A DNA stretch of 64,000 nt from a virus. Lineage: Duplodnaviria; Caudoviricetes. Shown here one piece after another: positions 1 to 64,000 of the stretch (positions within the stretch are counted from its first letter, which is position 1; each line of letters begins with the position of its first letter). Under the pieces are notes generated by a model, which saw only the letters and a list, made by a program, of their open reading frames with translations, searched no databases and was not told the DNA's origin. The stretch covers positions 16,489 through 80,488 of IMG/VR virus record IMGVR_UViG_3300020576_001287. One strand, given 5' to 3'. Made by a program: the position numbers and the translations under genes.

Positions 1-1
1 A

Positions 2-1144
2 CTATACCAACCTGTCTTGGGGTTCACACCGGAAAACGTGGCAAACAAGGCAACAAATATGAATGTCCTGAATAACTTACTATACCCGACAACAGCAGCC
101 GTTAATACATGGGGAAATGCTAACTACCAGCCAATAGGTATTTACATTAGGGCAATGGATACTGCAACAATGCTGGCTAACTATCTTTTAAAAGATCATG
201 CAGCAGCACTGTATAAAGGCAAAGGAGATAGTACAACAGCCGGTGGGTTCTACCCTTTATTTAGGGCTGATACTAGTAGATACAATATGTTAGCATATAT
301 TGCAACAAAGGGCAGCGGCACAGTAACTACAGTGACTGTAGTTACAGCCAATGGTATTTCAGGTACAGTAAGTAACGCTACAACCATACCGCAGATTTCG
401 TTATTTTTAAACACTATACAAGATGCTACAGGAATGGCAGGAAAGATAGTTGCCACAGCTATTGCTGACCCTGCAACACCAGCCCCAAACACCGGTTATT
501 TATACATGGATGCAACACATCATGTTTTTAATATAAAAAATGATGCTGGGGTAGTTAGCAATACGGCAATACCAAATGCTGGAACATCTGGGCAATTTTT
601 CAAGACATTTGGAGCAGATGGATTATTCACTTTGGGCACAGCCGTAACAAGCGTTACAGCCGGAACAGGGTTATCAGGTGGAACAATTACCGGAACAGGT
701 ACAATTTCAATGCCGAACACCGGAACAGCCGGAACGTATGGCAGCAGTACGCAGGTGGCAGTTATTACCACTGATGCACAGGGCCGCATTACATCAGTTA
801 CACCCACAACAATAACAGGCTTTCAGGTATCGGGTAATTACGTTACATTTTCAGATACAACCATTTCAGCAGCATACACACTAACATCAAGGGATTTGCA
901 CAGGCGTATACATTGCACCAATGGTAGCAACATAGCATTAACCATACCGTCAGGATTGGGGGCATCGTTTGGGTGTGAGGTTGTGCAAGAAGGGGCAGGA
1001 ACAGTTACACCATCAGGATCGGGAGCAACAATTCATTTTGCAACTTCAGGGGACACAAAAACAGGAGGGCAACACAGTGCAATAAGCATACAGGCAGAAG
1101 CGGCAACAGATCATATTTTTATACAGGGTAAAACACAGCCATGA
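2..1144 (+). CDS. Tail fibre / virion appendage protein (5' partial; frame is open to the window edge)
   Basis: T/G/A/S-rich; fibre-type segment VTSVTAGTGLSGGTITGTGTI...TTDAQGRITSV; lies upstream of the sheath gene. Confidence 0.6.
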   Translation, partial: LYQPVLGFTPENVANKATNMNVLNNLLYPTTAAVNTWGNANYQPIGIYIRAMDTATMLANYLLKDHAAALYKGKGDSTTAGGFYPLFRADTSRYNMLAYIATKGSGTVTTVTVVTANGISGTVSNATTIPQISLFLNTIQDATGMAGKIVATAIADPATPAPNTGYLYMDATHHVFNIKNDAGVVSNTAIPNAGTSGQFFKTFGADGLFTLGTAVTSVTAGTGLSGGTITGTGTISMPNTGTAGTYGSSTQVAVITTDAQGRITSVTPTTITGFQVSGNYVTFSDTTISAAYTLTSRDLHRRIHCTNGSNIALTIPSGLGASFGCEVVQEGAGTVTPSGSGATIHFATSGDTKTGGQHSAISIQAEAATDHIFIQGKTQP

Positions 1145-2106
1145 GAATATTATTGTTCATATTACTTTTTGCAACAACAGCACAGGCACAATATTCAGCA
1201 TCACCTGGGATACTTCATACAGGCGGTGGCTGCGTTTCCCCCTCAGCTATTGCGGGGGAATTGTTTATTTCTAAAGATGGTAACAGCCAGTTAAGTGATG
1301 CCACAGCAGGGGGAACATGGAGCAGCGGTAACACAGCTATTGCAACTGTAGGCAGTGCTGGCCTTGTATCAGGGATAGCCGCAGGCACAGCAGTAATTAC
1401 GTACAGTATGGGGGCACCATGTAACGCATATGCTACCGTAACAGTAGCGGCTTTAACCCTTGTAGGTACCCAAGCAGCGCAATGGGATTTTAGTATACAA
1501 CCATCTGTTACAGTGGTAACAGGCATATCTGCTATATCGGATCGCTCTGGTAATGGGCGTAGCTTATTACAACCTACTGTATCCTGCCAACCGGTGTGGG
1601 TAAATACAGGCGGTAAGTCCTATGCTATATTGGACGGGGTAACAACTTCAGCCGGAGACTTTATGCAGGCTACATTTCCTCTCGTGCAATCATACACAAT
1701 AATGAGGGTGCTTAAAATGCACTGGTTGGCAGGGCAAACTATTGATGGAGGTATTCCAGCTAACTCTGGGCAAACATGGATGAATAGTATACTAGGTTTC
1801 CCGTATATAGGTATGGTAGCCGCAGCAGCATTGCAACCAAACACAAACACATTCCCAGATAATACGTGGAGTGTACTGACAACAACATTTAACTCTAGCA
1901 GTAGCCAAATAATTGTTGATACTGGAACAGCAGTTACGGGTAATCCAGGAACAGCGGCACCAAACGGGTACACGCTAGGTAGAGATGGTAATGTAGCGGG
2001 TACTAACAGTAACATAGAAGTAAAAATAATAGTTATATTCACCGGAGTTCTAACGTCAGCACAACAGAAAGCAAACTACGTTGCTCTTATAAATTATAAG
2101 CCATGA
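1141..2106 (+). CDS. Signal-peptide protein with Ig-like (Big_2-type) domain and probable ConA/lectin-like C-terminal domain
   Basis: MRILLFILLFATTAQA|Q signal peptide; GGTWSSGNTAIATVGSAGLVSGIAAGTAVITY is a typical Ig-like motif; beta-rich C-terminus. Confidence 0.65.
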   Translation: MRILLFILLFATTAQAQYSASPGILHTGGGCVSPSAIAGELFISKDGNSQLSDATAGGTWSSGNTAIATVGSAGLVSGIAAGTAVITYSMGAPCNAYATVTVAALTLVGTQAAQWDFSIQPSVTVVTGISAISDRSGNGRSLLQPTVSCQPVWVNTGGKSYAILDGVTTSAGDFMQATFPLVQSYTIMRVLKMHWLAGQTIDGGIPANSGQTWMNSILGFPYIGMVAAAALQPNTNTFPDNTWSVLTTTFNSSSSQIIVDTGTAVTGNPGTAAPNGYTLGRDGNVAGTNSNIEVKIIVIFTGVLTSAQQKANYVALINYKP

Positions 2107-2444
2107 TAAGAATACTTTTAGTGCTACTACTGTGTGGTAGTATTTGTACAGCTCAGGTTACCAAATATGTAACCATTAAAGATACCGTACTGGTTAAAGG
2201 TATGCCACCTGTTAACCGGATATACATTGATAGCCTGCCAAGTACGTATGTGTACAAGTTTTGCCATTACGTAGAGGGTAAAGACCCTTTTTATCTATTG
2301 GTGGATACATTTGACCGGCCTGGTACACCTGCTTACTTGATAGATACTGAAGCATTGACAGGAAGCAACGCTTTAACGCATGACAACGAGTTTACCCGCA
2401 TAGCTAACCTTCTACATCTTACGATAACGCAGGTAGGTAAATAA
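2103..2444 (+). CDS. Hypothetical protein with signal peptide
   Basis: MIRILLVLLLCGSICTA|Q; ATGA overlap with the previous gene. Confidence 0.6.
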   Translation: MIRILLVLLLCGSICTAQVTKYVTIKDTVLVKGMPPVNRIYIDSLPSTYVYKFCHYVEGKDPFYLLVDTFDRPGTPAYLIDTEALTGSNALTHDNEFTRIANLLHLTITQVGK

Positions 2445-2447
2445 AAA

Positions 2448-2478
2448 GTTGCCAATTATATTAAAATGATTATTTTTG
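2448..2478 (+). promoter_or_regulatory. Bacteroidota sigma70-type promoter upstream of the sheath gene
   Basis: GTTG (2448-2451), 19-nt spacer, TATTTTTG (2471-2478). Confidence 0.6.
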
Positions 2479-2510
2479 TTCTTTGTAAAGTAACTTTAAA
2501 ATAGCGCAAC

Positions 2511-4412
2511 ATGCAACCAAACGGAGCAGCCAGAACCGAAATTAACATAGTTGATTACTCCCAGATAATAAATACATCGTTATCCGGTGTGACTAATATG
2601 CTTGGTCTTACTGAGAGGGGGTTAGTTAATACCCCTAAACTTGTGGGCACATGGGAGCAATTTCAACAGGATTTTGGGGGGCTTGTTAGTTACTCAGATT
2701 TTCCATTATATTGTAAAAGGGCTTTGGAACGTGGGGCGGCATTGATGGTATCAAGAGCAGCTAAGTTCTCTGACCTGACAGACCCTACAACCATAAGCGG
2801 GGTTAAAGCATACGTCACACAAACACAATCTACCGCTTCTGCGGCTGGGGCTACCACTACAGCTACAATGCTTACTGATGCTAATGGCACTGTAAGCGTT
2901 ATTGCAATAATACCAGGTGCTCCAAATGTAACACTGGCAGATGCAGTAGCAGTAACGGCTGCGGCAACACTGACGGATAACGTGGCTTTGATAGAAGCTG
3001 CCATAGATGCTGGAACTAGTACGCATGGTTTTTCTTCTACTGCCACTGTAGCAGCTTTGGCTATAACAGCTCCGGCCTCTTACGGGGCTTTCAGTAATCG
3101 TATAACTATACGCATAACGTCTACTACCGGCATAACATGGGATTCTTTCGTATACACTATGACAGGTGGGGTAGATGCTACTGTAAATACCGGTACTGTT
3201 ACGGTGACAGCGTTGGCTATTGGCACAGCGTACAACGGGGGCACTGTAACAGTTGGTTACCCTGCTTCTAATCGCCCACATTACTTTGACATAACTATAG
3301 CTTTGCCTGGTAGCGTATTGGCTACAGAAACATACTACGATATACCACAGGCAGGTAATACAGATGCTTTCGATACTGCTATACTAGCTATGGTACAGGC
3401 CAGCAGCATTATAAGTGCTTTTACAGCCAATGATAACTTTGTACTACAGCCACATGTTTATACTTTAGCCTCCGGTACAAATACCTCAGCACTAACCACA
3501 GCCGACTATATAGGGGATGCTACAGGGCTTACAAACCTACATTCTTTTGACAATGACGGTACGGCTACTAAGGTGGCTATACCAGACGTAGTTGATCCTG
3601 TGCTAGACATAGCATTAGTAGCCTGGGCAGATCAGCGTAAGGATTGCATGGCGATTATCCGCACTCCGGTAGGACTACAACCGTCAGTAAACATAGACTA
3701 CCGTAATGGTAGTGGAGTATATTCTCATACTCCTATAGATTCTTGGAGAGCTATCATGAGCACTGGCGGTTTGTTGGTACTTGACCCACGTACCAACACT
3801 AAAAGGAACATATCTGAAATTGGTGACCTGATAGGGGCAATAGCTTCTAAGGACAATTCTCAGGGGCAATGGTTCTCTTTTTCAGGTTCTAAGAGAGGTC
3901 TTGTAAGTAATGCTTATGGTGTCGTAATTAACGTAGGTACACCAGCACAGGTAGCTAATGCCAACCTATACGATACCAACGGTATAAACCCTGTTATACA
4001 GAACAGTGCAAAACAGATATTGTTTTGGGGTAACTCTACGTTGTGGCGCACCCGCACAAGTTTCTTAGCTAAGGCAGAGGTAGCTGAACTAATGGTGTTT
4101 TTGTACCGTTTCCTCAGTTCTGTTATCCCTAGTGAGACCTTTGAGCCTAATGATGTGGATACATGGAAAACCATTTACCGCAAGGTTAAAGCGGGTATGG
4201 ATGACCTACAGGGCCGCAGAGCTATATGGCGTTGGGATTACCAGGGGGATCAGGACATTGTAGATGTGTCACAGGCTGTTGTAAATAGCTCTGCTAACAT
4301 AGATGCCGGACAGTATAAGTTTAAGCTGTTTGTGTCTCCTAAAGTGGCTATGAAGTACATAGAGGTGACAGTGGCTGTAACAAATAGCGGTATAGACTTT
4401 ACAGAGCTATAG
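2511..4412 (+). CDS. Contractile tail sheath protein
   Basis: Sheath N-terminal motif (GLTERGLVNTPKLVGTWEQFQQDFGG) and C-terminal motifs (GINPV, FWGNSTL, FEPNDVDTW, KLFVSPKVAMKYIEV). Confidence 0.95.
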   Translation: MQPNGAARTEINIVDYSQIINTSLSGVTNMLGLTERGLVNTPKLVGTWEQFQQDFGGLVSYSDFPLYCKRALERGAALMVSRAAKFSDLTDPTTISGVKAYVTQTQSTASAAGATTTATMLTDANGTVSVIAIIPGAPNVTLADAVAVTAAATLTDNVALIEAAIDAGTSTHGFSSTATVAALAITAPASYGAFSNRITIRITSTTGITWDSFVYTMTGGVDATVNTGTVTVTALAIGTAYNGGTVTVGYPASNRPHYFDITIALPGSVLATETYYDIPQAGNTDAFDTAILAMVQASSIISAFTANDNFVLQPHVYTLASGTNTSALTTADYIGDATGLTNLHSFDNDGTATKVAIPDVVDPVLDIALVAWADQRKDCMAIIRTPVGLQPSVNIDYRNGSGVYSHTPIDSWRAIMSTGGLLVLDPRTNTKRNISEIGDLIGAIASKDNSQGQWFSFSGSKRGLVSNAYGVVINVGTPAQVANANLYDTNGINPVIQNSAKQILFWGNSTLWRTRTSFLAKAEVAELMVFLYRFLSSVIPSETFEPNDVDTWKTIYRKVKAGMDDLQGRRAIWRWDYQGDQDIVDVSQAVVNSSANIDAGQYKFKLFVSPKVAMKYIEVTVAVTNSGIDFTEL

Positions 4413-4465
4413 TATAATCTGAGGGTGAAAAAAAAAATAAAGTAACTTTAAAAATATAAAAAGTC

Positions 4466-4921
4466 ATGGCTAACGTAGCTAATACCAAGAAAGTGTTTAT
4501 GTTCCAAGTGGAAATTAACGGCCTCAACCAGTTTGAGTGTCAGAAATTTAAACCACCTGGGGTAGCTATAGACAAGGTGGAGCATGGAGATACTAACTAT
4601 AGTGTTAAAACAGCCGGACGTTACAATATTGATGACATTGTAATAGAGAAAATACGCCCGTTACCTGGCTCAGACACTTGGGCTTGGGCTTGGCTTATGT
4701 CAGCACAAGACCCTATAGCAGGAGGTGGGCAACTATCATCTAACATAAAGCAGACAATAGTAGTCCGCGAGTTGGATGCTACCGGCACCACAGTTATAAA
4801 CACATGGCAATATGATGGGTGCTGGGTATGTGGCATAGAGCAGAGCGAATTTGATCGTATGTCCAGCGACAACATCATAGAAACCGTAACCATATCTACG
4901 GACGTAGGTACAAGGTTCTAA
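4466..4921 (+). CDS. Tail tube protein (T4 gp19-like)
   Basis: 151 aa directly after the sheath; KTAGRYNIDDIVIEK, WQYDGCW, IIETVTIS motifs. Confidence 0.9.
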   Translation: MANVANTKKVFMFQVEINGLNQFECQKFKPPGVAIDKVEHGDTNYSVKTAGRYNIDDIVIEKIRPLPGSDTWAWAWLMSAQDPIAGGGQLSSNIKQTIVVRELDATGTTVINTWQYDGCWVCGIEQSEFDRMSSDNIIETVTISTDVGTRF

Positions 4922-4938
4922 ACCAATACAAATAGTTT

Positions 4939-4972
4939 TTAAAGTAGCCTCCACCATCGGAGGCTACTTTAA
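4939..4972. terminator. Perfect 14-bp stem hairpin after the tube gene
   Basis: TTAAAGTAGCCTCC-ACCATC-GGAGGCTACTTTAA. Confidence 0.75.
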
Positions 4973-5022
4973 TTTATACTAACAGTAAAATTTTGTACTT
5001 TTACATTTAAACATACAGATTT

Positions 5023-5916
5023 ATGATACCGAAGAACAAACACACATTTAATCTGGTTACAGGCATACCAGCCCAAGTGACAGAACTTACAGGGTTAGAG
5101 CAGAAGCTACTGACCGAAAATAAGAACCACACGCCAGAGGAGCGTAATATACTATTGCTTGGTAGCATACTACATAGCGTAGGGGAATTTGACCTATCTA
5201 CCATGTCTGCTAAGGATCGTGAGGACTTCATTAGAAAGATGCCGTCTGCTGACCGTAAGAAAGCATTATGCGAGGCTAGACAATTCAGTAATGACTTTGA
5301 TCCAATATTTGACTTTTTATTTGAGTATACAAGCTGCGACCCTACAAAGGGTAAACAGAGTCAGTTGATGGAGATAAACCTAGGCTCCGGCTCTTTCCCA
5401 TGCAAGCCTGTTGGGGACTTCAATGAGAAGATGCTACAGGATAAGGAGGGTAACCCGTTAACAAAGATGCGGGATATAATGGCTTCTTTGGATACTATGG
5501 TACCAAAAGTATTTAGCAATTACCAGGAGGTGCTGGATAATATGTACGTGTTCTTTTCAGTCCCTAAATCAAAGCTTCGTATACGTATGCGTATGTTGGA
5601 TGCCGCAGGGGAGGCTAGAGCTAGTGCGACTAAGGAAGACCAAAGAAGCTCACACACAACACTTATAATGCGTAACGTGTGTTACCAAACGGATAATAGC
5701 ACAAACTGGATAAGCTTTACAGCCCAAGACCTGGATAAGCTACCCGCATTTGATTTGGAGGTTATGCGTATTGTTCGCAAGTATGTGGAGGGTAACGTAG
5801 ATTCTGAAATTCAGTTTGAACACCCAGAGGCAAACAGACTACCGGCAGACAAGAAGACAGTAACTGTAGACCTGTTAAGCCAATTAAGTTTTTTCTTCCA
5901 ATCGGGGATAATTTAG
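5023..5916 (+). CDS. Tail assembly chaperone / baseplate hub assembly protein
   Basis: Sits between tube and tape measure genes; ends in ...LSFFF with a slippery site. Confidence 0.7.
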   Translation: MIPKNKHTFNLVTGIPAQVTELTGLEQKLLTENKNHTPEERNILLLGSILHSVGEFDLSTMSAKDREDFIRKMPSADRKKALCEARQFSNDFDPIFDFLFEYTSCDPTKGKQSQLMEINLGSGSFPCKPVGDFNEKMLQDKEGNPLTKMRDIMASLDTMVPKVFSNYQEVLDNMYVFFSVPKSKLRIRMRMLDAAGEARASATKEDQRSSHTTLIMRNVCYQTDNSTNWISFTAQDLDKLPAFDLEVMRIVRKYVEGNVDSEIQFEHPEANRLPADKKTVTVDLLSQLSFFFQSGII

Positions 5917-6098
5917 ATTCTATCTATTTTTACCTCGGCTACTGTGGGCTAAAAGGATTAGGTTTAGAGGAGTTTTACAGAATGTCACTGAACCGTATAA
6001 AGGGGTTTAAGCGAATGATGGATACGCAGAAAGAGTTTGAGAAGCAGGCCGCTAAACCGAAAGCAGGTAAGCGACCAAGTTTTACAGGCAGAAGATAA
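5889..6098 (+). CDS. -1 frameshift extension of the tail assembly chaperone (lambda G-T type)
   Basis: T_TTT_TTC at 5889-5895 is in frame; the -1 frame (FLPIGDNLDSIYFYLGYCG...FTGRR) is open to TAA at 6096-6098. Confidence 0.75.
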   Translation, partial: FFLPIGDNLDSIYFYLGYCGLKGLGLEEFYRMSLNRIKGFKRMMDTQKEFEKQAAKPKAGKRPSFTGRR

Positions 6099-6111
6099 AG
6101 TAACTTTAGTC

Positions 6112-8724
6112 ATGGGATTAGGAGTAGGTACATATAGTGATGGGTTTGGGGTAGCTTTCACGCTGCTGGATCAGTTTTCAGCAGTTGCTAGAAAGATAGA
6201 ATCCTCTATGTCCTCACTTACAGCTAAATCCACCGCATTTGCAGGGGCCATGAATAAAGGGTTGGGTTATGGGTATGCTCCGGCAAGGGAGGCAAGGGTA
6301 GTGGCTAATGAAACCATTGCTCTTGCTTCTCTTGCTGAGGAGGCGGCTATAGATAAGCTGGTTATGGATCATAGGTTAGCAGCATCTACCATAAAACTAG
6401 CAGAAGCTAACGAAACCGCAGCCATAGAAGAAGCGGTTAGAAAAGCAGAATTGGATGAAGTAGCAAAGGCGGCAGCAGCTAGACAAATTGCTATTGACGA
6501 GGCTATGAATCGTTCTAACCAGCGTAGGGCTATGGAGGCTATAGAAGCTCGTAGATTGGAAATGCTGGCAGAGATAGAGGCGGCTAATGCCGCAGCAGCA
6601 TCTGCTGCCATAGCGGAGGCTGCTAACGCTAGAGTACAAGCCAGCTTGGTTGGGCTAGGTGCTGCGGTTATAGGGTTAGCCCTGGTAATAAAGGGGGCTA
6701 AAGTAGATGAGCTATTTCAAAAAGAAGAGTTAGCTATACAGGGTTTTGTAGGTTCTGCCGACAAAGCCCATGCTGCTTTTATGGAGTTGCAAGCAGATGC
6801 CAACTTTAACCCTATGATGGGCCTAGAGAATATGCTAAAAACACACTCGCTATTACTTTCTCAGAATACCCCTATAGAGCAGTCACTACGCCTTACCCGA
6901 AACCTGAGTAACATGCTTACGGCTGTGGGTAGAGGAGCACCGGAGTTATCAAGAGTTGGTAGGGAGTTGGAGAAGATAGCAGCTATGGGCCACCTAACAG
7001 GCAGGGAGCTTAACCAGGCAGCAGCAGCCGGTATACCCTTACGCCAGCTATTGGAGGATTATTTCGGACACGCTTTGCCCAATACTTTAAAAGACTTTCC
7101 TATAACTATTGATGATCTTGATAAGGCGTTAGAATTGGCGATGCGTACAGGGGGCAGATTCTCTAAAGCGTTTGAAAAAATGTCCGAGAGTATCATGTTT
7201 CAGTTTGCAAGACTAAAGAATGAGATAACGTATACTTTCCTTGCTATAGGTAAAGCAGTGGAGCCTATTACAGTAACTGTGGGGGCTGCTTTGACAGGGT
7301 TGTTCACTACACTAAAGCTGTTTTCACAGAGTTGGGTAGGACATGCGTTTTGGATTGTAACAACCAGTTTACTTGCTTTTACTGCCGCTGTGTCCCTTGC
7401 TACTTTAGGTGGTAAGGGTTTGTCGTTGGTGCTAGGTAAAATGGCACATGGTTTGGGGTATGCCACTCTTAAAGCTACTTTAGCCACTGAGGGATTTGCA
7501 GCAACATTAGCTACTATAGGTAAAACCATAGGTAAAACCATAGTATCCAATCCAATGTTTAAATGGTTCGCAGTTTTTGCAGCCGGTACCGCACTTGTCA
7601 CAAATGCCACCAGCCATTTTAAAAGGGTTATGGAAGACCAAGAGGCTGTTACTGGGGGTATGACAGGTAGGCTACAGCGGTTAGGTGGTGTGCTGTCATT
7701 TATAACTGAGGCATTTGCCAACTACAATGAGCAAACCAAACGTTCTGATATGAGTCAGAGCATGGTAACTGCTTTGGATAAGCTGGGGTTACACAACTAT
7801 ACTGCCACCTTATTTAAACTAGTTGCTGGTACTATGGAGTTGGTATATGGTATGGGGGATGCTTTTGCACAGTTGGCGCATATAGGCATGGCAGCTTTAG
7901 AGGCTATAAGCAGCATACTATCCGGCATAAATAAAGCCCTGAAGTTTATAATACCTGGGTTTGCCAACTTAACCCAAGACCTTGATGCTATGAGGGCTAT
8001 AGGTTGGGTATTAGGTACCATAATCATAGGGGTAACTACCAACATGTTTAGGCTTGGGTTGGTATCTTCTTGGGCTTTTATACAGGTTATAGCAAAAGGA
8101 TTATGGGCAGCTATAGAAGGGTTTGGCCTATGGGCTATAGAGATACTAGCAGTTACCTACGTTACTTATGGTTTAGCAGCAGCTGTAGCCTTGGCAACAG
8201 GTGGGGTGTTACTTATAGCAGGAGTATTGGGGTACTTTGTCAGTCAGACAAATAATAGCAGTCTTGCTATGGATGATCTTGGTAGTAGTTTCAGTAATGT
8301 TGTAAAACCAATAGACGAGGCTACAGCAGCTATGAATAAATTTAAGGATGCTGAGAGCAGGCGTAATGCTTTGATGAATACCAATAAAGAGATAATGCAG
8401 GATTGGCAGAATGGTAACTATCTTAAAGCATTTATAGGCACATTAAAGCAGCCTTTTCAAATGGCTGCTATGGATTATAATGGGGATGCTCAAACACTGG
8501 CTTCACCGGAAGCTATAAACATGCCACAGGTACAACAGCAGCAGGCTATACTGAATACAACCACTCGTACAAGCGATGGTACGTATCCTGATATGAGTTA
8601 TGCACCGGCCCCAGGCAGGGATATAGTAATACCGGTGAACATAGATGGTAGAGAGGTAGCTAAAGTAACTTACCCACTACTGAAACAAATGGAGTATAAA
8701 GAAGTAGCAACAAGAAATGCTTAA
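6112..8724 (+). CDS. Tape measure protein
   Basis: Ala-rich helical protein with tape-measure motif (ELSRVGRELEKIAAMGHLTGRELNQAAAAGIPLRQLL) and hydrophobic segments; ATG 6112 preferred over 6037, which overlaps the frameshift ORF. Confidence 0.9.
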   Translation: MGLGVGTYSDGFGVAFTLLDQFSAVARKIESSMSSLTAKSTAFAGAMNKGLGYGYAPAREARVVANETIALASLAEEAAIDKLVMDHRLAASTIKLAEANETAAIEEAVRKAELDEVAKAAAARQIAIDEAMNRSNQRRAMEAIEARRLEMLAEIEAANAAAASAAIAEAANARVQASLVGLGAAVIGLALVIKGAKVDELFQKEELAIQGFVGSADKAHAAFMELQADANFNPMMGLENMLKTHSLLLSQNTPIEQSLRLTRNLSNMLTAVGRGAPELSRVGRELEKIAAMGHLTGRELNQAAAAGIPLRQLLEDYFGHALPNTLKDFPITIDDLDKALELAMRTGGRFSKAFEKMSESIMFQFARLKNEITYTFLAIGKAVEPITVTVGAALTGLFTTLKLFSQSWVGHAFWIVTTSLLAFTAAVSLATLGGKGLSLVLGKMAHGLGYATLKATLATEGFAATLATIGKTIGKTIVSNPMFKWFAVFAAGTALVTNATSHFKRVMEDQEAVTGGMTGRLQRLGGVLSFITEAFANYNEQTKRSDMSQSMVTALDKLGLHNYTATLFKLVAGTMELVYGMGDAFAQLAHIGMAALEAISSILSGINKALKFIIPGFANLTQDLDAMRAIGWVLGTIIIGVTTNMFRLGLVSSWAFIQVIAKGLWAAIEGFGLWAIEILAVTYVTYGLAAAVALATGGVLLIAGVLGYFVSQTNNSSLAMDDLGSSFSNVVKPIDEATAAMNKFKDAESRRNALMNTNKEIMQDWQNGNYLKAFIGTLKQPFQMAAMDYNGDAQTLASPEAINMPQVQQQQAILNTTTRTSDGTYPDMSYAPAPGRDIVIPVNIDGREVAKVTYPLLKQMEYKEVATRNA

Positions 8725-8726
8725 TT

Positions 8727-9551
8727 ATGGCTAACCCATTAGATGCACAGCTAAAGAAGAATTATACTGAGGGTAACCATGACAGTATATTAAACCGAGG
8801 GTTAAATACCACTGGGGGTAAGATGTATTTTGTCAACTTGGGTACAGGAAACAGAGAGAGTGGTAATAGGCTGGAAATACAATTTATACCATCTGACATT
8901 AACCTATCTCGTAAGGGCACTTGGGCAGAATCTAATGTGATCGGAAGAAACGACCCAAGGTACCAGTACGTAGGTGGGCAGACTACACTTAATTTTAGCT
9001 TGGACTTTTATGCTGATGAGGAGAGCCGGACTTCAGTAGTGCGTAAAGTACAATGGTTGCAGTCTCTTATAGCCAACGACAGAAGCAGGCGTAAAGCTCC
9101 TAGGGTGTTACTAGTGATGGGGTCTTTATTCACAAGTGAAATATGGATAGTGAGCAGTGTGGACGTAAAGTACGATAACCTACACAGACAATTCGGGTTC
9201 ATGCCTCAGCAGGCTATAGTAGACATAGAATTAAAGTTAGACCCATCGTTTAATACCGGATGGGATGACATTCGTAGTCAGAAGTGGGTAGCAGCTCAGG
9301 CAGACGGTATGAGGCCAATAGTGTTGGATAAAAGTGCAGACCCCACAGCGGCTAAGAAAAGTAACTTTAAACCACCATCTACCCGCCCTTATTTAGGAGT
9401 CAGAGAGGCAGATGACATTGATGTAGGTAACGGTAATGACTGGCAGGCTATTATAAAGAGAGTATCACAGCGGTATAGGTTACCATTTGGGGCAGACATT
9501 ATAAAAGACCCTGGATTTAACCCAGGCAGAATAGGTAGTATAGGAGGCTAA
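8727..9551 (+). CDS. Tail tube initiator / CIS-tube-like protein
   Basis: LEIQFIPSDINLSRKGTW...GRNDPRYQYVGG..TLNFSLDF; follows the tape measure gene. Confidence 0.75.
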   Translation: MANPLDAQLKKNYTEGNHDSILNRGLNTTGGKMYFVNLGTGNRESGNRLEIQFIPSDINLSRKGTWAESNVIGRNDPRYQYVGGQTTLNFSLDFYADEESRTSVVRKVQWLQSLIANDRSRRKAPRVLLVMGSLFTSEIWIVSSVDVKYDNLHRQFGFMPQQAIVDIELKLDPSFNTGWDDIRSQKWVAAQADGMRPIVLDKSADPTAAKKSNFKPPSTRPYLGVREADDIDVGNGNDWQAIIKRVSQRYRLPFGADIIKDPGFNPGRIGSIGG

Positions 9552-9555
9552 TATT

Positions 9556-9891
9556 ATGGTTACAGCGCAACAGCGGTTAGTATTAAGACCGACAAATTTA
9601 TACGGCAACGCATTTATTGTAGACTTTCCCCTAGATGGTGAAAGTCTATTATTGCGTGATATAGTACCATTTACAGCAGATGTCGCTGATACGTGGTACC
9701 CTGTTATACAGAACGAGCGGCTAGAGCTAATAGCCTACAACAGCTACAAGGATTACACCGATAGGGCTTGTGAATTGTGGTGGGTAATAGCGGATGCAAA
9801 CAATATTTTTAACCCTTTTGATCTCAGTGATTACGTAGGTAGTAGCCTGCTTATACCAGACTTCAATACTAAAGTAGCTCCTTTAATGTAA
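9556..9891 (+). CDS. LysM / P2 gpX-like baseplate protein
   Basis: RLELIAYNSY...LWWVIADANNIFNPFDL...LLIP. Confidence 0.8.
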   Translation: MVTAQQRLVLRPTNLYGNAFIVDFPLDGESLLLRDIVPFTADVADTWYPVIQNERLELIAYNSYKDYTDRACELWWVIADANNIFNPFDLSDYVGSSLLIPDFNTKVAPLM

Positions 9892-11441
9892 TGGCAAAGT
9901 CTCCGGTAATATCCGTTATACTTGGTAATGCTGACAATGCTTTAGACATATCCGGCATGGTGGATAGTCTAAGCTACAGCCGGAGCATCTATAGGGATGA
10001 CACTGTAGAGGTGGAGATTAAAAACATCTTTGTAGACTACTTGCTAGAGCAGCCTGCTTGTAACGCTGGGCAACCTATCACTTTCTCATACGGCTTCATA
10101 GGAGAGACACTAAGTCCAAGCACAACACTTATACTAGCTGATATAGAGCCTGTGTATACCGGTGGGGGTACTAGGCTGCGTTTAAGTAATGTAGACGTTT
10201 CACAAGCCATGCGTAAACTACATAGTAGCAGGGTGTGGAAGAATATGCGGCATGATGAGATAATAGAGGAGCTGGCTAGATTGCATGGTATACCATCTGA
10301 CATACAGCAGGTTTTAATAGACCCGAAAAGTCAGGAGGTTAATTTGAAGTATAGTGATAATCCAAACTCAGATAGTACCACCTTTGCCGGTACCATAACA
10401 ACAGAGACTCAGACAGACCCAACAAGGTTGGCCCAATATAAGGCGATACAAAATATAGCTATAGGCGGTGGTAAAACGGTACCGTACAAAAAGTTATCTA
10501 GCCTACCGCAAGGGTGGCGTAATAACCAGCAGATGTTTCAGGACATTGCGGCTATGCTCCCTGATGGTATGATGACATACGTTACAAGAGGTACGATATA
10601 CTGTAGGCAGAAGAATACTGGGGATCGTAGCGTAGCAGTGTTTTCAAGGGGTGGAGAAGATGTTTTAAAGTTTGCTCCCAAATATAAAGAGATTGGGGGC
10701 AAGGGTAGTCAAAAGGGAGTTAGCACAGCAGCCGGAACAGAGAAGTTTGATCCTGAAACTACTGAGACATACATAACGCTTGGAGACTACCATCTAGTAG
10801 CTTCAGACAGCCAAATATTTGAGGTGGATGGGGAGGGTAATAGAAGGTTACTGAAGCCATATAGTGATATGACACAAGCAGAGTCCAGTACTGATACTGA
10901 TACCGGTTTAGACCAAACTTTATACAAAGCTCTTAGCTCCGCACATAAAACCAATGTATCCTTAGATGACTTGAAATTGTTTTTAATGGGTAAACCTATG
11001 AATGAGTCTGTAAGGAAAGACCTCATAGAAACAACAGCATGGGCACAGGAGGGGGTAGTACAAAGCAAAGAGGAGATATTAACTGCGGAATTGGTGATTA
11101 TAGGTAACGTAAACATGGATATAAATACCACAGTCACTATTAGCGGTTTTGCAACTAGGTTTACCGGTAACTGGTATGTGCGTGATGTTAATGACGATAT
11201 AGATGACAGCGGGTTTATAACCAGCTTATACCTGGTTAAGGGAGAAGTTAAAAAAGGTATAGTACCAACTACAAATAAAAATACAGTGTCAGGGTCGGAT
11301 ACGCAGCGTAAGCGTAGCGTAGGGGTACAAGGCTGGGATAACAAGAGTGGGTTTAATATAAACGCCCCAGGATCAAATGTACCTGTTGATAACAAGACCC
11401 CAGCACCTGTAGATAAGAGCATTAAAATAACCACCAGATGA
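9891..11441 (+). CDS. Baseplate hub (P2 gpD / Mu gp44-like)
   Basis: C-terminal IIGNVNMDINTTVTISGFATRFTGNWYVRDV...GFITSL motif; synteny. Confidence 0.8.
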   Translation: MAKSPVISVILGNADNALDISGMVDSLSYSRSIYRDDTVEVEIKNIFVDYLLEQPACNAGQPITFSYGFIGETLSPSTTLILADIEPVYTGGGTRLRLSNVDVSQAMRKLHSSRVWKNMRHDEIIEELARLHGIPSDIQQVLIDPKSQEVNLKYSDNPNSDSTTFAGTITTETQTDPTRLAQYKAIQNIAIGGGKTVPYKKLSSLPQGWRNNQQMFQDIAAMLPDGMMTYVTRGTIYCRQKNTGDRSVAVFSRGGEDVLKFAPKYKEIGGKGSQKGVSTAAGTEKFDPETTETYITLGDYHLVASDSQIFEVDGEGNRRLLKPYSDMTQAESSTDTDTGLDQTLYKALSSAHKTNVSLDDLKLFLMGKPMNESVRKDLIETTAWAQEGVVQSKEEILTAELVIIGNVNMDINTTVTISGFATRFTGNWYVRDVNDDIDDSGFITSLYLVKGEVKKGIVPTTNKNTVSGSDTQRKRSVGVQGWDNKSGFNINAPGSNVPVDNKTPAPVDKSIKITTR

Positions 11442-12154
11442 GTTTAGCAGAACTACTACAGATACTGCGTAAAAGCGGATTAGACTACTTCAATAAGTAC
11501 TATGGTATTTATGGTGGGGAGGTTGCAGATAATAAAGACCCTGATAAGTGTGGAAGGGTTATACTGAAGGTACCGGCACTGTATGGTAGCGATACTCACG
11601 ACTATTGGGCTACTCCTCGTGGTATTCCAAATGGAGCTGGGGAGGGCATGTTTTGGGTTCCTAAAATAGGGGATAAGGTATGGGTAACATTTGAGAATGG
11701 GGATTGCAGGTTTCCGGTGTGGGAGCATGGGTATTGGGGCACAGCAAAGGAGCATGGTAATAATCCACTAGCTGCATTGTATGATGATGACGGTAGCCCT
11801 ACAAAAAGACAGTTAACAACCGGAGCCGGACAAACGTTGCTGTTTGACGATACCAATAAGCTAATACAGATACTTGACGTTACCGGAAATGCTGTGTACC
11901 TCAATGAAACAGGTATAAGCGTAGTTCCTAAAGACGGTAATAAGATAGCCTTGGGTACTTTGGATGGGGCTAAGTATAAGTCGGTACTTGGGGAGGAGCT
12001 TAAAAAGCTATTAGATGAGACACTTAATGCCATACAGTCTATGACTGTTATGACTATGGGAGGGGCCAGCAGTGTACCAATAAATGCTGCTAGCTTTGCC
12101 ACTATAGCAACTAAGTTAGATACCATGTTGTCACAAGTAAATACGTTAGAGTGA
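11438..12154 (+). CDS. Baseplate spike (gpV / gp5 / VgrG OB-fold)
   Basis: YYGIYGGEVADNKDPDKCGRVILKVP...WVPKIGDKVWVTFENGDCRFPVW. Confidence 0.9.
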   Translation: MSLAELLQILRKSGLDYFNKYYGIYGGEVADNKDPDKCGRVILKVPALYGSDTHDYWATPRGIPNGAGEGMFWVPKIGDKVWVTFENGDCRFPVWEHGYWGTAKEHGNNPLAALYDDDGSPTKRQLTTGAGQTLLFDDTNKLIQILDVTGNAVYLNETGISVVPKDGNKIALGTLDGAKYKSVLGEELKKLLDETLNAIQSMTVMTMGGASSVPINAASFATIATKLDTMLSQVNTLE

Positions 12155-12612
12155 TACCAGTAGCCACAGTTATACAAGATAAATTACAGCAGTATTTTGA
12201 TGCTTCGTACCCCACCTTTATAGGCTGGGGTACAACTGATTTAGAGATGTTGAACAGATGGGCAGATGTGATTGATTTTGTATTAGCTGGGGTGGTGCCG
12301 GTTAGCCTAACATCTGTTGCAGCTAGGGCAGCGTTCATAACTACGCTAACCCCAGGTATGGGAGCATTAGGAGCTTTTCAAGTAACTTTAGTTTCTGCTT
12401 TACAACAATACGCTATAGTATTAGCCGCTGGTATGTTACCAGCCTTTACAGGTATTCCCCCAGTGTTACCACCGGCTATAGTTTTTACAGGGTTGGTAAC
12501 TAGGTCAGCAGCTACCGAAATGGCAAACTTATCTGTAGTCTTATATACCTGGGCAGCATCGGGCACCGCAGCTACCCTACCTTCAGGTACTCCCATTGTA
12601 CCTTGGATTTGA
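12151..12612 (+). CDS. Hypothetical baseplate-region protein
   Basis: Translationally coupled ORF between spike and gp25-like genes. Confidence 0.55.
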   Translation: MIPVATVIQDKLQQYFDASYPTFIGWGTTDLEMLNRWADVIDFVLAGVVPVSLTSVAARAAFITTLTPGMGALGAFQVTLVSALQQYAIVLAAGMLPAFTGIPPVLPPAIVFTGLVTRSAATEMANLSVVLYTWAASGTAATLPSGTPIVPWI

Positions 12613-12650
12613 GTTAGCCTTAATGCCTTTTATTTTATTATCTTTGTTCC

Positions 12651-13040
12651 ATGTTTGAGAATTATACCTACTTGGGGGTGGCTATAACGTACCCTATAAC
12701 AGTTGCTAGAGGCAGAATAACAACCTCTTCAGGTATAGCTGTTGTAGAAAACTCCATAGCTAAAATACTTACTACACCTGTGGGTACAAGATACATGTGC
12801 CCAGAGTATGGGCATAAACTAGATGAAATACAATATGAGCCTAATGACGAGATACTAGTAAGGCAGTTGCGGTTTTACGTATTGGAGGCTTTGAGAACTT
12901 GGGAAAAAAGAGCAGAGTTTTTAGAGGTAAGAACCATTGTGGCTACTGATGCTGTTATTTGCATCATACAATACCGAATACTACAAAGTAACCAGGTTGA
13001 AGACTTCATTTGGCCTTACTATAAAACATTAAAGACATAA
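12651..13040 (+). CDS. Baseplate wedge protein, gp25/GPW-like
   Basis: ILTTPVGTRYMCPEYG...EALRTWEKR. Confidence 0.9.
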   Translation: MFENYTYLGVAITYPITVARGRITTSSGIAVVENSIAKILTTPVGTRYMCPEYGHKLDEIQYEPNDEILVRQLRFYVLEALRTWEKRAEFLEVRTIVATDAVICIIQYRILQSNQVEDFIWPYYKTLKT

Positions 13041-13044
13041 TTGT

Positions 13045-14727
13045 ATGGCAGGATTTATAAAGAATTTTTGGGCAAGATATTGGGACAGGTCTTACCAGCA
13101 GATAAAAGATTCAGTGCTTACCCGACTTGGGAGTAAAGTACCTGAGATCACAGACCACACGGAGAATAACCCATATGTGGCTGAGATAGACATATTTGCA
13201 GGTACGCACGAGCAGCTTGGGTACTACGTAGACAATGCTGGCAGGGAGAGCCATTTAGATTCTTGTAGGTTATACCGTAGCGGTGTGAGTGTTGCAAGAC
13301 TCATGGATTACAAAATACAAGGAAACATACCATACAGTGCTGACGTAGTATTTAGACTAAACAAAACAAATACCACAGGTTCCGACATTACCATACCGGC
13401 TATGCAGAGAGTTGCTACAGCCTCTGGTATAGAGTATGTAACCAAGATAGCCATTATACCAGATGGGGCCATTGAATCCCCTCTAACGGGAGCTACCCAA
13501 TACGTCAGAGTTACGGGGGTTAATATTGGGGTTTCTACAGGTACTGCTAACATGTTGGTTGTGTTCACCGAAAAGATAGTGCATGACAGCATAATACTAT
13601 ACGTAAATTCGTTGGCTTGGGGTAGCAGGGATACACTGGCGTATGAGTTGCCTACAGCAGAAGTATTTGTACAGACTGTAGACAAAGACGGCAATGTTAA
13701 CATATACACCGGTAACGGTACTTTGTATGGTAAGATACCACCCTCTGGGGAGGTTATGACGGCTGATTACAGGATTACGTTAGGCGCAGCCGGATTCGCA
13801 GATGCGGGGGAGATAAATACCATGCTAACTACCCCGTCTTTGCCACCTACATACACAGTATCTGTAGTTAACCCGTACAAGTCTACTGGTGTTTCTGACG
13901 TAGAATCACTAGCATCTATGAAAGAGCATATACCAATGTCTGTGCGTACATTGAACAGGGCCGTAACAGAGGATGATTATAAGGCAGTAGCTTCTATGTG
14001 TCCTGGTGTAGCTTTGGCAGGTGTTAAGTTTGCCTGTGGTAAAAAGGTATCTATATACATTGTGCCTGATGGTGGGGGTATTGCTTCATCGGTATTGGTG
14101 GATTCATGCCAAGAGTATGTAGATGCTCGTAAGATGATAACTACTATAGTAAAAGTGACTCCGGCAGGTGAGGTTAAATTTAAGTGGACGGTACATGTTA
14201 AAGCAGCTAATAACTATAGTAACTCTGTAGTACAGACAAACGTAGAGAACGCTCTGTTAGCTTTTATGAGTATGGCTAACCAAACTATTAACGGGTCTGT
14301 ATATCTTAGTGATGGGTTTCAGGCTATAGAGGGGGCTGCTGGGGTGGTTAATAGCACTATACCAATATTCACAGCCCAGCCTTACGCTAGGCCGTCAGAT
14401 ACTACTACACATACTTTGATATGGGACAGGGTAGTTAATAATACCTCTACCAGTACTATACATTGGCATATAGTGTTTACGGATTCTACACATTTTCAAC
14501 TGATTCGTAACGGGGTATTGCTGAGTAGCGGTAATACTGTAGGGAGTCCCTACACTGTTATGGAGATAGCTTTTACGGTTAATGCAGGTACCTACAGCAC
14601 TTCTGATGATTTTGAATTTGTAACATACCCGTATAATCCGGTAGCACAGTTTATCCAATTGGATGAACCGAGCTTACCGGCTTCCTCATTGTCTGATCTC
14701 ACCATAATAGTTACAGGAGGTATATAA
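13045..14727 (+). CDS. Baseplate J-like wedge protein
   Basis: RSYQQIKDS N-terminus; RAVTEDDYKAVASMCPGV motif. Confidence 0.9.
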   Translation: MAGFIKNFWARYWDRSYQQIKDSVLTRLGSKVPEITDHTENNPYVAEIDIFAGTHEQLGYYVDNAGRESHLDSCRLYRSGVSVARLMDYKIQGNIPYSADVVFRLNKTNTTGSDITIPAMQRVATASGIEYVTKIAIIPDGAIESPLTGATQYVRVTGVNIGVSTGTANMLVVFTEKIVHDSIILYVNSLAWGSRDTLAYELPTAEVFVQTVDKDGNVNIYTGNGTLYGKIPPSGEVMTADYRITLGAAGFADAGEINTMLTTPSLPPTYTVSVVNPYKSTGVSDVESLASMKEHIPMSVRTLNRAVTEDDYKAVASMCPGVALAGVKFACGKKVSIYIVPDGGGIASSVLVDSCQEYVDARKMITTIVKVTPAGEVKFKWTVHVKAANNYSNSVVQTNVENALLAFMSMANQTINGSVYLSDGFQAIEGAAGVVNSTIPIFTAQPYARPSDTTTHTLIWDRVVNNTSTSTIHWHIVFTDSTHFQLIRNGVLLSSGNTVGSPYTVMEIAFTVNAGTYSTSDDFEFVTYPYNPVAQFIQLDEPSLPASSLSDLTIIVTGGI

Positions 14728-15338
14728 TGTTTAGATTTACTGGGTATATATTTAATGAATTTTTTACGGCCTACGATAAGGTTAGTGATCCTAATAAAGA
14801 TGCTGACGGTAAGGGGACTGCGGAAAGATTTAATGAATGTATTGAGGAGGAGTTGGATGAGTACATGTTACCTTACATTGAGGACATGCAGAAAAACTTA
14901 TTGGAGCCAAACGATTGCTTTGATAGGTTTATACCACACTTGCAGAGCTTACTAGGTTTTGATTTATCCTGGGTGTGGTTCTTTGAATCCTCTCTAAGTG
15001 TGCAACGTAACTTGGTATCTATAATAATTAAAATGTACCAGATACGAGGCACTATACCAGCGCATGAAATAATGTTTGGTTGGCTGGGCTTGGAGATGGT
15101 AATGACAGAAGAGGTGCCTACAGATGGTACATGGGATGACGGGGGCACATGGGATGACGGGGGTACATGGGATGATTATTGCCAGCCATGTTCTGGGTAT
15201 GAGATAGAGTTGACCGGCCCAGAACTAACGTTAACAGAATTGGAAATTAAAGGAGTAGCTACCATTATAGCTTTTAATAAGCCCATAAACGCTACACTTA
15301 CATCTATAACATACAACGGGGATGCGTTGGAAATTTAA
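14727..15338 (+). CDS. Baseplate/tail protein (P2 gpI-like)
   Basis: FIPHLQSLLG...IIKMYQIRGT; follows the J-like gene. Confidence 0.75.
   Translation: MFRFTGYIFNEFFTAYDKVSDPNKDADGKGTAERFNECIEEELDEYMLPYIEDMQKNLLEPNDCFDRFIPHLQSLLGFDLSWVWFFESSLSVQRNLVSIIIKMYQIRGTIPAHEIMFGWLGLEMVMTEEVPTDGTWDDGGTWDDGGTWDDYCQPCSGYEIELTGPELTLTELEIKGVATIIAFNKPINATLTSITYNGDALEI
15126..15176 (+). repeat. 18-bp tandem coding repeat, about 3 units (GTWDDG)
   Basis: GG(T/C)ACATGGGATGACGGG repeated. Confidence 0.9.
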
Positions 15339-15343
15339 CAACT

Positions 15344-15880
15344 ATGAGCGTAATAAAGATGTACATGGTATACACATTTGCTATTTTGGAAAAAGGCACT
15401 TTACCTATGAAAGTAGGATCGTGCTTTTTGTTTGCTTTATCCATATCTCCGTTAGCCTGGTTAATAAAGTTAGTGCGGGAGCATGTTATACGGGACACAG
15501 GGTTTATAGAGGTGCTTTTAATATGCCTGCTGATGGATATGATTATAGGTATATGGAAGCACTTAAAACAACGCACGTTTGATTGGAAGCGGCTATATAC
15601 AGGGTTAATAGAAAAGGTTGGGATTACTTTTATAGGCATGGTAGTTTTCAACTTAATATCAGACATAAAGGAGTGGTCTCACCTCGTTACAGTAAAGGAG
15701 TACATAATACTGGTCGGCAAACTGACAAACTTATTCTATGTTGCAGGGTCTGCTTTCAACAGCATGTATATAATTACAGGTGGTAAGTTTCCACCGCTAG
15801 GCTGGATGAAGCGTATGCACTCCTTTGACGATAGCCTAAACCCAGAAGACTTAACAAAAGAAAATAATAACCAACACTAA
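15344..15880 (+). CDS. Holin-like membrane protein
   Basis: Several TM segments; LLMDMIIGIWKHLK...LYTGLIEK resembles phage holin family 4; charged C-terminus. Confidence 0.65.
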   Translation: MSVIKMYMVYTFAILEKGTLPMKVGSCFLFALSISPLAWLIKLVREHVIRDTGFIEVLLICLLMDMIIGIWKHLKQRTFDWKRLYTGLIEKVGITFIGMVVFNLISDIKEWSHLVTVKEYIILVGKLTNLFYVAGSAFNSMYIITGGKFPPLGWMKRMHSFDDSLNPEDLTKENNNQH

Positions 15881-15893
15881 AGTAACTTTAATT

Positions 15894-17552
15894 ATGGCAC
15901 AGCTCAGGTACACAAACTACAAAGACGATAAATCAAGTTTTAATAACAACATAAAGGATATAGGTATAGTACCTCACGGACTTTACAGGGGGTTTGACTA
16001 TGATGCTACTTCCTCCGGCACTACGCTAGTATTATCCCATACAGTTAATGGGTATTCCATTACTGAGATAGATGGTAGTGTAACATCTGATCTTGGGGTA
16101 GTGAGAACTAGGCAGGGGGTTATGGTCGTAGAGGATGCTGCGGTGTCTATAACGGGGCTTACGGATAATAGCCTAGAGAGTGATCCAAGAATAGACTTAA
16201 TTGTATTGGAGCATACGTATGTAGAGACTATAGGCGGTACTGCGGCAGGGTATACGCAGATAATAGGTACACCAGGTAGTAGCCCCGTAGCCCCAGCTCT
16301 GACTGATGATACAATACAGGTTATACTAGGTGAACTATATTGGCCTGCCGGTGCAGCATCTACAGATGATGTTGGGGTAGTATATACTAAAGCCCCCGCA
16401 CCGTTTTTTGTAGACTCTGATATATTTGTAACTAAAGCTGGGGTACAGGAGATAACAGGCCGTAAGAGAATACTACATCAAATAGGGGATATAGCTACTG
16501 CTACTTTAGACTTGGTAAGCGGTAGCATATACAACATTAAGGCTACTACCGATAGTAACATGTATAGTATTGCCAACGTAGGGCCGAACTATATTAATGT
16601 TATTGGGGTAGATGTTCCGTTTAGTGGTGATACCAATTACTTTAAAGTATACACACTACAAAAGCTACGTATTGTAGGTGGAGGGTCTGGGGCCATAGTT
16701 GTACCCAATAGTGTAATGCACATAGAGGCCGGAGAAACTTTTGAGCTGTGGGACGTAAGTGGGCAGTTTGGATACAGCTCCAATACTTACCTTGTTACCA
16801 AGGGTAATGCGGTTCTTAAAAATAGCCCTAATAAGCTGTTTGCAGCTATGATTGGTAACAAGGGTACGGGCACCTACGGGACTAACCTGGTTACCATACC
16901 CACAACAGGGGACTACATAGAGGTGGCTACCAATTTCACCACCATAGATACGGATGGGGGTATACTATACTTTAGCTCTACGGATTCTCTATGGGATGGG
17001 GTTAATACCGTAACCAAAGCGGGTAGGCAGCTTGTAGTTAAGATAACGGATAGCTCAGGCTTTGTTAACGGGCTACAGCTACGCAATACCGGAACAAGCA
17101 CCAGTACATACAAGAAGATAGAATTTGCAGATGGTGGGGGCATAAGAAGGGTAGGTAACGGAGCATCTGCGGTATACCTTAAACTGTTGGAGGAGACGGA
17201 TAAATTTATTGTATTGGAGTACTGGGTTAATGAGCAGTGGATAGCTTCAGGTATGACCCCAGACGGTGTTTCCCCTGTACAGTATAGCAGGCAGGGCAAC
17301 ACAGTATTTATACGGGGGGTTAGCTATGATGCAGCTCCTATTAGTGTAACTACCTCCGTGTTACTGTTCACGCTGCCTTTAGGCTATAACCCATCGGTAC
17401 CATTTAAGTACATTACCGCTGCTACGTATTCCGGCAGTCTTACACAGGCTATCATAGAAATAGATGGTTCCGGTAATGTAAGATTACGAGGAGATTTAGC
17501 GGTAGCTTCCAACAGTGGTGTATGGTTAACTATTAGCTTTAGTACGCACTAA
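15894..17552 (+). CDS. Tail fibre / baseplate-attached structural protein
   Basis: PRIDLIVL motif of baseplate-anchored fibres; C-terminal LLFTLPLGYNPS beta-domain. Confidence 0.7.
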   Translation: MAQLRYTNYKDDKSSFNNNIKDIGIVPHGLYRGFDYDATSSGTTLVLSHTVNGYSITEIDGSVTSDLGVVRTRQGVMVVEDAAVSITGLTDNSLESDPRIDLIVLEHTYVETIGGTAAGYTQIIGTPGSSPVAPALTDDTIQVILGELYWPAGAASTDDVGVVYTKAPAPFFVDSDIFVTKAGVQEITGRKRILHQIGDIATATLDLVSGSIYNIKATTDSNMYSIANVGPNYINVIGVDVPFSGDTNYFKVYTLQKLRIVGGGSGAIVVPNSVMHIEAGETFELWDVSGQFGYSSNTYLVTKGNAVLKNSPNKLFAAMIGNKGTGTYGTNLVTIPTTGDYIEVATNFTTIDTDGGILYFSSTDSLWDGVNTVTKAGRQLVVKITDSSGFVNGLQLRNTGTSTSTYKKIEFADGGGIRRVGNGASAVYLKLLEETDKFIVLEYWVNEQWIASGMTPDGVSPVQYSRQGNTVFIRGVSYDAAPISVTTSVLLFTLPLGYNPSVPFKYITAATYSGSLTQAIIEIDGSGNVRLRGDLAVASNSGVWLTISFSTH

Positions 17553-17611
17553 TAAATTCTGTCCTACTGTAAAATTTTTTTAGCTTATCTTTGTTGTATA
17601 AACTAATTTGT

Positions 17612-18202
17612 ATGACAGCGGTAATAATAGATAAGGCTATTAAGGATATACATAAATTGCCAGATAGTGTAGTTCTGGTTGGGTACGTAGCAGGCAGGGC
17701 AGTAGCCATCGATCCTGTTGATGGGGAGGATACAGAGCTTATACACTCTACTGAGGAGTTTGGATACATATGGGGGCATGGTATGTACTCAGGGGGTTGC
17801 AGGATGCTGGCTAGGGACATATTAATACATTTATGGTTAACGTATGAGGTAGCTGATTTTCTTTCAGCTACCTTATCTTTTTACGTACTTCAGTACTTTG
17901 CTGATAACTTCAAGGCCACAGTTAAGATAAAAGAATTATTTGTGGATGCGTTTGCGGAAAACATGAAACCTCTTACGCACTACTACACAGTACATGAAGA
18001 GTCTAATTTAGTGTATACAGAAATATCTGCCCCTACCGGTAGCGTACCAGCAGCTACCAGCAGGATACATGAGGTATCCAGTGCTACTAAGGTAGTAACT
18101 ACAGCGCATGGGTGGAGGCGGGTGCCGGATGGTAGCGAGACTCTTAGCGATGCGGAAATACAACGCATGGCAGCGGTTGAAAAATTGCTTAACGAATTAT
18201 AG
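17612..18202 (+). CDS. Hypothetical protein
   Basis: ORF after a TATCTTTG -7 box (17586-17593); the TTG start in the ORF track lies inside that box. Confidence 0.6.
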   Translation: MTAVIIDKAIKDIHKLPDSVVLVGYVAGRAVAIDPVDGEDTELIHSTEEFGYIWGHGMYSGGCRMLARDILIHLWLTYEVADFLSATLSFYVLQYFADNFKATVKIKELFVDAFAENMKPLTHYYTVHEESNLVYTEISAPTGSVPAATSRIHEVSSATKVVTTAHGWRRVPDGSETLSDAEIQRMAAVEKLLNEL

Positions 18203-18301
18203 GTACAGGTAAAACAACATACAGCAATGGGCATACGTAATCTATAAATATAGGTGTTTAAAAACGACTGCTATTAAAGTTACTTTTAACATCTGTATTA
18301 C

Positions 18302-19693
18302 ATGACAATTGAATTTCAAGAGAGTCTATTAAAGTACTTATTCCAAAACAAAGAAGCCAAGCAGTATAAAGATTACCTGGAACCAGGCTTATTCGATATA
18401 CCCACTTGTCAAACTGTTTATGACCTATGGTTTAAGTACGTGACACGGTTTAAGCAGGTACCAACTAAGACGTACTTTTTGGAGTATGTGGATAGGGCTA
18501 TAAAAAAATCTAAGGGGGCTGTTAGCCCTGAGCAGCATGACGAGATACTAACTGTAGTATCTGTTGTGTATATGCCGGATGCTCATGATATACTGTTTGT
18601 CAGGGAAGTAATCATAGAATTTGCAAAAAGGAAAAGGCTTAGAAACTGGACTTTACGCAACGCTGAGAAGATAAAAACAGCAGACTCTGAGGCTATAGAT
18701 GCCATGCTATCCGATGCTAACCAAATAGTACGCCTGGGTGAAGACACTAGCCAGACCACTAAGAACAGAGGTGGTTTCCTGTTTAGGGATGGGGCTAGAC
18801 TAACCCATGAGCATAAGCAAAAAGGGGCACCAACTTTTTTACATAGTCTTAATAGATTAACCTCCGCAAGGGGGTTTTATTCCCCTCAGCTAATAGGGGT
18901 TATGGGTGGCCCTAAAGCTTTCAAGACCGGTACAATATTAGCGATACTCATAGAGTACGCGAGGTGCGGTAAAAAGGTATTTATTGCAGATGCTGAGAAT
19001 GGTGTAGATAGTATGCAGAGCCGCATTAAGCAGGGGCTGTTAGGTTGCGAATACCAAGACATTCAGAAGTACCGTAGGGAGCTAAAAGAGATACTACGTA
19101 TACTCCGGTTATACGGGGGTGATGTGGTTGTAGAGTTCTTTCCGGCTCGTATATCTACTTTGGACAATGTGGATGCTGCACTAGATAGACTGTGGGAAGA
19201 AGAGAAGTGGAAGCCGGATATTATATTTTACGACTACCTGCAATTGTTTGCCTCGTCTAACAAGAAGATAGTAGAAAACACACAGCGTATTCAGGACGTA
19301 TACCATCATGCTATACGGCTAAATAACAAGTGGGGGGCTTTTGCGTTTACCGCCATACCTGTAACCCGTAGTGCTGTCAGCAAGCTACACGTAACCGCAG
19401 ACGATCTGGCTTCTGATTTTGGGCAGGCTTATAACTGTCATGCAGGGTTTGCCCTATGCAGAACACCGGAGGAAGTAACAGCGGGCAATGGTAGGCTAAT
19501 ACCAGTGTTTCAGCGTGAGGGTACAGCCTATAAATTTAATGCTGCTACTACATGTGCCTTACGCATAAAGGAGGCAGAGCAAACCATAGAGGAGCTGGAT
19601 GCAGAGGCGTATATGGAAGTGATGGAAGAGACCCATAAACCAAAGAAATTGAGAAAGCCATACGTGCCAAATCTTAATTTAAAAGACGAATAA
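18302..19693 (+). CDS. dnaB: Replicative DnaB-like helicase
   Basis: Walker A variant GGPKAFKT, DAENG, DIIFYDYLQL; next to primase. Confidence 0.8.
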   Translation: MTIEFQESLLKYLFQNKEAKQYKDYLEPGLFDIPTCQTVYDLWFKYVTRFKQVPTKTYFLEYVDRAIKKSKGAVSPEQHDEILTVVSVVYMPDAHDILFVREVIIEFAKRKRLRNWTLRNAEKIKTADSEAIDAMLSDANQIVRLGEDTSQTTKNRGGFLFRDGARLTHEHKQKGAPTFLHSLNRLTSARGFYSPQLIGVMGGPKAFKTGTILAILIEYARCGKKVFIADAENGVDSMQSRIKQGLLGCEYQDIQKYRRELKEILRILRLYGGDVVVEFFPARISTLDNVDAALDRLWEEEKWKPDIIFYDYLQLFASSNKKIVENTQRIQDVYHHAIRLNNKWGAFAFTAIPVTRSAVSKLHVTADDLASDFGQAYNCHAGFALCRTPEEVTAGNGRLIPVFQREGTAYKFNAATTCALRIKEAEQTIEELDAEAYMEVMEETHKPKKLRKPYVPNLNLKDE

Positions 19694-19699
19694 AATTCT

Positions 19700-19730
19700 G
19701 TTGTTTTGTAAAATTTTTTCTTTAGCTTTG
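19700..19730 (+). promoter_or_regulatory. Promoter GTTG-N19-TAGCTTTG
   Basis: Matches the Bacteroidota -33/-7 consensus. Confidence 0.7.
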
Positions 19731-19748
19731 TATCGTAAATATAACAGC

Positions 19749-20330
19749 ATGGCAGGTAAAAATAACCCGTTTGATAAAAGTTTTGCGGTGTATAAACCGA
19801 TAGCTCAGGTGGAAGTAAAGAAGCTTACCCCAGAGGAGAGAAAAGCGCAAAAGGCACTGGTAATAAACCTCAGAGATTTTATACTGGGAGAGTACCCAAA
19901 GCCGGAAAAAGTAGAGGGGGCTACACCCACTTCAAGTTACTTTAGGTGTACTATAAAGGACATGGGGTTACACCCTTTTGAAATTGATATTTACGATGCT
20001 CGTATCCTGCTTGTGGAAGTGCTTGACAAACAGGTAAAGGATGCAGATGGTAATATGGTTCCATTCAGGCGTTTTGTGAGCAGGCACTATAGTATAAACA
20101 CCGCCCTGGATTCCATTGCTACCATTACAGCAAAAAGAAAGCTGAACAAAATGGATAGCTCAGTAATAACCATGAGGGATTACCATGATGCTTATTACGG
20201 TATACAGAAGTACTTGGCTAAGGTTATTGCCCCTGAGTACGCTAAAGCCCTTGATAAGCTACAGGCAGCTCTGCCATTTACGCAAATATCTGTTAACGAG
20301 GATGACGAAGAAGATTGGTTTAAAAAGTAG
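19749..20330 (+). CDS. Hypothetical protein
   Basis: ORF; ATG downstream of the promoter. Confidence 0.65.
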   Translation: MAGKNNPFDKSFAVYKPIAQVEVKKLTPEERKAQKALVINLRDFILGEYPKPEKVEGATPTSSYFRCTIKDMGLHPFEIDIYDARILLVEVLDKQVKDADGNMVPFRRFVSRHYSINTALDSIATITAKRKLNKMDSSVITMRDYHDAYYGIQKYLAKVIAPEYAKALDKLQAALPFTQISVNEDDEEDWFKK

Positions 20331-20336
20331 ACAGCT

Positions 20337-21341
20337 ATGATGTTATTTGATCCACATAGAGTTTACCAATACTTCAAAGACCGGTATGTACTTGGTAAGA
20401 AGTCTCCTAAAGGTTGGTTCCCTTTTACTTGCCCGTTTTGTGGGGGCGAGAAGAAAATGGCGGTTAACATAGAATGGGGCTATACTAAGTGTTGGTCTTG
20501 TGGAGCTGCTTCCAATGTTTGCACATTTGTAGAGGAGACAGAGGGGGTAACATACTACGAAGCAAAAAGGATATTGTGGAATGTTACACCATCTACATTA
20601 GACCTTGAATTAATAGAGGGTATCGCAAGTTACACAGAGGAGGTTACAGACATTACTTTACCCAATGGTTGGCAGAGTATACTAGACGGGCAGGGTGTGA
20701 TGGGGGATAGGGCAAGGAGGTACCTGGAGCGCAGGGGGTACGATTTAAAGCTACTTGATTTTAAAGGCTTCGGCTATTGTAATAAACATCACACAGAGTA
20801 TGAAAAAGATTTCTTCGGTTACATCATCGTTCCGTTTAAAAAAGATGGTAAGCTACAATATTATCTCGGAAGGGATTTTATTGGAAATGGTCTTAGGTAT
20901 AAAAATCCACCTTCTGCTTGGGTGGGAGTTGGTAAGGGGGAGGTGATATACAACGAGGAAGCTCTACATCTTTACAAGACAATATATACTGTAGAAGGGT
21001 GGTCGGATTCTGAGACTATTGGCAAGGCCGGTACTGCTACGTTGGGCTGGGCTTTTAGCAAGACCCAGCTAGACAAATACATGAAGTGCCATGCTAAAAA
21101 CATATTCTTTATACCCGATGCTGGTAGGGATAAGTCTTCAGGTATCACATACTACCAAAAAGCTGTGCAAACAGCTACACAGTTTCTAGACTCTGATAAA
21201 TCTGTATTTGTAGTTGACCTTAACCCGCTATCAGAGTTGGGCAAGGATATAAACGAAATAGGTTGGGGGGAGGTTAAAAAGATTTGTAAGGCTACCGAAA
21301 GATTGACTTGGGGTAGTGCAATGGCAGTTATAACAGGATAA
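20337..21341 (+). CDS. DNA primase (Zn finger + TOPRIM)
   Basis: CPFCGG...KCWSC; YTVEGWSDS; FIPDAG; KDINE. Confidence 0.9.
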   Translation: MMLFDPHRVYQYFKDRYVLGKKSPKGWFPFTCPFCGGEKKMAVNIEWGYTKCWSCGAASNVCTFVEETEGVTYYEAKRILWNVTPSTLDLELIEGIASYTEEVTDITLPNGWQSILDGQGVMGDRARRYLERRGYDLKLLDFKGFGYCNKHHTEYEKDFFGYIIVPFKKDGKLQYYLGRDFIGNGLRYKNPPSAWVGVGKGEVIYNEEALHLYKTIYTVEGWSDSETIGKAGTATLGWAFSKTQLDKYMKCHAKNIFFIPDAGRDKSSGITYYQKAVQTATQFLDSDKSVFVVDLNPLSELGKDINEIGWGEVKKICKATERLTWGSAMAVITG

Positions 21342-21350
21342 AAATATAAG

Positions 21351-21572
21351 ATGCAAAAATTAAGCTACAATCAGAAAGCAAGGTGTCAGGGGTGTTCGGC
21401 TTTACAAGCTGCCCCAGGCACCTACAGTTGTGCCCTAGGGTTACCCATTAAGTTTGTATTGGTAGAGGGGACAGCCACACAACCGGCACCAGATAACGTA
21501 AAGTGCTACAAACCTAAAAGTCCTACGCAATTAAATGCCGTTAGAGAAGCCCAAGCAAAGAATAATGCGTAA
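21351..21572 (+). CDS. Small Cys-rich hypothetical protein
   Basis: CxxC...C...C; coupled to neighbours. Confidence 0.55.
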   Translation: MQKLSYNQKARCQGCSALQAAPGTYSCALGLPIKFVLVEGTATQPAPDNVKCYKPKSPTQLNAVREAQAKNNA

Positions 21573-22446
21573 CCCAACTATCCATATAACGCTTAGTACC
21601 CTAACTGATGTGTTGGGTAAGATGGGTTCCAAGAACCCAGACAAAGTGGCTTTACGCATATTTACCTTGGCACACCCTTTTAATATAAAGGATAGATACC
21701 TAGTATCGTCTACTGCTGATGTACGTAAGAAAGTACTTCGATCAGTGGCTACTGCTAAACAAACAAGCATGACAGTACAGCGGTTCAACTTTATACTTAC
21801 TACATGCAGGATGGAAGTAGGACACCGGCACATAACTCCAATACGAGAGGGAGGCAGGGACATGAACATGCTAAAGGAGATATGTCAAATAGCTTGCGAG
21901 TTTTGTGCTAACACTAACATAGCCAACATAGAAGAGGGCTGTAAGACCTTTATACAATTGGGCCTACACAAGATGAAGCATAGTAACACGTATGGTCTCA
22001 ATAAGTTCAAGTATTATGAGAATGATATTTACAGAATGTATGAGTCGGCTGAAATGGTATCTAATGATCCTAAGCCCAGGCGTACCCGTAGGTTCTACAC
22101 CATATACCAAACGTTGCTTGCAGAGTACGCAGGCATAGACCGTGATTACTCTGATATAGAGTATTACGTTTGTTTTGTTTGCGCAAGGCTGGAAGCAGAG
22201 AGAGTCAAGGCAGACCCTGAAGATTGGCTACGTGCTCAATTTGAGGAGCTGGTAAAATGGGTAGATGCCATACCTACACCCAACCAGCTATTTAGTGACA
22301 ACGCTTTGAAGAGATACAACAGTTATTGTAAGTCAATAAAGAAAGCAGTGGTACCGGCAGAGGACGTTATAGACTGGGATAAGAGTAAGAATAGTTTTGA
22401 GCAGTTATACGCAGAGAAGATAAGAGGTAAATACGCAGAAGCATAA
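21565..22446 (+). CDS. Hypothetical replication-module protein
   Basis: Long ORF between primase and SF2 helicase. Confidence 0.7.
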   Translation: MRNPTIHITLSTLTDVLGKMGSKNPDKVALRIFTLAHPFNIKDRYLVSSTADVRKKVLRSVATAKQTSMTVQRFNFILTTCRMEVGHRHITPIREGGRDMNMLKEICQIACEFCANTNIANIEEGCKTFIQLGLHKMKHSNTYGLNKFKYYENDIYRMYESAEMVSNDPKPRRTRRFYTIYQTLLAEYAGIDRDYSDIEYYVCFVCARLEAERVKADPEDWLRAQFEELVKWVDAIPTPNQLFSDNALKRYNSYCKSIKKAVVPAEDVIDWDKSKNSFEQLYAEKIRGKYAEA

Positions 22447-23933
22447 TGCAGCTAATAGTAGGTAACATAGTGACTCAGGCAGTGATAGGCGGTACAGACC
22501 ACCTACGGGGAGATGTGTACAAGATGCTGAGGGAGCTGCTTAGGGTACGGCCTAATAACTACGGGCAGATACTTATGACTATGAAGCGTAGGGGTAATGC
22601 GCATGGATGGGATGGGTACACTTATTTCATAAATAAAAAGGGCATGTTCCCTACAGGTTTCCTACCTCAAATATTAAACTTCTGCTTACAAAATACCATT
22701 AAAGTAACTTTAGTGGATAATCGTAAGAACGTTCCGGTATTGAAAGACCGGATTAACATACGCACCCCTAAATTTAAACTGGCAGAGCATCAAATAAATA
22801 TGCTGCTGTCTTTGGATAAAATTGTTGAGGTAGGTAATCACAGTATATATTTTCCTAGGGGGACATGGAAAGCAGCTACCAACTCCGGTAAGACTGCGGT
22901 ATTTGGTAGCGTGGTTAAAAATGTAGTGTCTCCCTGTGCTTTGTTACTGGTAGCCGATCAAGGGTTAATGCGACAGCACTATGAATACTACTCTACGGTG
23001 TTTACTAAGCCTGGTGACGTAGCCTGTATAAAGAGTGACAGCTACAGCATAGGAAATATACTTACAATAGCTATGGTTAAGACCCTGCGCAACCGGTTAA
23101 AGAAAAGCCCTACGGTACAGCGTGATCTTAACAACAAATTCAACATACTAGGGGTAGACGAGAGCCATGAGTTTAGTGCAAGGGATGGGCTGTATGTAAT
23201 TAATCATATCAATGCGGGTATGAGAATATTCATGTCAGGCTCTCCGTTTGATATGGCAGATAAGGTTTCTAAGCTACGCTTGGTTGGCATGTCTGGGGCC
23301 ACTATATGCACTGTGTCTAAACGTTACCTTATGGATAATGGGTTTAGCATGATACCTAAAGTCAGGGTATACCTTAACCCTACCCGCAGCCTACACACGG
23401 CTTATCTACATGAGTTTGAAGACTGTGTAATAGCCTCGGAGCAGAGGGCAGAATTGATAGCCGATATTATCATGAAGCGTAGAAGTAAAAAGATAATGAT
23501 AACCTTCAACTTTGAACGACATGGTAGGTTAATGTACGAGACATTTTGTAGCCGTTATCCATCTTTAGCCTACCTTGCTGATTGGGTACATGGTGATGAC
23601 CCAGACCGTAACCAAAAGGTACAGGATTTCATGGATGACGAAATAAGGATACTATTCAGCTCTACTATACTTCAGCAAGGTTACAACTTTCCAGATGTAC
23701 AGGTAGTTATAAATGCAATGGGGGGTAAGGCCATGATTCCACTTAACCAGTGGATGGGTAGAGGGGAGAGACTAGACGGAGTTAACAAGTACTTTGAGTG
23801 GATAGAAATATTTGACCAGGGTAAGTATATGACCAAGCATAGTAAGCAGCGCATACGGTTTTTGGTTAAGGAAGATTTGCCGGAACCTATAAGATTTATG
23901 TACAACAATAAACGGGGTGTGCCCATAAAATAA
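22446..23933 (+). CDS. Superfamily 2 helicase (UvsW / DEAD-like)
   Basis: ATNSGKT, VDESH, SGSP, QWMGRGER motifs. Confidence 0.9.
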   Translation: MQLIVGNIVTQAVIGGTDHLRGDVYKMLRELLRVRPNNYGQILMTMKRRGNAHGWDGYTYFINKKGMFPTGFLPQILNFCLQNTIKVTLVDNRKNVPVLKDRINIRTPKFKLAEHQINMLLSLDKIVEVGNHSIYFPRGTWKAATNSGKTAVFGSVVKNVVSPCALLLVADQGLMRQHYEYYSTVFTKPGDVACIKSDSYSIGNILTIAMVKTLRNRLKKSPTVQRDLNNKFNILGVDESHEFSARDGLYVINHINAGMRIFMSGSPFDMADKVSKLRLVGMSGATICTVSKRYLMDNGFSMIPKVRVYLNPTRSLHTAYLHEFEDCVIASEQRAELIADIIMKRRSKKIMITFNFERHGRLMYETFCSRYPSLAYLADWVHGDDPDRNQKVQDFMDDEIRILFSSTILQQGYNFPDVQVVINAMGGKAMIPLNQWMGRGERLDGVNKYFEWIEIFDQGKYMTKHSKQRIRFLVKEDLPEPIRFMYNNKRGVPIK

Positions 23934-24367
23934 TGAGAGTAACTAAAGACAAAAACATACATACAGTGGATATAAGCAAACCCCTGAATAAAAAAGAATT
24001 GCTGGCCTCAGTAGCTGCTGATGACTGTTATACAAGGGAGTGGAAGCCTGATGACAGATTATGTGTATTGTGTGCCAGCAACACCATTTGCGGTATCTTA
24101 TACAACCACCGGCAGAACAAGAGAATCAAGAAGATGGAAAAAGAGGAGGGGGGTTTCTTAGATAGCTCTGACTTTGATGGGATAGACAGGGAAGCCCTAA
24201 TAGAGTGGTTAAAGGTGGAACAGAGAACAACACTACAGCTAATAGCACACGTACAGGAGCTTAGTGATTGCCCAGATGAAAAGACAGTACAGTACTGGTG
24301 CCGGTCTTTTATACTTGAAACAAAAGGCATAGGTACTAAAGAGGGTAAAGTAATTGTAAAATTATAA
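23933..24367 (+). CDS. Hypothetical protein, possible Zn-binding
   Basis: C...CxxC....C; coupled ORF. Confidence 0.6.
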   Translation: MRVTKDKNIHTVDISKPLNKKELLASVAADDCYTREWKPDDRLCVLCASNTICGILYNHRQNKRIKKMEKEEGGFLDSSDFDGIDREALIEWLKVEQRTTLQLIAHVQELSDCPDEKTVQYWCRSFILETKGIGTKEGKVIVKL

Positions 24368-24372
24368 CTGGT

Positions 24373-24600
24373 ATGAACAGAGCAATAGATAATCAAAAGC
24401 CTATGGATTTGGAGAACCCAATTCCATTAAACAGTATTACAGAGTATTTAGGAGCTTGTGCTACGTATAAGATTCTGATGCTTAAAAAGGCTTCCGTAGT
24501 GGTGCCCGATCCTGCTGAAGACGAGGTAAAGCAGTGTCTTAAAAGGATACAAAACTTTGAAGAGCTACACTTTAACAACAGGCCACTAGGTAGAATATGA
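24373..24600 (+). CDS. Hypothetical protein
   Basis: Coupled ORF. Confidence 0.5.
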   Translation: MNRAIDNQKPMDLENPIPLNSITEYLGACATYKILMLKKASVVVPDPAEDEVKQCLKRIQNFEELHFNNRPLGRI

Positions 24601-24959
24601 TAAAGGTTATTATAGCCGGAGGCAGGGACTTTGATAATTACCAGGCACTGGAAGCAAAGTGCGATAAGTACTTATGCAATGTAGCTAAGACAGAGAGAAT
24701 ACAGATAGTGTGTGGTGAGGCAAATGGGGCAGACAAGTTGGGTAAACGTTATGCTAAGAATAGAGGATATAGCGTTAAGCTGTTCCCAGCTAATTGGGAT
24801 TTGTTCGGGCCTGCGGCTGGGCCATTGCGTAATGGGGAAATGGCAGACTATGCTAGTGTACTTATAGCCTTTTGGGATGGTAAGTCAAAGGGTACAGCCG
24901 ATATGATAAGACAAGCCAAGATAAATAAGTTAATCGTTAGAATCGTAAAATACAGATGA
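24597..24959 (+). CDS. SLOG-family (YspA / DUF2493-like) protein
   Basis: KVIIAGGRDF...GEANGAD...AGPLRNGEMA...AFWDGKSKGT. Confidence 0.9.
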   Translation: MIKVIIAGGRDFDNYQALEAKCDKYLCNVAKTERIQIVCGEANGADKLGKRYAKNRGYSVKLFPANWDLFGPAAGPLRNGEMADYASVLIAFWDGKSKGTADMIRQAKINKLIVRIVKYR

Positions 24960-27082
24960 GCATTAATGATTTAAGAAACCCATCATGCAGGGCTTGTGGG
25001 CTACGTAGGGACTGTAAGACTATCTGCAACATGGGTGTAGATGACTTGATAAGCGTAGAGCCGGAATTGGGGGCTATGATGGTTATAAGTGATTACCCAG
25101 CTTTAGAGGATGATGCTAACGGTACAGTAGGGCAATCATCTAAAGAGGAATTATTTTGGTCTGTAGCTAAAGAAGTGGTAAGGGTAAATACGGACTACAT
25201 ATACTTTACCTACGTTAATAAGTGTATGCCCAGGGAATCCCACAAGGTGACTGATGATGAGTTGTTTGCCTGTGCTTCTACGTACCTGAGAAAAGAAATT
25301 AAGCGTGTGCGCCCAAAGGTTATACTTCTTATGGGGGCACACGCTATGAAAGCTTTGGGCTTTAAAGGAATAGTGGGTAAGATGCGTGGACAGACCCATA
25401 CGCTCACATTCAAGTTTAATGGTGAACCTTTTGAAACTAAGGTAGTTATCACCCAATCCCCTGTGTACGTAAAGTACAATACCAGCGAGTTAAAAAACTT
25501 TGCCTCTGACATAAATAAAGCCTGGGGAATATCCAACGGTAGCGAGGTGATGAGGGATTCACCGACTAAAGTAACTTTAATAACTAACCTACAAGAGGTA
25601 GAGGAGTTGATAGGTTACATACATGAAACCAAAGAATGTGCTTTTGACTTTGAAACCACCACACTAACGGACAGAGGTATATTTGATCCCAACTTTAAGG
25701 CTACGTTAATGGCTGTGTCTTTTCAGCATGGTTCGGCTTACACCATACCCTTGTTTCACTTTGATACCCCATTTACTGAGAAGCAAGTACTACACATTTT
25801 AAAAAGGTTTTCAGAAGAGGTGTGGATGAATAAAAGTATCAGGAAGATAAACCAAAATATAAAGTTTGATATGCACGTAGCGGCTCGTTACGGCTTTCCT
25901 GTTTTTAGAGGTAGGTTAGATTGCACTATGGTAATGCACACCCTGTATGATGATCTTACGCGACATGGTATAAAGGAATGGATACCTACATTCTTTCCGC
26001 AGTTTACCGGATGGGAATTAGAGATAAAAGGTAAGGAGTGGGAGAAGATACCGTTAAAGCAGTTATCAGACTATGCAGGGGTGGATACAGATGCTGCCTT
26101 ACGTGGTTGCACAGTACTGGAACAAAAGTTACTTGAAGACCCCCGTAGCTACCGAATATACCGTAACCTATCTGTGTTTGCTTTAACCACCTTGTATAAC
26201 ATGGAACGTAGGGGCATGTTGATAGGCAGAGGGGAGATTACAAAGTATGCAGCAAGGGCTGTAGACCTTTTGAAACAGCAGGTGGATATAATGAATAAAT
26301 ACCCACAGGTTAAACATTTTGTAAGCGAAGAGGCAGAGTTGGCAAAGCAGAAAGTATTAGTAGAGCTACGGGAAAAGAAATCCAGAGCAAAAGGCAAGCA
26401 GATAGACAAATATGCCGTTAAGATACGGGAAGTAAAGTCAGGGGCTATATCTGTTTACAAGGGTATAAATTTTGGTAGTACACAGCAGCTTGGGGAGTTG
26501 TTATACACAGATGCTGGGTTTAATTTCAGAGAGCCTTATGATAAGAAGAAAAAGAAAGCAGGTAAGGTTACGGGGGAGGCAGTACTAAAGAACCTTGGGG
26601 ATAAGACAGGCTTTATAACAGATGTTCTTGTATATCGTTCTATAAAAACTACCTGGAGCCGGTATTTAAAGGGGCTTGGGTTACTGATGGATGAGCATGA
26701 CAAGGTACATACCACTTTTAAACAAGCAGCAGCCCGTACAGGCCGTCTTGCGTGTGTAGGGGTAGATACATTAATACACACTAACATAGGGCATGTACGA
26801 ATAGGGGATTTAATACCGGAGTGTGAGGGTATTGATGAGTGTATGTTAGGTATAGAAGCACTAACACATACAGGAGAGTTTAAACCTATAACACATGTTA
26901 TAAACAAGGGAGAGGAGGAAATGTACAGAGTAGAGATGCACAGTGGGCAAATTATTGATTGTACCATGCAGCATATATTTTATACGGACATTGGTTGGAA
27001 AAGTCTGAAAGATATTTTAAATTCGCAAACAGAATGTAGAATATTTTATGAACTCACAGATTTATCCGACCCCGAAGTATGA
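24956..27082 (+). CDS. polA: DNA polymerase family A, N-terminal part (UDG-like + 3'-5' exonuclease + part of pol) fused to split-intein N-half
   Basis: AFDFETT, QNIKFD, YAGVDTD exonuclease motifs; TGRLA followed by CVGVDTLIHT (intein block A, Cys1 at 26753) and IDCTMQHIFYT (block B). Confidence 0.92.
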   Translation: MSINDLRNPSCRACGLRRDCKTICNMGVDDLISVEPELGAMMVISDYPALEDDANGTVGQSSKEELFWSVAKEVVRVNTDYIYFTYVNKCMPRESHKVTDDELFACASTYLRKEIKRVRPKVILLMGAHAMKALGFKGIVGKMRGQTHTLTFKFNGEPFETKVVITQSPVYVKYNTSELKNFASDINKAWGISNGSEVMRDSPTKVTLITNLQEVEELIGYIHETKECAFDFETTTLTDRGIFDPNFKATLMAVSFQHGSAYTIPLFHFDTPFTEKQVLHILKRFSEEVWMNKSIRKINQNIKFDMHVAARYGFPVFRGRLDCTMVMHTLYDDLTRHGIKEWIPTFFPQFTGWELEIKGKEWEKIPLKQLSDYAGVDTDAALRGCTVLEQKLLEDPRSYRIYRNLSVFALTTLYNMERRGMLIGRGEITKYAARAVDLLKQQVDIMNKYPQVKHFVSEEAELAKQKVLVELREKKSRAKGKQIDKYAVKIREVKSGAISVYKGINFGSTQQLGELLYTDAGFNFREPYDKKKKKAGKVTGEAVLKNLGDKTGFITDVLVYRSIKTTWSRYLKGLGLLMDEHDKVHTTFKQAAARTGRLACVGVDTLIHTNIGHVRIGDLIPECEGIDECMLGIEALTHTGEFKPITHVINKGEEEMYRVEMHSGQIIDCTMQHIFYTDIGWKSLKDILNSQTECRIFYELTDLSDPEV
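26753..27079 (+). mobile_element. Split intein N-fragment, 109 aa
   Basis: Starts with Cys after TGRLA; TxxH block B; ends at stop 27080-27082. Confidence 0.88.
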
Positions 27083-28043
27083 AATTGCTTATGCTTATGA
27101 TGGGCACAGGTTTAGGGATATGCGAATATTAACTAAAGAATACTTACAGGAAGTTTACGTAGACACAGGACTAACACGTAAACAAATGTTTAAAGAACTT
27201 AAAATAAGTGAACACATGTTACATTGCTCTTATATTCATTGGTATAGCGCAGAGGAAAGAAAAATTATAGGGGGTAGAAAAATAAGTGCCGCACAACGTA
27301 TAAATAACTCAAACAAAATTAATACAGGGGTACCTAGGGTACTTATACCAGTAGATGTTTTACAGGGGTATTTAGATGCCAAACACTCACTTGAAAAAAT
27401 GTCACGGTTATTAAACCTAGCACCGCAAACTATAAGGGCTAATCTTAAGCATCATAGGTTAATAGATCAGTTAGTTAAAATGGGGGTTCCTTACGAGAGG
27501 GTTATAGCAGCAAAAAGTTTAGATAGTTTTATAGGTACTAACATACTGCGAGGTTTAGAGGTGGTTAATGTAGACCTATTTTCAGAGGACGTTAAAGTTA
27601 CTTTACGTGACCTTGTGTATGCGGAGCAAGCTTTAACCAGTATGAAACACACTATAAAGCATATACGTACTGGGGTAATGGCAAGATTTGCAGCAAGAGG
27701 GGTGAAGCTTACAGATTATAAATTACCTGGAAGTACTCTTAATTCTACTGTCAAGTTGCTGCTAACAGAGTTAGGGTATGACGTAGTTGTAGAATTTGAA
27801 GTGCGGGGAAAGTTTTATGATTTTAAATTTAAGCGGTACAAGCTGTTGTTAGAAATAGATACTCCATATTACCATAATACAGAAGAGCAGTTGGATAATG
27901 ATAAATTAAAAACCAAGATAGCTAAAGAAAATGGTTATATGCTATTGCGGGTTTGTACGGACAAGAAAGATAAAAAAATAACTTTAAAAAGAAAACTAGA
28001 GGCATGTTTAGCACCACTACGATTAAAAAGATTACCCCAATAG
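27048..28043 (+). CDS. Free-standing Vsr / DUF559-like (EDxHD-type) putative homing endonuclease
   Basis: C-terminal EFEVRGKFYDF...LLEIDTPYYH...DNDKLK...GYMLLRV; HTH-like N-terminal segments; different frame from both pol halves. Confidence 0.8.
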   Translation: MNSQIYPTPKYEIAYAYDGHRFRDMRILTKEYLQEVYVDTGLTRKQMFKELKISEHMLHCSYIHWYSAEERKIIGGRKISAAQRINNSNKINTGVPRVLIPVDVLQGYLDAKHSLEKMSRLLNLAPQTIRANLKHHRLIDQLVKMGVPYERVIAAKSLDSFIGTNILRGLEVVNVDLFSEDVKVTLRDLVYAEQALTSMKHTIKHIRTGVMARFAARGVKLTDYKLPGSTLNSTVKLLLTELGYDVVVEFEVRGKFYDFKFKRYKLLLEIDTPYYHNTEEQLDNDKLKTKIAKENGYMLLRVCTDKKDKKITLKRKLEACLAPLRLKRLPQ

Positions 28044-28117
28044 GTGTAAGGACTGTAGCAGATATAACAGTAGCTGACAACCATAGTTATGTAGGTAATG
28101 GCATTGTGTCTCATAAT
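28004..28117 (+). mobile_element. Split intein C-fragment
   Basis: Blocks F/G ending His-Asn; +1 Ser at 28118. Confidence 0.9.
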
Positions 28118-29011
28118 AGTGAGACTCCAAACCTACAAAATATAACTACGCACGTTAAGATTAAGCACCCATTTGTAGAAGAGGTTACAACTTCTGTAAA
28201 GAAGTGTTTTCTTGTACCCAAGGGCTATACGCTTATTAACTGGGACTTTTCGCAGGCAGAGTTACGCATGATTGCCGACCTTGCAAATGAGGTTAACATG
28301 ATTGCAGCATACAAGGCCGGAGTGGACTTGCATAAGCTTACTGCATCTAAGCTTATGAAGATAACTTTAGAAGAGTTCTTACAGTTACCTAAAGTGGAGC
28401 AAGACGAATGGAGGCAGAAAGCAAAGGCAGCTAACTTCGGTTTGATATACGGACAATCTGCTGAGGGCTTTAAAGATTATGCTAAGAACACCTATGGGGT
28501 AAAGATGAATTTAAAAGAGGCCATAGAAATACATACGGCTTTCTTTGTAGCATACCCAGCCATACTACAATACCATGAAGATTACATAAACAAGCAGAAG
28601 CAGCATGGTTGTGTAAGAACGGTGTTTGGGCGTAGGGGCAGATACCCAGATGTAGATAGTGTAGATGACTTTTTGAGAGGTAATGCAGAACGTGAGTTGG
28701 TTAACTTTCCGGTACAGGGTAGCAATGGCGAGAATACAGTATTTGCATTAGCACTACTGGAAAGAAGGTTACCAAAGTCAGTACAATTAGTCAATACAGT
28801 ACATGATAGTATTATGGCGTATGTACCGGACAGGTTGGTACCATACGTTGTTAAGGTAGGTATAGATACTTGTGTTAATACCCCTATGCTTAGATTCTTT
28901 GGTAAGCAAATGAAACATCTTAGTATGGCTGTAGATGCTCAGTTTTCTAAAACAAATTGGAAAGCTTTAGAAAACTGGGACGAAGAAAAGTGGAGGGAAA
29001 GTATATGCTAG
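28004..29011 (+). CDS. polA: Split-intein C-half (38 aa) fused to the C-terminal DNA polymerase A domain
   Basis: ...DITVADNHSYVGNGIVSHN|S ETPNLQN; motif A WDFSQAELR, motif B RQKAKAANFGLIYG, motif C VHDS. Confidence 0.92.
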   Translation: MFSTTTIKKITPIGVRTVADITVADNHSYVGNGIVSHNSETPNLQNITTHVKIKHPFVEEVTTSVKKCFLVPKGYTLINWDFSQAELRMIADLANEVNMIAAYKAGVDLHKLTASKLMKITLEEFLQLPKVEQDEWRQKAKAANFGLIYGQSAEGFKDYAKNTYGVKMNLKEAIEIHTAFFVAYPAILQYHEDYINKQKQHGCVRTVFGRRGRYPDVDSVDDFLRGNAERELVNFPVQGSNGENTVFALALLERRLPKSVQLVNTVHDSIMAYVPDRLVPYVVKVGIDTCVNTPMLRFFGKQMKHLSMAVDAQFSKTNWKALENWDEEKWRESIC

Positions 29012-29799
29012 GTAAGTTAATATTTGGTGATTGTTTAAAGGTATTAAAGCTTATACCAGATGCCTCGGTAGATATGATATTTGCAGACTTACCCTACGGT
29101 ACCACAAAATGCAAATGGGATAGTTGCATAGACTTGGGCGAGCTTTGGATACAGTATAAAAGAATAATAAAAGCTAATGGGGCTATCTTGCTATTTGCTC
29201 AATTACCATTTGATAAGGTATTAGGGTGTTCTAATTTGGCTTGGCTTAGATACGAATGGGTGTGGGAGAAAACACAAGCTACGGGGCATCTTAATGCTAA
29301 GAAAATGCCTATGAAAGCGCACGAAAATATTTTAGTATTCTACGAAAATATGCCCATGTATAACCCACAGAAAACAACAGGACATAAGCCCATAAATACA
29401 CACTATAAACCAATACATGTGCAAAATAGAACAAAACTATACGGTAAGGCAACTAAGTCTTTATCAGGAGGCGGGGAAACAGACAGGTATCCAAGAGATG
29501 TACTAAAATTCAGTTCAGATAAACAAAAAATGAAGAGTACAGAATTTATACACTCTACGCAAAAGCCTTTAGCTTTGGTGGAGTATATGATACGAACATA
29601 TACAGTACCTGGTATGCTAGTTGTAGACAACACATGTGGTAGCGGAACTACTGGCGTGGCCTGTGTTAATACAGGTAACCCGTTTATACTTATTGATAAT
29701 GATATTGACGAGTATAGGAAAGCTAAGAAGAGAATACAAAAACATATAAATGGTACTGACGTGGTTTTTAAATGTCTTTTATTTGATAAAGTAACTTGA
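29005..29799 (+). CDS. DNA methyltransferase (N6-adenine / N4-cytosine, beta class)
   Basis: FADLPYG catalytic motif; HSTQKP; VVDNTCGSGTT SAM-binding motif. Confidence 0.9.
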   Translation: MLGKLIFGDCLKVLKLIPDASVDMIFADLPYGTTKCKWDSCIDLGELWIQYKRIIKANGAILLFAQLPFDKVLGCSNLAWLRYEWVWEKTQATGHLNAKKMPMKAHENILVFYENMPMYNPQKTTGHKPINTHYKPIHVQNRTKLYGKATKSLSGGGETDRYPRDVLKFSSDKQKMKSTEFIHSTQKPLALVEYMIRTYTVPGMLVVDNTCGSGTTGVACVNTGNPFILIDNDIDEYRKAKKRIQKHINGTDVVFKCLLFDKVT

Positions 29800-29809
29800 A
29801 TAAAATTTT

Positions 29810-29840
29810 GTTGTTTTGTAAAATTTTTTATTTACTTTTG
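29810..29840 (+). promoter_or_regulatory. Promoter GTTG-N19-TACTTTTG
   Basis: Bacteroidota consensus upstream of the SSB gene. Confidence 0.75.
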
Positions 29841-29860
29841 TTTAATTAAAATCAATAATC

Positions 29861-31156
29861 ATGGACTTGAACGCTTTAAAAAAGAAGCAACAGCAGCTTG
29901 ATTCTCGGTCTGGTAGTGACGGGTTTCTCAGCAGAAAAGATTTAACAGCCGATGGTATGGTAGTTCGGCTTGTACCCCCGTCACCGCAACTTGACGGCAT
30001 GTTTCACCTAGAGGTAAAAAAGTACTGGTTCCCAACACCGGACGGTAAGAAGCAGGGTATTATATGCGTAAGCACATTCGGCAAGGACAGCGTTATAGAA
30101 GAAGAGTTGGCAATGGCTAATGAATCTGAAGATGAAGAGCTGTTGGAGTTGGTACAGGAAGTAAAGCTACAGTCTGAGAACTGGATGGGAGTTTTACAGT
30201 TGGTGTACAAAAAAGACCGTAACGATAACGTGATAGGCGTAGAAGTTGTGGACGGGCATGGTAAGATATTGCAGGTACCTAACACATGCCTCAATGCAAT
30301 TATCAAGCTGGCTACAAACAAAATGGCCCTTAAAGAACCTACCAAGCATGGTAGCACTGATGGTATCGCTGACCGTGAATACGGTAGCAACATGCTTCTC
30401 TCTAAAACCGGTAAGGCACTATCCACCAAATACGATGCTGCTTTAGATGAGCAGATGGAGATAGAAGAAAAGTACTACCGTGATCTGCCTGACGTTTACA
30501 CGGTTGCTAAAAATCAGATGAAGTCTGTAAGTATGCAACGTGCTTTGATCCGTGAATACCTGTATGGGGAAGCTATACCCAAAGCTGTAAAGGCTAAGGA
30601 AGATGCCAGGGTAGAGGCTCTGAAAGCCTCAAGACCATCTACGGTTAAGAAGAAACCTACAGCAGCATCTGATGACGATGATGACGAAGACGAGGCACCA
30701 GCCCCGAAGAAAAAGGCAGCTAAGAAACCTGTGGAGGAAGATGAGGACGAAGATGATGAGCCGGCTCCGGTTAAGAAGAAAAGTAAAAAGCCTGTTGATG
30801 AGGATGACGAGGACGAAGCACCTCCATTTAAACCAGTCGGAAAAAAGAAAGCTGCAATACTTCTGGATGCTGATGATGACGATGATGACTATGAGGTACC
30901 TGCTACCAAAAAGGGTAAAAAGCAATTGGAGGAGGACGATGATGACGATGAGCCTATACCTGCAAAGAAAAAGGCTACACCACCAGCTCCGGCTAAGAAA
31001 GCAGCACCGAAGAAGAAAACAATAGTAGACGAAGATGATGACGAGGAGGAAGATATACAGCCGGTTAAAAAGAAGTCATCTGCGCCTGTAGCAGGTAAAG
31101 GAGCAAAGAAGACAATACTTGATGACCTGGATTTAGACGAGGATGATGACGAATAG
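29861..31156 (+). CDS. Single-stranded DNA binding protein (gp32-like) with a very long D/E/K-rich tail
   Basis: VVRLVPP...KKYW; ADREYGSNMLLSKTGKALSTKY; acidic C-terminus. Confidence 0.75.
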   Translation: MDLNALKKKQQQLDSRSGSDGFLSRKDLTADGMVVRLVPPSPQLDGMFHLEVKKYWFPTPDGKKQGIICVSTFGKDSVIEEELAMANESEDEELLELVQEVKLQSENWMGVLQLVYKKDRNDNVIGVEVVDGHGKILQVPNTCLNAIIKLATNKMALKEPTKHGSTDGIADREYGSNMLLSKTGKALSTKYDAALDEQMEIEEKYYRDLPDVYTVAKNQMKSVSMQRALIREYLYGEAIPKAVKAKEDARVEALKASRPSTVKKKPTAASDDDDDEDEAPAPKKKAAKKPVEEDEDEDDEPAPVKKKSKKPVDEDDEDEAPPFKPVGKKKAAILLDADDDDDDYEVPATKKGKKQLEEDDDDDEPIPAKKKATPPAPAKKAAPKKKTIVDEDDDEEEDIQPVKKKSSAPVAGKGAKKTILDDLDLDEDDDE

Positions 31157-31174
31157 TAAAAGCAACTAATACCA

Positions 31175-31663
31175 ATGGCAAATTTTAATGACACATTAGA
31201 AATGCAAGGGGAGCTATCGAAAGATAGCTCCTCTATATTTTTTCCGCACTTCCGCATATACCAGCGATACCTTAAAAAGTTTGCTGGGCAGGAGCTGATG
31301 GTAAAAATTGAAATACTACGCCACAAAAGATCGGATAAACAAAACCGGTACATGTGGGCGGTTATTGTGCCTTATGTACAGCACTGGTTGCATGAAACAG
31401 AGGGGAAACGTTATAAGCGTGACCATGTGTATAGCTGGATACGTATTTCCCTGCTTGAAGAGGAGCCGGTAATAGTTACTATACAGGGCAAGGAGATGAT
31501 AGAAATGACAGGTAAGCGGTTCTCACAGATGAGTACTAAGGAGTTTGGAGAGGCAGTTGATACCATACGTGAAAAGATGCTAGAGCGAGGGGTAGATATA
31601 CCGGAACCAACTACAGATAAACGAAAACATAATTTTCCTCACGAGTTTTTAGAAGACGAATAA
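31175..31663 (+). CDS. NinB / Orf-like recombination accessory protein
   Basis: KRSDKQNRYMWAVI and SQMSTKEFGEAVDTIR patterns. Confidence 0.55.
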   Translation: MANFNDTLEMQGELSKDSSSIFFPHFRIYQRYLKKFAGQELMVKIEILRHKRSDKQNRYMWAVIVPYVQHWLHETEGKRYKRDHVYSWIRISLLEEEPVIVTIQGKEMIEMTGKRFSQMSTKEFGEAVDTIREKMLERGVDIPEPTTDKRKHNFPHEFLEDE

Positions 31664-31664
31664 C

Positions 31665-31922
31665 ATGATACCAGTAGACTTCCCAGGCTGTAACAAGGTA
31701 TTTACTAGGCCTGCTAATATGACAGATGAACAATGCGGTAGCTTATATTGCATGGTAGCGGTAACTGAGGATGGAATACCGCTAACCCGCCAAGCTTGGC
31801 AACCAAACAAAGAGGACATAGAGGCTATAAATGCTGGCAGGCCAATATTCATAGACTTGCTCACACACCATATACCCCCTGTTGCCGTATTTACTTTTGA
31901 TGACAAAGGAGAGATAAACTAA
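31665..31922 (+). CDS. Hypothetical protein
   Basis: Coupled ORF. Confidence 0.6.
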   Translation: MIPVDFPGCNKVFTRPANMTDEQCGSLYCMVAVTEDGIPLTRQAWQPNKEDIEAINAGRPIFIDLLTHHIPPVAVFTFDDKGEIN

Positions 31923-31932
31923 AGTAGCTTTA

Positions 31933-32268
31933 ATGGAACCTACAGTTATAGCCGTAATTGGCACTAGGTATTTAGGTGAATATGAGGTATTCAAGTCTCA
32001 CATGTTTAAGCTACTTGCAAATTTCAGAGTAGGCAAGAAGTATAAAGAAGTAGAAGTAATATCCAGTAGCTTGCAACCATTAGACATATTCCCCATAATG
32101 TGGGCCAAGAGGCGTAGGATATACGGGGGCAATTCTGCTACCGTAAAAGAGTTGTTAGGTAAGGCAGATTACATAATAGCATTTTGGGATACTCGCTGTG
32201 AGGTAGTAGCTGATGTTGTTCTACAGGCTAGGTTAAAAGGAATAAAAGTTAAACTTATAAAGCATTAA
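31933..32268 (+). CDS. Divergent SLOG-like protein
   Basis: VIAVIGTRY...ADYIIAFWD resembles 24597..24959. Confidence 0.55.
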   Translation: MEPTVIAVIGTRYLGEYEVFKSHMFKLLANFRVGKKYKEVEVISSSLQPLDIFPIMWAKRRRIYGGNSATVKELLGKADYIIAFWDTRCEVVADVVLQARLKGIKVKLIKH

Positions 32269-32269
32269 C

Positions 32270-33265
32270 ATGACACACCCAATTTTATACTTTACGGATT
32301 TACACGTTAACCGTTATAATCAATTCTCAGAACACCATGACCGGCTAAAGGATTGTCTTAAAGTTATCAATGATGCTTTTAAATTCATTGATAAGGTTGG
32401 GGGCAAAACTATATTGTTTGGCGGGGATATGGGGGACTTACCTAAGTGGATATACATTGATGTAATTGATTCCATTATCAAATGTTTGTCCAATAACTTT
32501 CGGAAGTTTCCGCATATAACTATGGTGGCAATATCCGGCAACCACGATCACAATACAAAGAATCTAATTGATAAACCTGCCAAGACTTTGCTTAGTGTAT
32601 TCGCTGTAGCATTTCCTGACAGGTTTATTTTAATTGATAACGAGCATTACTTTATTCCTGGGGCAATAACTTTTGGTATACCTTACTACGAGTACCCTGA
32701 GCATTACAGTAAGGCTTTAGAGGCTCAGGTAGAGCTGGCAACCGGTATGAGTGAGGAGTTTCCCGAAGTGTCCAAAATACTCCTCATACACCAGACACCG
32801 GAGGGTATCTACAATAAGCACATAAAAGCTGACACTAACCCCAATGACCCAAGGTATAAGCACTTTGATATTGTGTTAGATGGGCACATACACAAGAAGC
32901 AGATAATAAACCCAAGATTTATAATAGGTGGTAACCCTCTGCATAGAGACCTAGGGGATATAGGAGACGAAAAGGGTATGTGGGTTATGGATGCTTCAGA
33001 GCCGGTTAGAACACTGGATTTCATTAGTCGTAAAGGCAGATACCCAGAGTTTGTAGTAATGAAGCAGGAGGACATAACAGACGAGGTTAAACACACTACG
33101 TTTGCTGTGCCGGATATGACAGAGCAAAAAGTAACTTTACCTGGTAGTGCTGATGCTAATTTGTTTGCCTCCAACCTGTCTAAGGAAACCTTGATAACTA
33201 ACTTTTGGAAGCAGATGGAGGGTAAGAATGAGAGGCTTTTGAAAACCGGATTATCCCTGATTTAA
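32270..33265 (+). CDS. Mre11 / SbcD (gp47-like) metallophosphoesterase nuclease
   Basis: FTDLH, FGGDMGD, SGNHD, LIHQT, LDGHIH. Confidence 0.9.
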   Translation: MTHPILYFTDLHVNRYNQFSEHHDRLKDCLKVINDAFKFIDKVGGKTILFGGDMGDLPKWIYIDVIDSIIKCLSNNFRKFPHITMVAISGNHDHNTKNLIDKPAKTLLSVFAVAFPDRFILIDNEHYFIPGAITFGIPYYEYPEHYSKALEAQVELATGMSEEFPEVSKILLIHQTPEGIYNKHIKADTNPNDPRYKHFDIVLDGHIHKKQIINPRFIIGGNPLHRDLGDIGDEKGMWVMDASEPVRTLDFISRKGRYPEFVVMKQEDITDEVKHTTFAVPDMTEQKVTLPGSADANLFASNLSKETLITNFWKQMEGKNERLLKTGLSLI

Positions 33266-33367
33266 AGTAACTTTAAAAATAGTTTGGGAATTATTTTGTG
33301 GTCCCAATTTTAATTCTGAATTTTACAGTCTAACAAAATTTCTTTTTAACCAATTCAATCAAAATTT

Positions 33368-34486
33368 ATGGCAGCGGCAGCAGCAAAAGCACGTACAGCA
33401 AAGATTATCTTTTTGTGGCCCGAACAGCTTAAAGTAGCTAAGGGGTTCAATGTAAGGTTTGAAATGGGGGACATAACAGCCCTTGCAAAATCAATCGTAA
33501 GTAACGGCATCAAAGAGCCAATTCGCGGGTACAATTCCGGTGAGAAGACTACAGACGGGCTACCTATTTACATCATCACTGATGGACACCGTAGGTTTAC
33601 AGCGGCCCAGCGCATAGCTGATAAGATGGAAGAAGGTGACTTTATCCCATTCTTTGAAGAGCCAAAGGAATACACCAACGAAGACCGTGTAGTAGACATG
33701 CTCATTACCGGAGAGAATAAGAAACCACTGAACTTGCTGGAAGCAGCCAGGGCGGTTAAACGCCTGAAAGATGCAGGTTGGAAAAACAGTGAGATAGCCG
33801 CACGTATCGGTAAATCTCCTACCCACATTACCGACTGCCTCATACTGGTAGACAGGGCAAGCGAAGAAAATATAAAGTCTATTGAAGACGGCAGTATGAC
33901 CGCTTCCAGCATATTGGAGATGCTGAAAATAAACTCCTCTGAAGTTGTGGAGCAGGTGGTAGCTAAGGGCAAGGAATCAGCAGCAGCTAAGGGTAAAACC
34001 AAGCTAAAGGTATCTGAGCTGGAAGAAGAAAGCGGGGAAGCACTTACAACCAAGGGTAAGAAAAAATCCACATCTGCAAAAGAAAATTCTGTAGCTCAGG
34101 CCGGTACAGAAAAGAAAGAAGAAAAAGTAGATGCTTCATTACAGCGTTTGTTGGACTTACGGGCAGTGCTGAAAGCTCAGGAAGCTGTAGACAAGGTACC
34201 AGGTTCTTTTGAACTGCTTAACGCACTTATCAAGATAGCCAAGGGCACTAAAATGCCTATTGACGTTCTGGATATGTTTATAGTGCAGGAGCCGGAAGTA
34301 GCAGACGAAGCCCCTGAAGAAGAGGAAGAGGCACCGGTAAAGCCAGCTAAAAAGGCTAAGGCGGAAGAAAAGAAAGTAAGTAAAAAGAAAACATCTGCGG
34401 CCCCTGTAGAAGAAGAGCCGGAGGTAGAAGACCTTGCAGAGGACTTGGAAGAAGAGGAAGAGGAGGACGAAGATTGGGTAGAATAG
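33368..34486 (+). CDS. parB: ParB / Spo0J-like CTPase-domain protein with HTH and charged tail
   Basis: LAKSIVSNGIKEPI; ITDGHRRF Arg patch; NSEIAARIGKSPTHI HTH. Confidence 0.85.
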   Translation: MAAAAAKARTAKIIFLWPEQLKVAKGFNVRFEMGDITALAKSIVSNGIKEPIRGYNSGEKTTDGLPIYIITDGHRRFTAAQRIADKMEEGDFIPFFEEPKEYTNEDRVVDMLITGENKKPLNLLEAARAVKRLKDAGWKNSEIAARIGKSPTHITDCLILVDRASEENIKSIEDGSMTASSILEMLKINSSEVVEQVVAKGKESAAAKGKTKLKVSELEEESGEALTTKGKKKSTSAKENSVAQAGTEKKEEKVDASLQRLLDLRAVLKAQEAVDKVPGSFELLNALIKIAKGTKMPIDVLDMFIVQEPEVADEAPEEEEEAPVKPAKKAKAEEKKVSKKKTSAAPVEEEPEVEDLAEDLEEEEEEDEDWVE

Positions 34487-34505
34487 TGCAAGGGAGTTTA
34501 AACAT

Positions 34506-34548
34506 AAGCAGGGGTACGACCGTAGTGATACGCTACCCCTGCTTTTTT
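34506..34548 (+). terminator. Intrinsic terminator
   Basis: AAGCAGGGGTA...TACCCCTGCTT plus T-run. Confidence 0.8.
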
Positions 34549-34567
34549 AATGTACACAACATACGGT

Positions 34568-36505
34568 ATGAAGCAAATAACCATAAGAAGTATTACCCTG
34601 GAAGGGTTTAGATCATATACCACCCCCGTTACGTTCCAATTCAATACCACAGGGCTACATCTGATAAAGGGGGACAATGGGGAGGGCAAGACTACTATAT
34701 TTTCTGCCTTGTATTGGGTAATGTATAAGCAGAATCTTAATGATACCAATAACGATAAAGTAGCCACATGGAAACACATGAGAACCACCGAGTTTAAGGG
34801 GACTCGTGTGATTGTGTATTTTGGTGTAGGGCGATACAAGTATATGGTAGCAAGACACCTGCATTATAAGGGCAAGACAGCAGGTGTAGTGGGCGAGAAC
34901 CACCTAATGATATTCCGCAAGGAGAAAGTAGACAAGGAGAAGTTTAATTCCAGCCACCAGATTAATGACGAGTTGTATAAAGCCGACCAACAAGCTTACC
35001 TGATTAAGATATTGGGTATAGATGCCAAGACGTTTGTTAACTCGGTTATATTCGGGCAGCGTATGGCAAGGCTAATGAGCAGCAAGGATGCAGACAAGCG
35101 CAACTTATTTGAATCCCTATTTGATGTTGATTTTATTGACGAGCTGAAGAAGAACGCTAATAGCAAACACTCTGAATTGTCTACCAAGATTTTAAGGTAC
35201 ACCAATGAAAAAGAGGTATTGGATAGTAAAGTTACTTTACTTACTAGGCAGTTAGCTACAGCCAATAATGTACATGCCGAATTTAAAGAACAGCGATCAG
35301 CCAGGTTAAAAGCATTTAAAGAGCAGGCAGCACATAAGCTGGAAGAGTTGGCAAGTACTCAGCAGCTTGTAGAGGTAGCTAAGAAGAAAGCAGCCAAGGC
35401 GGATAAGACAAACGTACTGGAAGTATTGATACAGGATGCCGATACCAAACGTGAGGCCAATGCTGCGGCTAAACAACGGCTGAGTAATGTTAAGCAGGAT
35501 ATAGCTGATTACGAGAGGCAATATACAGCCTCAGAGGTTAGGCTAAATAATTGGGCAACTACCTTACAGCAGGTCAAAGATACCTGCCCTACTTGTGGTG
35601 GCCCCCTGTCTGTGGAAACAGTAGCGAAGTCTAGGAAAGTTATTCTTGACAACATTCAGCAGGAGAAAGATATTAAGAAGAGTATTGCCAGTAAGATAAC
35701 CAAGTACCAGCAGTCTCAGGAAAACTTGCAGCTAGAGGTAAATTCGTCTTTAAAGGAGTTTACGGCTGCGATGGATGCCTACAATGAAGCCAAGCAACAT
35801 GTAACTATAAACAACAGTAACACGGAGCTGTTAGCACTGGAACAAAAGGCAAGATTACTCCAACAGTCTATAGACAATATAAAGGCTAACTTTGAAGCTG
35901 AGAGAGCAAGGAAACCCCCTGAGATGGATATAGCTGCTATGGAGGTAGAGTTAGCCGAGTGTAATGAGAGCTTACCCGATTATGAGGCAGCTATATCCAA
36001 AGGCAATAAACTGCTTGCTCGTTATACCTGGTGGATTAAAAATGCGTTTGGGTCTGACGGCTTAAAGGCATACATATTCTCAGCTATGCTTAACCGGCTT
36101 AACGAATGTCTTTCAGTATACACCGCTTACTTTGGCTACACGGTTGCTTTCGGTATTGATCTGACTAAAGCAACTAAACCATTTTACGGTAAAGTAATGC
36201 TTGATGGTGTTAATGATGTAGACTATCAGGAGCTATCCGGTGGGCAAAAACAGAAGATAGATGTATGTATAGCTTTCGCAATGCACGACATGGTAGCTAC
36301 TAAATCCATTTTTAACATTCTGCTATTGGATGAGGTAACAGAGGGCTTAGACATAGAGGCCCAAGAGATGGTAGATACACTGATAAGGATCAAAGCAGAA
36401 ACCAAGGCTGTGTATATTATTTCCCACAGCCCTATGATGGATTACAGTGGGGTAGTGGAGTACACGGTACAAGGGGGTAACAAAACAAAATCTACTATAG
36501 CTTAA
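34568..36505 (+). CDS. Rad50 / SbcC (gp46-like) SMC ATPase
   Basis: GDNGEGKT; CPTC zinc hook; LSGGQ signature; LLLDE. Confidence 0.93.
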   Translation: MKQITIRSITLEGFRSYTTPVTFQFNTTGLHLIKGDNGEGKTTIFSALYWVMYKQNLNDTNNDKVATWKHMRTTEFKGTRVIVYFGVGRYKYMVARHLHYKGKTAGVVGENHLMIFRKEKVDKEKFNSSHQINDELYKADQQAYLIKILGIDAKTFVNSVIFGQRMARLMSSKDADKRNLFESLFDVDFIDELKKNANSKHSELSTKILRYTNEKEVLDSKVTLLTRQLATANNVHAEFKEQRSARLKAFKEQAAHKLEELASTQQLVEVAKKKAAKADKTNVLEVLIQDADTKREANAAAKQRLSNVKQDIADYERQYTASEVRLNNWATTLQQVKDTCPTCGGPLSVETVAKSRKVILDNIQQEKDIKKSIASKITKYQQSQENLQLEVNSSLKEFTAAMDAYNEAKQHVTINNSNTELLALEQKARLLQQSIDNIKANFEAERARKPPEMDIAAMEVELAECNESLPDYEAAISKGNKLLARYTWWIKNAFGSDGLKAYIFSAMLNRLNECLSVYTAYFGYTVAFGIDLTKATKPFYGKVMLDGVNDVDYQELSGGQKQKIDVCIAFAMHDMVATKSIFNILLLDEVTEGLDIEAQEMVDTLIRIKAETKAVYIISHSPMMDYSGVVEYTVQGGNKTKSTIA

Positions 36506-36591
36506 TGAAACTTAGAGGCGTATTACCCATAGCACACATTTTATCCTACTTAAAATAAAGTAACTTTACAAAACAAATAAAAACAACAGCA

Positions 36592-36756
36592 ATGGCAAAG
36601 AGTAACATAGTAAACGAGGACGGAACACCAATAGCCTTGTTACCGTCAAAATCAGACAGTCCGTATCCGGTAAAGAAACGTAAGGATACAACACCAGTAA
36701 AGAAGCAGCCGGATTACAGAAAGCGTAGTAAACACAGTAGCACTTTGTCTTTATGA
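36592..36756 (+). CDS. Small basic hypothetical protein (54 aa; not in the ORF track)
   Basis: MAKSNIVNEDG...; A-rich leader; ATGA overlap with the next gene. Confidence 0.5.
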   Translation: MAKSNIVNEDGTPIALLPSKSDSPYPVKKRKDTTPVKKQPDYRKRSKHSSTLSL

Positions 36757-37316
36757 GCGATATATACGATGAGGTGTTTGGAGAGACCCGTAAGCGTAAT
36801 ACAATAAACTCCAAACAAAAAGGGAACACAAATGAAAGAGCCTGTGCCAAAGCCTTAAAACTTTGGACAGGCGTTCCGTTTGTACGGGTACCGGCTTCTG
36901 GGGGGCTACGTTGGCAGAATGCTACCAATACTGCTGCTGACCTTATATGTGATAGTGTTGACTTCTATTTTCCACTTACTGTAGAGACAAAGGCACTGGC
37001 AGAAATAGCTACCCCAAGAGTACTACCGGCACGATCCAGGCTATTCACTATATGGGAGCAAGTACACGCAGATGCTGTGAGGTCTGATAAGATACCCCTA
37101 GCTATGCTACGTTCCAATGGTATGCCTGCTGGGGAATACCACTTTATACTAGCTGCCGGTATGGGGGGATCAATGCTGGCTTTAAAAGTGCCAATACTAT
37201 TTTCAGGTAGCAACGGTAAGTACAGCATAATAGGCTTTAAGTTTACAGATGTTGTTAAGTGTATGCCTTATGCTACCTTTGCTAAAATGTTGAAGAGACG
37301 TAATTTTAAACACTAA
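36753..37316 (+). CDS. Holliday junction resolvase (Hjc-like PD-(D/E)xK)
   Basis: SKQKGNTNERACAK...RVPASGG...DL...VETK. Confidence 0.75.
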   Translation: MSDIYDEVFGETRKRNTINSKQKGNTNERACAKALKLWTGVPFVRVPASGGLRWQNATNTAADLICDSVDFYFPLTVETKALAEIATPRVLPARSRLFTIWEQVHADAVRSDKIPLAMLRSNGMPAGEYHFILAAGMGGSMLALKVPILFSGSNGKYSIIGFKFTDVVKCMPYATFAKMLKRRNFKH

Positions 37317-37320
37317 TCTT

Positions 37321-37938
37321 ATGATACCAATAAACAGAGTTGATTTCTTTCTTAATCTGACTACCAACGGGCTTAAAGCCACTAAGTTTGATGGTTATGA
37401 TGCTATACTGAATGAGTGGGAGGATATGAAGCTTACCGATCTACGCTGGTTGGCTTACATCTTTGCTACTGTGTACCACGAGACAGACAAGACCATGATG
37501 CCTATAGAGGAGCATGGTAAAGGGGCCGGTAAGAAGTATGGCAAGCGCATTAAGTTCAATGGTAAGCCTTATACAGGGGAGCATTTGTACTACGGCAGGG
37601 GGCACACTCAAAACACCTGGTATGAGATATACGAGATGCTTACATCAAGGGCTAAAGCAGCCGGTAAGAATTGGGACTTTATAAACCACCCTGAGTTACT
37701 GCTAACTATGGAACCTTCAATATGGGCTACGTTCTTGGCAATGACTAAAGGGCTATACACTGGTGTAGGGTTAAGCCGGTATTTCAATGCTGATAAGGAA
37801 GATTGGGTAAATGCTCGTAAGATTATAAACGGGCTGGATAAAGCGGAGCATATAGCAGAGCTTGCTAAGGAATTCTACCTATGTCTGACTGTAGCCCCTA
37901 AAGAGAAACCCACCACTGCTAATAACCCAACAGCATAA
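37321..37938 (+). CDS. Endolysin, GH19-like
   Basis: LAYIFATVYHET...PIEE; YYGRGHTQNTW; ARKIING. Confidence 0.85.
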   Translation: MIPINRVDFFLNLTTNGLKATKFDGYDAILNEWEDMKLTDLRWLAYIFATVYHETDKTMMPIEEHGKGAGKKYGKRIKFNGKPYTGEHLYYGRGHTQNTWYEIYEMLTSRAKAAGKNWDFINHPELLLTMEPSIWATFLAMTKGLYTGVGLSRYFNADKEDWVNARKIINGLDKAEHIAELAKEFYLCLTVAPKEKPTTANNPTA

Positions 37939-37961
37939 AGTAACTTTAAAACATAATTATC

Positions 37962-38408
37962 ATGTCACATAATGAGAGGGTACCATACGCACCGGCTACG
38001 AATGGGCCTAAACCCAGCTTAAATGTAATACCATCCAGAAGCACTACAAAGTACCTTATGTGGTTAGCTATGTGCGTATGGTCGGCTATACTAACAGGCT
38101 TTATAGTACACCTGTCTACACGCCCTGGGGTACCAGCATCTGTTACAGATTGGAAAGCTTCTGTAGACAGCCTGAAGAAGCACGATAAGGTAGCTATAGC
38201 CAAGATAGCAGAGCTGATAGCCATAAGGCAGAAAGACAGCCTTAAACTACAGCAAATAGAGGTAGCATTAAATAATCTTCCAAACAAGTTAAAACAAATA
38301 CAAACCAAGTATGAAAAAGAGACTATTCGTGTTGCTGCCTTGTCTGTTGATGACAAGCTTAGTTTATTCGCAAAACGGCTATCCGAAAAAGATAGTACTG
38401 GAAAATAA
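37962..38408 (+). CDS. Putative inner-membrane spanin-like protein
   Basis: N-terminal TM plus coiled coil, directly after the endolysin. Confidence 0.5.
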   Translation: MSHNERVPYAPATNGPKPSLNVIPSRSTTKYLMWLAMCVWSAILTGFIVHLSTRPGVPASVTDWKASVDSLKKHDKVAIAKIAELIAIRQKDSLKLQQIEVALNNLPNKLKQIQTKYEKETIRVAALSVDDKLSLFAKRLSEKDSTGK

Positions 38409-38748
38409 GGATACGGTAATAGCTATTACCACTACGCAGATGGGTAATATATTGACCCAGCAGATCGCGTGTGATAAGGTAGTAGAGCAGTTAGCTGCCA
38501 GTACAGCCCTGTTAGACAGCGTAGGTAGTAGCTTTATGCTGCATAGGGTTATTGTTGGGAACTACGAGGATCAGATAGACCTTATGCACCTACAGATAGC
38601 CGAGAGGGATTTGACCATAACAAAGGCAGACATACATATTACACAGGATGCCAGGTACATAAAAAAGCTGAAACGTGAGCGTACTTTAATAGGAGCAGCC
38701 GGATTAGCGGTAGCTACTTTTCTATCATACTTACTTATAGCACGATAG
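38311..38748 (+). CDS. Putative second spanin-like lysis protein
   Basis: Overlaps the previous gene; signal peptide, coiled coil, C-terminal hydrophobic helix. Confidence 0.45.
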   Translation: MKKRLFVLLPCLLMTSLVYSQNGYPKKIVLENKDTVIAITTTQMGNILTQQIACDKVVEQLAASTALLDSVGSSFMLHRVIVGNYEDQIDLMHLQIAERDLTITKADIHITQDARYIKKLKRERTLIGAAGLAVATFLSYLLIAR

Positions 38749-38792
38749 AAATTTTCAATGTTGTCAGAATTTTACTACCTTTGTTTCAAATT

Positions 38793-39017
38793 ATGGTTAT
38801 GGAATTGGCTGAAGACAAAGTTTTTAAAATACCTATATACTCAATTAGTGACTTCGCTAAGAAGTTTGCCAATGGTGTACAGACCCAATCTGTGCATTAT
38901 GCTATGGATAACGGTATCATTGACTTTATCAAGATAGGTACACGTAAGTATGTGGTAATGACAGCTAAGACCAAAGAGTACAAACCTAACAATAGCCCCC
39001 GCAGACAAACAGCATAA
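38793..39017 (+). CDS. Small winged-HTH (excisionase / MerR-like) DNA-binding protein
   Basis: YSISDFAKKF...QSVHYAMDNGIIDFIKIGTRKYV; TACCTTTG box at 38776-38783 upstream. Confidence 0.55.
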   Translation: MVMELAEDKVFKIPIYSISDFAKKFANGVQTQSVHYAMDNGIIDFIKIGTRKYVVMTAKTKEYKPNNSPRRQTA

Positions 39018-39043
39018 ACCGGTATATTGATTTTCATACACGC

Positions 39044-39072
39044 ACCCTGCCTAATCAGCAGGGTATTTTTTA
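39044..39072 (+). terminator. Intrinsic terminator
   Basis: ACCCTGC-CTAATCA-GCAGGGT plus T-run. Confidence 0.8.
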
Positions 39073-39085
39073 TTTTTAAAATACT

Positions 39086-39116
39086 GTTGTTTATCAGAAT
39101 TTTTTATTTAGCTTTG
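39086..39116 (+). promoter_or_regulatory. Promoter GTTG-N19-TAGCTTTG
   Basis: Consensus match; shares 26 identical nt with the promoter at 47144. Confidence 0.75.
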
Positions 39117-39135
39117 TGATTCAAAACACAGCAAT

Positions 39136-40302
39136 ATGAACAGCACACAGTTAGATAAAGGCAATAAGATACAGAGCCATATCCAGTTTATTACATACAC
39201 TATAAAAAGCCTAGAGGCAGAAATAAGAGCGGGGGAAGGGGCAGTAACACTTACTGTAAGCTGTATTGTCCAGTTAAATAACTCTACGCTATCCGCAGCG
39301 GGACTACCTTCAGGTAGGCAAATTGTAGACGCTTATATAAACCAGTTGCAGATAGAACTGGGGGAATTAGAAAAGCAATTTGAAGCATTGTAGGCTATGC
39401 GGTGGAGACAAACTAAAGTTACTTTATTCACTGGGGTAGAAACACCTGTAAAGGTGGATACTCTGTTAGAGGTAGCTATAGATTGTAAAGACATAAGTGA
39501 CCAGGTACTACGCTCTGATTCCGTTAAAGAATTGAAAGCCGGTACTATGGTAACTGTTGAATCCATTACCGATGCCTGCTTAAAGGACAAAACAATACGA
39601 TGCTACCCAATAGGCAGCAGAATACTACACTACATCAAACCTGAATTTCTAACCATACCAAGTTAATGCAATGTCGCGCGGGGATAAAAAGAGAGAAATA
39701 TGAAAACGATAAGAGAATTTGTAAAAGAGAATACTAACGACCGTGATGAGCCTGTGAGTAAATTCATGGTTGAGCAATTGTTGTCTATCTACGGCAAAAT
39801 GGTAGTTATGGAGTGCGTAGATGCGGCAAGATTAGACCCTAATGACGACGGGTGCGGTGATGATTGTAGTTGCTGCGTAGATACCGATTCGATAATGAAC
39901 GTATCAAACCTAATTAAATAACGCAGTATGTTACATAAGAAACAAGCCGTACAATACGTGAATCAGCTAACCATGATCTCTATTGTGGCATTAAACATAA
40001 ATAAAGCCAAGTTGGAGTATAAGAAGTACTGTGGCTACGCTCGTAACTGTTACGATGAGCACCCTAACCCATACGCTACAGATGTTAATTACTGGTCTTT
40101 GAAGCTAAGGCTGCTTAAAATAGCCTACAAGATGTTGCAGCGTGGGGCTACTCATTTAAGCTTAAACCAGTTCGATAATTTCATTGTGGTACCATCTAAA
40201 AATGCCATGATATTACACGATGGTAAATTACGTGATACTGACACCATCATACTAGCTGTAGAAAAACATTTGAAACATAAACAAGCTGCTAAAAATGCGT
40301 GA
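39136..40302 (+). other. Four small hypothetical CDS: 39136-39393, 39397-39666, 39700-39921, 39928-40302
   Basis: Tightly packed co-oriented ORFs. Confidence 0.6.
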
Positions 40303-41749
40303 GTTATTCCCATTACCTCCAATACGAGAGCAGGTAGAACGCCTTAAACGTCCGGCAGGTGTACCCAATGTGGCAAGCTTTAATGCAAAGCAGCATGAGG
40401 TAATGGCAGGGCTACTTGCATGGTACAATAAACCTGGTGGGGGTATTGCCCTGTTAGAGGGCATGGCAGGTACTGGTAAGACACATATCAGCTCTAGGTT
40501 TGTGGAGCAGATACTACACATGAACTGGAATCATAAGATAGCCTATACCGCTACTACCAATAAGGCAGTTAAGGTATCCTACACTATGGCAGAGTTTTAC
40601 CACACCAACCTTGTATACTCTACTTTACATTCATTGCTTGCTCTGAAAGAATCCATACGCTATGATGGTAGCATAGACTTCATACCGGACAAATGGGTAC
40701 AGCCTGGTATAGTGGATTGTGCGTTAGTTATTGTAGAAGAATCCAGTATGTTACAGGATAAGCTATTTGGCTACCTGCAACCGTATATTGTAATGGGGTG
40801 TAAGGTACTGTTTGTGGGTGATGGGTGTCAGGCATTACCTGTTAAGAGCAATACACGAGCTATACCGTTTAACACCATCAAGCAGAGGCAGTATAACATA
40901 GAAGTGTTTACCCTGACAGAGATAGTCCGGCAAGCAGCCGGTAATCCCATTATCCAATTTACTACAGCTATCCGTAATGATCTGAATAGGTCTAGGTCTT
41001 TCAAGTCACTTTACAAGGAGGATATGGTTAATGAGGGGCATGGTGTTTACTTCATACGCAGGAACCGGCAAGAGGAGCGAGAGTACTTTGATGCTTTGCT
41101 CAGGCATGTATTTACCAGCCCTAACTTTGTAGAATCTGCTGATTTTGCCAAGGTGCTGGGGTATACCAATAATACTGTAAACTTTATCAATGCTGCGGTG
41201 CGTAGAATGATTTACGGTAAGCGTAAGCTACGCAGGGTAGAGCTGGGGGAGAAGCTTATAGCAGCAGAGCCTGTATTTGACTATGAGGGCAGGGTAATGA
41301 TCTCCAATAGTGAGGAGCTACAGGTAGTAGAGTTTGAAAAGAAGTATCAAAATATAAACGGGGGCCAGCACACGCTAACTTACTATGATACATTAGTTAC
41401 ATACTTTGACATGGTAGGTAAGCCCGTAGAGCAGCATATAAACATACTCAGTGACCTTGGGCAGATAGAAGCAGATAAGATACTACAACAAATGGCAGCA
41501 GTAGCTAAGATGCACACCCCAGGTTCTATACCTGCTACAAATGCTTGGAAAGAGTTTTACGCTTTCAAACGCAAGTTTGCCAGTATTAACTACTCCTACG
41601 CTATGACTTCTCACAAAGCACAGGGAAGCACTTACGATAACGCTATAGTGATGGAGTGTGATATATCCACCATACGCATGCCTAAAGAACGAAACCAATT
41701 ATTTTACACCGCAGCCAGCCGACCAAGGCACAGACTGTTTATACTTTAA
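40295..41749 (+). CDS. Dda / RecD-like SF1B helicase
   Basis: GMAGTGKT; IVEESSM; VGDGCQ; EIVRQ; AMTSHKAQGST; YTAASR. Confidence 0.92.
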   Translation: MRELFPLPPIREQVERLKRPAGVPNVASFNAKQHEVMAGLLAWYNKPGGGIALLEGMAGTGKTHISSRFVEQILHMNWNHKIAYTATTNKAVKVSYTMAEFYHTNLVYSTLHSLLALKESIRYDGSIDFIPDKWVQPGIVDCALVIVEESSMLQDKLFGYLQPYIVMGCKVLFVGDGCQALPVKSNTRAIPFNTIKQRQYNIEVFTLTEIVRQAAGNPIIQFTTAIRNDLNRSRSFKSLYKEDMVNEGHGVYFIRRNRQEEREYFDALLRHVFTSPNFVESADFAKVLGYTNNTVNFINAAVRRMIYGKRKLRRVELGEKLIAAEPVFDYEGRVMISNSEELQVVEFEKKYQNINGGQHTLTYYDTLVTYFDMVGKPVEQHINILSDLGQIEADKILQQMAAVAKMHTPGSIPATNAWKEFYAFKRKFASINYSYAMTSHKAQGSTYDNAIVMECDISTIRMPKERNQLFYTAASRPRHRLFIL

Positions 41750-41754
41750 AACTT

Positions 41755-42986
41755 ATGGGGTTAAGTACAACAACGCAAATTTTTATACTAGCCTGCGTAC
41801 TAGCAGTAGTAGTTAAAGTCCTAGAAAATTATTTTGACAACACATATGTAGATGAGGAGGTAGAGCGTTATACCAAGTTTACTGGCTGTAATGATGACGT
41901 AGAGTTATACACTGTGATCCGGTACAAGCGCACCTACAAGAACGGCACCATTACTTACATTTCTAAACGTGATTAAAGCTACTTTAACATGAGCAGAGTT
42001 AGAAACACCCCAGATAAGGTAATGAAACCATCTGACTACTCTTACGACTATGATCGCACTGCTTACATGCGTAAGTATTACAAGAAGCGTAGGGAAGAGT
42101 TAGCCAAGAGAGCAAAGGCCAGGTATCGTGCAATAGTGACCGCTAAATACAGCACACAATGAAATTAGCCCCACAGGAAAAGAAAGCTTTAAATATTATG
42201 CGGGACGGCAACAAGGCTATAATTATTAGCCGATTTAGCTGTAACGTATTAATAGCTGGTACAGACACAGAGTTTCCGGCAAATGTGCTAGAGGGCTTGA
42301 TAGATAAAGACCTAGCCAGCTACTCCCATATGACGGACATACATAACTGCTACCGGCTTACATAACTTGGTAAAACAGTAAAACTATAAGCATGATGATT
42401 ATAAACAACGCTTTTGAGTTTGGGGAAATAGTGTATCTGAAGACCGATAAAGACCAGTACCCACGTATAGTTACCGGCTTTACAGTTAATCCAAATGGCA
42501 TACTGTATAGGTTAGGGGTAATGCACATTGAGAGTACCCATTACGAGCTAGAGATAACCAAAGAAAAACAATACTACGTATGAGTAACGTACAGTTTACA
42601 GATAACTCCCTTATGCCTTTGGGCAAGTATAAAGGTAAGAAGCTAATAGAGGTTCCGGCATCTGTTTTCATATACCTGTGGGAACAGTCTTGGTTTGATC
42701 GTACCGGCCCACTGGGTAAGTACATAGAGTACAATATGGAAGTACTGAGGAAGCAAGCTAAAGAGCAACAAAACCTACGCAGATGAATACAGAACCATAC
42801 ACCCAAGAAGAGCAGGCTATCATGGCCCTGCTGATGAAAGCACACACGCTATTCGTACAATTACCACAGCAGAACAAAGTAGCGGTAGGGGATTGGGATT
42901 TAGCCTACCGTAATATGCAGCGTATACTAAACATGCGTGTACTACGTAGGGATTACCCAGGATACGAAATAACTATAGGGGAATAG
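41755..42986 (+). other. Cluster of small CDS: 41755-41976, 41989-42162, 42159-42365, 42392-42583, 42783-42986
   Basis: Coupled small ORFs. Confidence 0.55.
42580..42786 (+). CDS. DUF3820-like small protein
   Basis: MPLGKYKGKKLIEVPASVFIYL motif. Confidence 0.75.
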   Translation: MSNVQFTDNSLMPLGKYKGKKLIEVPASVFIYLWEQSWFDRTGPLGKYIEYNMEVLRKQAKEQQNLRR

Positions 42987-42995
42987 AAAAATACT

Positions 42996-43026
42996 GTTGT
43001 AGTGAAGAATTTTTATTCTACCTTTG
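42996..43026 (+). promoter_or_regulatory. Promoter GTTG-N19-TACCTTTG
   Basis: Consensus match. Confidence 0.7.
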
Positions 43027-43045
43027 ACTTATAAAACATACAGCA

Positions 43046-43363
43046 ATGACTACAGAAGCACTTGAACAGGCTAAAAAATTAGTTGAACAGGCTAAAAAAT
43101 TAGAGGCGGCTATAGCTAATTACACTAGGCACCTGGAAGAGGTATCAGGAGACACTACGGAGGCCATAGCTATAGAGGCTAGTTCAGGGGGTGCTAACCC
43201 TGCATCTATATCATTTGTAGTGGCTAATGAAGAGAGCACAGACCTGCATTTAGATTTATTTGCAGAGTTCAACATACCTACTCCTAAGATGGTAATTGAC
43301 CAATATATAGCGGCTGTGCAATCTAAGATTACACAACTTAAACAGGATTTTGAAGCCCTTTAA
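43046..43363 (+). CDS. Hypothetical coiled-coil protein
   Basis: ORF; C-terminus resembles that of 39136-39393 (QLKQDFEAL vs ELEKQFEAL). Confidence 0.6.
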   Translation: MTTEALEQAKKLVEQAKKLEAAIANYTRHLEEVSGDTTEAIAIEASSGGANPASISFVVANEESTDLHLDLFAEFNIPTPKMVIDQYIAAVQSKITQLKQDFEAL

Positions 43364-43372
43364 AGTTACTTT

Positions 43373-44086
43373 ATGTCAGACCAAGAATTACTACACTACC
43401 TTAAAGCCGACACGGATAAACCAATTAAGCATAGTTGGAAGTGTATAGGGTTAAACTCAAATGGTATCAAAGTGTATGAGTGTAGAAACTGTAACCTCAA
43501 AAAGGGTAATATGCAGGTACCACCCACTATGCGATTATTTACACGGTACATTAAACCAGACGGTACTACACAAGTTAGAGCCGGAAAATGTGAATCAAGT
43601 TTAAAACCAGATATAAATATGGAAAATCAACCAGTGCGTAAAGCACAAACGACAATCGGATGTATACCAATGCACGACAGGGTGTACATCAAAGAGGCAG
43701 AACATGAAACCCAAACCAAGGGGGGTATAATATTGCCGGACAACTTGGACAGAGAGCCTAAGACCTGGGGTACAATCGTAGCAATGGGGCCAGGGTACTC
43801 TGATAAACCCATGATAATAGAGCTAGGTGATGTAGTGCGCTACAGTAAACACGCTGGTACTGAAGATGAGATAGACGGTGTTAAGTACAAGGTAATCCGT
43901 GAATCTGACATATTCAGCATTAAGGTACCGGTACCAACCGCTGCCGAGACTACAAAATTTCCCGTAGTTGACACTACGCCTGTAAGAGGTAAGGTAGACA
44001 TTGGGGAGTTAGAGGATAAGGAATACGAAGAAACCCCACAACAGTATCAGGCACGTTTAGCCGCTAAAGCAACTGCTAAAAAATAA
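43373..44086 (+). CDS. groES: GroES-like co-chaperonin with N-terminal Cys-rich extension
   Basis: PMHDRVYIK...TKGGIILPD...GTIVAMGPG...GDVVRYSKHAGTE...IRESDI. Confidence 0.88.
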   Translation: MSDQELLHYLKADTDKPIKHSWKCIGLNSNGIKVYECRNCNLKKGNMQVPPTMRLFTRYIKPDGTTQVRAGKCESSLKPDINMENQPVRKAQTTIGCIPMHDRVYIKEAEHETQTKGGIILPDNLDREPKTWGTIVAMGPGYSDKPMIIELGDVVRYSKHAGTEDEIDGVKYKVIRESDIFSIKVPVPTAAETTKFPVVDTTPVRGKVDIGELEDKEYEETPQQYQARLAAKATAKK

Positions 44087-44091
44087 TCGCA

Positions 44092-44689
44092 ATGGAAACA
44101 CTACCAATCATAATTATAGTAGCACTTATCGCCTGTTTATTAGGGGTAGGTGCTACTGTAGTGTTTATACACTACACAAGTAAAATGGCTAAGTTGCAGG
44201 GGCTTACGAATGAGTTAACTGATAACCTAGGCAAAGTGCATCTACGGCTAACTGGCGTGGAAAAAGGTTTATACAACACCTCTAAAGCATTAGCTACAGA
44301 CACAGACAATAAGATAACTGCTGTAGACACCAAGATTAACGAGCTAGCTACCACCACTGTAGAAGCCCTTAACGCCATTCAGCAAACCTTAGAAACTAAA
44401 AACAATGGCTAAGAAACCTGAGTTGAAAGTATGGGTAACCACCAATATTGCTAATACTACAGGTATTATAGTAGCTGCCTACAGTAAGTATAGTGCTGTG
44501 CAAATTATACACTTTGGTACAGGTAAGAAAATTACAAAGAAAGAATTTGAATCCTTTTATAACTTTGTATCCCCTGACAATTTAACGAGAGTTAAGGTTA
44601 CTGAAAATATACTTTTAGATCGTCCGGCTATATACCTATACTCCCTAGGTAAGGTATGTTGTACTTGGTTAGGCACAAAAGAAGACTAA
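44092..44689 (+). other. Two hypothetical CDS: 44092-44412 (N-terminal TM) and 44405-44689
   Basis: Coupled ORFs. Confidence 0.55.
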
Positions 44690-45237
44690 TGGTTAGATGT
44701 ATATATTGTTCAAGGCCGATACAGAAAGCTCGTGATGGCTATTTTCATTGCGTTGATAAGGTAAGCTGTGATCGGGTAGCAGCTACTAAGTCCCTGCCCC
44801 CTAAGAAGGTAGTCATATTCTTTGATGCTGCTTGTCAGGGGGCTAACAAGGCTGAGGGGCAGCAGATGGGTATAGGGGTACACACTACCATAGATGGGGT
44901 AGATGCCCCTGAATATTCCGGCATAAAGGCTATAGGACATGGTACCGTAAACGATGGAGAGTGGACAGCTTGCACACATGCTTTTGATATTGCCCGTAGG
45001 GTGTACAGCGACAACAGCGGCAGGGTATTTATAACTATATTCAGCGACTCCCAAGTAGTTGTTAAAGGCTTTACTGGGATCAATAAAACAGGGGCCAAGT
45101 TCTTGCAGTACGAGAAATTTTGTAAAAGCATAGCACGTAAGCTGGGGGCTAAGTTTACGGGCTTATACTGGATAAGTCGTGATAGGAATACCAAAGCTGA
45201 CATATTAAGTAAGGAAGCATTAAAACTGATAAAATGA
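44689..45237 (+). CDS. RNase HI-like protein with N-terminal Cys4 finger
   Basis: FFDAACQG, NDGEWTA, FSDSQVVV, WISRDRNTKAD (DEDD tetrad). Confidence 0.88.
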   Translation: MVRCIYCSRPIQKARDGYFHCVDKVSCDRVAATKSLPPKKVVIFFDAACQGANKAEGQQMGIGVHTTIDGVDAPEYSGIKAIGHGTVNDGEWTACTHAFDIARRVYSDNSGRVFITIFSDSQVVVKGFTGINKTGAKFLQYEKFCKSIARKLGAKFTGLYWISRDRNTKADILSKEALKLIK

Positions 45238-45307
45238 TAACCGTAGCAATCATACTATACCTCATATACGGAGTACTCCCATTGTTAACAAACAAAACCA
45301 ATAAATA

Positions 45308-45655
45308 ATGTTCAAGATAGACACATGCGATTTAGATGCGCTAAAGCAAGATACTCCGGTTATGACAATAGGAGATCATATAAAAGGTACTATGTTTACT
45401 GCTATAGACATACAGGAGCATAACCTACAACGGTTAATGGCTGGGGTATCCATGTTTGTATTCAAGAAAGCTAAGGGGGAATTGCGCAAAGCAATAGGAA
45501 CACTTAACCCAGCTTTTATACCCAAGGAGCGTAGCACAGAGCCTGCAAAGAAGCAGCATAAGCCAGCTCCAAATACGCAGACTTTCTTTGATCTACAGGC
45601 TAATGAGTTCCGTAGCTACAACATGGATAACATCATTGCAATAATAGAATTTTAA
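45308..45655 (+). CDS. SH3-fold / WYL-like (DUF2693-like) protein
   Basis: FVFKKAKGELRKAIGTL...FFDLQANEFRSY. Confidence 0.7.
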   Translation: MFKIDTCDLDALKQDTPVMTIGDHIKGTMFTAIDIQEHNLQRLMAGVSMFVFKKAKGELRKAIGTLNPAFIPKERSTEPAKKQHKPAPNTQTFFDLQANEFRSYNMDNIIAIIEF

Positions 45656-45736
45656 AGTACGTGGTAAGGGGTAGTGAGTAAAGGCTACATAGACCGTTCA
45701 AATCGGCTGCCTCTTCGGAACTAAATAAAATTACCT

Positions 45737-45988
45737 ATGGCACTTAACGCACATGCTCCTGAAAACAGAATAATACAGCAGATAGTAGATGACTACTATG
45801 CTCGTGACCCTAGGGCTATTAATGGTATCATACAACCTAGCTACGGGCCTATGCCTAAGTATGTTATAGATACCTTAGAAGAAATGGGGTTTATTGTAGA
45901 TTACGAGGCTTTTAGTTCCGGCATTTACCAGTATCACGTAGTAACCCCAGAGGATGCTGAAATATACAGACAATCACACCTAAAGTAA
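45737..45988 (+). CDS. Hypothetical protein
   Basis: ORF with A-rich leader. Confidence 0.55.
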   Translation: MALNAHAPENRIIQQIVDDYYARDPRAINGIIQPSYGPMPKYVIDTLEEMGFIVDYEAFSSGIYQYHVVTPEDAEIYRQSHLK

Positions 45989-46010
45989 CTTTAAAAACCA
46001 ATATACAGTT

Positions 46011-47045
46011 ATGAAACAATACACAGTAATACTAGTGTTACCCGCATCCACTACTAAAGAAATAGCGTTAGCGGCATTAAAAGAATTACAAGCCTGTCCT
46101 TTAATAAAGGCTTGTCAAATATCCTGCGAAGGGTTAGAAGTTACTCCCACACCTGGGGTTACGTATGATTTTGTAATTAACGAAACAGCCAGTGGTACAG
46201 GTATAGACTTACCGGTAATACCCATTGAAATTATAAAATACATGCGCCCCGAAGTAACATCAGCAGCTATAGAGAATATTATAGCCGCATATAAGAAAAT
46301 AGGCAATGCAGAGGGGGCTATAGAGGTAGAAAAGGATTTTGCTGCGGCTGTAAATGAGTACCTAAATACGCAAGCAGAAGGTAACACTAAAGAAATGTTT
46401 GAGGGGCTTAAACAGGGTGTTAACCGTACTCCACAGGTAGGGGTTAACTTTTTCTCTTCTGTGTCTGAGGGTATTGGAGTAACACAAGGTAAAGAACAAT
46501 TGAATGATGTAAAGCTACACCCTGTAGTACTACAGAAAACGGATACCTGTTGGACTTATGCTTTAAAGCGTATAGGCTGTGTACCTGTTATACAGAACTC
46601 TAAAAATGTACTACCACATATTCATCTAGTACATAGGAGTAAGCAATATGGTAATGTTATAAAACCTAAAGACTTACTGCCAATTGACCACGAATTAATA
46701 GAGCAGCATTTTATTTTATGCAACATGCTACCAGATGGAATACCTGAAATTGCTACCATCTACGCAGTACTACAGCCAGGGGATTTAATAATGCTTTCCG
46801 GCAACGAGATACGATACATTCTACCCGACCGTATAAACGAAAACGGAGAGCTTGAATACACTTCCCAGATCATACGTAGGCACGTAGTTGTATACGAGGG
46901 TAACGGCATGGTATCACATGCTGTATTGGATCACTTAGATGCTATGTTTAAGTCCGTTACTGCCATGTGCATTAAGATAGAATCATTAGAGGCAGTACTA
47001 CAAGGCTCTGCCGGAAGAAAGGCATATTTACTACGTCTGAAGTAG
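46011..47045 (+). CDS. Hypothetical protein, possible C-terminal NlpC/P60-like papain fold
   Basis: TCWTYAL ... LQPGDLI ... HVVVYEGNGMVSHA. Confidence 0.45.
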   Translation: MKQYTVILVLPASTTKEIALAALKELQACPLIKACQISCEGLEVTPTPGVTYDFVINETASGTGIDLPVIPIEIIKYMRPEVTSAAIENIIAAYKKIGNAEGAIEVEKDFAAAVNEYLNTQAEGNTKEMFEGLKQGVNRTPQVGVNFFSSVSEGIGVTQGKEQLNDVKLHPVVLQKTDTCWTYALKRIGCVPVIQNSKNVLPHIHLVHRSKQYGNVIKPKDLLPIDHELIEQHFILCNMLPDGIPEIATIYAVLQPGDLIMLSGNEIRYILPDRINENGELEYTSQIIRRHVVVYEGNGMVSHAVLDHLDAMFKSVTAMCIKIESLEAVLQGSAGRKAYLLRLK

Positions 47046-47071
47046 TACAACTAGTTTAAGGTTTGAAATAT

Positions 47072-47104
47072 GGGCTGCTTGTTTCTACAGGCGGCTTTTT
47101 TTAT
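47072..47104 (+). terminator. Intrinsic terminator
   Basis: GGGCTGCTTG...CAGGCGGC plus long T-run. Confidence 0.65.
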
Positions 47105-47143
47105 TGCCTATACCCCAATAGATAAATACTATAATAAAATACT

Positions 47144-47174
47144 GTTGTTTATCAGAATTTTAATTTTACCTTTG
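47144..47174 (+). promoter_or_regulatory. Promoter GTTG-N19-TACCTTTG
   Basis: Consensus match. Confidence 0.75.
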
Positions 47175-47195
47175 GTTTTTAAACAACTATAAAAT

Positions 47196-48347
47196 ATGGC
47201 AAACGAAGACTACCAACAACCAGCTTTCCCTACATACGAGCATGATAATAATATTGATGGTACACCTTATTTAAGGTTAGCTAGCGAGGGTATGTTACTA
47301 CTTGACCACCTAGCGGCAATAGCGTTACCACAAATGATAATAAAGTTTTGGCCCCATAAAGAAAATGCCGCTCACCATGCTTATGAGTATGCCAGGGAAA
47401 TGATGGAAGCACGTAAAAAATACATAGAGCAATGAGAGTAAACCACATAACCATACACGAGAGACCTAGCAATAGTAACCAGGTAACCATACACATCTGC
47501 GAAAACGCATTTGAAGCTATTGGCAAACCTACTCACATAGTATTCAGTGAGACAAACCTACGCCTAAAGGTTCCTAGCATTATATCCAACGGTGAAAAAA
47601 GGTTGGCTACAGGTATGTATAAGCCACAGATAACCCCAATAATACACCATACTCCCATAGCTTCATTAGTAGGTAAGTGGGAGTATGAGGTAGACGATCT
47701 AAGCATTTATTTAACTAATAAAATATCGTAAGCATGAATCAGAGAATAGATGTGCAAACTTTGGAAGCATCGTTAGTAACCGTAGCAGAGCCTATACCAG
47801 CAGACGAGCAGTTATGTACTCCTGAACTGTATAAGCGTAAACATGCGGAGCTGAAGAAGATGCTAAATAGGTATGAGCTAACCACCAATAAGACGGTTAA
47901 AGCTGCTTTAGATACCAGGTTAAAAGAAAAGACAGCAGAGCTAACCCGTATGCGTAAATATTTGCAACGGGTATTAGGTACTAACTTTTTAAACAAATAG
48001 TTATGCGGACAAAAACACTAAGCAACTCTGCCCCAACAGTAGGGGTAGTTATGGATTTACGGGACAATTTTACCCCTACTTTTGAAACCCTTATTGAAAG
48101 CTTCAAAAGAGGGCAGGCAGCATACCATAAGTTTAAGGTAGATGCTAGGGTAGCAGCTATACAGGAAACGTCCTACATGACACCTGGGGGCACTATATAC
48201 GGCATACCTTGGACAGGTAAGATACTATGCCACCCTGACGATGTATACAGGGTTATATTTATGGCTGGTGTAGACGATATATCCATAGACGTAGCTGGGG
48301 CATACGCAAAGAACAGGCTTCACAAATTCATAGACAAACTAAAGTAA
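47196..48347 (+). other. Four small hypothetical CDS: 47196-47435, 47432-47731, 47734-48000, 48003-48347
   Basis: Coupled ORFs. Confidence 0.6.
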
Positions 48348-48381
48348 CTTTAATAACCAACATAAAAACAAATACAACAGT

Positions 48382-50805
48382 ATGGAAAAGAAAACAGCAC
48401 AATTCCCTTACTTATTGGGAACAAATTTCATTGTCATGATTACCTGTTTATCAGACAGGGAGAAGGTAAATAAGCTTATGGATACATACCAGCTTAGTTT
48501 TTTGGCTACCGCAAATCATAATGATCTTATGGAATTATCTGAAGACGGCACGTATAGGCTATATTGTCATAATACTGGAGTAGTGACAACAGAGCCTAAA
48601 AATACTGCGTACCCTAATGTACTAAATGTGCGCGATTTTTGCGAACTAAAAGGTATTGCAGCAAGACCCACAGCACCTAAAAAATCAGTTGCAACACGTA
48701 CACTACCAGGCGCATTACTCATTGCCCAGGAGAGAGCAGAGCAGATTTTCAAACATGGCTACGATTTACAGCATGACTACAAACACTACTCTATAGAGGT
48801 GTTTAAAGCTGTGGTTATATCCATACTGGAAATGAACTATACCAAGTGGCCCAAGGATTCAATACCATTGGCTGTAGGTCAGAAGATAATACAAGGCACC
48901 ATGCTTAACCGACTGATTAAAGCCGGAGCATTTATAGCCGCTGCCATTGACTACATACACTACAAAGAGGCTACTAAGAACATGCCTATACGCTTTGAGC
49001 AGGATGAATCAGACTACCTTGCCCCTATTATGGATGCTATGGCCTCTTTCATGCCAGACAACATAGATGCTACCAAGGATACCTACAACCTGCTACCCAT
49101 CATGCATGAATCTCCTGAGCCTGATACTACCATTAAAGGCGTTATACAGCGTATGGAGTGGCTTATTAACCAAACCCCTACCGGCAGCACCCGTAATACC
49201 TTGTGTGATGCTAATATTTACCTGCGACAGCTTAAACATAAAACAGAGGCTATTGCTGCTAACGACTATAAAACAGTAGACATAGGCATAAATCCTGATG
49301 CCCTGCGTAAAGCTGAAAACATACAGGATAACATCTATATGAGTATGGGGGCATCTAAGGAGGGTGATACCGTATTTAACCAAGAAGTTATAGAGACTAA
49401 AATACGGGAGTGGCATAACTCCAATGATACAAGACCATTGCATGAATACTTAGGTATGTCTGCAAAAGAATACGGCAGTTACTTGGCATCACGCAAGGGT
49501 ACGGCTGGGGCCTTGCTTAAATTACTAGATGATGGTGAAGAGCTGATAAGTGACCTAACCGGTAAAAAACCACCATTAGGGTTACGCCCACAATGGTTGG
49601 TAGTATCAGAACGTATAAAGGAGATAACTGAAGCTATGGTACGCTACGGCAAAGATGCAAAGGCGGTGCCTGGTGAATGGATTGTAGAGCTGCGTAGTCT
49701 ACTTGATTGGCAGAGTAATAACAACCATAAGCTTGATCCTGATGGTCTTATGTGGGCAAAGGAGCTAGGGGGTTATACCAATCCTAAAACACGGGCATTT
49801 GCTGAAGAGTTCCCTAAAACTAGTCCTATACAAGAAGCCGACTTACATCTTACTGTAGGCCTGCAAAGCAAGGTAAAAACACTCAGGGAAGTGATACAAG
49901 GCCAAGATGAGAAAATAAGTACTCTCACGGAAGAGCTTGAAAAGTATAAAGCACTGGGTGACAGTAAAAACCCATATTATCTACCGGATAGCGTTTATGA
50001 TTCTATGAAAGCGGCATATCAAAAATACAGAGAATCTGATGATGACGATGATGAGGATACTTTTCAGGTTTTTGTAGAGAACCGTTTTAAGCCGTATGAA
50101 GATGAGTTGTGGGCTAACGACAGACTTTTTATCAGTCGGGCATACAATGTGTACCTAGAAAAGTGTACTGAGCATGGGGTAGCGGCTGAGACCTTTAAAG
50201 GCTGGGTGCGTAACAGTCTATCTGCAATATCTTTAATGCCTTGGATACGTAAAACACACGCTGACTATGTACGCTCACACAAAGGCGGTACAGATACTGA
50301 AGAGGGTATAATATCTTTGAGTCTAGATAAATGGCTGGAAGATAAGTTAACCCCAGCTCCGGCAGTTAAAGACCCATCAAGCTTACCTTTACAAGTAAGG
50401 CAAAAACTACGTGATTCTTACGATACTTTCAAAGGAAAGTATCCTACTGCACAATACACATACATAAGTTACATAAGTATGCTATTTGATAAGGTAGATA
50501 AAATACCACACTTCATAAATGTGGCCCAGAGAATATATATCAGCGACAAGTACGATGAGTATGTAGCAGAATGTGGTAAAAGGCAACTTAAAGTGGAGTC
50601 ATTTGACGAGTGGATAATTACTAACATACCTCGTAAGATTACCCGTGATCCACTTATGACAAAGCCAACAGTAAAAGCCGAGCTAACACCAGAAGAAATA
50701 GAAATGGTGCAGGTAATAAACGCTGTAGTACGGGATGAATACGATTTAACAGAGGGTAGTTTTGGTAGCTTACGTAACTTTATATCCGAGAGAATGTTAA
50801 AATAG
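48382..50805 (+). CDS. 807-aa mosaic hypothetical protein
   Basis: Long ORF that appears to be built from short modules. Confidence 0.7.
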   Translation: MEKKTAQFPYLLGTNFIVMITCLSDREKVNKLMDTYQLSFLATANHNDLMELSEDGTYRLYCHNTGVVTTEPKNTAYPNVLNVRDFCELKGIAARPTAPKKSVATRTLPGALLIAQERAEQIFKHGYDLQHDYKHYSIEVFKAVVISILEMNYTKWPKDSIPLAVGQKIIQGTMLNRLIKAGAFIAAAIDYIHYKEATKNMPIRFEQDESDYLAPIMDAMASFMPDNIDATKDTYNLLPIMHESPEPDTTIKGVIQRMEWLINQTPTGSTRNTLCDANIYLRQLKHKTEAIAANDYKTVDIGINPDALRKAENIQDNIYMSMGASKEGDTVFNQEVIETKIREWHNSNDTRPLHEYLGMSAKEYGSYLASRKGTAGALLKLLDDGEELISDLTGKKPPLGLRPQWLVVSERIKEITEAMVRYGKDAKAVPGEWIVELRSLLDWQSNNNHKLDPDGLMWAKELGGYTNPKTRAFAEEFPKTSPIQEADLHLTVGLQSKVKTLREVIQGQDEKISTLTEELEKYKALGDSKNPYYLPDSVYDSMKAAYQKYRESDDDDDEDTFQVFVENRFKPYEDELWANDRLFISRAYNVYLEKCTEHGVAAETFKGWVRNSLSAISLMPWIRKTHADYVRSHKGGTDTEEGIISLSLDKWLEDKLTPAPAVKDPSSLPLQVRQKLRDSYDTFKGKYPTAQYTYISYISMLFDKVDKIPHFINVAQRIYISDKYDEYVAECGKRQLKVESFDEWIITNIPRKITRDPLMTKPTVKAELTPEEIEMVQVINAVVRDEYDLTEGSFGSLRNFISERMLK

Positions 50806-50845
50806 CATACCTTTACACCACTGTATGTTGTATTTGTTTTCTTCC

Positions 50846-50880
50846 AACCCCCCGTAGTTCATACCTGCGGGGGTTTTTAT
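50846..50880 (+). terminator. Intrinsic terminator
   Basis: AACCCCCCGTAG...CTGCGGGGGTT plus T-run. Confidence 0.75.
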
Positions 50881-50902
50881 TTTGATAAACAGCAGAATTT
50901 TA

Positions 50903-50933
50903 TTTGGTTATTTGAATTAGTTAATTACTTTTG
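50903..50933 (+). promoter_or_regulatory. Promoter TTTG-N19-TACTTTTG
   Basis: Exact Bacteroidota consensus. Confidence 0.7.
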
Positions 50934-50959
50934 TATCCAATCAAATAAACGGTACGATT

Positions 50960-51331
50960 ATGAAACACAGCAGAATTATTACCCTAGCAGCAGTGCTGTT
51001 CTTGGGTATCTGCCTGTTCTCATCGCCTCCTGTGAGGGCTGAGGACGTAGGCAAAAACGAGCAAACGGTAAAGGCTACTACCCAGCCGCTCCTGACTTAC
51101 GATTACGTAATACTGGAAGCAGGGTACACACCTACAGAGCTTGCGCAGATCAGAACAAAAGTAAACACCGGCACACTCAACCAGGCTGTATGCCTGAAGC
51201 CGCAAACAACCAGTACGGCAGTTGGTCGTACCATTTGTAGACGGTTGTTAAACGGTGTTATTTATTTGACCTGTTATAAGTTTATATCCGACAGCATCAC
51301 CGGTTTGCACATTGATCCTGGTCTGTGTTAA
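50960..51331 (+). CDS. Secreted hypothetical protein, monocistronic
   Basis: MKHSRIITLAAVLFLGICLFSSPPVRA| signal peptide. Confidence 0.6.
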   Translation: MKHSRIITLAAVLFLGICLFSSPPVRAEDVGKNEQTVKATTQPLLTYDYVILEAGYTPTELAQIRTKVNTGTLNQAVCLKPQTTSTAVGRTICRRLLNGVIYLTCYKFISDSITGLHIDPGLC

Positions 51332-51363
51332 TCACCCGCTATAATTTATCAAGTTTCTACATT

Positions 51364-51390
51364 AGCCCCTGTGTCCTAAGCGCAGGGGCT
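51364..51390. terminator. Hairpin after the secreted-protein gene
   Basis: AGCCCCTG...CAGGGGCT. Confidence 0.6.
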
Positions 51391-51472
51391 AACTGTTTAT
51401 AGGGGTATCAGCATTATCTATATTACCGTATACGCAGCCTACATATCTTTGTGCCAACAAAAACAAATAACA

Positions 51473-53745
51473 ATGAATGAAGATTGGGTTTATGAGTTTA
51501 GGGGTATTTTCACTAACCCTATAGTAGCTAGTGTAACGGGTTTTATTATAAAGTCAGATGTAATAGGCTTAAAGGCTACTGAAATTCGTCAAGGGCAAAA
51601 AACAGTATTACTACCAATGGTAATAGAAGGGGTAGAGAAAAAACTACGTGAGGTCTATGGTATAGACACTGTTAAAATACTAACTATACAAACTTGGCGT
51701 TCTGAAGACAAAGGCAAAACATTTTATCCGATAATACCTTAGAGCATAACTATGACAAGAATATTAGAAGTAGCCGGAACTGCGATTAACCCAATAAGTA
51801 TATACAGCATTAGCCCTATACGGGATATGCGGCATGGTATGGGGTTTGAGTTTGTGGTAACCCTTACAAATAACGAAAAAATAACCTGTAGTGAGACTGT
51901 GGCAGACGATGTAAGTCGTAAGGGCCGATACTCCACAAACCCAGCGGATAAGCAGATAATTTCAGAAGCTTTAGAATACGTTAAAAGCTCCATACACAAT
52001 AACAGAGAGTTTATTAAAACCTGCTGGCAATCAGCATTAAACGAGCAAAAACATGGCAACAGTTAAAGTAACCGCAGCAGTAGCTGCATACGCAAGAGAA
52101 CAGGGGTTATTAGCTGCTGAAGAGGCTGCAATGTCTGATAAAGACTTAGCCCAGCATCTTAACAAGATAGAACAGGCAGAAACGCTGGCCCTATTGGTTA
52201 AGTGCTACATATACAATGCCATTGACCAGGCAAGGGAACGCAAGGATAAGTTACTACAGCCTACCATTAACTTTACTCAGTGGGTTAACGATAATGTGGT
52301 TATTCTCAATGATACCCTTTTTCTACACAAGGGAGAAACCTACACTAACAGAGTTATGTATGAGGTATATTTAAAAGCTGTAGATACTTCATTTACCCCC
52401 GCCCCTTCCCCTTACAGTCAGCTATTAAACAGTTAAAAAAATAATCATACAGCCATGCAGCAAAATCAAAATCTCACGTACACTAAAGTAACTTTTGAGG
52501 ACAAAGGACAGGACTTTTTAACCTTCCTTATTGAGTTCTACCCAGACTACCAATATGGTACAGTTGTAGCAGTTGATCCCGCTTTCCAATACAGTGTATG
52601 GGTAGGGCAAATTGTGCTGTCCGGCAAGCCTGCTAAGGGCAAATACCTTGCTGTAAGTAAGTCTCCTAAAGATGCTGTAACCACCATTAAGTATAAAATG
52701 GAAAAGGTGGAGCATGGTATAGAATTGGAACTATACCATCTAACCAGGTACGACCCGCAAGAGTACGGATATATAGAAGCTGCGATAGTAGCTGCTACGG
52801 ATCAAGAGGATGCCTTAGTAGTACTACGTAGTGATAATAATAGCCGGTTTGCGGAGTTAGCAGATAGCCCAGAAACGGTTATTCATCATGTGGGTACTGC
52901 CAATAACAAACAACGAAGAGGGGTAATTACTTCCAGTACTTGTGCGGAATAGTTAAATCTTATACCCCTATCAACAATACTAATACCTAATAATTTAAAG
53001 TTACTTTACTTTTGACTTATGAACAACTGCATACCTTGTGAGACACCTAAAACACCACTTGAAGCGGCTAGGCTAATGCAGCATCATTTGAACAATGTCA
53101 TAGCCGATCTGGATACACTTAACCGTATGGATAAAATCGGGTTAACTTCAGCAGGTTTTGAAGCCGTTAGAGATAACGTAACTGAACGTATGGCAAGTAA
53201 TGCTATGCACCTTACAGGGGCTTATAAAACCCTAGCTGATTTATACAATAAGGAAGTGTATGCTAAAGAGGATTATAAACCATTCACAACCAACATACCG
53301 GTATGATGCAGCTAAAGCCCTTTACCACCAAGACAGAGCCGGTAACATCTACCAGACTATTCCCAGCTACCATACTGTATATAGCTGGTCAGGAGGTAGG
53401 GTATATTACCCGCAACCTAGCCGGTTTAAAGTCTGGAAGTATCAGCTATGCTTTTATATGGAAAATGCAGATAGGTTTTGATAAGCTAGTAGGGAATGAT
53501 CCTGAAGCATTGAAAGAAGATGCTATAAACAAATTTCGTAGCTTTATAAATTCAGTTTTAGAATGAATCAGGCCACTATAAATAATTACGGATATGTATG
53601 CCCTGTTAAAGGTTGTGTTAAAAAGCACAATCGCAGGTTTAGTAGTTGTAGAGGGCTAGTTAATCACATGTTATCTTGTCATGGTGAGGCAGAAGTTGTA
53701 AAAAGATTGCGATGTAAAAAAGAAAGGCGAGGTTGTCCAGGATAA
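51473..53745 (+). other. Small hypothetical CDS: 51473-51742, 51752-52066, 52053-52436, 52455-52952, 53019-53306, 53303-53566, 53563-53745
   Basis: Co-oriented, tightly packed ORFs with A-rich leaders. Confidence 0.6.
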
Positions 53746-53757
53746 TTTAATTACCCA

Positions 53758-53793
53758 GGATGCAGGTTTAAACTACCTGCCGCCTTTTTTTTT
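53758..53793 (+). terminator. Intrinsic terminator
   Basis: GCAGGT-TTAAACT-ACCTGC plus long T-run. Confidence 0.65.
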
Positions 53794-53958
53794 ATTTATA
53801 TTTAAAATAGTGGGTTCGCTAATGAACGGAGGTCTAAAGATTGAACAAAAGCTTTAGAAGTCTATTACCCTAGGGAGTTGTGCGCTAATCAGCTTACAAG
53901 GTGTTACGGTGGCCGGAGAAAGCACAATAACCGTATTTTTGCTTAAAGTAACTTTATT

Positions 53959-54612
53959 ATGACACCAGCACAATTTGAACAGGTTAAAGCGTTTGTATCA
54001 AGCCCAGACGATTACGAGCATTTGCATGGCTGTGCTGTGCCTGTTACATCTGCCGGTGTACCTTTAGGCACTTACATAATAAACAACAAACAGACTAAGC
54101 CAATAGACTATTTTATAAATGGTGAAAACATTTGTGATAGTCACTACAGCGTTATCCATAACATTCAGTTATACAAACGTAAAATAGGTGCAAAAGAAGT
54201 TGAATCTTTAAATATTACGCAATGAAAAAAGTATCTGTATTATTAGGCTTTTCTGCTTTATTGATCCTGCTTCTGTGGGTTAGCCTGTTTTCAGTTGTCC
54301 ACATGATTCACGTAAAAGCAAAACAACAACATGAAAAAACCAGCAAGTAAGACAACACAAAGCCCAGAAGTTAAAAACGTGGTTATTCCTGCCATACTGC
54401 CCCCAAAACCGCTATCTGATATAGTTCAGAAGCGCAAAGAATGGGAGAAGAAATATTGTTATTGGCTAAATAGGAAAAATCGGTTTGCTGAAAAGCTTTT
54501 ATCTAAAGGTCGTACCACTGAAGCTAGCCCAAAGTACCAGGAGCTGGCAGCAAAAGTAAAGGAGTATTGGCAATTACTACACGACACAAAACCCAAGTAT
54601 ACACCGTTATGA
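53959..54612 (+). other. Small CDS: 53959-54225, 54222-54335 (TM peptide), 54331-54612
   Basis: Coupled ORFs. Confidence 0.5.
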
Positions 54613-55079
54613 AAATAGTAATAGTTGGTAAAGGTGGATCAGGTAAAACACACCTACAGGATACATTTACAAAGCAGGGGTTTAAGCACGAGATAAGCCA
54701 TACTACCAGACCACCCAGGGCCGGAGAAATAGGCGGCAAAGATTATCATTTTGTTTCCCCTGAAGAGTTTATAAACCTTAAAGATATAGGCTTTTTTCAA
54801 GAAACGGCGGTTTTCAATGGTTGGCATTACGGCACAAGTCTCTACGCCTGGAATAGGGGAGAAGTATTTGTAAAAACCCCTGCCGGAGTAAGGCAGATAA
54901 AACCAGAAGACCGTAAAAAATGCCTGATTATATTCCTAGACATACCGGAGTATATTTTACGTGAAAGATTGGCTAAAAGGGGTGATACTGATAGTGCTAA
55001 TAGGCGAATGGAAGCTGATCGCATAGACTTTGCTAATTTTACAGACTTTGATATTCGTATAACAAACCCAGACTTTTAA
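54609..55079 (+). CDS. gmk: Guanylate kinase-like protein
   Basis: GKGGSGKT; SHTTRPPRAGEIGGKDYHFVS; FNGWHYGT. Confidence 0.9.
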   Translation: MKIVIVGKGGSGKTHLQDTFTKQGFKHEISHTTRPPRAGEIGGKDYHFVSPEEFINLKDIGFFQETAVFNGWHYGTSLYAWNRGEVFVKTPAGVRQIKPEDRKKCLIIFLDIPEYILRERLAKRGDTDSANRRMEADRIDFANFTDFDIRITNPDF

Positions 55080-55080
55080 A

Positions 55081-55631
55081 ATGCCTTTAGTATCTCAAAA
55101 AACCACTGCAACATTTAAGCAGTACGGAAAAGAAAAGAAGATAGTTTTTGCTGGTAGCGTTGCCCAGGCTTTAACTGTAATAGATAAGCTATACCCATCG
55201 TATTGCTGTTTTAAAGGTACTACTTTGAGTTGTAGAATGTCTGCCGGTGGTAACTATACCATAACCGATGTATTAACCGGAAAAGTAGAGCATGAGGCCC
55301 GTAATACTCTTTAGCATCTATACCCCAATAACTTTTATCAATACTAAAGTAGCTTTAACCAGGCTACTTTTGTTTTTATTATAAACAACTAAAAACATTT
55401 ATAGTTATGCAACATTTTAAAATAGGACAAAGAGTAAAAGTATCTGAAGCAAACGACAATGATAATTATGCCAGTTTTCGTAATGTTGTTTTAATGGTAG
55501 TATCTGGTGGTAACTCAGGCCCAGGTTATGATACAAGTATGTACCCAGAATATTTGTACGACCTTAAAAATGCAGAAACTGGAGAGTTTATTGACTGTGC
55601 TTTATATGACTATGAATTAACCGCAGCATAA
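55081..55631 (+). other. Two small CDS: 55081-55314 and 55407-55631
   Basis: ORFs; the second follows a cassette promoter. Confidence 0.55.
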
Positions 55632-55633
55632 GC

Positions 55634-56290
55634 ATGACTGAAAATAAATACATAGCTTATTATCGTGTTAGTACACAGAAACAGGGCCAATCCGGCTTAG
55701 GCTTAGATGCCCAGAAAACAACGGTAAATACTTTCCTAAAAGGTATAACCCCAATAGCTGAATTTACCGATATAGAAAGCGGTAAAAGTAATACCAGACC
55801 GGAGCTGCAAAAAGCATTATCAAAATGTATTTCTGAAAATGGTATTTTACTAATTGCAAAGCTGGATCGTTTGAGCAGAAATTTAACCTTTATATCTACC
55901 TTAATGGATAATAAAGTTAGGTTTATTTGCTGCGATATGCCAGACGCTAACGAAATGACTATACATATTTTTGCATCGTTAGCACAATGGGAACGTAAGA
56001 AAATAAGTGAACGTACTACCAATGCATTGCAGGAGCTAAAGAAACGAGGTGTAAAGCTCGGTAATCCCCAAAATTTAACTACTTCAGCCAGGGCAGCAGG
56101 AGCAGCAGCAGTAAGCAAAAAAGCAGCAGAAAACCCCAATAATAAGCAGGCAGCATACGTAATAAAATTGCTGCAAAGTACCGGTAAATCTTTAACAGAA
56201 ATTGCCAAAGAATTAAACGAAGCTGGTTATAAAACCTCCCAGGGCAAAGAGTTTAAACCGATGCAAGTTAGTAGGCTAATAAAGCAGTAA
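55634..56290 (+). CDS. Small serine recombinase (resolvase/invertase family) with C-terminal HTH
   Basis: YYRVST catalytic Ser motif; ESGK..RPEL; AKLDRLSR; AQWER..ISERT. Confidence 0.93.
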   Translation: MTENKYIAYYRVSTQKQGQSGLGLDAQKTTVNTFLKGITPIAEFTDIESGKSNTRPELQKALSKCISENGILLIAKLDRLSRNLTFISTLMDNKVRFICCDMPDANEMTIHIFASLAQWERKKISERTTNALQELKKRGVKLGNPQNLTTSARAAGAAAVSKKAAENPNNKQAAYVIKLLQSTGKSLTEIAKELNEAGYKTSQGKEFKPMQVSRLIKQ

Positions 56291-58251
56291 CTATAGCCCA
56301 ATAAATTTTATCAATACTAAAGTAGTTTTAACCAGCTTACTTTTGCTTTATCATTAACAACTAAAATATACAAGTTATGAAAGCAGAACTTTTGCAGTTA
56401 GCACACGATTTAAAAAACGAAGGTTTTACCGTAATAGTGCCTACGGAAAAAGATGGTAAACATTACAACTGGTTTAAGTTTACAGACGGCAAAAACTTTG
56501 CTTCTGTAAGTGATGGAATTTGTGGCGGACTATCTTACAGTAGGGTACATAAACCAAACAAAGACAGCGGTACTGGCGTAATGACTTCACCTACTCAATG
56601 CGAATCGGCTAGCCTTGAGTTAGCAAAACAAGCTTTAAAATATCCGGATTGGTTCCGGCCTAATATTACACCAGTACAATATACTAGTGTTGAAGATTTT
56701 ATAAATGCTAGCCATAATAAATGGTGCAACTATACTATTTTGTAAACTAACTAAAAAACCGTAACAAAATGCCAAAAGTAAAAAATGATAAAAATTTTGA
56801 TTTAGGTAATTTAGGGAGATTCCCAAACTTCAGTGCAACCGGTAGTATTAAGGGTATGAAGAAAAAGTATTATGGAAAAGATGCTTTGCTGATAAAGCAA
56901 GGATCATATATTTACAATGTATCCAGCGAACCGGAAATTTATAATAACTTAAAATAATTTTCAAAATGTCTTATATAAAACACATAGTAACAGGATCAAA
57001 CCCAGGGCAGCAGTTTTGCGAAAAATGCGGTAGAAATTTAAACAGTGGTCCTACAGAATTACTACCAATTGGGGATATTTGGATTCATGAAAACGGCAAA
57101 ATATTTTCTTCTGTTTATCCTACCGGACAGTATACAACCGCCTGCAAAAAATTACAGGCACCGGAATAAAATTAAAATACTTTTGTTTAAAATGCCTACC
57201 ATGTGTGGGCATTTTTCATTTATAGTAAAAACCTATAGGGTAATAGATTAATAGCATTTTGTTTGCTGGTTTTACGCTTTACTTTTGCTTTATCATTAAC
57301 AACTAAAAACAAATAAAATGCGGACAGTAATAGACAATAATCAAAGAGTATTCCAGGTAGTAACCAGTACCGGAAAACAGGCATTTTGTAACCTCACAGA
57401 CCTTAACAAAGTTGTGGCAGAATTAGACACTAATCCAGATTATTTTGTTATTAACCATGTTTTTAATAATAGCCTGCATAAAATGGGTAAAAAGGCCCTG
57501 CGTGATATGTTCGCAGCCCACCGAATAAAAATGGAATTTGTTTATTAATCCCAAACCAGTTTTTAACAAAAATTCAAAATTTATTTTATGTTTCAATATT
57601 TGGAAATTGTAGAGTTGGCAAACGGGAATTTGCAAATTTCTTTAACTGCTGAGGGCAAAGAGTTTTTAACAGAAAAGCAAGAGGATAATTATTTTACCTG
57701 TGGCTGGTTTGATCTTATGGAAAACTACGCCTGCAATGGTAGCTATAGCCCCACAGATAGTAGCGAAATAGGGGGATTAACTGAAGCCCCTATTATATTG
57801 AGCTGCAAAGATGTTGACGATAACGGAGCGGTAATAATACACCCAGACACAAAAATTTGGTACTATAATGAATACATGATTAATGACCCTTTTGCGGTTT
57901 TGCTGTCTGGTGATCCGGTTATATTTACGCTATATTTTGAACCAGTAAAAGCTACCAGGGCAGACATGAAAATACTAAATATTTTAGGGCCTAAAGGCTG
58001 GATTCCTGAGTTTTCAAGTTCAGACAAAAGATATAAAAGAACGGATTTATATAACGATAAATCAAAATTTCCACACGATAATATTTCTTATCGTAAAGGT
58101 AATAAAGCCTTGTGGATAGCTCGCCCATTTTATGAGAGTGACGGCAAAATACTTCAGTATGCGGAACTGGTGGATAATGCCTGGAGTCTAGCTATACAAT
58201 TAAATATAGATGATATACAAAGCAATAAAGTACCGCAATTAAAATAGTTTA

Positions 58252-58279
58252 AAGGCTGCAACATTTGCAGCCTTTTTTA
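58252..58279 (+). terminator. Intrinsic terminator
   Basis: AGGCTGCAA-CAT-TTGCAGCCT plus T-run. Confidence 0.8.
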
Positions 58280-59170
58280 TGCTATAGGCCCAGGCTATAC
58301 ACCAATAGATTTTTACAATTTTGTTTTTTATTTTATCCTCATACTTTTGCTAAATACTTAACAACTAAAATTTATCAAAATGCTACAGACAAAAAAGAAT
58401 GTTCAGGAATTGACAGCGTATGAACTTTTAAACGGTTTGCGCCAATACTTTTTAAAATCTCATGGCATGGCATATACACAGCCTGTATACACTCTAGCGG
58501 AATTACAGGCAGAAAAAGCCCGTAGGGATGAGATAACCGGTAAACCTTTAACCGGTCAGGAGCAAATAAATTTCATTGCTGCCAATGCTGAAGTATTAAA
58601 GGATCACGATACAAAAGAATTGTATCAAATGGCCTTTGAAAGAGTGCTAACTAAGGCTTTACCTTATACCTCGTTTCACTACGGGAAAAATTACATGATA
58701 GATAAATTTCATGTTAATTTTAATCACACTATAGAACACAATAAAAACCGGTTTGAAACATTTTTAAAAATGTTGGGTATTGACATTTATTTGTTTGGCC
58801 TGTATAATAATCATAATCATTTATTTGATTCTGATTACTTCCGTAGATCAGATAAACCAAATACTTTTGTTAACGCTAAATTGGACAACCTTGTAAATTT
58901 TCTAATTACGTTAACCACCGGACAGCAAACCGAGGATTTAAAACAATGCCATGAATTTATGGCAGCTAATAACCTGGAGCATAAACAAGCAAAATATAAA
59001 TTTACAATATCCGGTTTGACTGTAGAAGGTTTTGTAAATGGTAATATTAAAATTACTGGGTTAACCGAGGAAAACAATAAACTAATTGACGGGCTACTTA
59101 ATATAAAGCATTTAATATATAAGAATTGGCAGGAATCCAAATAAACGCCTTTTAAAGTAACTTTAATTAA

Positions 59171-59200
59171 TCCCCTACTTTTCACCAGGTAGGGGATTTT
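59171..59200 (+). terminator. Intrinsic terminator
   Basis: TCCCCTAC...GTAGGGGA plus T-run. Confidence 0.75.
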
Positions 59201-60868
59201 TGTAGTTATAGCTAAAATCTATTACCCTATAAATTTATCGTGTTGGCATGGTTTAAAATACCTTTTACTTTTGCTTTATCATTAACAACTAAACTACTTT
59301 TAAAATGAATCAGATTACACTAGTAAAAGCAAACGGATATAGAGACGACAAACCAGTAACCGACAAAGAATATAAACTACTAAATGGAACATACTTTGAT
59401 GGAAATACGCCGGACACAGTATGTTTTATATTGTCTTCAGCTATGCAAACACGCCAACGGTTAAAAATATATAATGGAGATTCCACCACCGGAAAAGATT
59501 GGATGGAAGAACATGGTAAATATATAACCGTAGGACGTAGCACCGGCACAATTAAAATACCTTTGGCAATACTCACAGTAAAAAGTTACGGTGGTGGTAG
59601 TTTGTTGGAAGATTGTATAGTTAAGATAGTGGATAAAAAAACAGGTGTGCTATTATATCAGCATGCAAACTACACACCAGGAACAACAGAAATAAAAGAA
59701 AATATGGATCCGGCATTATCGGAGTATTCACATGTTTTATATGTAAATGGTGAATTATATTCGAGGCATAAAACATTAAAATCAGCGAAGCAATTAAAAG
59801 CAAAATTATCATAGGCTTATAGCCCTATAAATTTTATCTATTTTCATTTATCATTCTTACAAGTACTTTTGTTTCTCATTCTTAACAACTAACTAAAATT
59901 ACTTTTTATGTCTACAATTAACCAGGCTACACAGTACAAAGAAAAATTTTCTACCATTAAAGAGATAGCAGAATTAAACGCTATTAACGGTGGTAAATGG
60001 TTTACACCCGATAATATGGCTTTTTTTAATACCTTTATACATGGTGACCTGATAAAAGGCCGGTACTTTATTACTTCAAACTATCCAAAGGATCAGCCAG
60101 AAAATAAAGCATATTCTTTGCACATGGCTAAGAATTGCGGTAGTATAGAAACAATTTTTGATTTTAATTGCTTTGCTACTTTGGCCCAGGCTAAAAAGGC
60201 TTTAAAAGAATTGCCTAAAGAATTTTACCAGGCATTTACATGCGCTCACACAGAATACACCACCGGCAAAAGTTCCGGTATGGGTTTTATGTCTCATGCG
60301 GAAATTGAGCTAACAAACACCACCAATGGAGGTATAAAATATAGTTTAGACTCTTTTACTGGTGCCTGTTCTTACATTGCTTTGAATTGGCAAAAATTAG
60401 GGTTTAATTTTGTGGAGACCTTAATACAAGATTCTGAAGTATTTAACCCAGATATTGCAGAAATTACCAAACATTATGAAATTTGCGCTTTATGGGCATC
60501 TTACGATATTAGAGAAGACGAAAAGGAAGTAAATTTGGATACTGTTTGCACCATTGAAGACATAACACCGGCACAACATAAAAAGCATATTGATATTGTT
60601 ACCAGGTTTGTAAAAGATAACCTTTATACTTTGATTCAGTCACGTTTACCAATTGGGGAAATAGGACATTCTTTATGGCTGTCTCAAAATGGGCATGGTA
60701 GTGGATTCTTTGACCAGTCTTTAGCCCCATATTATGTGGATCAGGCTATTTGTGATACCTTACAAGCCCAGGCCGGAAAGATACCGGAAATTACCCTTTA
60801 CATAAATGATACTAACCAAATAGACGGTTTATAAAATTTAGTTGTTAATACCTTTTAAACCTTATCAG

Positions 60869-60895
60869 AATCCCGCTAATGTAGCGGGATTTTTT
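60869..60895 (+). terminator. Intrinsic terminator
   Basis: AATCCCGCTA-ATG-TAGCGGGATT plus T-run. Confidence 0.8.
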
Positions 60896-61831
60896 ATTAT
60901 AGCTTTTAACTATAGCCGGATAGTATTTTGTGATTCTGTTTTATTTAAAGTTACTTTAGTTTTGCCCTATCATTAACAACTAAAATTTACTTACAATGAA
61001 TCAGAAAATTAATTTAGTGGAATTAAGTAACGCGATACAAGCATACAAAAACTGCATTGCAGCAAAAGAACAGAATGATAATACCAGGCATTGGGCAAAT
61101 GTATGGTTTGAGGTAATTGACAAAGCAAATAATCTATTACCGCATGGTAGCGGTATGGATAACAAAATATATTTTGAGATTGCAGAATGTACTGCAAATA
61201 AGCTTATAATTAAATTCGATTATCACCACATGGCAGAGGGATACTATACCCATTGGAGTAATTATAAAGTAATAATTACTCCCGCATTTGGCGGATTTGA
61301 ATTAAATATAAAAGGTAGAAATTATAACGATATTAAAGATTATTTTTATGATATGTTTGATCCCCTTTTTGATTGCCCGACCATAGCACAATGGCAGGAG
61401 CAAAGAAAAATGCAATCGGTAAAATAGTTTTTTGATCCTTATTACTCCACTATCTAAAATTTATAAAAAATGAATACCGCAAATATTGAATTTAAACAAG
61501 TAAATAATAGTACTACCGGCACTCCTCGTTATGTATGTCATTTTACAGCCTTGATAACTGATAAAGACGAGCAAGAAATAAAAGATACTTTTGCAGCATC
61601 GTTACAACTTAACCCGTTATTACTTACCAGTCTAAAATATGAGAGAGCCTTAAGCAAAGTTAAAAAGTTAGGCGGTAAGAAATACCACAATAAAAATTAC
61701 GGTGGTGGTATCGCCTTTAGTGTTTGGAATACTGCAAAACTTGAAAATACTTTAACTGAATTATTAAAAGTTGCACCTCCCGCAGTACCTTGTATCAGTT
61801 AAAATACTTTTGCATTTTAATTTTTGATCCT

Positions 61832-61865
61832 TACCCATATCTTTGCGGATATGGGTATTTTTTTG
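61832..61865 (+). terminator. Intrinsic terminator closing the + strand array
   Basis: TACCCATATC-TTTGCG-GATATGGGTA plus T-run. Confidence 0.8.
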
Positions 61866-62023
61866 CCCTACTTGCTACCAGGCATACACCCAATAGCATT
61901 TTATAAGCTTTTAACCTACCTACGAGTTAAAATGCGTTACAATAAAGCAAAAGTAAGGTATACCCACACAAAGTACTATTTTAGGCGCAAATAGGCTATT
62001 TTTAATAAAGCTATTTTAATACA

Positions 62024-62058
62024 AATAAAAATCCCTTTACCGATTAAAGTAAAGGGAT
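62024..62058 (-). terminator. Intrinsic terminator closing the - strand array
   Basis: ATCCCTTTAC-CGATTAAA-GTAAAGGGAT preceded by an A-run on +. Confidence 0.75.
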
Positions 62059-62082
62059 CAATAGTAAGTATTGTTTAGATTA

Positions 62083-63556
62083 TTATTTGTATAGTTCACA
62101 TAAAGTATTGTATTCAGCTATTAAAAGCCTATCAGTATTTTTGTAGTCATTGTTACGACCGTTAGCATGTATAAATTCACCTGTAACAAGATCGTGAAAA
62201 TAAGTAGCTAACCCCACATCTTTGTAGCTGCTTTTACTTACTACGATTAAATAAGTATCCGTAAAGTATACATACACCCGTTTATCTGATTCCGGCTTGA
62301 CCAGTAATATTTTTTTAGGCTTTAATGCTATAATCGCTTTTAATCTGTCAAAATTTCTCATACTATAGTTATGTTTAAATTTTTAAAGTAACTTGAGATT
62401 ATATTATACACTACTTCAGTTGTTACGCCTTTTATCTTTTCGTTATCGTTATCCCTGCTAATATTGCTACTACCATGCACCCAGTAAAAAGTGTGGTAAT
62501 CAGTCTTATAAGTACATTTTTCAAACCTTATACCACTAACACTAGTATTTGTTTTTAATACTTCTTTTATGCGTTTAATTAACTTCATTACTTTATTTAG
62601 GGCTACTTTATACGCTTGATAATCTTGTATGTCTATTTGAGATAAGACAGCGTTATTTAAAAGTATAGTATCTAAACAATCAAAACCTATATTATAACTT
62701 TTACCGTTACTGTTTATGGTAGCTATGTTGGCTATTAGTTTACCGCAATTATCGCAGGAGCACCCATAACCATCTAGTATAGATACGTACTGTTTATTAA
62801 TTAGTGTATAAGTTACATTAAGCGGTAATCTCCTTTGTGTTATATTTTTCATACTTACTTATTTTTAGCTGTTAACAAAGTTATGCGTATTTCGTTTATT
62901 GCTTCATTCACATATTCACCGCCTTTTATCTGCCATACTTGTGCTAACTGCAATAAATCCGGTTTAGTTAGTGTGGCAAGTTGTTTGCGGTATCCTGTAG
63001 GATTGTATACATACTCATTTACTAGGGCTTTTAATTGCCCAATTTTTCGTGTTAGTGCTGAAGTAGGTAGTTTGGTAATTAGTCTATTTTGATCCATAAT
63101 TAAAGGCTATTTAGTTGTTTTGCAATAATGCATCATTACTAGTATCTTGTAGTACTTCAGTTGTTAGTATGTTGTGGTGCAACATTAGTACTTTTAAACC
63201 CGTCACTAGCTTATTATATTGTTCGGTTGGGTAATTCATTTTATTTAGTTGTTAGTTGTTAATAATGATTATTGTTTGTTTTATCCCCTGTATGCTACTA
63301 CTGCCTCATCGTTACTACGATTAAAGGTAATACAGTAAGCGGAACTATTTGTTTGGGTATATACCCCATGCGTAAAGTTATTGTTAGTAGTTCGCATAAA
63401 CATACAAAGCGGTAACGCCTCGTTATTGTGATCACAGATTACATACATTGTTTCCGATGCAAGTTCTAAGCCCAAATAATCCACATTATCGGATTGCTGT
63501 TTTTCTGTAAGGTCGTAGTAGCTCACTACCTCAGAACGGTTATAAAAGTACGTCAT
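62083..63556 (-). other. Minus-strand small CDS: 62083-62361, 62358-62852 (CxCxxC..C), 62855-63097, 63111-63239, 63281-63556
   Basis: Coupled ORFs with AACAACTAA leaders and a promoter at 63591-63610. Confidence 0.65.
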
Positions 63557-63815
63557 AATTGAAAAGTGTTTTTAGTTGTTATCAATACCCCAAAAGTAAA
63601 GTAACTTTAATTACTTGCCAATACTATTAACTTATACCCACTATAGCCAAAACTTATAACCCTATCAATTTACGCCTATTGCCCAATAGCCACATTATAC
63701 GCCTATAGCATACATCTAAACACTATAGCCATTATGATACTGCAACATGCTATATGGATCAGTAGTATACTTATGTTGCTATGCATGCTTATGTATCCGT
63801 AGTAAGCTATAGTTA

Positions 63816-63903
63816 TACTATGCTATAATACTACTACTACTTACGTAATAATAGCGTAAGCGGTTATTATGTAAGTAAGTAGTAGTAGTATTATAGCATA
63901 GTA
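63816..63903. repeat. Perfect 29-bp inverted repeat with 30-nt spacer
   Basis: TACTATGCTATAATACTACTACTACTTAC (63816-63844) and its exact reverse complement (63875-63903). Confidence 0.92.
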
Positions 63904-64000
63904 GTATATAACAGTATTATTAAAACATCTGTATCCGTAGTATCATTATAGTAATGTAGTACTAAATGTATATTACTACATAGTAGTAATATAGTGGAAT

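Follow-up and report, generated by a model that had tools for sequence, protein, structure and literature searches.

Why should an uncultured 80-kb tailed phage repeat one 13-mer palindrome roughly every 2 kb, coding sequence included, and what reads it? The window analysed here is a stretch of 64,000 nt from a record of 80,488 bp, and site coordinates follow the numbering of the window. A first-pass annotation had reported at least 20 perfect and about 12 near-perfect copies and a chance expectation far below one. Both statements are borne out: TAAAGTWACTTTA occurs 20 times without mismatch, each copy exactly where that annotation had placed it, against 0.02 copies expected from dinucleotide shuffles, and 12 further copies carry one mismatch. 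Another 11 carry two, giving 43 in total, with 6.7 expected. The whole record holds 27 perfect copies; the reversed control gives 0. The perfect sites, to which no strand is assigned, are listed below (K-V-T-L marks copies translated into these residues).

2486..2498, intergenic; sheath ATG 12 nt downstream, -7 box TATTTTTG (2471-2478) 7 nt upstream; position kept in L072, G006 and G007
4438..4450, intergenic; tail-tube ATG 15 nt downstream; position kept in L072, G006 and G007
6096..6108, 3 nt upstream of ATG 6112, probable start of a tape-measure-like gene
15878..15890, first TAA is the stop of 15344-15880; ATG 15894 3 nt downstream
22700..22712, within helicase gene; K-V-T-L
25567..25579, within N-terminal piece of family-A DNA polymerase; K-V-T-L
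27593..27605, within HNH-like endonuclease gene splitting polA; K-V-T-L
33263..33275, first TAA is the sbcD stop; ParB-like gene 92 nt downstream, of which this is a candidate autoregulatory site
35227..35239, within sbcC; K-V-T-L
36556..36568, intergenic; ATG 36592 23 nt downstream
37936..37948, first TAA is the endolysin gene stop; ATG 37962 13 nt downstream
39414..39426, close to the 5' end of ORF 39397-39666; K-V-T-L
43361..43373, first TAA is the stop of 43046-43363; ATG 43373 begins with the last A of the site
45981..45993, central TAA is the stop of 45737-45988; ATG 46011 17 nt downstream
48340..48352, central TAA is the stop of 48003-48347; ATG 48382 29 nt downstream
52996..53008, intergenic; last 2 nt shared with -7 box TACTTTTG (53007-53014)
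53944..53956, 2 nt after -7 box TATTTTTG (53934-53941), covering the expected transcription start; ATG 53959 2 nt downstream
59153..59165, intergenic; a stop codon 8 nt upstream, a terminator-like hairpin downstream
60946..60958, ATG 60996 37 nt downstream
63597..63609, intergenic, near the record's right end; about 40 nt upstream of minus-strand gene 63281-63556

The sites with one mismatch, likewise unstranded, are:

7470..7482, GCTAC core; within the tape-measure-like gene
9357..9369, first base A; within a gene
12378..12390, TCAAGT; within a gene
18275..18287, intergenic; DnaB-like ATG 14 nt downstream; G006 has perfect sites at the equivalent place
19932..19944, within a gene
29787..29799, end of DNA methylase gene, 20 nt upstream of the SSB-gene promoter (full host type, TTTG-N22-TACTTTTG)
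31920..31932, GTAGC; first TAA is a stop; adjoins ATG 31933
33127..33139, within sbcD
41974..41986, GCTAC; first TAA is a stop; ATG 41989 2 nt downstream
52484..52496, close to the 5' end of ORF 52455-52952
55345..55357, GTAGC; within an early promoter cassette, in its spacer, with -7 box TACTTTTG (55365-55372) 7 nt downstream; twin with two mismatches at 56318-56330
62384..62396, within minus-strand gene 62358-62852

About one third of the copies lie within genes, and here selection on the DNA itself can be demonstrated. Codon-preserving shuffles, a check that the first-pass annotation had suggested, leave 0.97 copies in coding sequence, against 11 observed. The peptide KVTL occurs 12 times in this genome with 0.8 expected (15-fold), and the exact 13-mer spells every occurrence but one (11 of the 12). 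Observed and expected numbers are 10 and 0.5 in G006, 33 and 0.36 in G412, and 8 and 0.27 in G413; the controls G001 and G002 give 0 and 0.46, and 1 and 0.62. The earlier observation that five in-gene copies all read K-V-T-L is confirmed, but this frame is mostly forced, because the motif reads TAA in frame 0, and also in frame 1 if W is A; the unforced part of the pattern is the KVTL enrichment together with its spelling by the exact 13-mer. Copies had also been said to supply stop codons. This is so for the first TAA of six sites (15878, 31920, 33263, 37936, 41974 and 43361) and for the central TAA of the sites at 45981 and 48340. At 6096 it depends on the reality of a hypothetical 38-aa ORF; more likely, this copy merely precedes, by 3 nt, the true start codon (ATG 6112) of the tape-measure-like gene.

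The motif is not peculiar to this phage. It is carried in bulk by four unrelated lineages: A (this genome, G006, L271, L272), B (G009; 59% GC, integrase present), C (G412, G414, L415, L416; hosts use Shine-Dalgarno, SD, sequences) and D (G413). Conservation among related phages was another of the proposed checks; the TerL relatives G001-G005 lack both the motif and HTH_ParB. Between this genome and G006 the sites change position at conserved density. The 41 sites with at most one mismatch in the whole record are spaced more regularly than chance; the CV of gaps lies below random here (0.51), in G412 (0.60) and in G413 (0.51; P<3e-4 each), and also in G414 (0.69, P 0.015) and G009 (0.67, P 0.02), and evenness beyond chance was not found for the gaps of G006. 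The centre base is free, being mostly C or G in L271. Each lineage extends the palindrome symmetrically, by AT...AT in L072/L081 and by C...G in G412/G009, which argues that dyad symmetry itself is under selection.

According to BLAST, phmmer and pairwise-profile comparisons, all four share essentially only PolA (family-A DNA polymerase) and a ParB/KorB-like protein, here encoded by:

33368..34486, + strand, orphan ParB/KorB-like gene, 372 aa, between sbcD-like and sbcC-like genes

The protein consists of an N-terminal CTPase-type domain with a GHRR box, HTH_ParB, a helical region and an acidic disordered tail, and carries ParB boxes I-III besides the HTH. It matches PHROG 1033 (E 2e-29) and, above its cut-off, PF17762. 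Its best PDB sequence matches are KorB 8qa8 and Spo0J 1vz0, and its AF2 model is closest in Foldseek to KorB 8qa9, ParB and Noc. The protein of lineage C, although remote, is a genuine ParB: it matches PHROG 1033, and Foldseek ranks KorB, Noc and ParB highest for it. Aligned by hhalign, A3 and A6 match over N-domain and HTH with 96.6% probability (E 5e-10), and the G414 protein reaches 85.7% as compared with at most 2.2% for all other G414 proteins tested. Of 9 genomes, 8 have a site upstream of the ParB-like gene at a distance of at most 120 nt (P 6e-5), and in L273 no other perfect site occurs in 15 kb.

We therefore regard it as probable, in the absence of binding data, that the palindromes are parS/OB-like loading or operator sites of the phage's own orphan ParB/KorB-family protein. 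The first-pass annotation had inferred a dimeric phage protein acting at many sites, in regulation or chromosome organisation, with this ParB as first candidate; comparative evidence supports both, given that the ParB alone besides the DNA polymerase is common to the motif lineages, is absent from motif-less TerL relatives and has the upstream site. Binding as such is inferred. The small wHTH and the recombinase, the other candidates named, are not common across lineages. Because ParB-like proteins are common in phages, co-occurrence alone is no proof, and for two lineages the assignment depends on remote homology. A further point against this reading is that lineages with the same site differ in the recognition helix. 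A relative's ParB (P0007) with a near-identical recognition helix, SETHISNCLLL, is encoded on a 5.3-kb contig without the motif, and the syntenic relatives L275, L277 and L278 possess the ParB-HTH but not the motif, a pattern that fits changed ParB specificity, although their specificity has not been shown.

The sites could instead be operators of another dimeric DNA-binding protein of the phage, a small HTH or wHTH repressor or activator, the link to ParB being coincidental. This is unlikely, though not negligible. Many small early-region proteins have no assigned function, a 78-aa ORF at 38781 has a homologue in G006, and the ParB-like recognition helices are not conserved across the motif lineages (SPTHITDCLIL in this phage, SVAYAGDLRRL in G009, SEMWISKVARV in G412). 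Yet the searches above recover no other cross-lineage protein, independent small factors would hardly come to read an identical 13-15-bp palindrome in four lineages, and the sites upstream of the ParB-like gene would stay unexplained.

The surroundings of the intergenic copies might suggest a transcription or translation signal read on the coding strand, either a phage-specific promoter element resembling the Bacteroidota -7 box (TAACTTTA as against TAnnTTTG) or an A/U-rich translational enhancer before start codons. Most of these copies are situated 0-30 nt upstream of an ATG, the G412 site adjoins GGAG-N6-ATG, and in several relatives copies precede the MCP, sheath and tube genes; moreover, the 3' half of the motif equals the core of the T7 gene-10 'epsilon' element. 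The coding-strand centre base at intergenic sites is A in 53 and T in 9 of 62, which may point to a constraint on direction, for which a symmetric dimer offers no explanation; the bias may also come from the use of the central TAA as stop and from A being preferred ahead of start codons. Nevertheless, such a signal is distinctly improbable. Neither role needs a perfect, symmetrically extended palindrome, or accounts for the third of the copies that lie deep within genes under DNA-level selection. There is no -33 element, the distance to the ATG varies and some copies overlap it, and the annotated proteins include neither an RNA polymerase nor a sigma factor. The motif is not a promoter: host-type Bacteroidota -7 boxes are separate elements, and it falls upstream of, on or downstream of them. 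The earlier remark that other copies sit on promoters is correct for about 8 of 23 intergenic host-type -7 boxes, which have a copy within 46 bp. No stable RNA hairpin could be derived from the motif (0 to -1.9 kcal/mol), and the hosts initiate translation differently, the SD fraction being 0.03 here versus 0.5 in G412.

Very little weight can be given to other DNA transactions, such as T5-like strand-specific nicks, priming or replication signals, recombination hot spots or packaging signals. The sharing of PolA by all lineages, the regular spacing, and the clustering of G006 sites beside the primase and DnaB genes would suit them, as would the deletions between palindromic repeats in Cluster O phages (PMC4351075). 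However, PolA is not sequence-specific, no nickase or other candidate enzyme is common to the lineages, a palindrome would be cut on both strands, and the site upstream of the ParB-like gene is again left without explanation. Least credible is a site for a host nucleoid-associated protein or global regulator exploited by phages: a shared cellular factor could explain an identical site in unrelated phages, but in 401 sampled Bacteroidota genomes the motif is not enriched, its 0-7 copies per genome not exceeding those of the reversed control, the hosts evidently differ (SD-using and non-SD, GC 41% and 59%), and G001-G005 have Bacteroidota-type promoters without the motif.

For a ParB/KorB-family protein at the palindromes, the closest known counterpart is KorB of the IncP plasmid RK2, an autoregulated member of the ParB family that combines a CTPase-type N-domain with an HTH and whose operator OB has a 13-bp palindromic core with free centre base (TTTAGCGGCTAAA in the oligo) and is dispersed over RK2, some copies adjoining promoters and some far from any; its clamp slides up to ~1.5 kb and silences promoters (PMC11790492). 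The likeness extends to domain layout, the 13-bp free-centre palindrome and dispersed copies on a mobile replicon, and in both sequence and fold the phage protein matches KorB best. About a dozen OB sites are present on RK2, whereas the phages have 27-70 per genome, evenly spaced and many in coding sequence. KorB works with the ParA protein IncC and with clamp-locking KorA, whereas the phage has no ParA; it also has no integrase and is not a plasmid. Noc of Bacillus subtilis, whose structures 7ol9 and 7nfu are among the fold matches, is similarly an orphan ParB paralogue without ParA function that spreads from dispersed palindromic NBS sites chromosome-wide. Noc, however, tethers DNA to the membrane by an N-terminal amphipathic helix and blocks division, while the phage protein has no reported amphipathic helix, a long acidic tail and a viral context.

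Among phages, Cluster O mycobacteriophages carry more than 30 invariant 17-bp palindromes (TGTTCGGNNNCCGAACA, variable centre) in a ~70-kb genome, in short intergenic gaps and within genes, and encode the ParB-like gp90; a purely transcriptional role was thought unlikely, and function and binder were left open among three candidate DNA-binding proteins (PMC4351075). That study reports no cross-lineage co-occurrence test (PMC4351075). Dispersed variable-centre palindromes in gaps and genes and an encoded ParB-like protein are thus common to both systems, which differ in sequence and host phylum.

Cluster A stoperators, an analogy drawn at first pass, are 13-bp sites present 20-35 times in a genome, chiefly in short gaps between genes, and a single phage protein binds them with genome-wide effect. 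They fit more poorly, because they lack symmetry, follow the direction of transcription and are the targets of the immunity repressor of temperate phages; here the site is a perfect dyad, the candidate binder belongs to the ParB family, and no lysogeny module is present except a small serine invertase-like recombinase. Canonical ParABS systems (chromosomal parS; the prophage-plasmids P1 and N15) also place a ParB-fold protein on a palindromic centromere-like site, but with a ParA ATPase and one or few clustered sites near the origin, whereas the phage sites tile the genome.

ParA was searched for in this genome, G006 and G009 and none was found, so that the system would not be one of DNA partitioning. 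We found no published description of a ParB/KorB-type clamp used in this manner by a phage without sign of lysogeny. By analogy, a ParB dimer would read the dyad through its HTH, the N-terminal GHRR domain would close it into an NTP-dependent clamp, and the clamp would slide or spread from each site, so that with a site every ~2 kb the entire chromosome could become ParB-coated. Such clamp behaviour, and any physiological output, is inferred. The likely KorB-like outputs would be autoregulation, a genome-wide mark or compaction of phage DNA, and occlusion of those host-type promoters whose spacer or start point is occupied by a site; such occlusion could contribute to the timing of early genes.

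In the window, the 13-bp palindrome TAAAGTWACTTTA is present in 20 copies against 0.02 expected, as far above chance as the first-pass annotation had supposed; with up to two mismatches, 43 copies are found against 6.7 expected. Across the whole genome, i.e. the full record, perfect copies number 27; the reversed 13-mer used as control is absent. According to our own ORF calls, 16 of the 27 are intergenic or lie on a stop codon and 11 lie within called ORFs, two of these probably being intergenic in fact. An A-centred motif on the coding strand closes two of the three reading frames, which explains both why copies usually end the ORFs that enter them and why K-V-T-L is mostly the sole possible in-gene reading. 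The stop-codon overlaps listed earlier are correct, only the one at 6096 hinging on a hypothetical 38-aa ORF, and in-gene copies do read K-V-T-L, a regularity mostly forced by stop codons in the other frames. For the tetrapeptide, 12 occurrences in this genome compare with 0.8 expected; each of the 23 other orders of its residues is found 0-3 times. Of the 12, 11 are spelled by the exact 13-mer. Shuffling of synonymous codons, a check proposed in the annotation, leaves 0.97 copies within coding sequences against 11 observed. Taken together, these results mean that the DNA word dictates the protein sequence.

The sites are also evenly distributed. For the 41 sites with at most one mismatch, the coefficient of variation of gap length is 0.48 against 0.97 for random placement, a value as low being reached in none of 5,000 simulations, and the widest gap is 4.1 kb against 8.2 kb expected. 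In the relative G006, evenness of spacing is not significant. At intergenic sites, and only there, the centre base on the coding strand is biased (A 53 times, T 9 times), the A-centred orientation predominating before start codons. The bias is partly due to the central TAA being used as stop codon; a directional constraint cannot be excluded.

The window covers bases 16489-80488 of the IMG/VR record, which has 80,488 bp and is about 95% complete according to CheckV. Nearly all genes are on the plus strand, with coding density of 94% and 6% of non-coding sequence. PHROG and Pfam scans identify it, by sequence matches, as a myovirus that encodes replication and recombination functions of its own:

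Structural genes: HNH, TerS, intein-bearing TerL, portal, protease, MCP, sheath, tube, baseplate
DNA genes: DnaB, primase, helicase, split family-A polymerase, DNA methylase, SSB, SbcD, SbcC, RusA, Dda, RNase H
Other genes: endolysin, small serine recombinase

Annotation of this genome turned up neither an RNA polymerase nor a sigma factor, nor a tyrosine integrase. Only 3% of its genes are preceded by a Shine-Dalgarno-like sequence and about 23 intergenic TAnnTTTG boxes precede genes, which fits a Bacteroidota host. No DNA match to this genome was found among GenBank phages, and protein-level matches of the sheath, as well as of the PolA of G412 (a genome of another lineage), are distant only. 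TerL, encoded upstream of the window (L124:4031-6718, genome coordinates), has 895 aa compared to 571 aa of its 64%-identical homologue in L081; the surplus of about 340 residues (approximately aa 84-422) includes a LAGLIDADG-like block and is probably an intein, with one perfect palindrome near the C-terminal end of the extra segment (aa 391). The family-A DNA polymerase (window 24956-29011) is split into pieces of 708 and 335 aa with an overlapping gene for a 331-aa HNH-like endonuclease between them; in G006 and the contig L271 it is unsplit, with about 880-895 aa.

Relatives of this genome (lineage A) were recovered by motif scans of IMG/VR and by TerL- or ParB-based searches. Single-protein TerL and ParB searches of viral contigs found nothing; the relatives came from alignment-based and motif-based scans instead. 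They carry the motif in multiple copies:

Relatives within lineage A and their copies of the palindrome
G006: 62.8 kb, 30-55% amino-acid identity, 36 perfect copies
G007, G008, L072, L081: 10-14 kb, 5-6 copies each
L271: 21 kb, 9 copies, centre base mostly C or G
L272: 6.9 kb, 5 copies

The motif count is zero in five more distant TerL relatives (G001-G005, at most 52% identity), which have other repeats of their own. In the 56.6-kb record G001 (L141-L143) an asymmetric word, TAACGAAAATTCTAAAAATCC, recurs 24 times at about 12-15 nt before ATGs, with orientation following the gene strand; it could represent another kind of element, directional and either start-associated or part of promoters. 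G002 (L137-L140) has about eight full Bacteroidota promoters (TTTG-N19-TATCTTTG; e.g. 31821, 33506, 35123, 37517) with the conserved spacer GAACTCCAAAAC, and G003 (L144-L145) has two arrays of tandem repeats of about 24 bp with ACTTTCGAAT, at about 18.8 kb and at 35.4-35.65 kb; the record ends in one of these arrays.

The identical 13-bp word is present in bulk in three further lineages unrelated to lineage A:

Genomes of unrelated lineages and their sites
Lineage B, G009: 59 kb, 59% GC, integrase-bearing, 28 sites matching TAARGTNACYTTA with at most one mismatch
Lineage C, G412: 48 kb, complete, 70 sites
Lineage C, G414: 43 kb, complete, 35 sites
Lineage D, G413: 41 kb, 41 sites

By our own estimate, about 3e-4 perfect copies are expected in G009. 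The hosts of both lineage C genomes use Shine-Dalgarno sequences, and the site there abuts GGAG-N6-ATG. In these genomes, too, K-V-T-L is enriched, by 15- to 90-fold, and the sites are spaced more evenly than at random. All-against-all searches with BLAST, phmmer and pair profiles found no more than two proteins shared between lineages, namely the family-A DNA polymerase and an orphan ParB/KorB-like protein, the candidate binder of the 13-mer:

Window 33368-34486, plus strand: ParB-like protein, 372 aa, with boxes I-III including GHRR, HTH_ParB, a helical region and an acidic disordered tail

The HTH_ParB domain (PF17762) is matched with 31.5 bits against a cut-off of 22.6, and is found also in G006, G009 and G413. 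Box II (GxxRxxA) is present together with boxes I and III of the ParB/Srx fold, GHRRFTAA aligning with GARRYRG of KorB and GERRYRAA of Spo0J. Pfam ParB_N is not reported for this protein at E 0.01; the G006 protein is above the cut-off and that of G413 just below. Its top Foldseek matches are nucleotide-bound KorB and ParB structures, and the solved structures closest to it by sequence and fold are those of KorB (8qa8, 8qa9), ParB and Noc. As both HTH and N-domain criteria are met, the protein can be assigned, on grounds of sequence and predicted fold, to the ParB/KorB/Noc family; binding and hydrolysis of CTP and closure of a clamp are inferred.

Lineage C at first appeared as a counter-example, as PF17762 and a custom ParB HMM found nothing in G412 and G414. 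This was overturned by PHROG, profile-profile and fold searches, which uncovered a very divergent ParB-like protein. It matches PHROG 1033, and hhalign of the ParB alignment against that of the G412 homologues gives 96.6% probability (E 5e-10) over both N-domain and HTH, the Foldseek list being headed by KorB, Noc and ParB. The G414 protein reaches 85.7% in hhalign, every other tested G414 protein at most 2.2%. Sites also occur on two contigs that encode homologues 45% identical to the G412 protein: one has 27 over 13.9 kb, the other 21 over 8.3 kb. In the motif-less G001-G005 HTH_ParB was not found; G002 has only two ParB-N-domain-like proteins, with matches covering little or none of the HTH region.

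In 8 of 9 genomes the ParB-like gene is preceded by a site at a distance of at most 120 nt (Poisson-binomial P 6e-5), and in L273 this is the sole perfect site in 15 kb. In all members of lineage A, the gene is located between sbcD and sbcC. Recognition helices are not conserved between lineages sharing the site, no specificity-determining pattern was found in them, and a near-identical helix exists on a short contig without the motif. The syntenic relative L277, with a near-identical ParB-like recognition helix and no 13-mer, has a 9-bp palindrome, GTTATTAAC, four times in 5.3 kb (2177, 2190, 2963, 3477), once just upstream of the parB-like gene; its specificity may have changed. In G009, two short ORFs separate the ParB-like gene from a nearby tyrosine integrase gene (G009:1481-4776), and in this lineage the system may serve lysogeny or immunity.

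Several other roles of the palindrome were considered. That the sites act mainly as gene-specific operators was dropped because their gene-by-gene conservation with G006 is weak: for three genes (sheath, tube, DnaB) a site precedes the gene in both genomes, for 15 others in one genome alone. Site density is kept although positions differ, which argues for a density-dependent, genome-wide role over a fixed regulon. The suggestion that other copies sit on promoters holds for some of them only:

Window 52996, 55345, 56318 and genome 1488, 3293: motif in the spacer or -33 region of host-type promoters
Window 2486, 53944: motif over the expected transcription start point of host-type promoters

Other copies are nowhere near a host-type -7 box. 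The motif as promoter itself is rejected, as canonical -7 boxes exist apart from it and its register to these boxes or to ATGs is not fixed. It does not meet the Bacteroidota sigma-A consensus (-33 TTTG / -7 TAnnTTTG, the -7 element ending in G and TTTG 17-23 bp upstream), reading TAACTTTA instead, and in the site profile neither the flanks nor an upstream TTTG are conserved, the distance to start codons varying from site to site. TAACTTTA, the right half of the 13-mer, matches what we take to be the core of the 'epsilon' element of T7 gene 10 (TTAACTTTA), a translational enhancer with complementarity to the region of E. coli 16S rRNA near position 460. Early promoter cassettes in window 55300-60000 are repeated and share an upstream element, the -7 box TACTTTTG and a leader (ctttatcattaac); just two of them have a degenerate palindrome in the spacer. 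Stoperators of the Cluster A type are asymmetric sites that follow the direction of transcription and are bound by the immunity repressor of a temperate phage, whereas ours is a perfect dyad, and a search for a tyrosine integrase found none in this genome or G006. An RNA hairpin or terminator is rejected on minimum free energies of 0.0 kcal/mol (13-mer) and -1.9 kcal/mol (15-mer), and the sequence following the sites is A-rich, not T-rich as in a terminator U-tract. A host regulon is not supported, with 0-7 copies in each of 401 Bacteroidota genomes, same as for the reversed control; two MAGs encoding distant ParB relatives have no motif enrichment.

The most economical reading is that the palindromes form a parS/OB-like lattice for an orphan clamp of the ParB/KorB family. 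Binding is inferred from indirect evidence only: protein and motif occur together in four lineages, the protein is absent from relatives without the motif, and in 8 of 9 genomes the gene has a site in front of it, with the caveat that ParB-like proteins are common in phages. The closest known system is KorB-OB of plasmid RK2, followed by Noc-NBS. KorB-OB has a 13-bp palindromic core, operators dispersed both near and far from promoters, and a CTP clamp that slides up to about 1.5 kb from the operator (PMC11790492). With a site every ~2 kb, such clamps, once loaded, could spread over the whole phage chromosome. The phage system differs in having many more sites, in that these are written into coding sequence, and in belonging to a viral replicon without sign of lysogeny; ParA was not found. 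The ParA/Soj profiles PF13614 and PF01656 have no match in this genome, G006 and G009, and both match in 14 of 14 control genomes. Canonical ParABS, in contrast, has a partner ParA and one or few clustered centromere sites, instead of 27-70 dispersed sites per genome.

The 13-mer was not found in a phage context in the papers searched. The nearest published phage parallel is the 17-bp dyad repeats of Cluster O mycobacteriophages, present in >30 copies, whose function was left open and for which the ParB-like gp90 was among three suggested binders (PMC4351075). According to a 2025 survey, mobile elements and phages encode many orphan proteins of the ParB fold, some ParB folds binding ATP or GTP instead of CTP; the passages searched, those on phages, do not describe a site lattice of this kind (PMC12704722).

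Sites inside or over host-type promoters, together with the one in front of the ParB-like gene, point to repression and autoregulation of the KorB kind. Even tiling, turnover of positions and sites written into genes suggest an additional genome-wide role, e.g. marking, compaction or protection, which cannot be distinguished here. The conserved placement of the gene between those for the Mre11- and Rad50-like proteins hints that it may be connected with recombination-dependent replication or with the processing of DNA ends. As a tentative extension, which we consider possible and yet unlikely, virulent-looking phages of several bacterial phyla would use the clamp and its dense, even lattice of one conserved palindrome, extending into coding sequence, to coat their whole chromosome as a mark of viral 'self', rather than merely regulating a few promoters. 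Such a coat could assemble a ParB condensate or a replication factory, protect phage DNA against nucleases or defence systems of the host, or tell phage from host DNA for the neighbouring Mre11/Rad50-like nuclease. Within this reading, that the 13-bp word is kept while the protein diverges past BLAST recognition suggests a further constraint on the site.

If the ParB-like protein binds the sites, ParB/KorB clamps would not be confined to chromosome segregation and plasmid silencing. Phages without a lysogeny module would then use them genome-wide, under a requirement so strong that in each genome at least a dozen unrelated proteins have to accommodate K-V-T-L. The proposal also offers a testable explanation for the long-unexplained Cluster O palindromes. 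With one 13-bp site over four lineages and different host types, the protein and its site present a compact, portable pair with which the loading of clamps, their spreading and silencing at long range could be studied on a viral chromosome.

Follow-up and report, generated by a model that had tools for sequence, protein, structure and literature searches.

Three consecutive genes on the plus strand form an interrupted DNA polymerase locus in a phage of approximately 80 kb, whose genome record is estimated to be 95% complete; the window, that is, the whole stretch of DNA analysed here, comprises 64,000 nucleotides of this record. Gene 1 (24956..27082; 708 aa, frame 2) encodes the predicted N-terminal half of the polymerase, with an N-extein of 599 aa (24956..26752) that contains a UDG-like domain, a 3'-5' proofreading exonuclease and the initial portion of the polymerase domain and ends with TGRLA, directly followed by a putative N-intein of 109 aa (26753..27079; gene 1 residues 600-708). 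Gene 2 (27048..28043; 331 aa, frame 0) encodes a candidate free-standing homing endonuclease of the EDxHD/Vsr-like type with its nuclease domain at 27729..27995 (aa 228-316), and shares 35 nt with gene 1 and 40 nt with gene 3. Gene 3 (28004..29011; 335 aa) is again in frame 2, the frame of gene 1, and joins a putative C-intein of 38 aa (28004..28117) to a C-extein of 297 aa (28118..29011), which starts with SETPNLQN and holds the polymerase motifs A, B and C. These coordinates, lengths and frames agree with the preliminary description of the locus, which had also argued that a single sequencing indel cannot account for the arrangement. Indeed, dozens of stop codons in the polymerase frame separate the two intein halves, so that the open reading frames would not be merged by one indel or by two in simple combination. 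In addition, another sample of the same study provides contigs that cross both gene junctions with zero differences, which speaks against an assembly error at these positions. Counts of predicted promoters and terminators did not exceed those in shuffled sequences, and neither element was found between genes 1, 2 and 3.

The two outer open reading frames jointly cover a full polymerase with no gap or overlap in the Pfam and PHROG profiles. Gene 1 matches the Pfam domains UDG (aa 42-182), 3'-5' exonuclease (aa 208-392) and DNA_pol_A (aa 483-600), the last with profile positions 8-123, while gene 3 continues the DNA_pol_A profile from position 123 to 352 (E 4e-50); equally, the PHROG polymerase profile phrog_17 is matched from 480 to 977 by gene 1 and from 979 to 1240 by gene 3. 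The C-extein conserves the residues of catalytic motif A (D81), motif B (K141, F145, Y149) and motif C (H267, D268), as expected from the earlier proposal that gene 3 supplies the remainder of the polymerase. Motif C reads HDS instead of the usual HDE, which counts against the main reading in that the activity of this polymerase clade is presumptive, although the change is common to uninterrupted relatives. The presence of motifs A, B and C with their catalytic aspartates assigns the predicted protein to the family-A DNA polymerases. It is the only PolA of the 95%-complete genome, in which neither a second intein nor a second copy of the nuclease was found.

At the break, each half carries what appears to be one part of an intein. 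The N-intein starts with CVGVDT and has its block B motif, TMQH, at gene 1 residues 670-673, in accordance with the 109-aa segment with Cys1 and TxxH after TGRLA of the preliminary description; C600, T670 and H673 are invariant among nine relatives, and Cys1 is invariant in seven of seven paired lineages. Gene 3 opens with the 38 aa described previously, ending VSHN before Ser+1 and the sequence SETPNLQN, and among ten relatives D20 (block F) and H37 and N38 (block G) are invariant, while S39 is near-invariant. The +1 nucleophile is serine, replaced by cysteine in one relative (L085); the residue at position -1 is alanine here, and both this alanine and the insertion point, which lies one residue later than in most relatives, were counted against the main reading. 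Inteins are the top PDB sequence matches of the N-half, with gp41-1 (6qaz, E 0.004) followed by DnaB and DnaX, and the C-half matches the C-termini of the DnaX, DnaB and gp41-1 inteins; for either half, nearly all of the PDB matches listed are to inteins and align at the correct ends. A comparison with intein HMMs, as suggested beforehand, found complementary portions of the Pfam Intein_splicing profile, 9-87 in gene 1 and 121-155 in gene 3, at 15.1 and 18.4 bits, each alone below the curated cut-off of 35.8, which counts against the assignment.

A complex model of the N-intein with the C-intein reached a score of 0.72 (best control 0.02), a mark that 58 of 80 solved complexes and 2 of 110 mismatched pairs also attain, with at least 91% contact agreement among the runs and a partner pLDDT of at least 71; solved split inteins resemble the pair and the score may reflect memory of them, so that the model shows likeness to those complexes, not binding of this pair. 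Taken on sequence, the evidence supports the two halves as a naturally split class-1 intein (HINT domain), and as the similarity to gp41-1 is marginal the pair is assigned to a separate, new split-intein family. As the preliminary description suggested, it may be orthogonal to known split inteins.

For gene 2, a profile built from seven orthologues has I-Bth0305I (3r3p) as its top PDB match (E 2.9e-4). The AlphaFold2 model of the protein (pLDDT 89.9) likewise finds 3r3p_A as the best Foldseek match (TM 0.69 on the target), followed by the Vsr structures 1vsr and 1cw0, while Pfam yields weak matches to MTES_1575 and DUF559. Across 35 sequences, the nuclease domain keeps D258, E269 and D285 without exception, and D271 and K288 almost without exception; R301 is near-invariant as well, and a histidine follows the E.D pair in seven of seven paired gene 2 orthologues. 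By profile and predicted fold, gene 2 is identified as an EDxHD/Vsr-like homing endonuclease, which bears out the free-standing endonuclease that had been proposed as the middle gene. The model is confident for the first 220 residues, which are mostly helical; this long N-terminal region presumably binds DNA, although neither NUMOD/HTH nor another Pfam DNA-binding family was matched in it. That gene 2 might be an orphan, as suggested by a word-indexed search that found the gene itself alone, was rejected after an exhaustive search of the representative library gave 207 homologues.

The three-gene layout recurs in six further phage lineages of IMG/VR (11 contigs), in one of which the polymerase halves lie in different frames. 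The C-intein measures exactly 38 aa in all seven lineages and the N-intein 101-112 aa, and in the six other lineages the middle gene also overlaps both neighbours, with 7-46 nt on the C-intein side. The exteins are only approximately 30% identical across lineages, and no GenBank phage was matched by the locus in megablast, so that relatives are recognized at the protein level only. When IMG/VR was first scanned with the C-half, all polymerases recovered were uninterrupted and of the TGRLSC type. In most relatives the intein is located one residue earlier than here, with TGRL before the intein cysteine and SS after the terminal HN, and the extein length compensates: N-exteins ending with TGRL or TGRM pair with C-exteins starting with SSxxPN, while N-exteins ending with TGRLA or TGRLS pair with SxxPN or CxxPN. 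As the lengths of the N- and C-exteins co-vary, the joined motif always has the same length, and TGRLA-SETPNLQN, which is as long as the canonical TGRLSSxxPNLQN motif, is the best reading of the junction. A search for uninterrupted alleles, recommended in the preliminary description, found P0005, a relative with no intein and the motif GRISSANPNLQN, and also P0129, a polymerase of 974 aa that carries the same intein in contiguous form without a nuclease, inserted between TGRL and SSVGPNLQN with Cys1 and a terminal HN. P0128 and P0129 possess Pfam Intein_splicing (PF14890) as a precomputed domain. The junction of P0003 is odd, with HN followed by SGGRNSGPNLQN.

Selection could be gauged in L087 and L094, the only usable pair, where most segments show saturation at synonymous sites and raw proportions of differences only are given: non-synonymous against synonymous differences amount to 0.14 versus 0.48 for the N-intein, 0.15 versus 0.59 for the C-intein and 0.18 versus 0.77 for the nuclease, while the C-extein segment of this pair is poorly aligned because the C-half of L087 is much longer.

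On the RNA level, a stem-loop is predicted at 26994..27070 on the plus strand, which encloses the start codon of gene 2 (-21.2 kcal/mol, z -4.43; none of 200 shuffles as good). Weaker hairpins occur at the endonuclease start codon in L085 (z -2.5) and L086 (z -2.3), none is predicted in the endonuclease leader of L087, and no RNA structure is predicted at the start of gene 3 (z +1.1). The hairpin probably holds down the translation of gene 2. RNA splicing had been named as an alternative route to a joined polymerase, and a Rfam scan of 24000-30000 gave no match to an intron family at E up to 1. Two sub-threshold chance matches were returned by the same scan, neither of which is an intron.

We regard it as very probable that the locus represents a fractured polymerase gene with a trans-splicing split intein and a homing endonuclease between the halves, as first proposed in the preliminary description: polymerase profiles resume at the break, both intein halves match solved inteins and six further lineages are built alike. 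The two halves would be translated separately as proteins of 708 aa (N-extein and N-intein) and 335 aa (C-intein and C-extein), and the 109-aa and 38-aa parts would associate into one HINT fold that performs class-1 protein trans-splicing. An N-S acyl shift at Cys1 would be followed by attack of Ser+1, cyclisation of the terminal asparagine and an O-N shift, to release a polymerase of 896 aa with the junction TGRLA-SETPNLQN. The endonuclease gene may have broken a contiguous mini-intein at the usual endonuclease-insertion loop or may move together with the intein.

Fractured genes with split inteins and a free-standing endonuclease, which the preliminary description took as established, are indeed on record from gp41-1, gp41-8, NrdJ-1, IMPDH-1, DnaE-2 and other loci (Dassa, London, Stoddard, Schueler-Furman and Pietrokovski, 2009; PMC2677866). 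As in those loci, the host N-half with the N-intein is followed by an endonuclease gene, there GIY-YIG or Vsr-like, and by the C-intein with the host C-half; the 3' end of the endonuclease gene overlaps the start of the C-intein (6-69 bp there, 40 here), hairpins are found upstream of the endonuclease genes, and the host protein is an enzyme of phage replication (Dassa et al., 2009). Unlike those loci, the endonuclease gene also overlaps the 3' end of the N-intein (35 nt), and the host is a family-A DNA polymerase, which is absent from their hosts gp41, IMPDH, DnaE, NrdA, NrdJ, ligase and terminase (Dassa et al., 2009); no earlier report of the fractured-gene layout in a family-A DNA polymerase was found in the literature. 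The locus belongs to the fractured genes of Dassa et al. (2009), with a new host protein and, as judged from its sequence, a new split-intein family.

Among other explanations, that the intein halves no longer splice and serve as a non-covalent clasp for two polymerase chains, comparable to Aeh1 NrdA, survives best, yet is unlikely. Some phage replication enzymes are known to be split and to function unligated (Dassa et al., 2009; PMC2677866; see also PMC3045599), and the complex model speaks for association only, not for chemistry. A clasp would need neither Cys1 nor the block B threonine and histidine, the terminal His-Asn or the +1 nucleophile, all of which are invariant across lineages with exteins of only approximately 30% identity. 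Moreover, both intein halves are of full length and not stubs, and ligated ends are the simplest explanation for a joined motif that keeps its length although the break has shifted. Still less credible is that the polymerase is an inactivated remnant with three decaying open reading frames while another polymerase replicates the genome. As the record is estimated to be 95% complete a gene may be missing from it, and motif C deviates with HDS; against decay, the three open reading frames are intact and conserved in seven lineages, non-synonymous differences are far below synonymous ones, catalytic motifs A, B and C are kept and the genome encodes no second PolA. Finally, we give hardly any credence to an assembly or sequencing artefact, or to intron splicing or programmed frameshifting that joins the pieces into one open reading frame, as the shared frame of the halves and the existence of group I introns with EDxHD-family endonuclease genes, for example in recA of phage 0305phi8-36, are outweighed by the in-frame stops, the lack of an intron match, the identical second-sample contigs, the recurrence in 11 contigs of six lineages, the different frames of the halves in one of them, and by in-frame intein halves with all catalytic blocks, which RNA splicing would make unnecessary.

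The presumed trans-splicing polymerase can further be set against individual known systems. Like gp41-1 (6qaz, 6riz), the best PDB match of its N-intein, it is split at the canonical site, has Cys1 and Ser+1 for the predicted class-1 chemistry and combines a C-intein of approximately 37-38 aa with a phage replication gene as host; its N-intein is 109 aa and the sequence similarity marginal. Gene 2 resembles I-Bth0305I, the prototype of the EDxHD homing endonucleases (3r3p; Taylor et al., 2011; PMC3239194), in its C-terminal nuclease domain by profile and fold and in acidic and histidine residues at aligned catalytic positions; however, I-Bth0305I resides in a recA group I intron, while gene 2 lies between split-intein halves. 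In cyanobacterial DnaE and Nanoarchaeum PolB a replicative polymerase equally arises from two genes via trans-splicing, but these polymerases belong to families C and B, and their halves are located at distant loci with no endonuclease between them (PMC2677866). Contiguous PolA inteins with an HNH domain, found in the faecal phages MT121964 and MT121960 and in IMG/VR L089-L091 and L098, interrupt the same polymerase motif and have N-terminal splicing regions related by tblastn, with TH.INKG and CT..H shared. These inteins differ in being contiguous, in their in-frame HNH domain and Thr+1, and in a position 7-8 residues upstream, where HG precedes the first cysteine and SN is followed by TTSGRLSS.

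Break points fall within one 13-residue polymerase motif between TGRL and SS in most relatives and between TGRLA or TGRLS and S or C here and in L085, with the HNH-bearing contiguous form 7-8 residues upstream. Tentatively, one intein lineage may have occupied three break points, with an old and perhaps reversible split. The trees of C-extein, intein and nuclease have one well-supported deep split in common, with the window's own clade unresolved, and as this split separates polymerases of approximately 30% identity the split layout appears to be old; it may be reversible since the contiguous, nuclease-free P0129 lies within the same major clade as split alleles. If true, the locus would document in nature how an intein slides, breaks and fuses again, with at least seven Cys1/Ser+1 variants for engineering.

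The finding does not introduce a new principle, as the layout was described in 2009. It offers a new split-intein family with the favourable chemistry of gp41-1, namely Cys1, Ser+1 and a short C-half of 38 aa, and the at least seven natural variants together with a contiguous and an intein-free relative provide material for protein-ligation tools; the same set of variants is useful for studying the breaking and movement of inteins. With this locus the family-A DNA polymerase joins the hosts of fractured genes, broken at the highly conserved TGRLSSxxPNLQN motif, and replication of the phage genome probably depends on a post-translational ligation step.

With respect to its coding capacity, the window holds nearly all its long open reading frames on the plus strand, including three genes that overlap at both junctions: gene 1 (24956-27082, 708 aa, frame 2), gene 2 (27048-28043, 331 aa, frame 0) and gene 3 (28004-29011, 335 aa, frame 2), with 35 nt common to genes 1 and 2 and 40 nt common to genes 2 and 3. 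Pfam recognises in gene 1 a uracil-DNA glycosylase (UDG)-superfamily domain (aa 42-182), a 3'-5' exonuclease (aa 208-392) and positions 8-123 of the DNA_pol_A profile (aa 483-600), with positions 123-352 of the same profile in gene 3 (aa 39-285); the PHROG polymerase profile is covered from 480 to 977 in gene 1 and from 979 to 1240 in gene 3. As both profiles run contiguously across the two genes, the family-A polymerase (PolA) is cut at a single point and nothing is lost. No further PolA was found in the genome, the IMG/VR record of 80,488 bp, estimated to be 95% complete, of which the window is a part.

The polymerase shows two further peculiarities. The UDG-superfamily domain is N-terminal (24956-25501, Pfam E 5e-12) and follows a Cys-rich stretch; the related locus L085 and the relative P0124 have this fusion as well, and the alignment of SPO1-like Bacillus phage polymerases begins at or near residue 1. 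Motif C reads HDS in place of the usual HDE (28802-28810, gene 3 aa 267-269), a form common to most aligned relatives, including the uninterrupted polymerase P0005.

The preliminary description had let gene 1 end in TGRLA followed by a 109-aa N-intein (CVGVDTLIHT at its start, with a TxxH block) and gene 3 start with a 38-aa C-intein ending HN/S before ETPNLQN (slashes mark intein borders), which is what the reading frames contain, with TMQH as the TxxH block and VSHN closing the C-intein before SETPNLQN. Upon comparison with intein profiles, as had been proposed, tail and head cover complementary parts of Pfam Intein_splicing (positions 9-87 and 121-155), each below the curated cut-off. Searched against PDB with phmmer, the tail matches almost exclusively inteins, among them gp41-1 (6qaz, E 0.004), DnaB, DnaX and DnaE, and the head matches inteins of DnaX, DnaB and gp41-1 at their C-termini, in alignments that reach the terminal HN. 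A region-restricted protein search returned relatives of the N-intein in eight clusters (42-58% identity), seven of which are N-halves stopping after the N-intein, and the same 38-aa head opens the C-halves P0003, P0004 and P0007. The eighth cluster, P0129, is a 974-aa polymerase that carries the same intein contiguously and without nuclease (TGRL/CVGVDT...VNHN/SSVGPNLQN). An uninterrupted allele, as it had been suggested to look for, also exists: P0005 lacks the intein and reads GRISSANPNLQN. Of the splicing residues, C600, T670 and H673 are invariant in the N-half alignment, as are D20, H37 and N38 in the C-half alignment, and the +1 residue is Ser in every aligned C-half but one, which has Cys. 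At the level of sequence, these relatives settle that tail and head are an intein. P0003, known as protein only, is the closest C-half relative (64% identity); its unusual junction HN/SGGRNSGPNLQN suggests that the break lies elsewhere again or that the motif contains an insertion.

A scan of IMG/VR with the N-half alignment returned 21 loci, and the three-gene layout is found in 11 contigs representing six lineages (L085 = L092, L086 ~ L093, L087, L088, L094, L095 = L096 = L097). Throughout these lineages the C-intein has 38 aa without exception and the N-intein 101-112 aa, and the middle gene (242-328 aa) has its start 11-50 nt ahead of the N-intein stop codon and its end 7-46 nt past the C-intein start. 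The two halves lie in the same frame in every one of the seven lineages, window included, except L088; in the window, stop codons are abundant between tail and head in the polymerase frame. An assembly artefact is excluded by this recurrence and by Logan contigs of a second sample from the study, in which both gene junctions are identical.

A word-indexed search with gene 2 matched only gene 2 itself; an exhaustive HMMER search recovered 207 relatives, of which 25 are of similar length and reach E < 1e-10, and seven orthologues from paired loci are alignable over the whole length. The profile of these seven has the catalytic domain of I-Bth0305I (3r3p) as first match (E 2.9e-4), and an AlphaFold2 model of the protein (35-sequence alignment, mean pLDDT 89.9) retrieves with Foldseek 3r3p_A as best hit, followed by E. 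coli Vsr. D258, E269 and D285 are invariant among the 35 sequences and D271, K288 and R301 almost so; the EDxHD active-site residues of I-Bth0305I (Taylor et al., 2011; PMC3239194) align with these conserved positions. Pfam recognised no DNA-binding family in the helical N-terminal two thirds. The gene is present in one copy in the genome, and a strong predicted stem-loop (26994-27070, z -4.43) encloses its start codon.

These features match the fractured genes to which the locus had been likened. Among the 26 metagenomic loci reported by Dassa et al. (2009; PMC2677866), which have precisely this gene order, many show an endonuclease 3' end overlapping the downstream C-intein by 6-69 bp and hairpins 5' of the endonuclease gene; the Vsr-like endonuclease family was introduced in the same paper. 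The window shares each of these features. The host gene is different, as a family-A polymerase is absent from their list (gp41, IMPDH, DnaE, NrdA, NrdJ, ligase, terminase). In the literature searched, a split intein in PolA was nowhere described, but the incomplete coverage leaves this absence unproven.

Between lineages, identity is 44-75% for the intein halves, whereas most pairs of exteins reach 22-46% and most pairs of nucleases 25-49%; the close pair L087/L094 has higher values for both extein and nuclease. The trees of C-extein, intein and nuclease have one deep split in common, {L087, L094, L088} versus the rest (support 99-100%), and are unresolved below it; judged from this common split, the arrangement is old and mostly inherited along with the polymerase. 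P0129, with its contiguous intein, belongs to the major clade of the window and is nearest to it by C-extein (45% identity), a placement that would be explained either by the survival of an ancestral state or by re-fusion once the nuclease gene was lost. In PolA of four IMG/VR loci and of the faecal phages MT121964 and MT121960, related inteins are located 7-8 residues upstream; these are contiguous and contain an HNH domain in frame. The MT121960 polymerase (L002:3995-8260, 1421 aa) has an apparent second, LAGLIDADG-like insertion near motif C, and the L087 C-half (L087:10251-12317, 688 aa) is about twice as long as other C-halves; both polymerases may contain more than one intein.

Elsewhere in the window, the near-palindrome TAAAGTWACTTTA is strongly over-represented (52 strand-matches with at most one mismatch versus 0.47 expected from shuffles) at about 30 sites, for example 2486-2498 and 33263-33275; many copies are intergenic, with 25567-25579 inside gene 1 and 27593-27605 inside gene 2. 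Just 3' of the polymerase, past a methyltransferase gene, a protein with long Asp/Glu and Lys runs is encoded (29861-31156), which recurs in at least two relatives (L085:12212-13150, L001:8807-9589) and suggests conserved synteny. The G+C content drops from about 42% to 31-35% across the last 8 kb (56001-64000).

In the most likely mechanism, the two polymerase chains would be produced separately, the intein halves would dock with each other and class-1 trans-splicing would yield an 896-aa polymerase. A model of the N-intein and C-intein complex scores 0.72 (best control 0.02) with 38 of 38 C-intein residues in the interface, but as solved split inteins are similar this indicates likeness only. 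The main rival is that the intein halves clasp the polymerase chains together without splicing, a function for which conserved nucleophiles and catalytic blocks would be unnecessary. For trans-splicing, the junctions are informative: most relatives read TGR(L/M)/C...HN/SSxxPN, the window TGRLA/C...HN/SETPN and L085 TGRLS/C...HN/CVNPN, the latter two with the break point one residue later and the C-extein one residue shorter. As the later break is offset by the shorter C-extein, the length of the joined motif always equals that of the canonical TGRLSSxxPNLQN, which provides comparative evidence for selection on the ligated product. Purifying selection appears to act on both intein halves and on the nuclease, each of which shows, in the L087/L094 pair, a much smaller proportion of non-synonymous than of synonymous differences. 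The observation of the preliminary description is thus confirmed and its interpretation as a polymerase fractured by a split intein is supported by sequence comparison. Because the genome is without another PolA, replication of this phage probably depends on the trans-splicing step.
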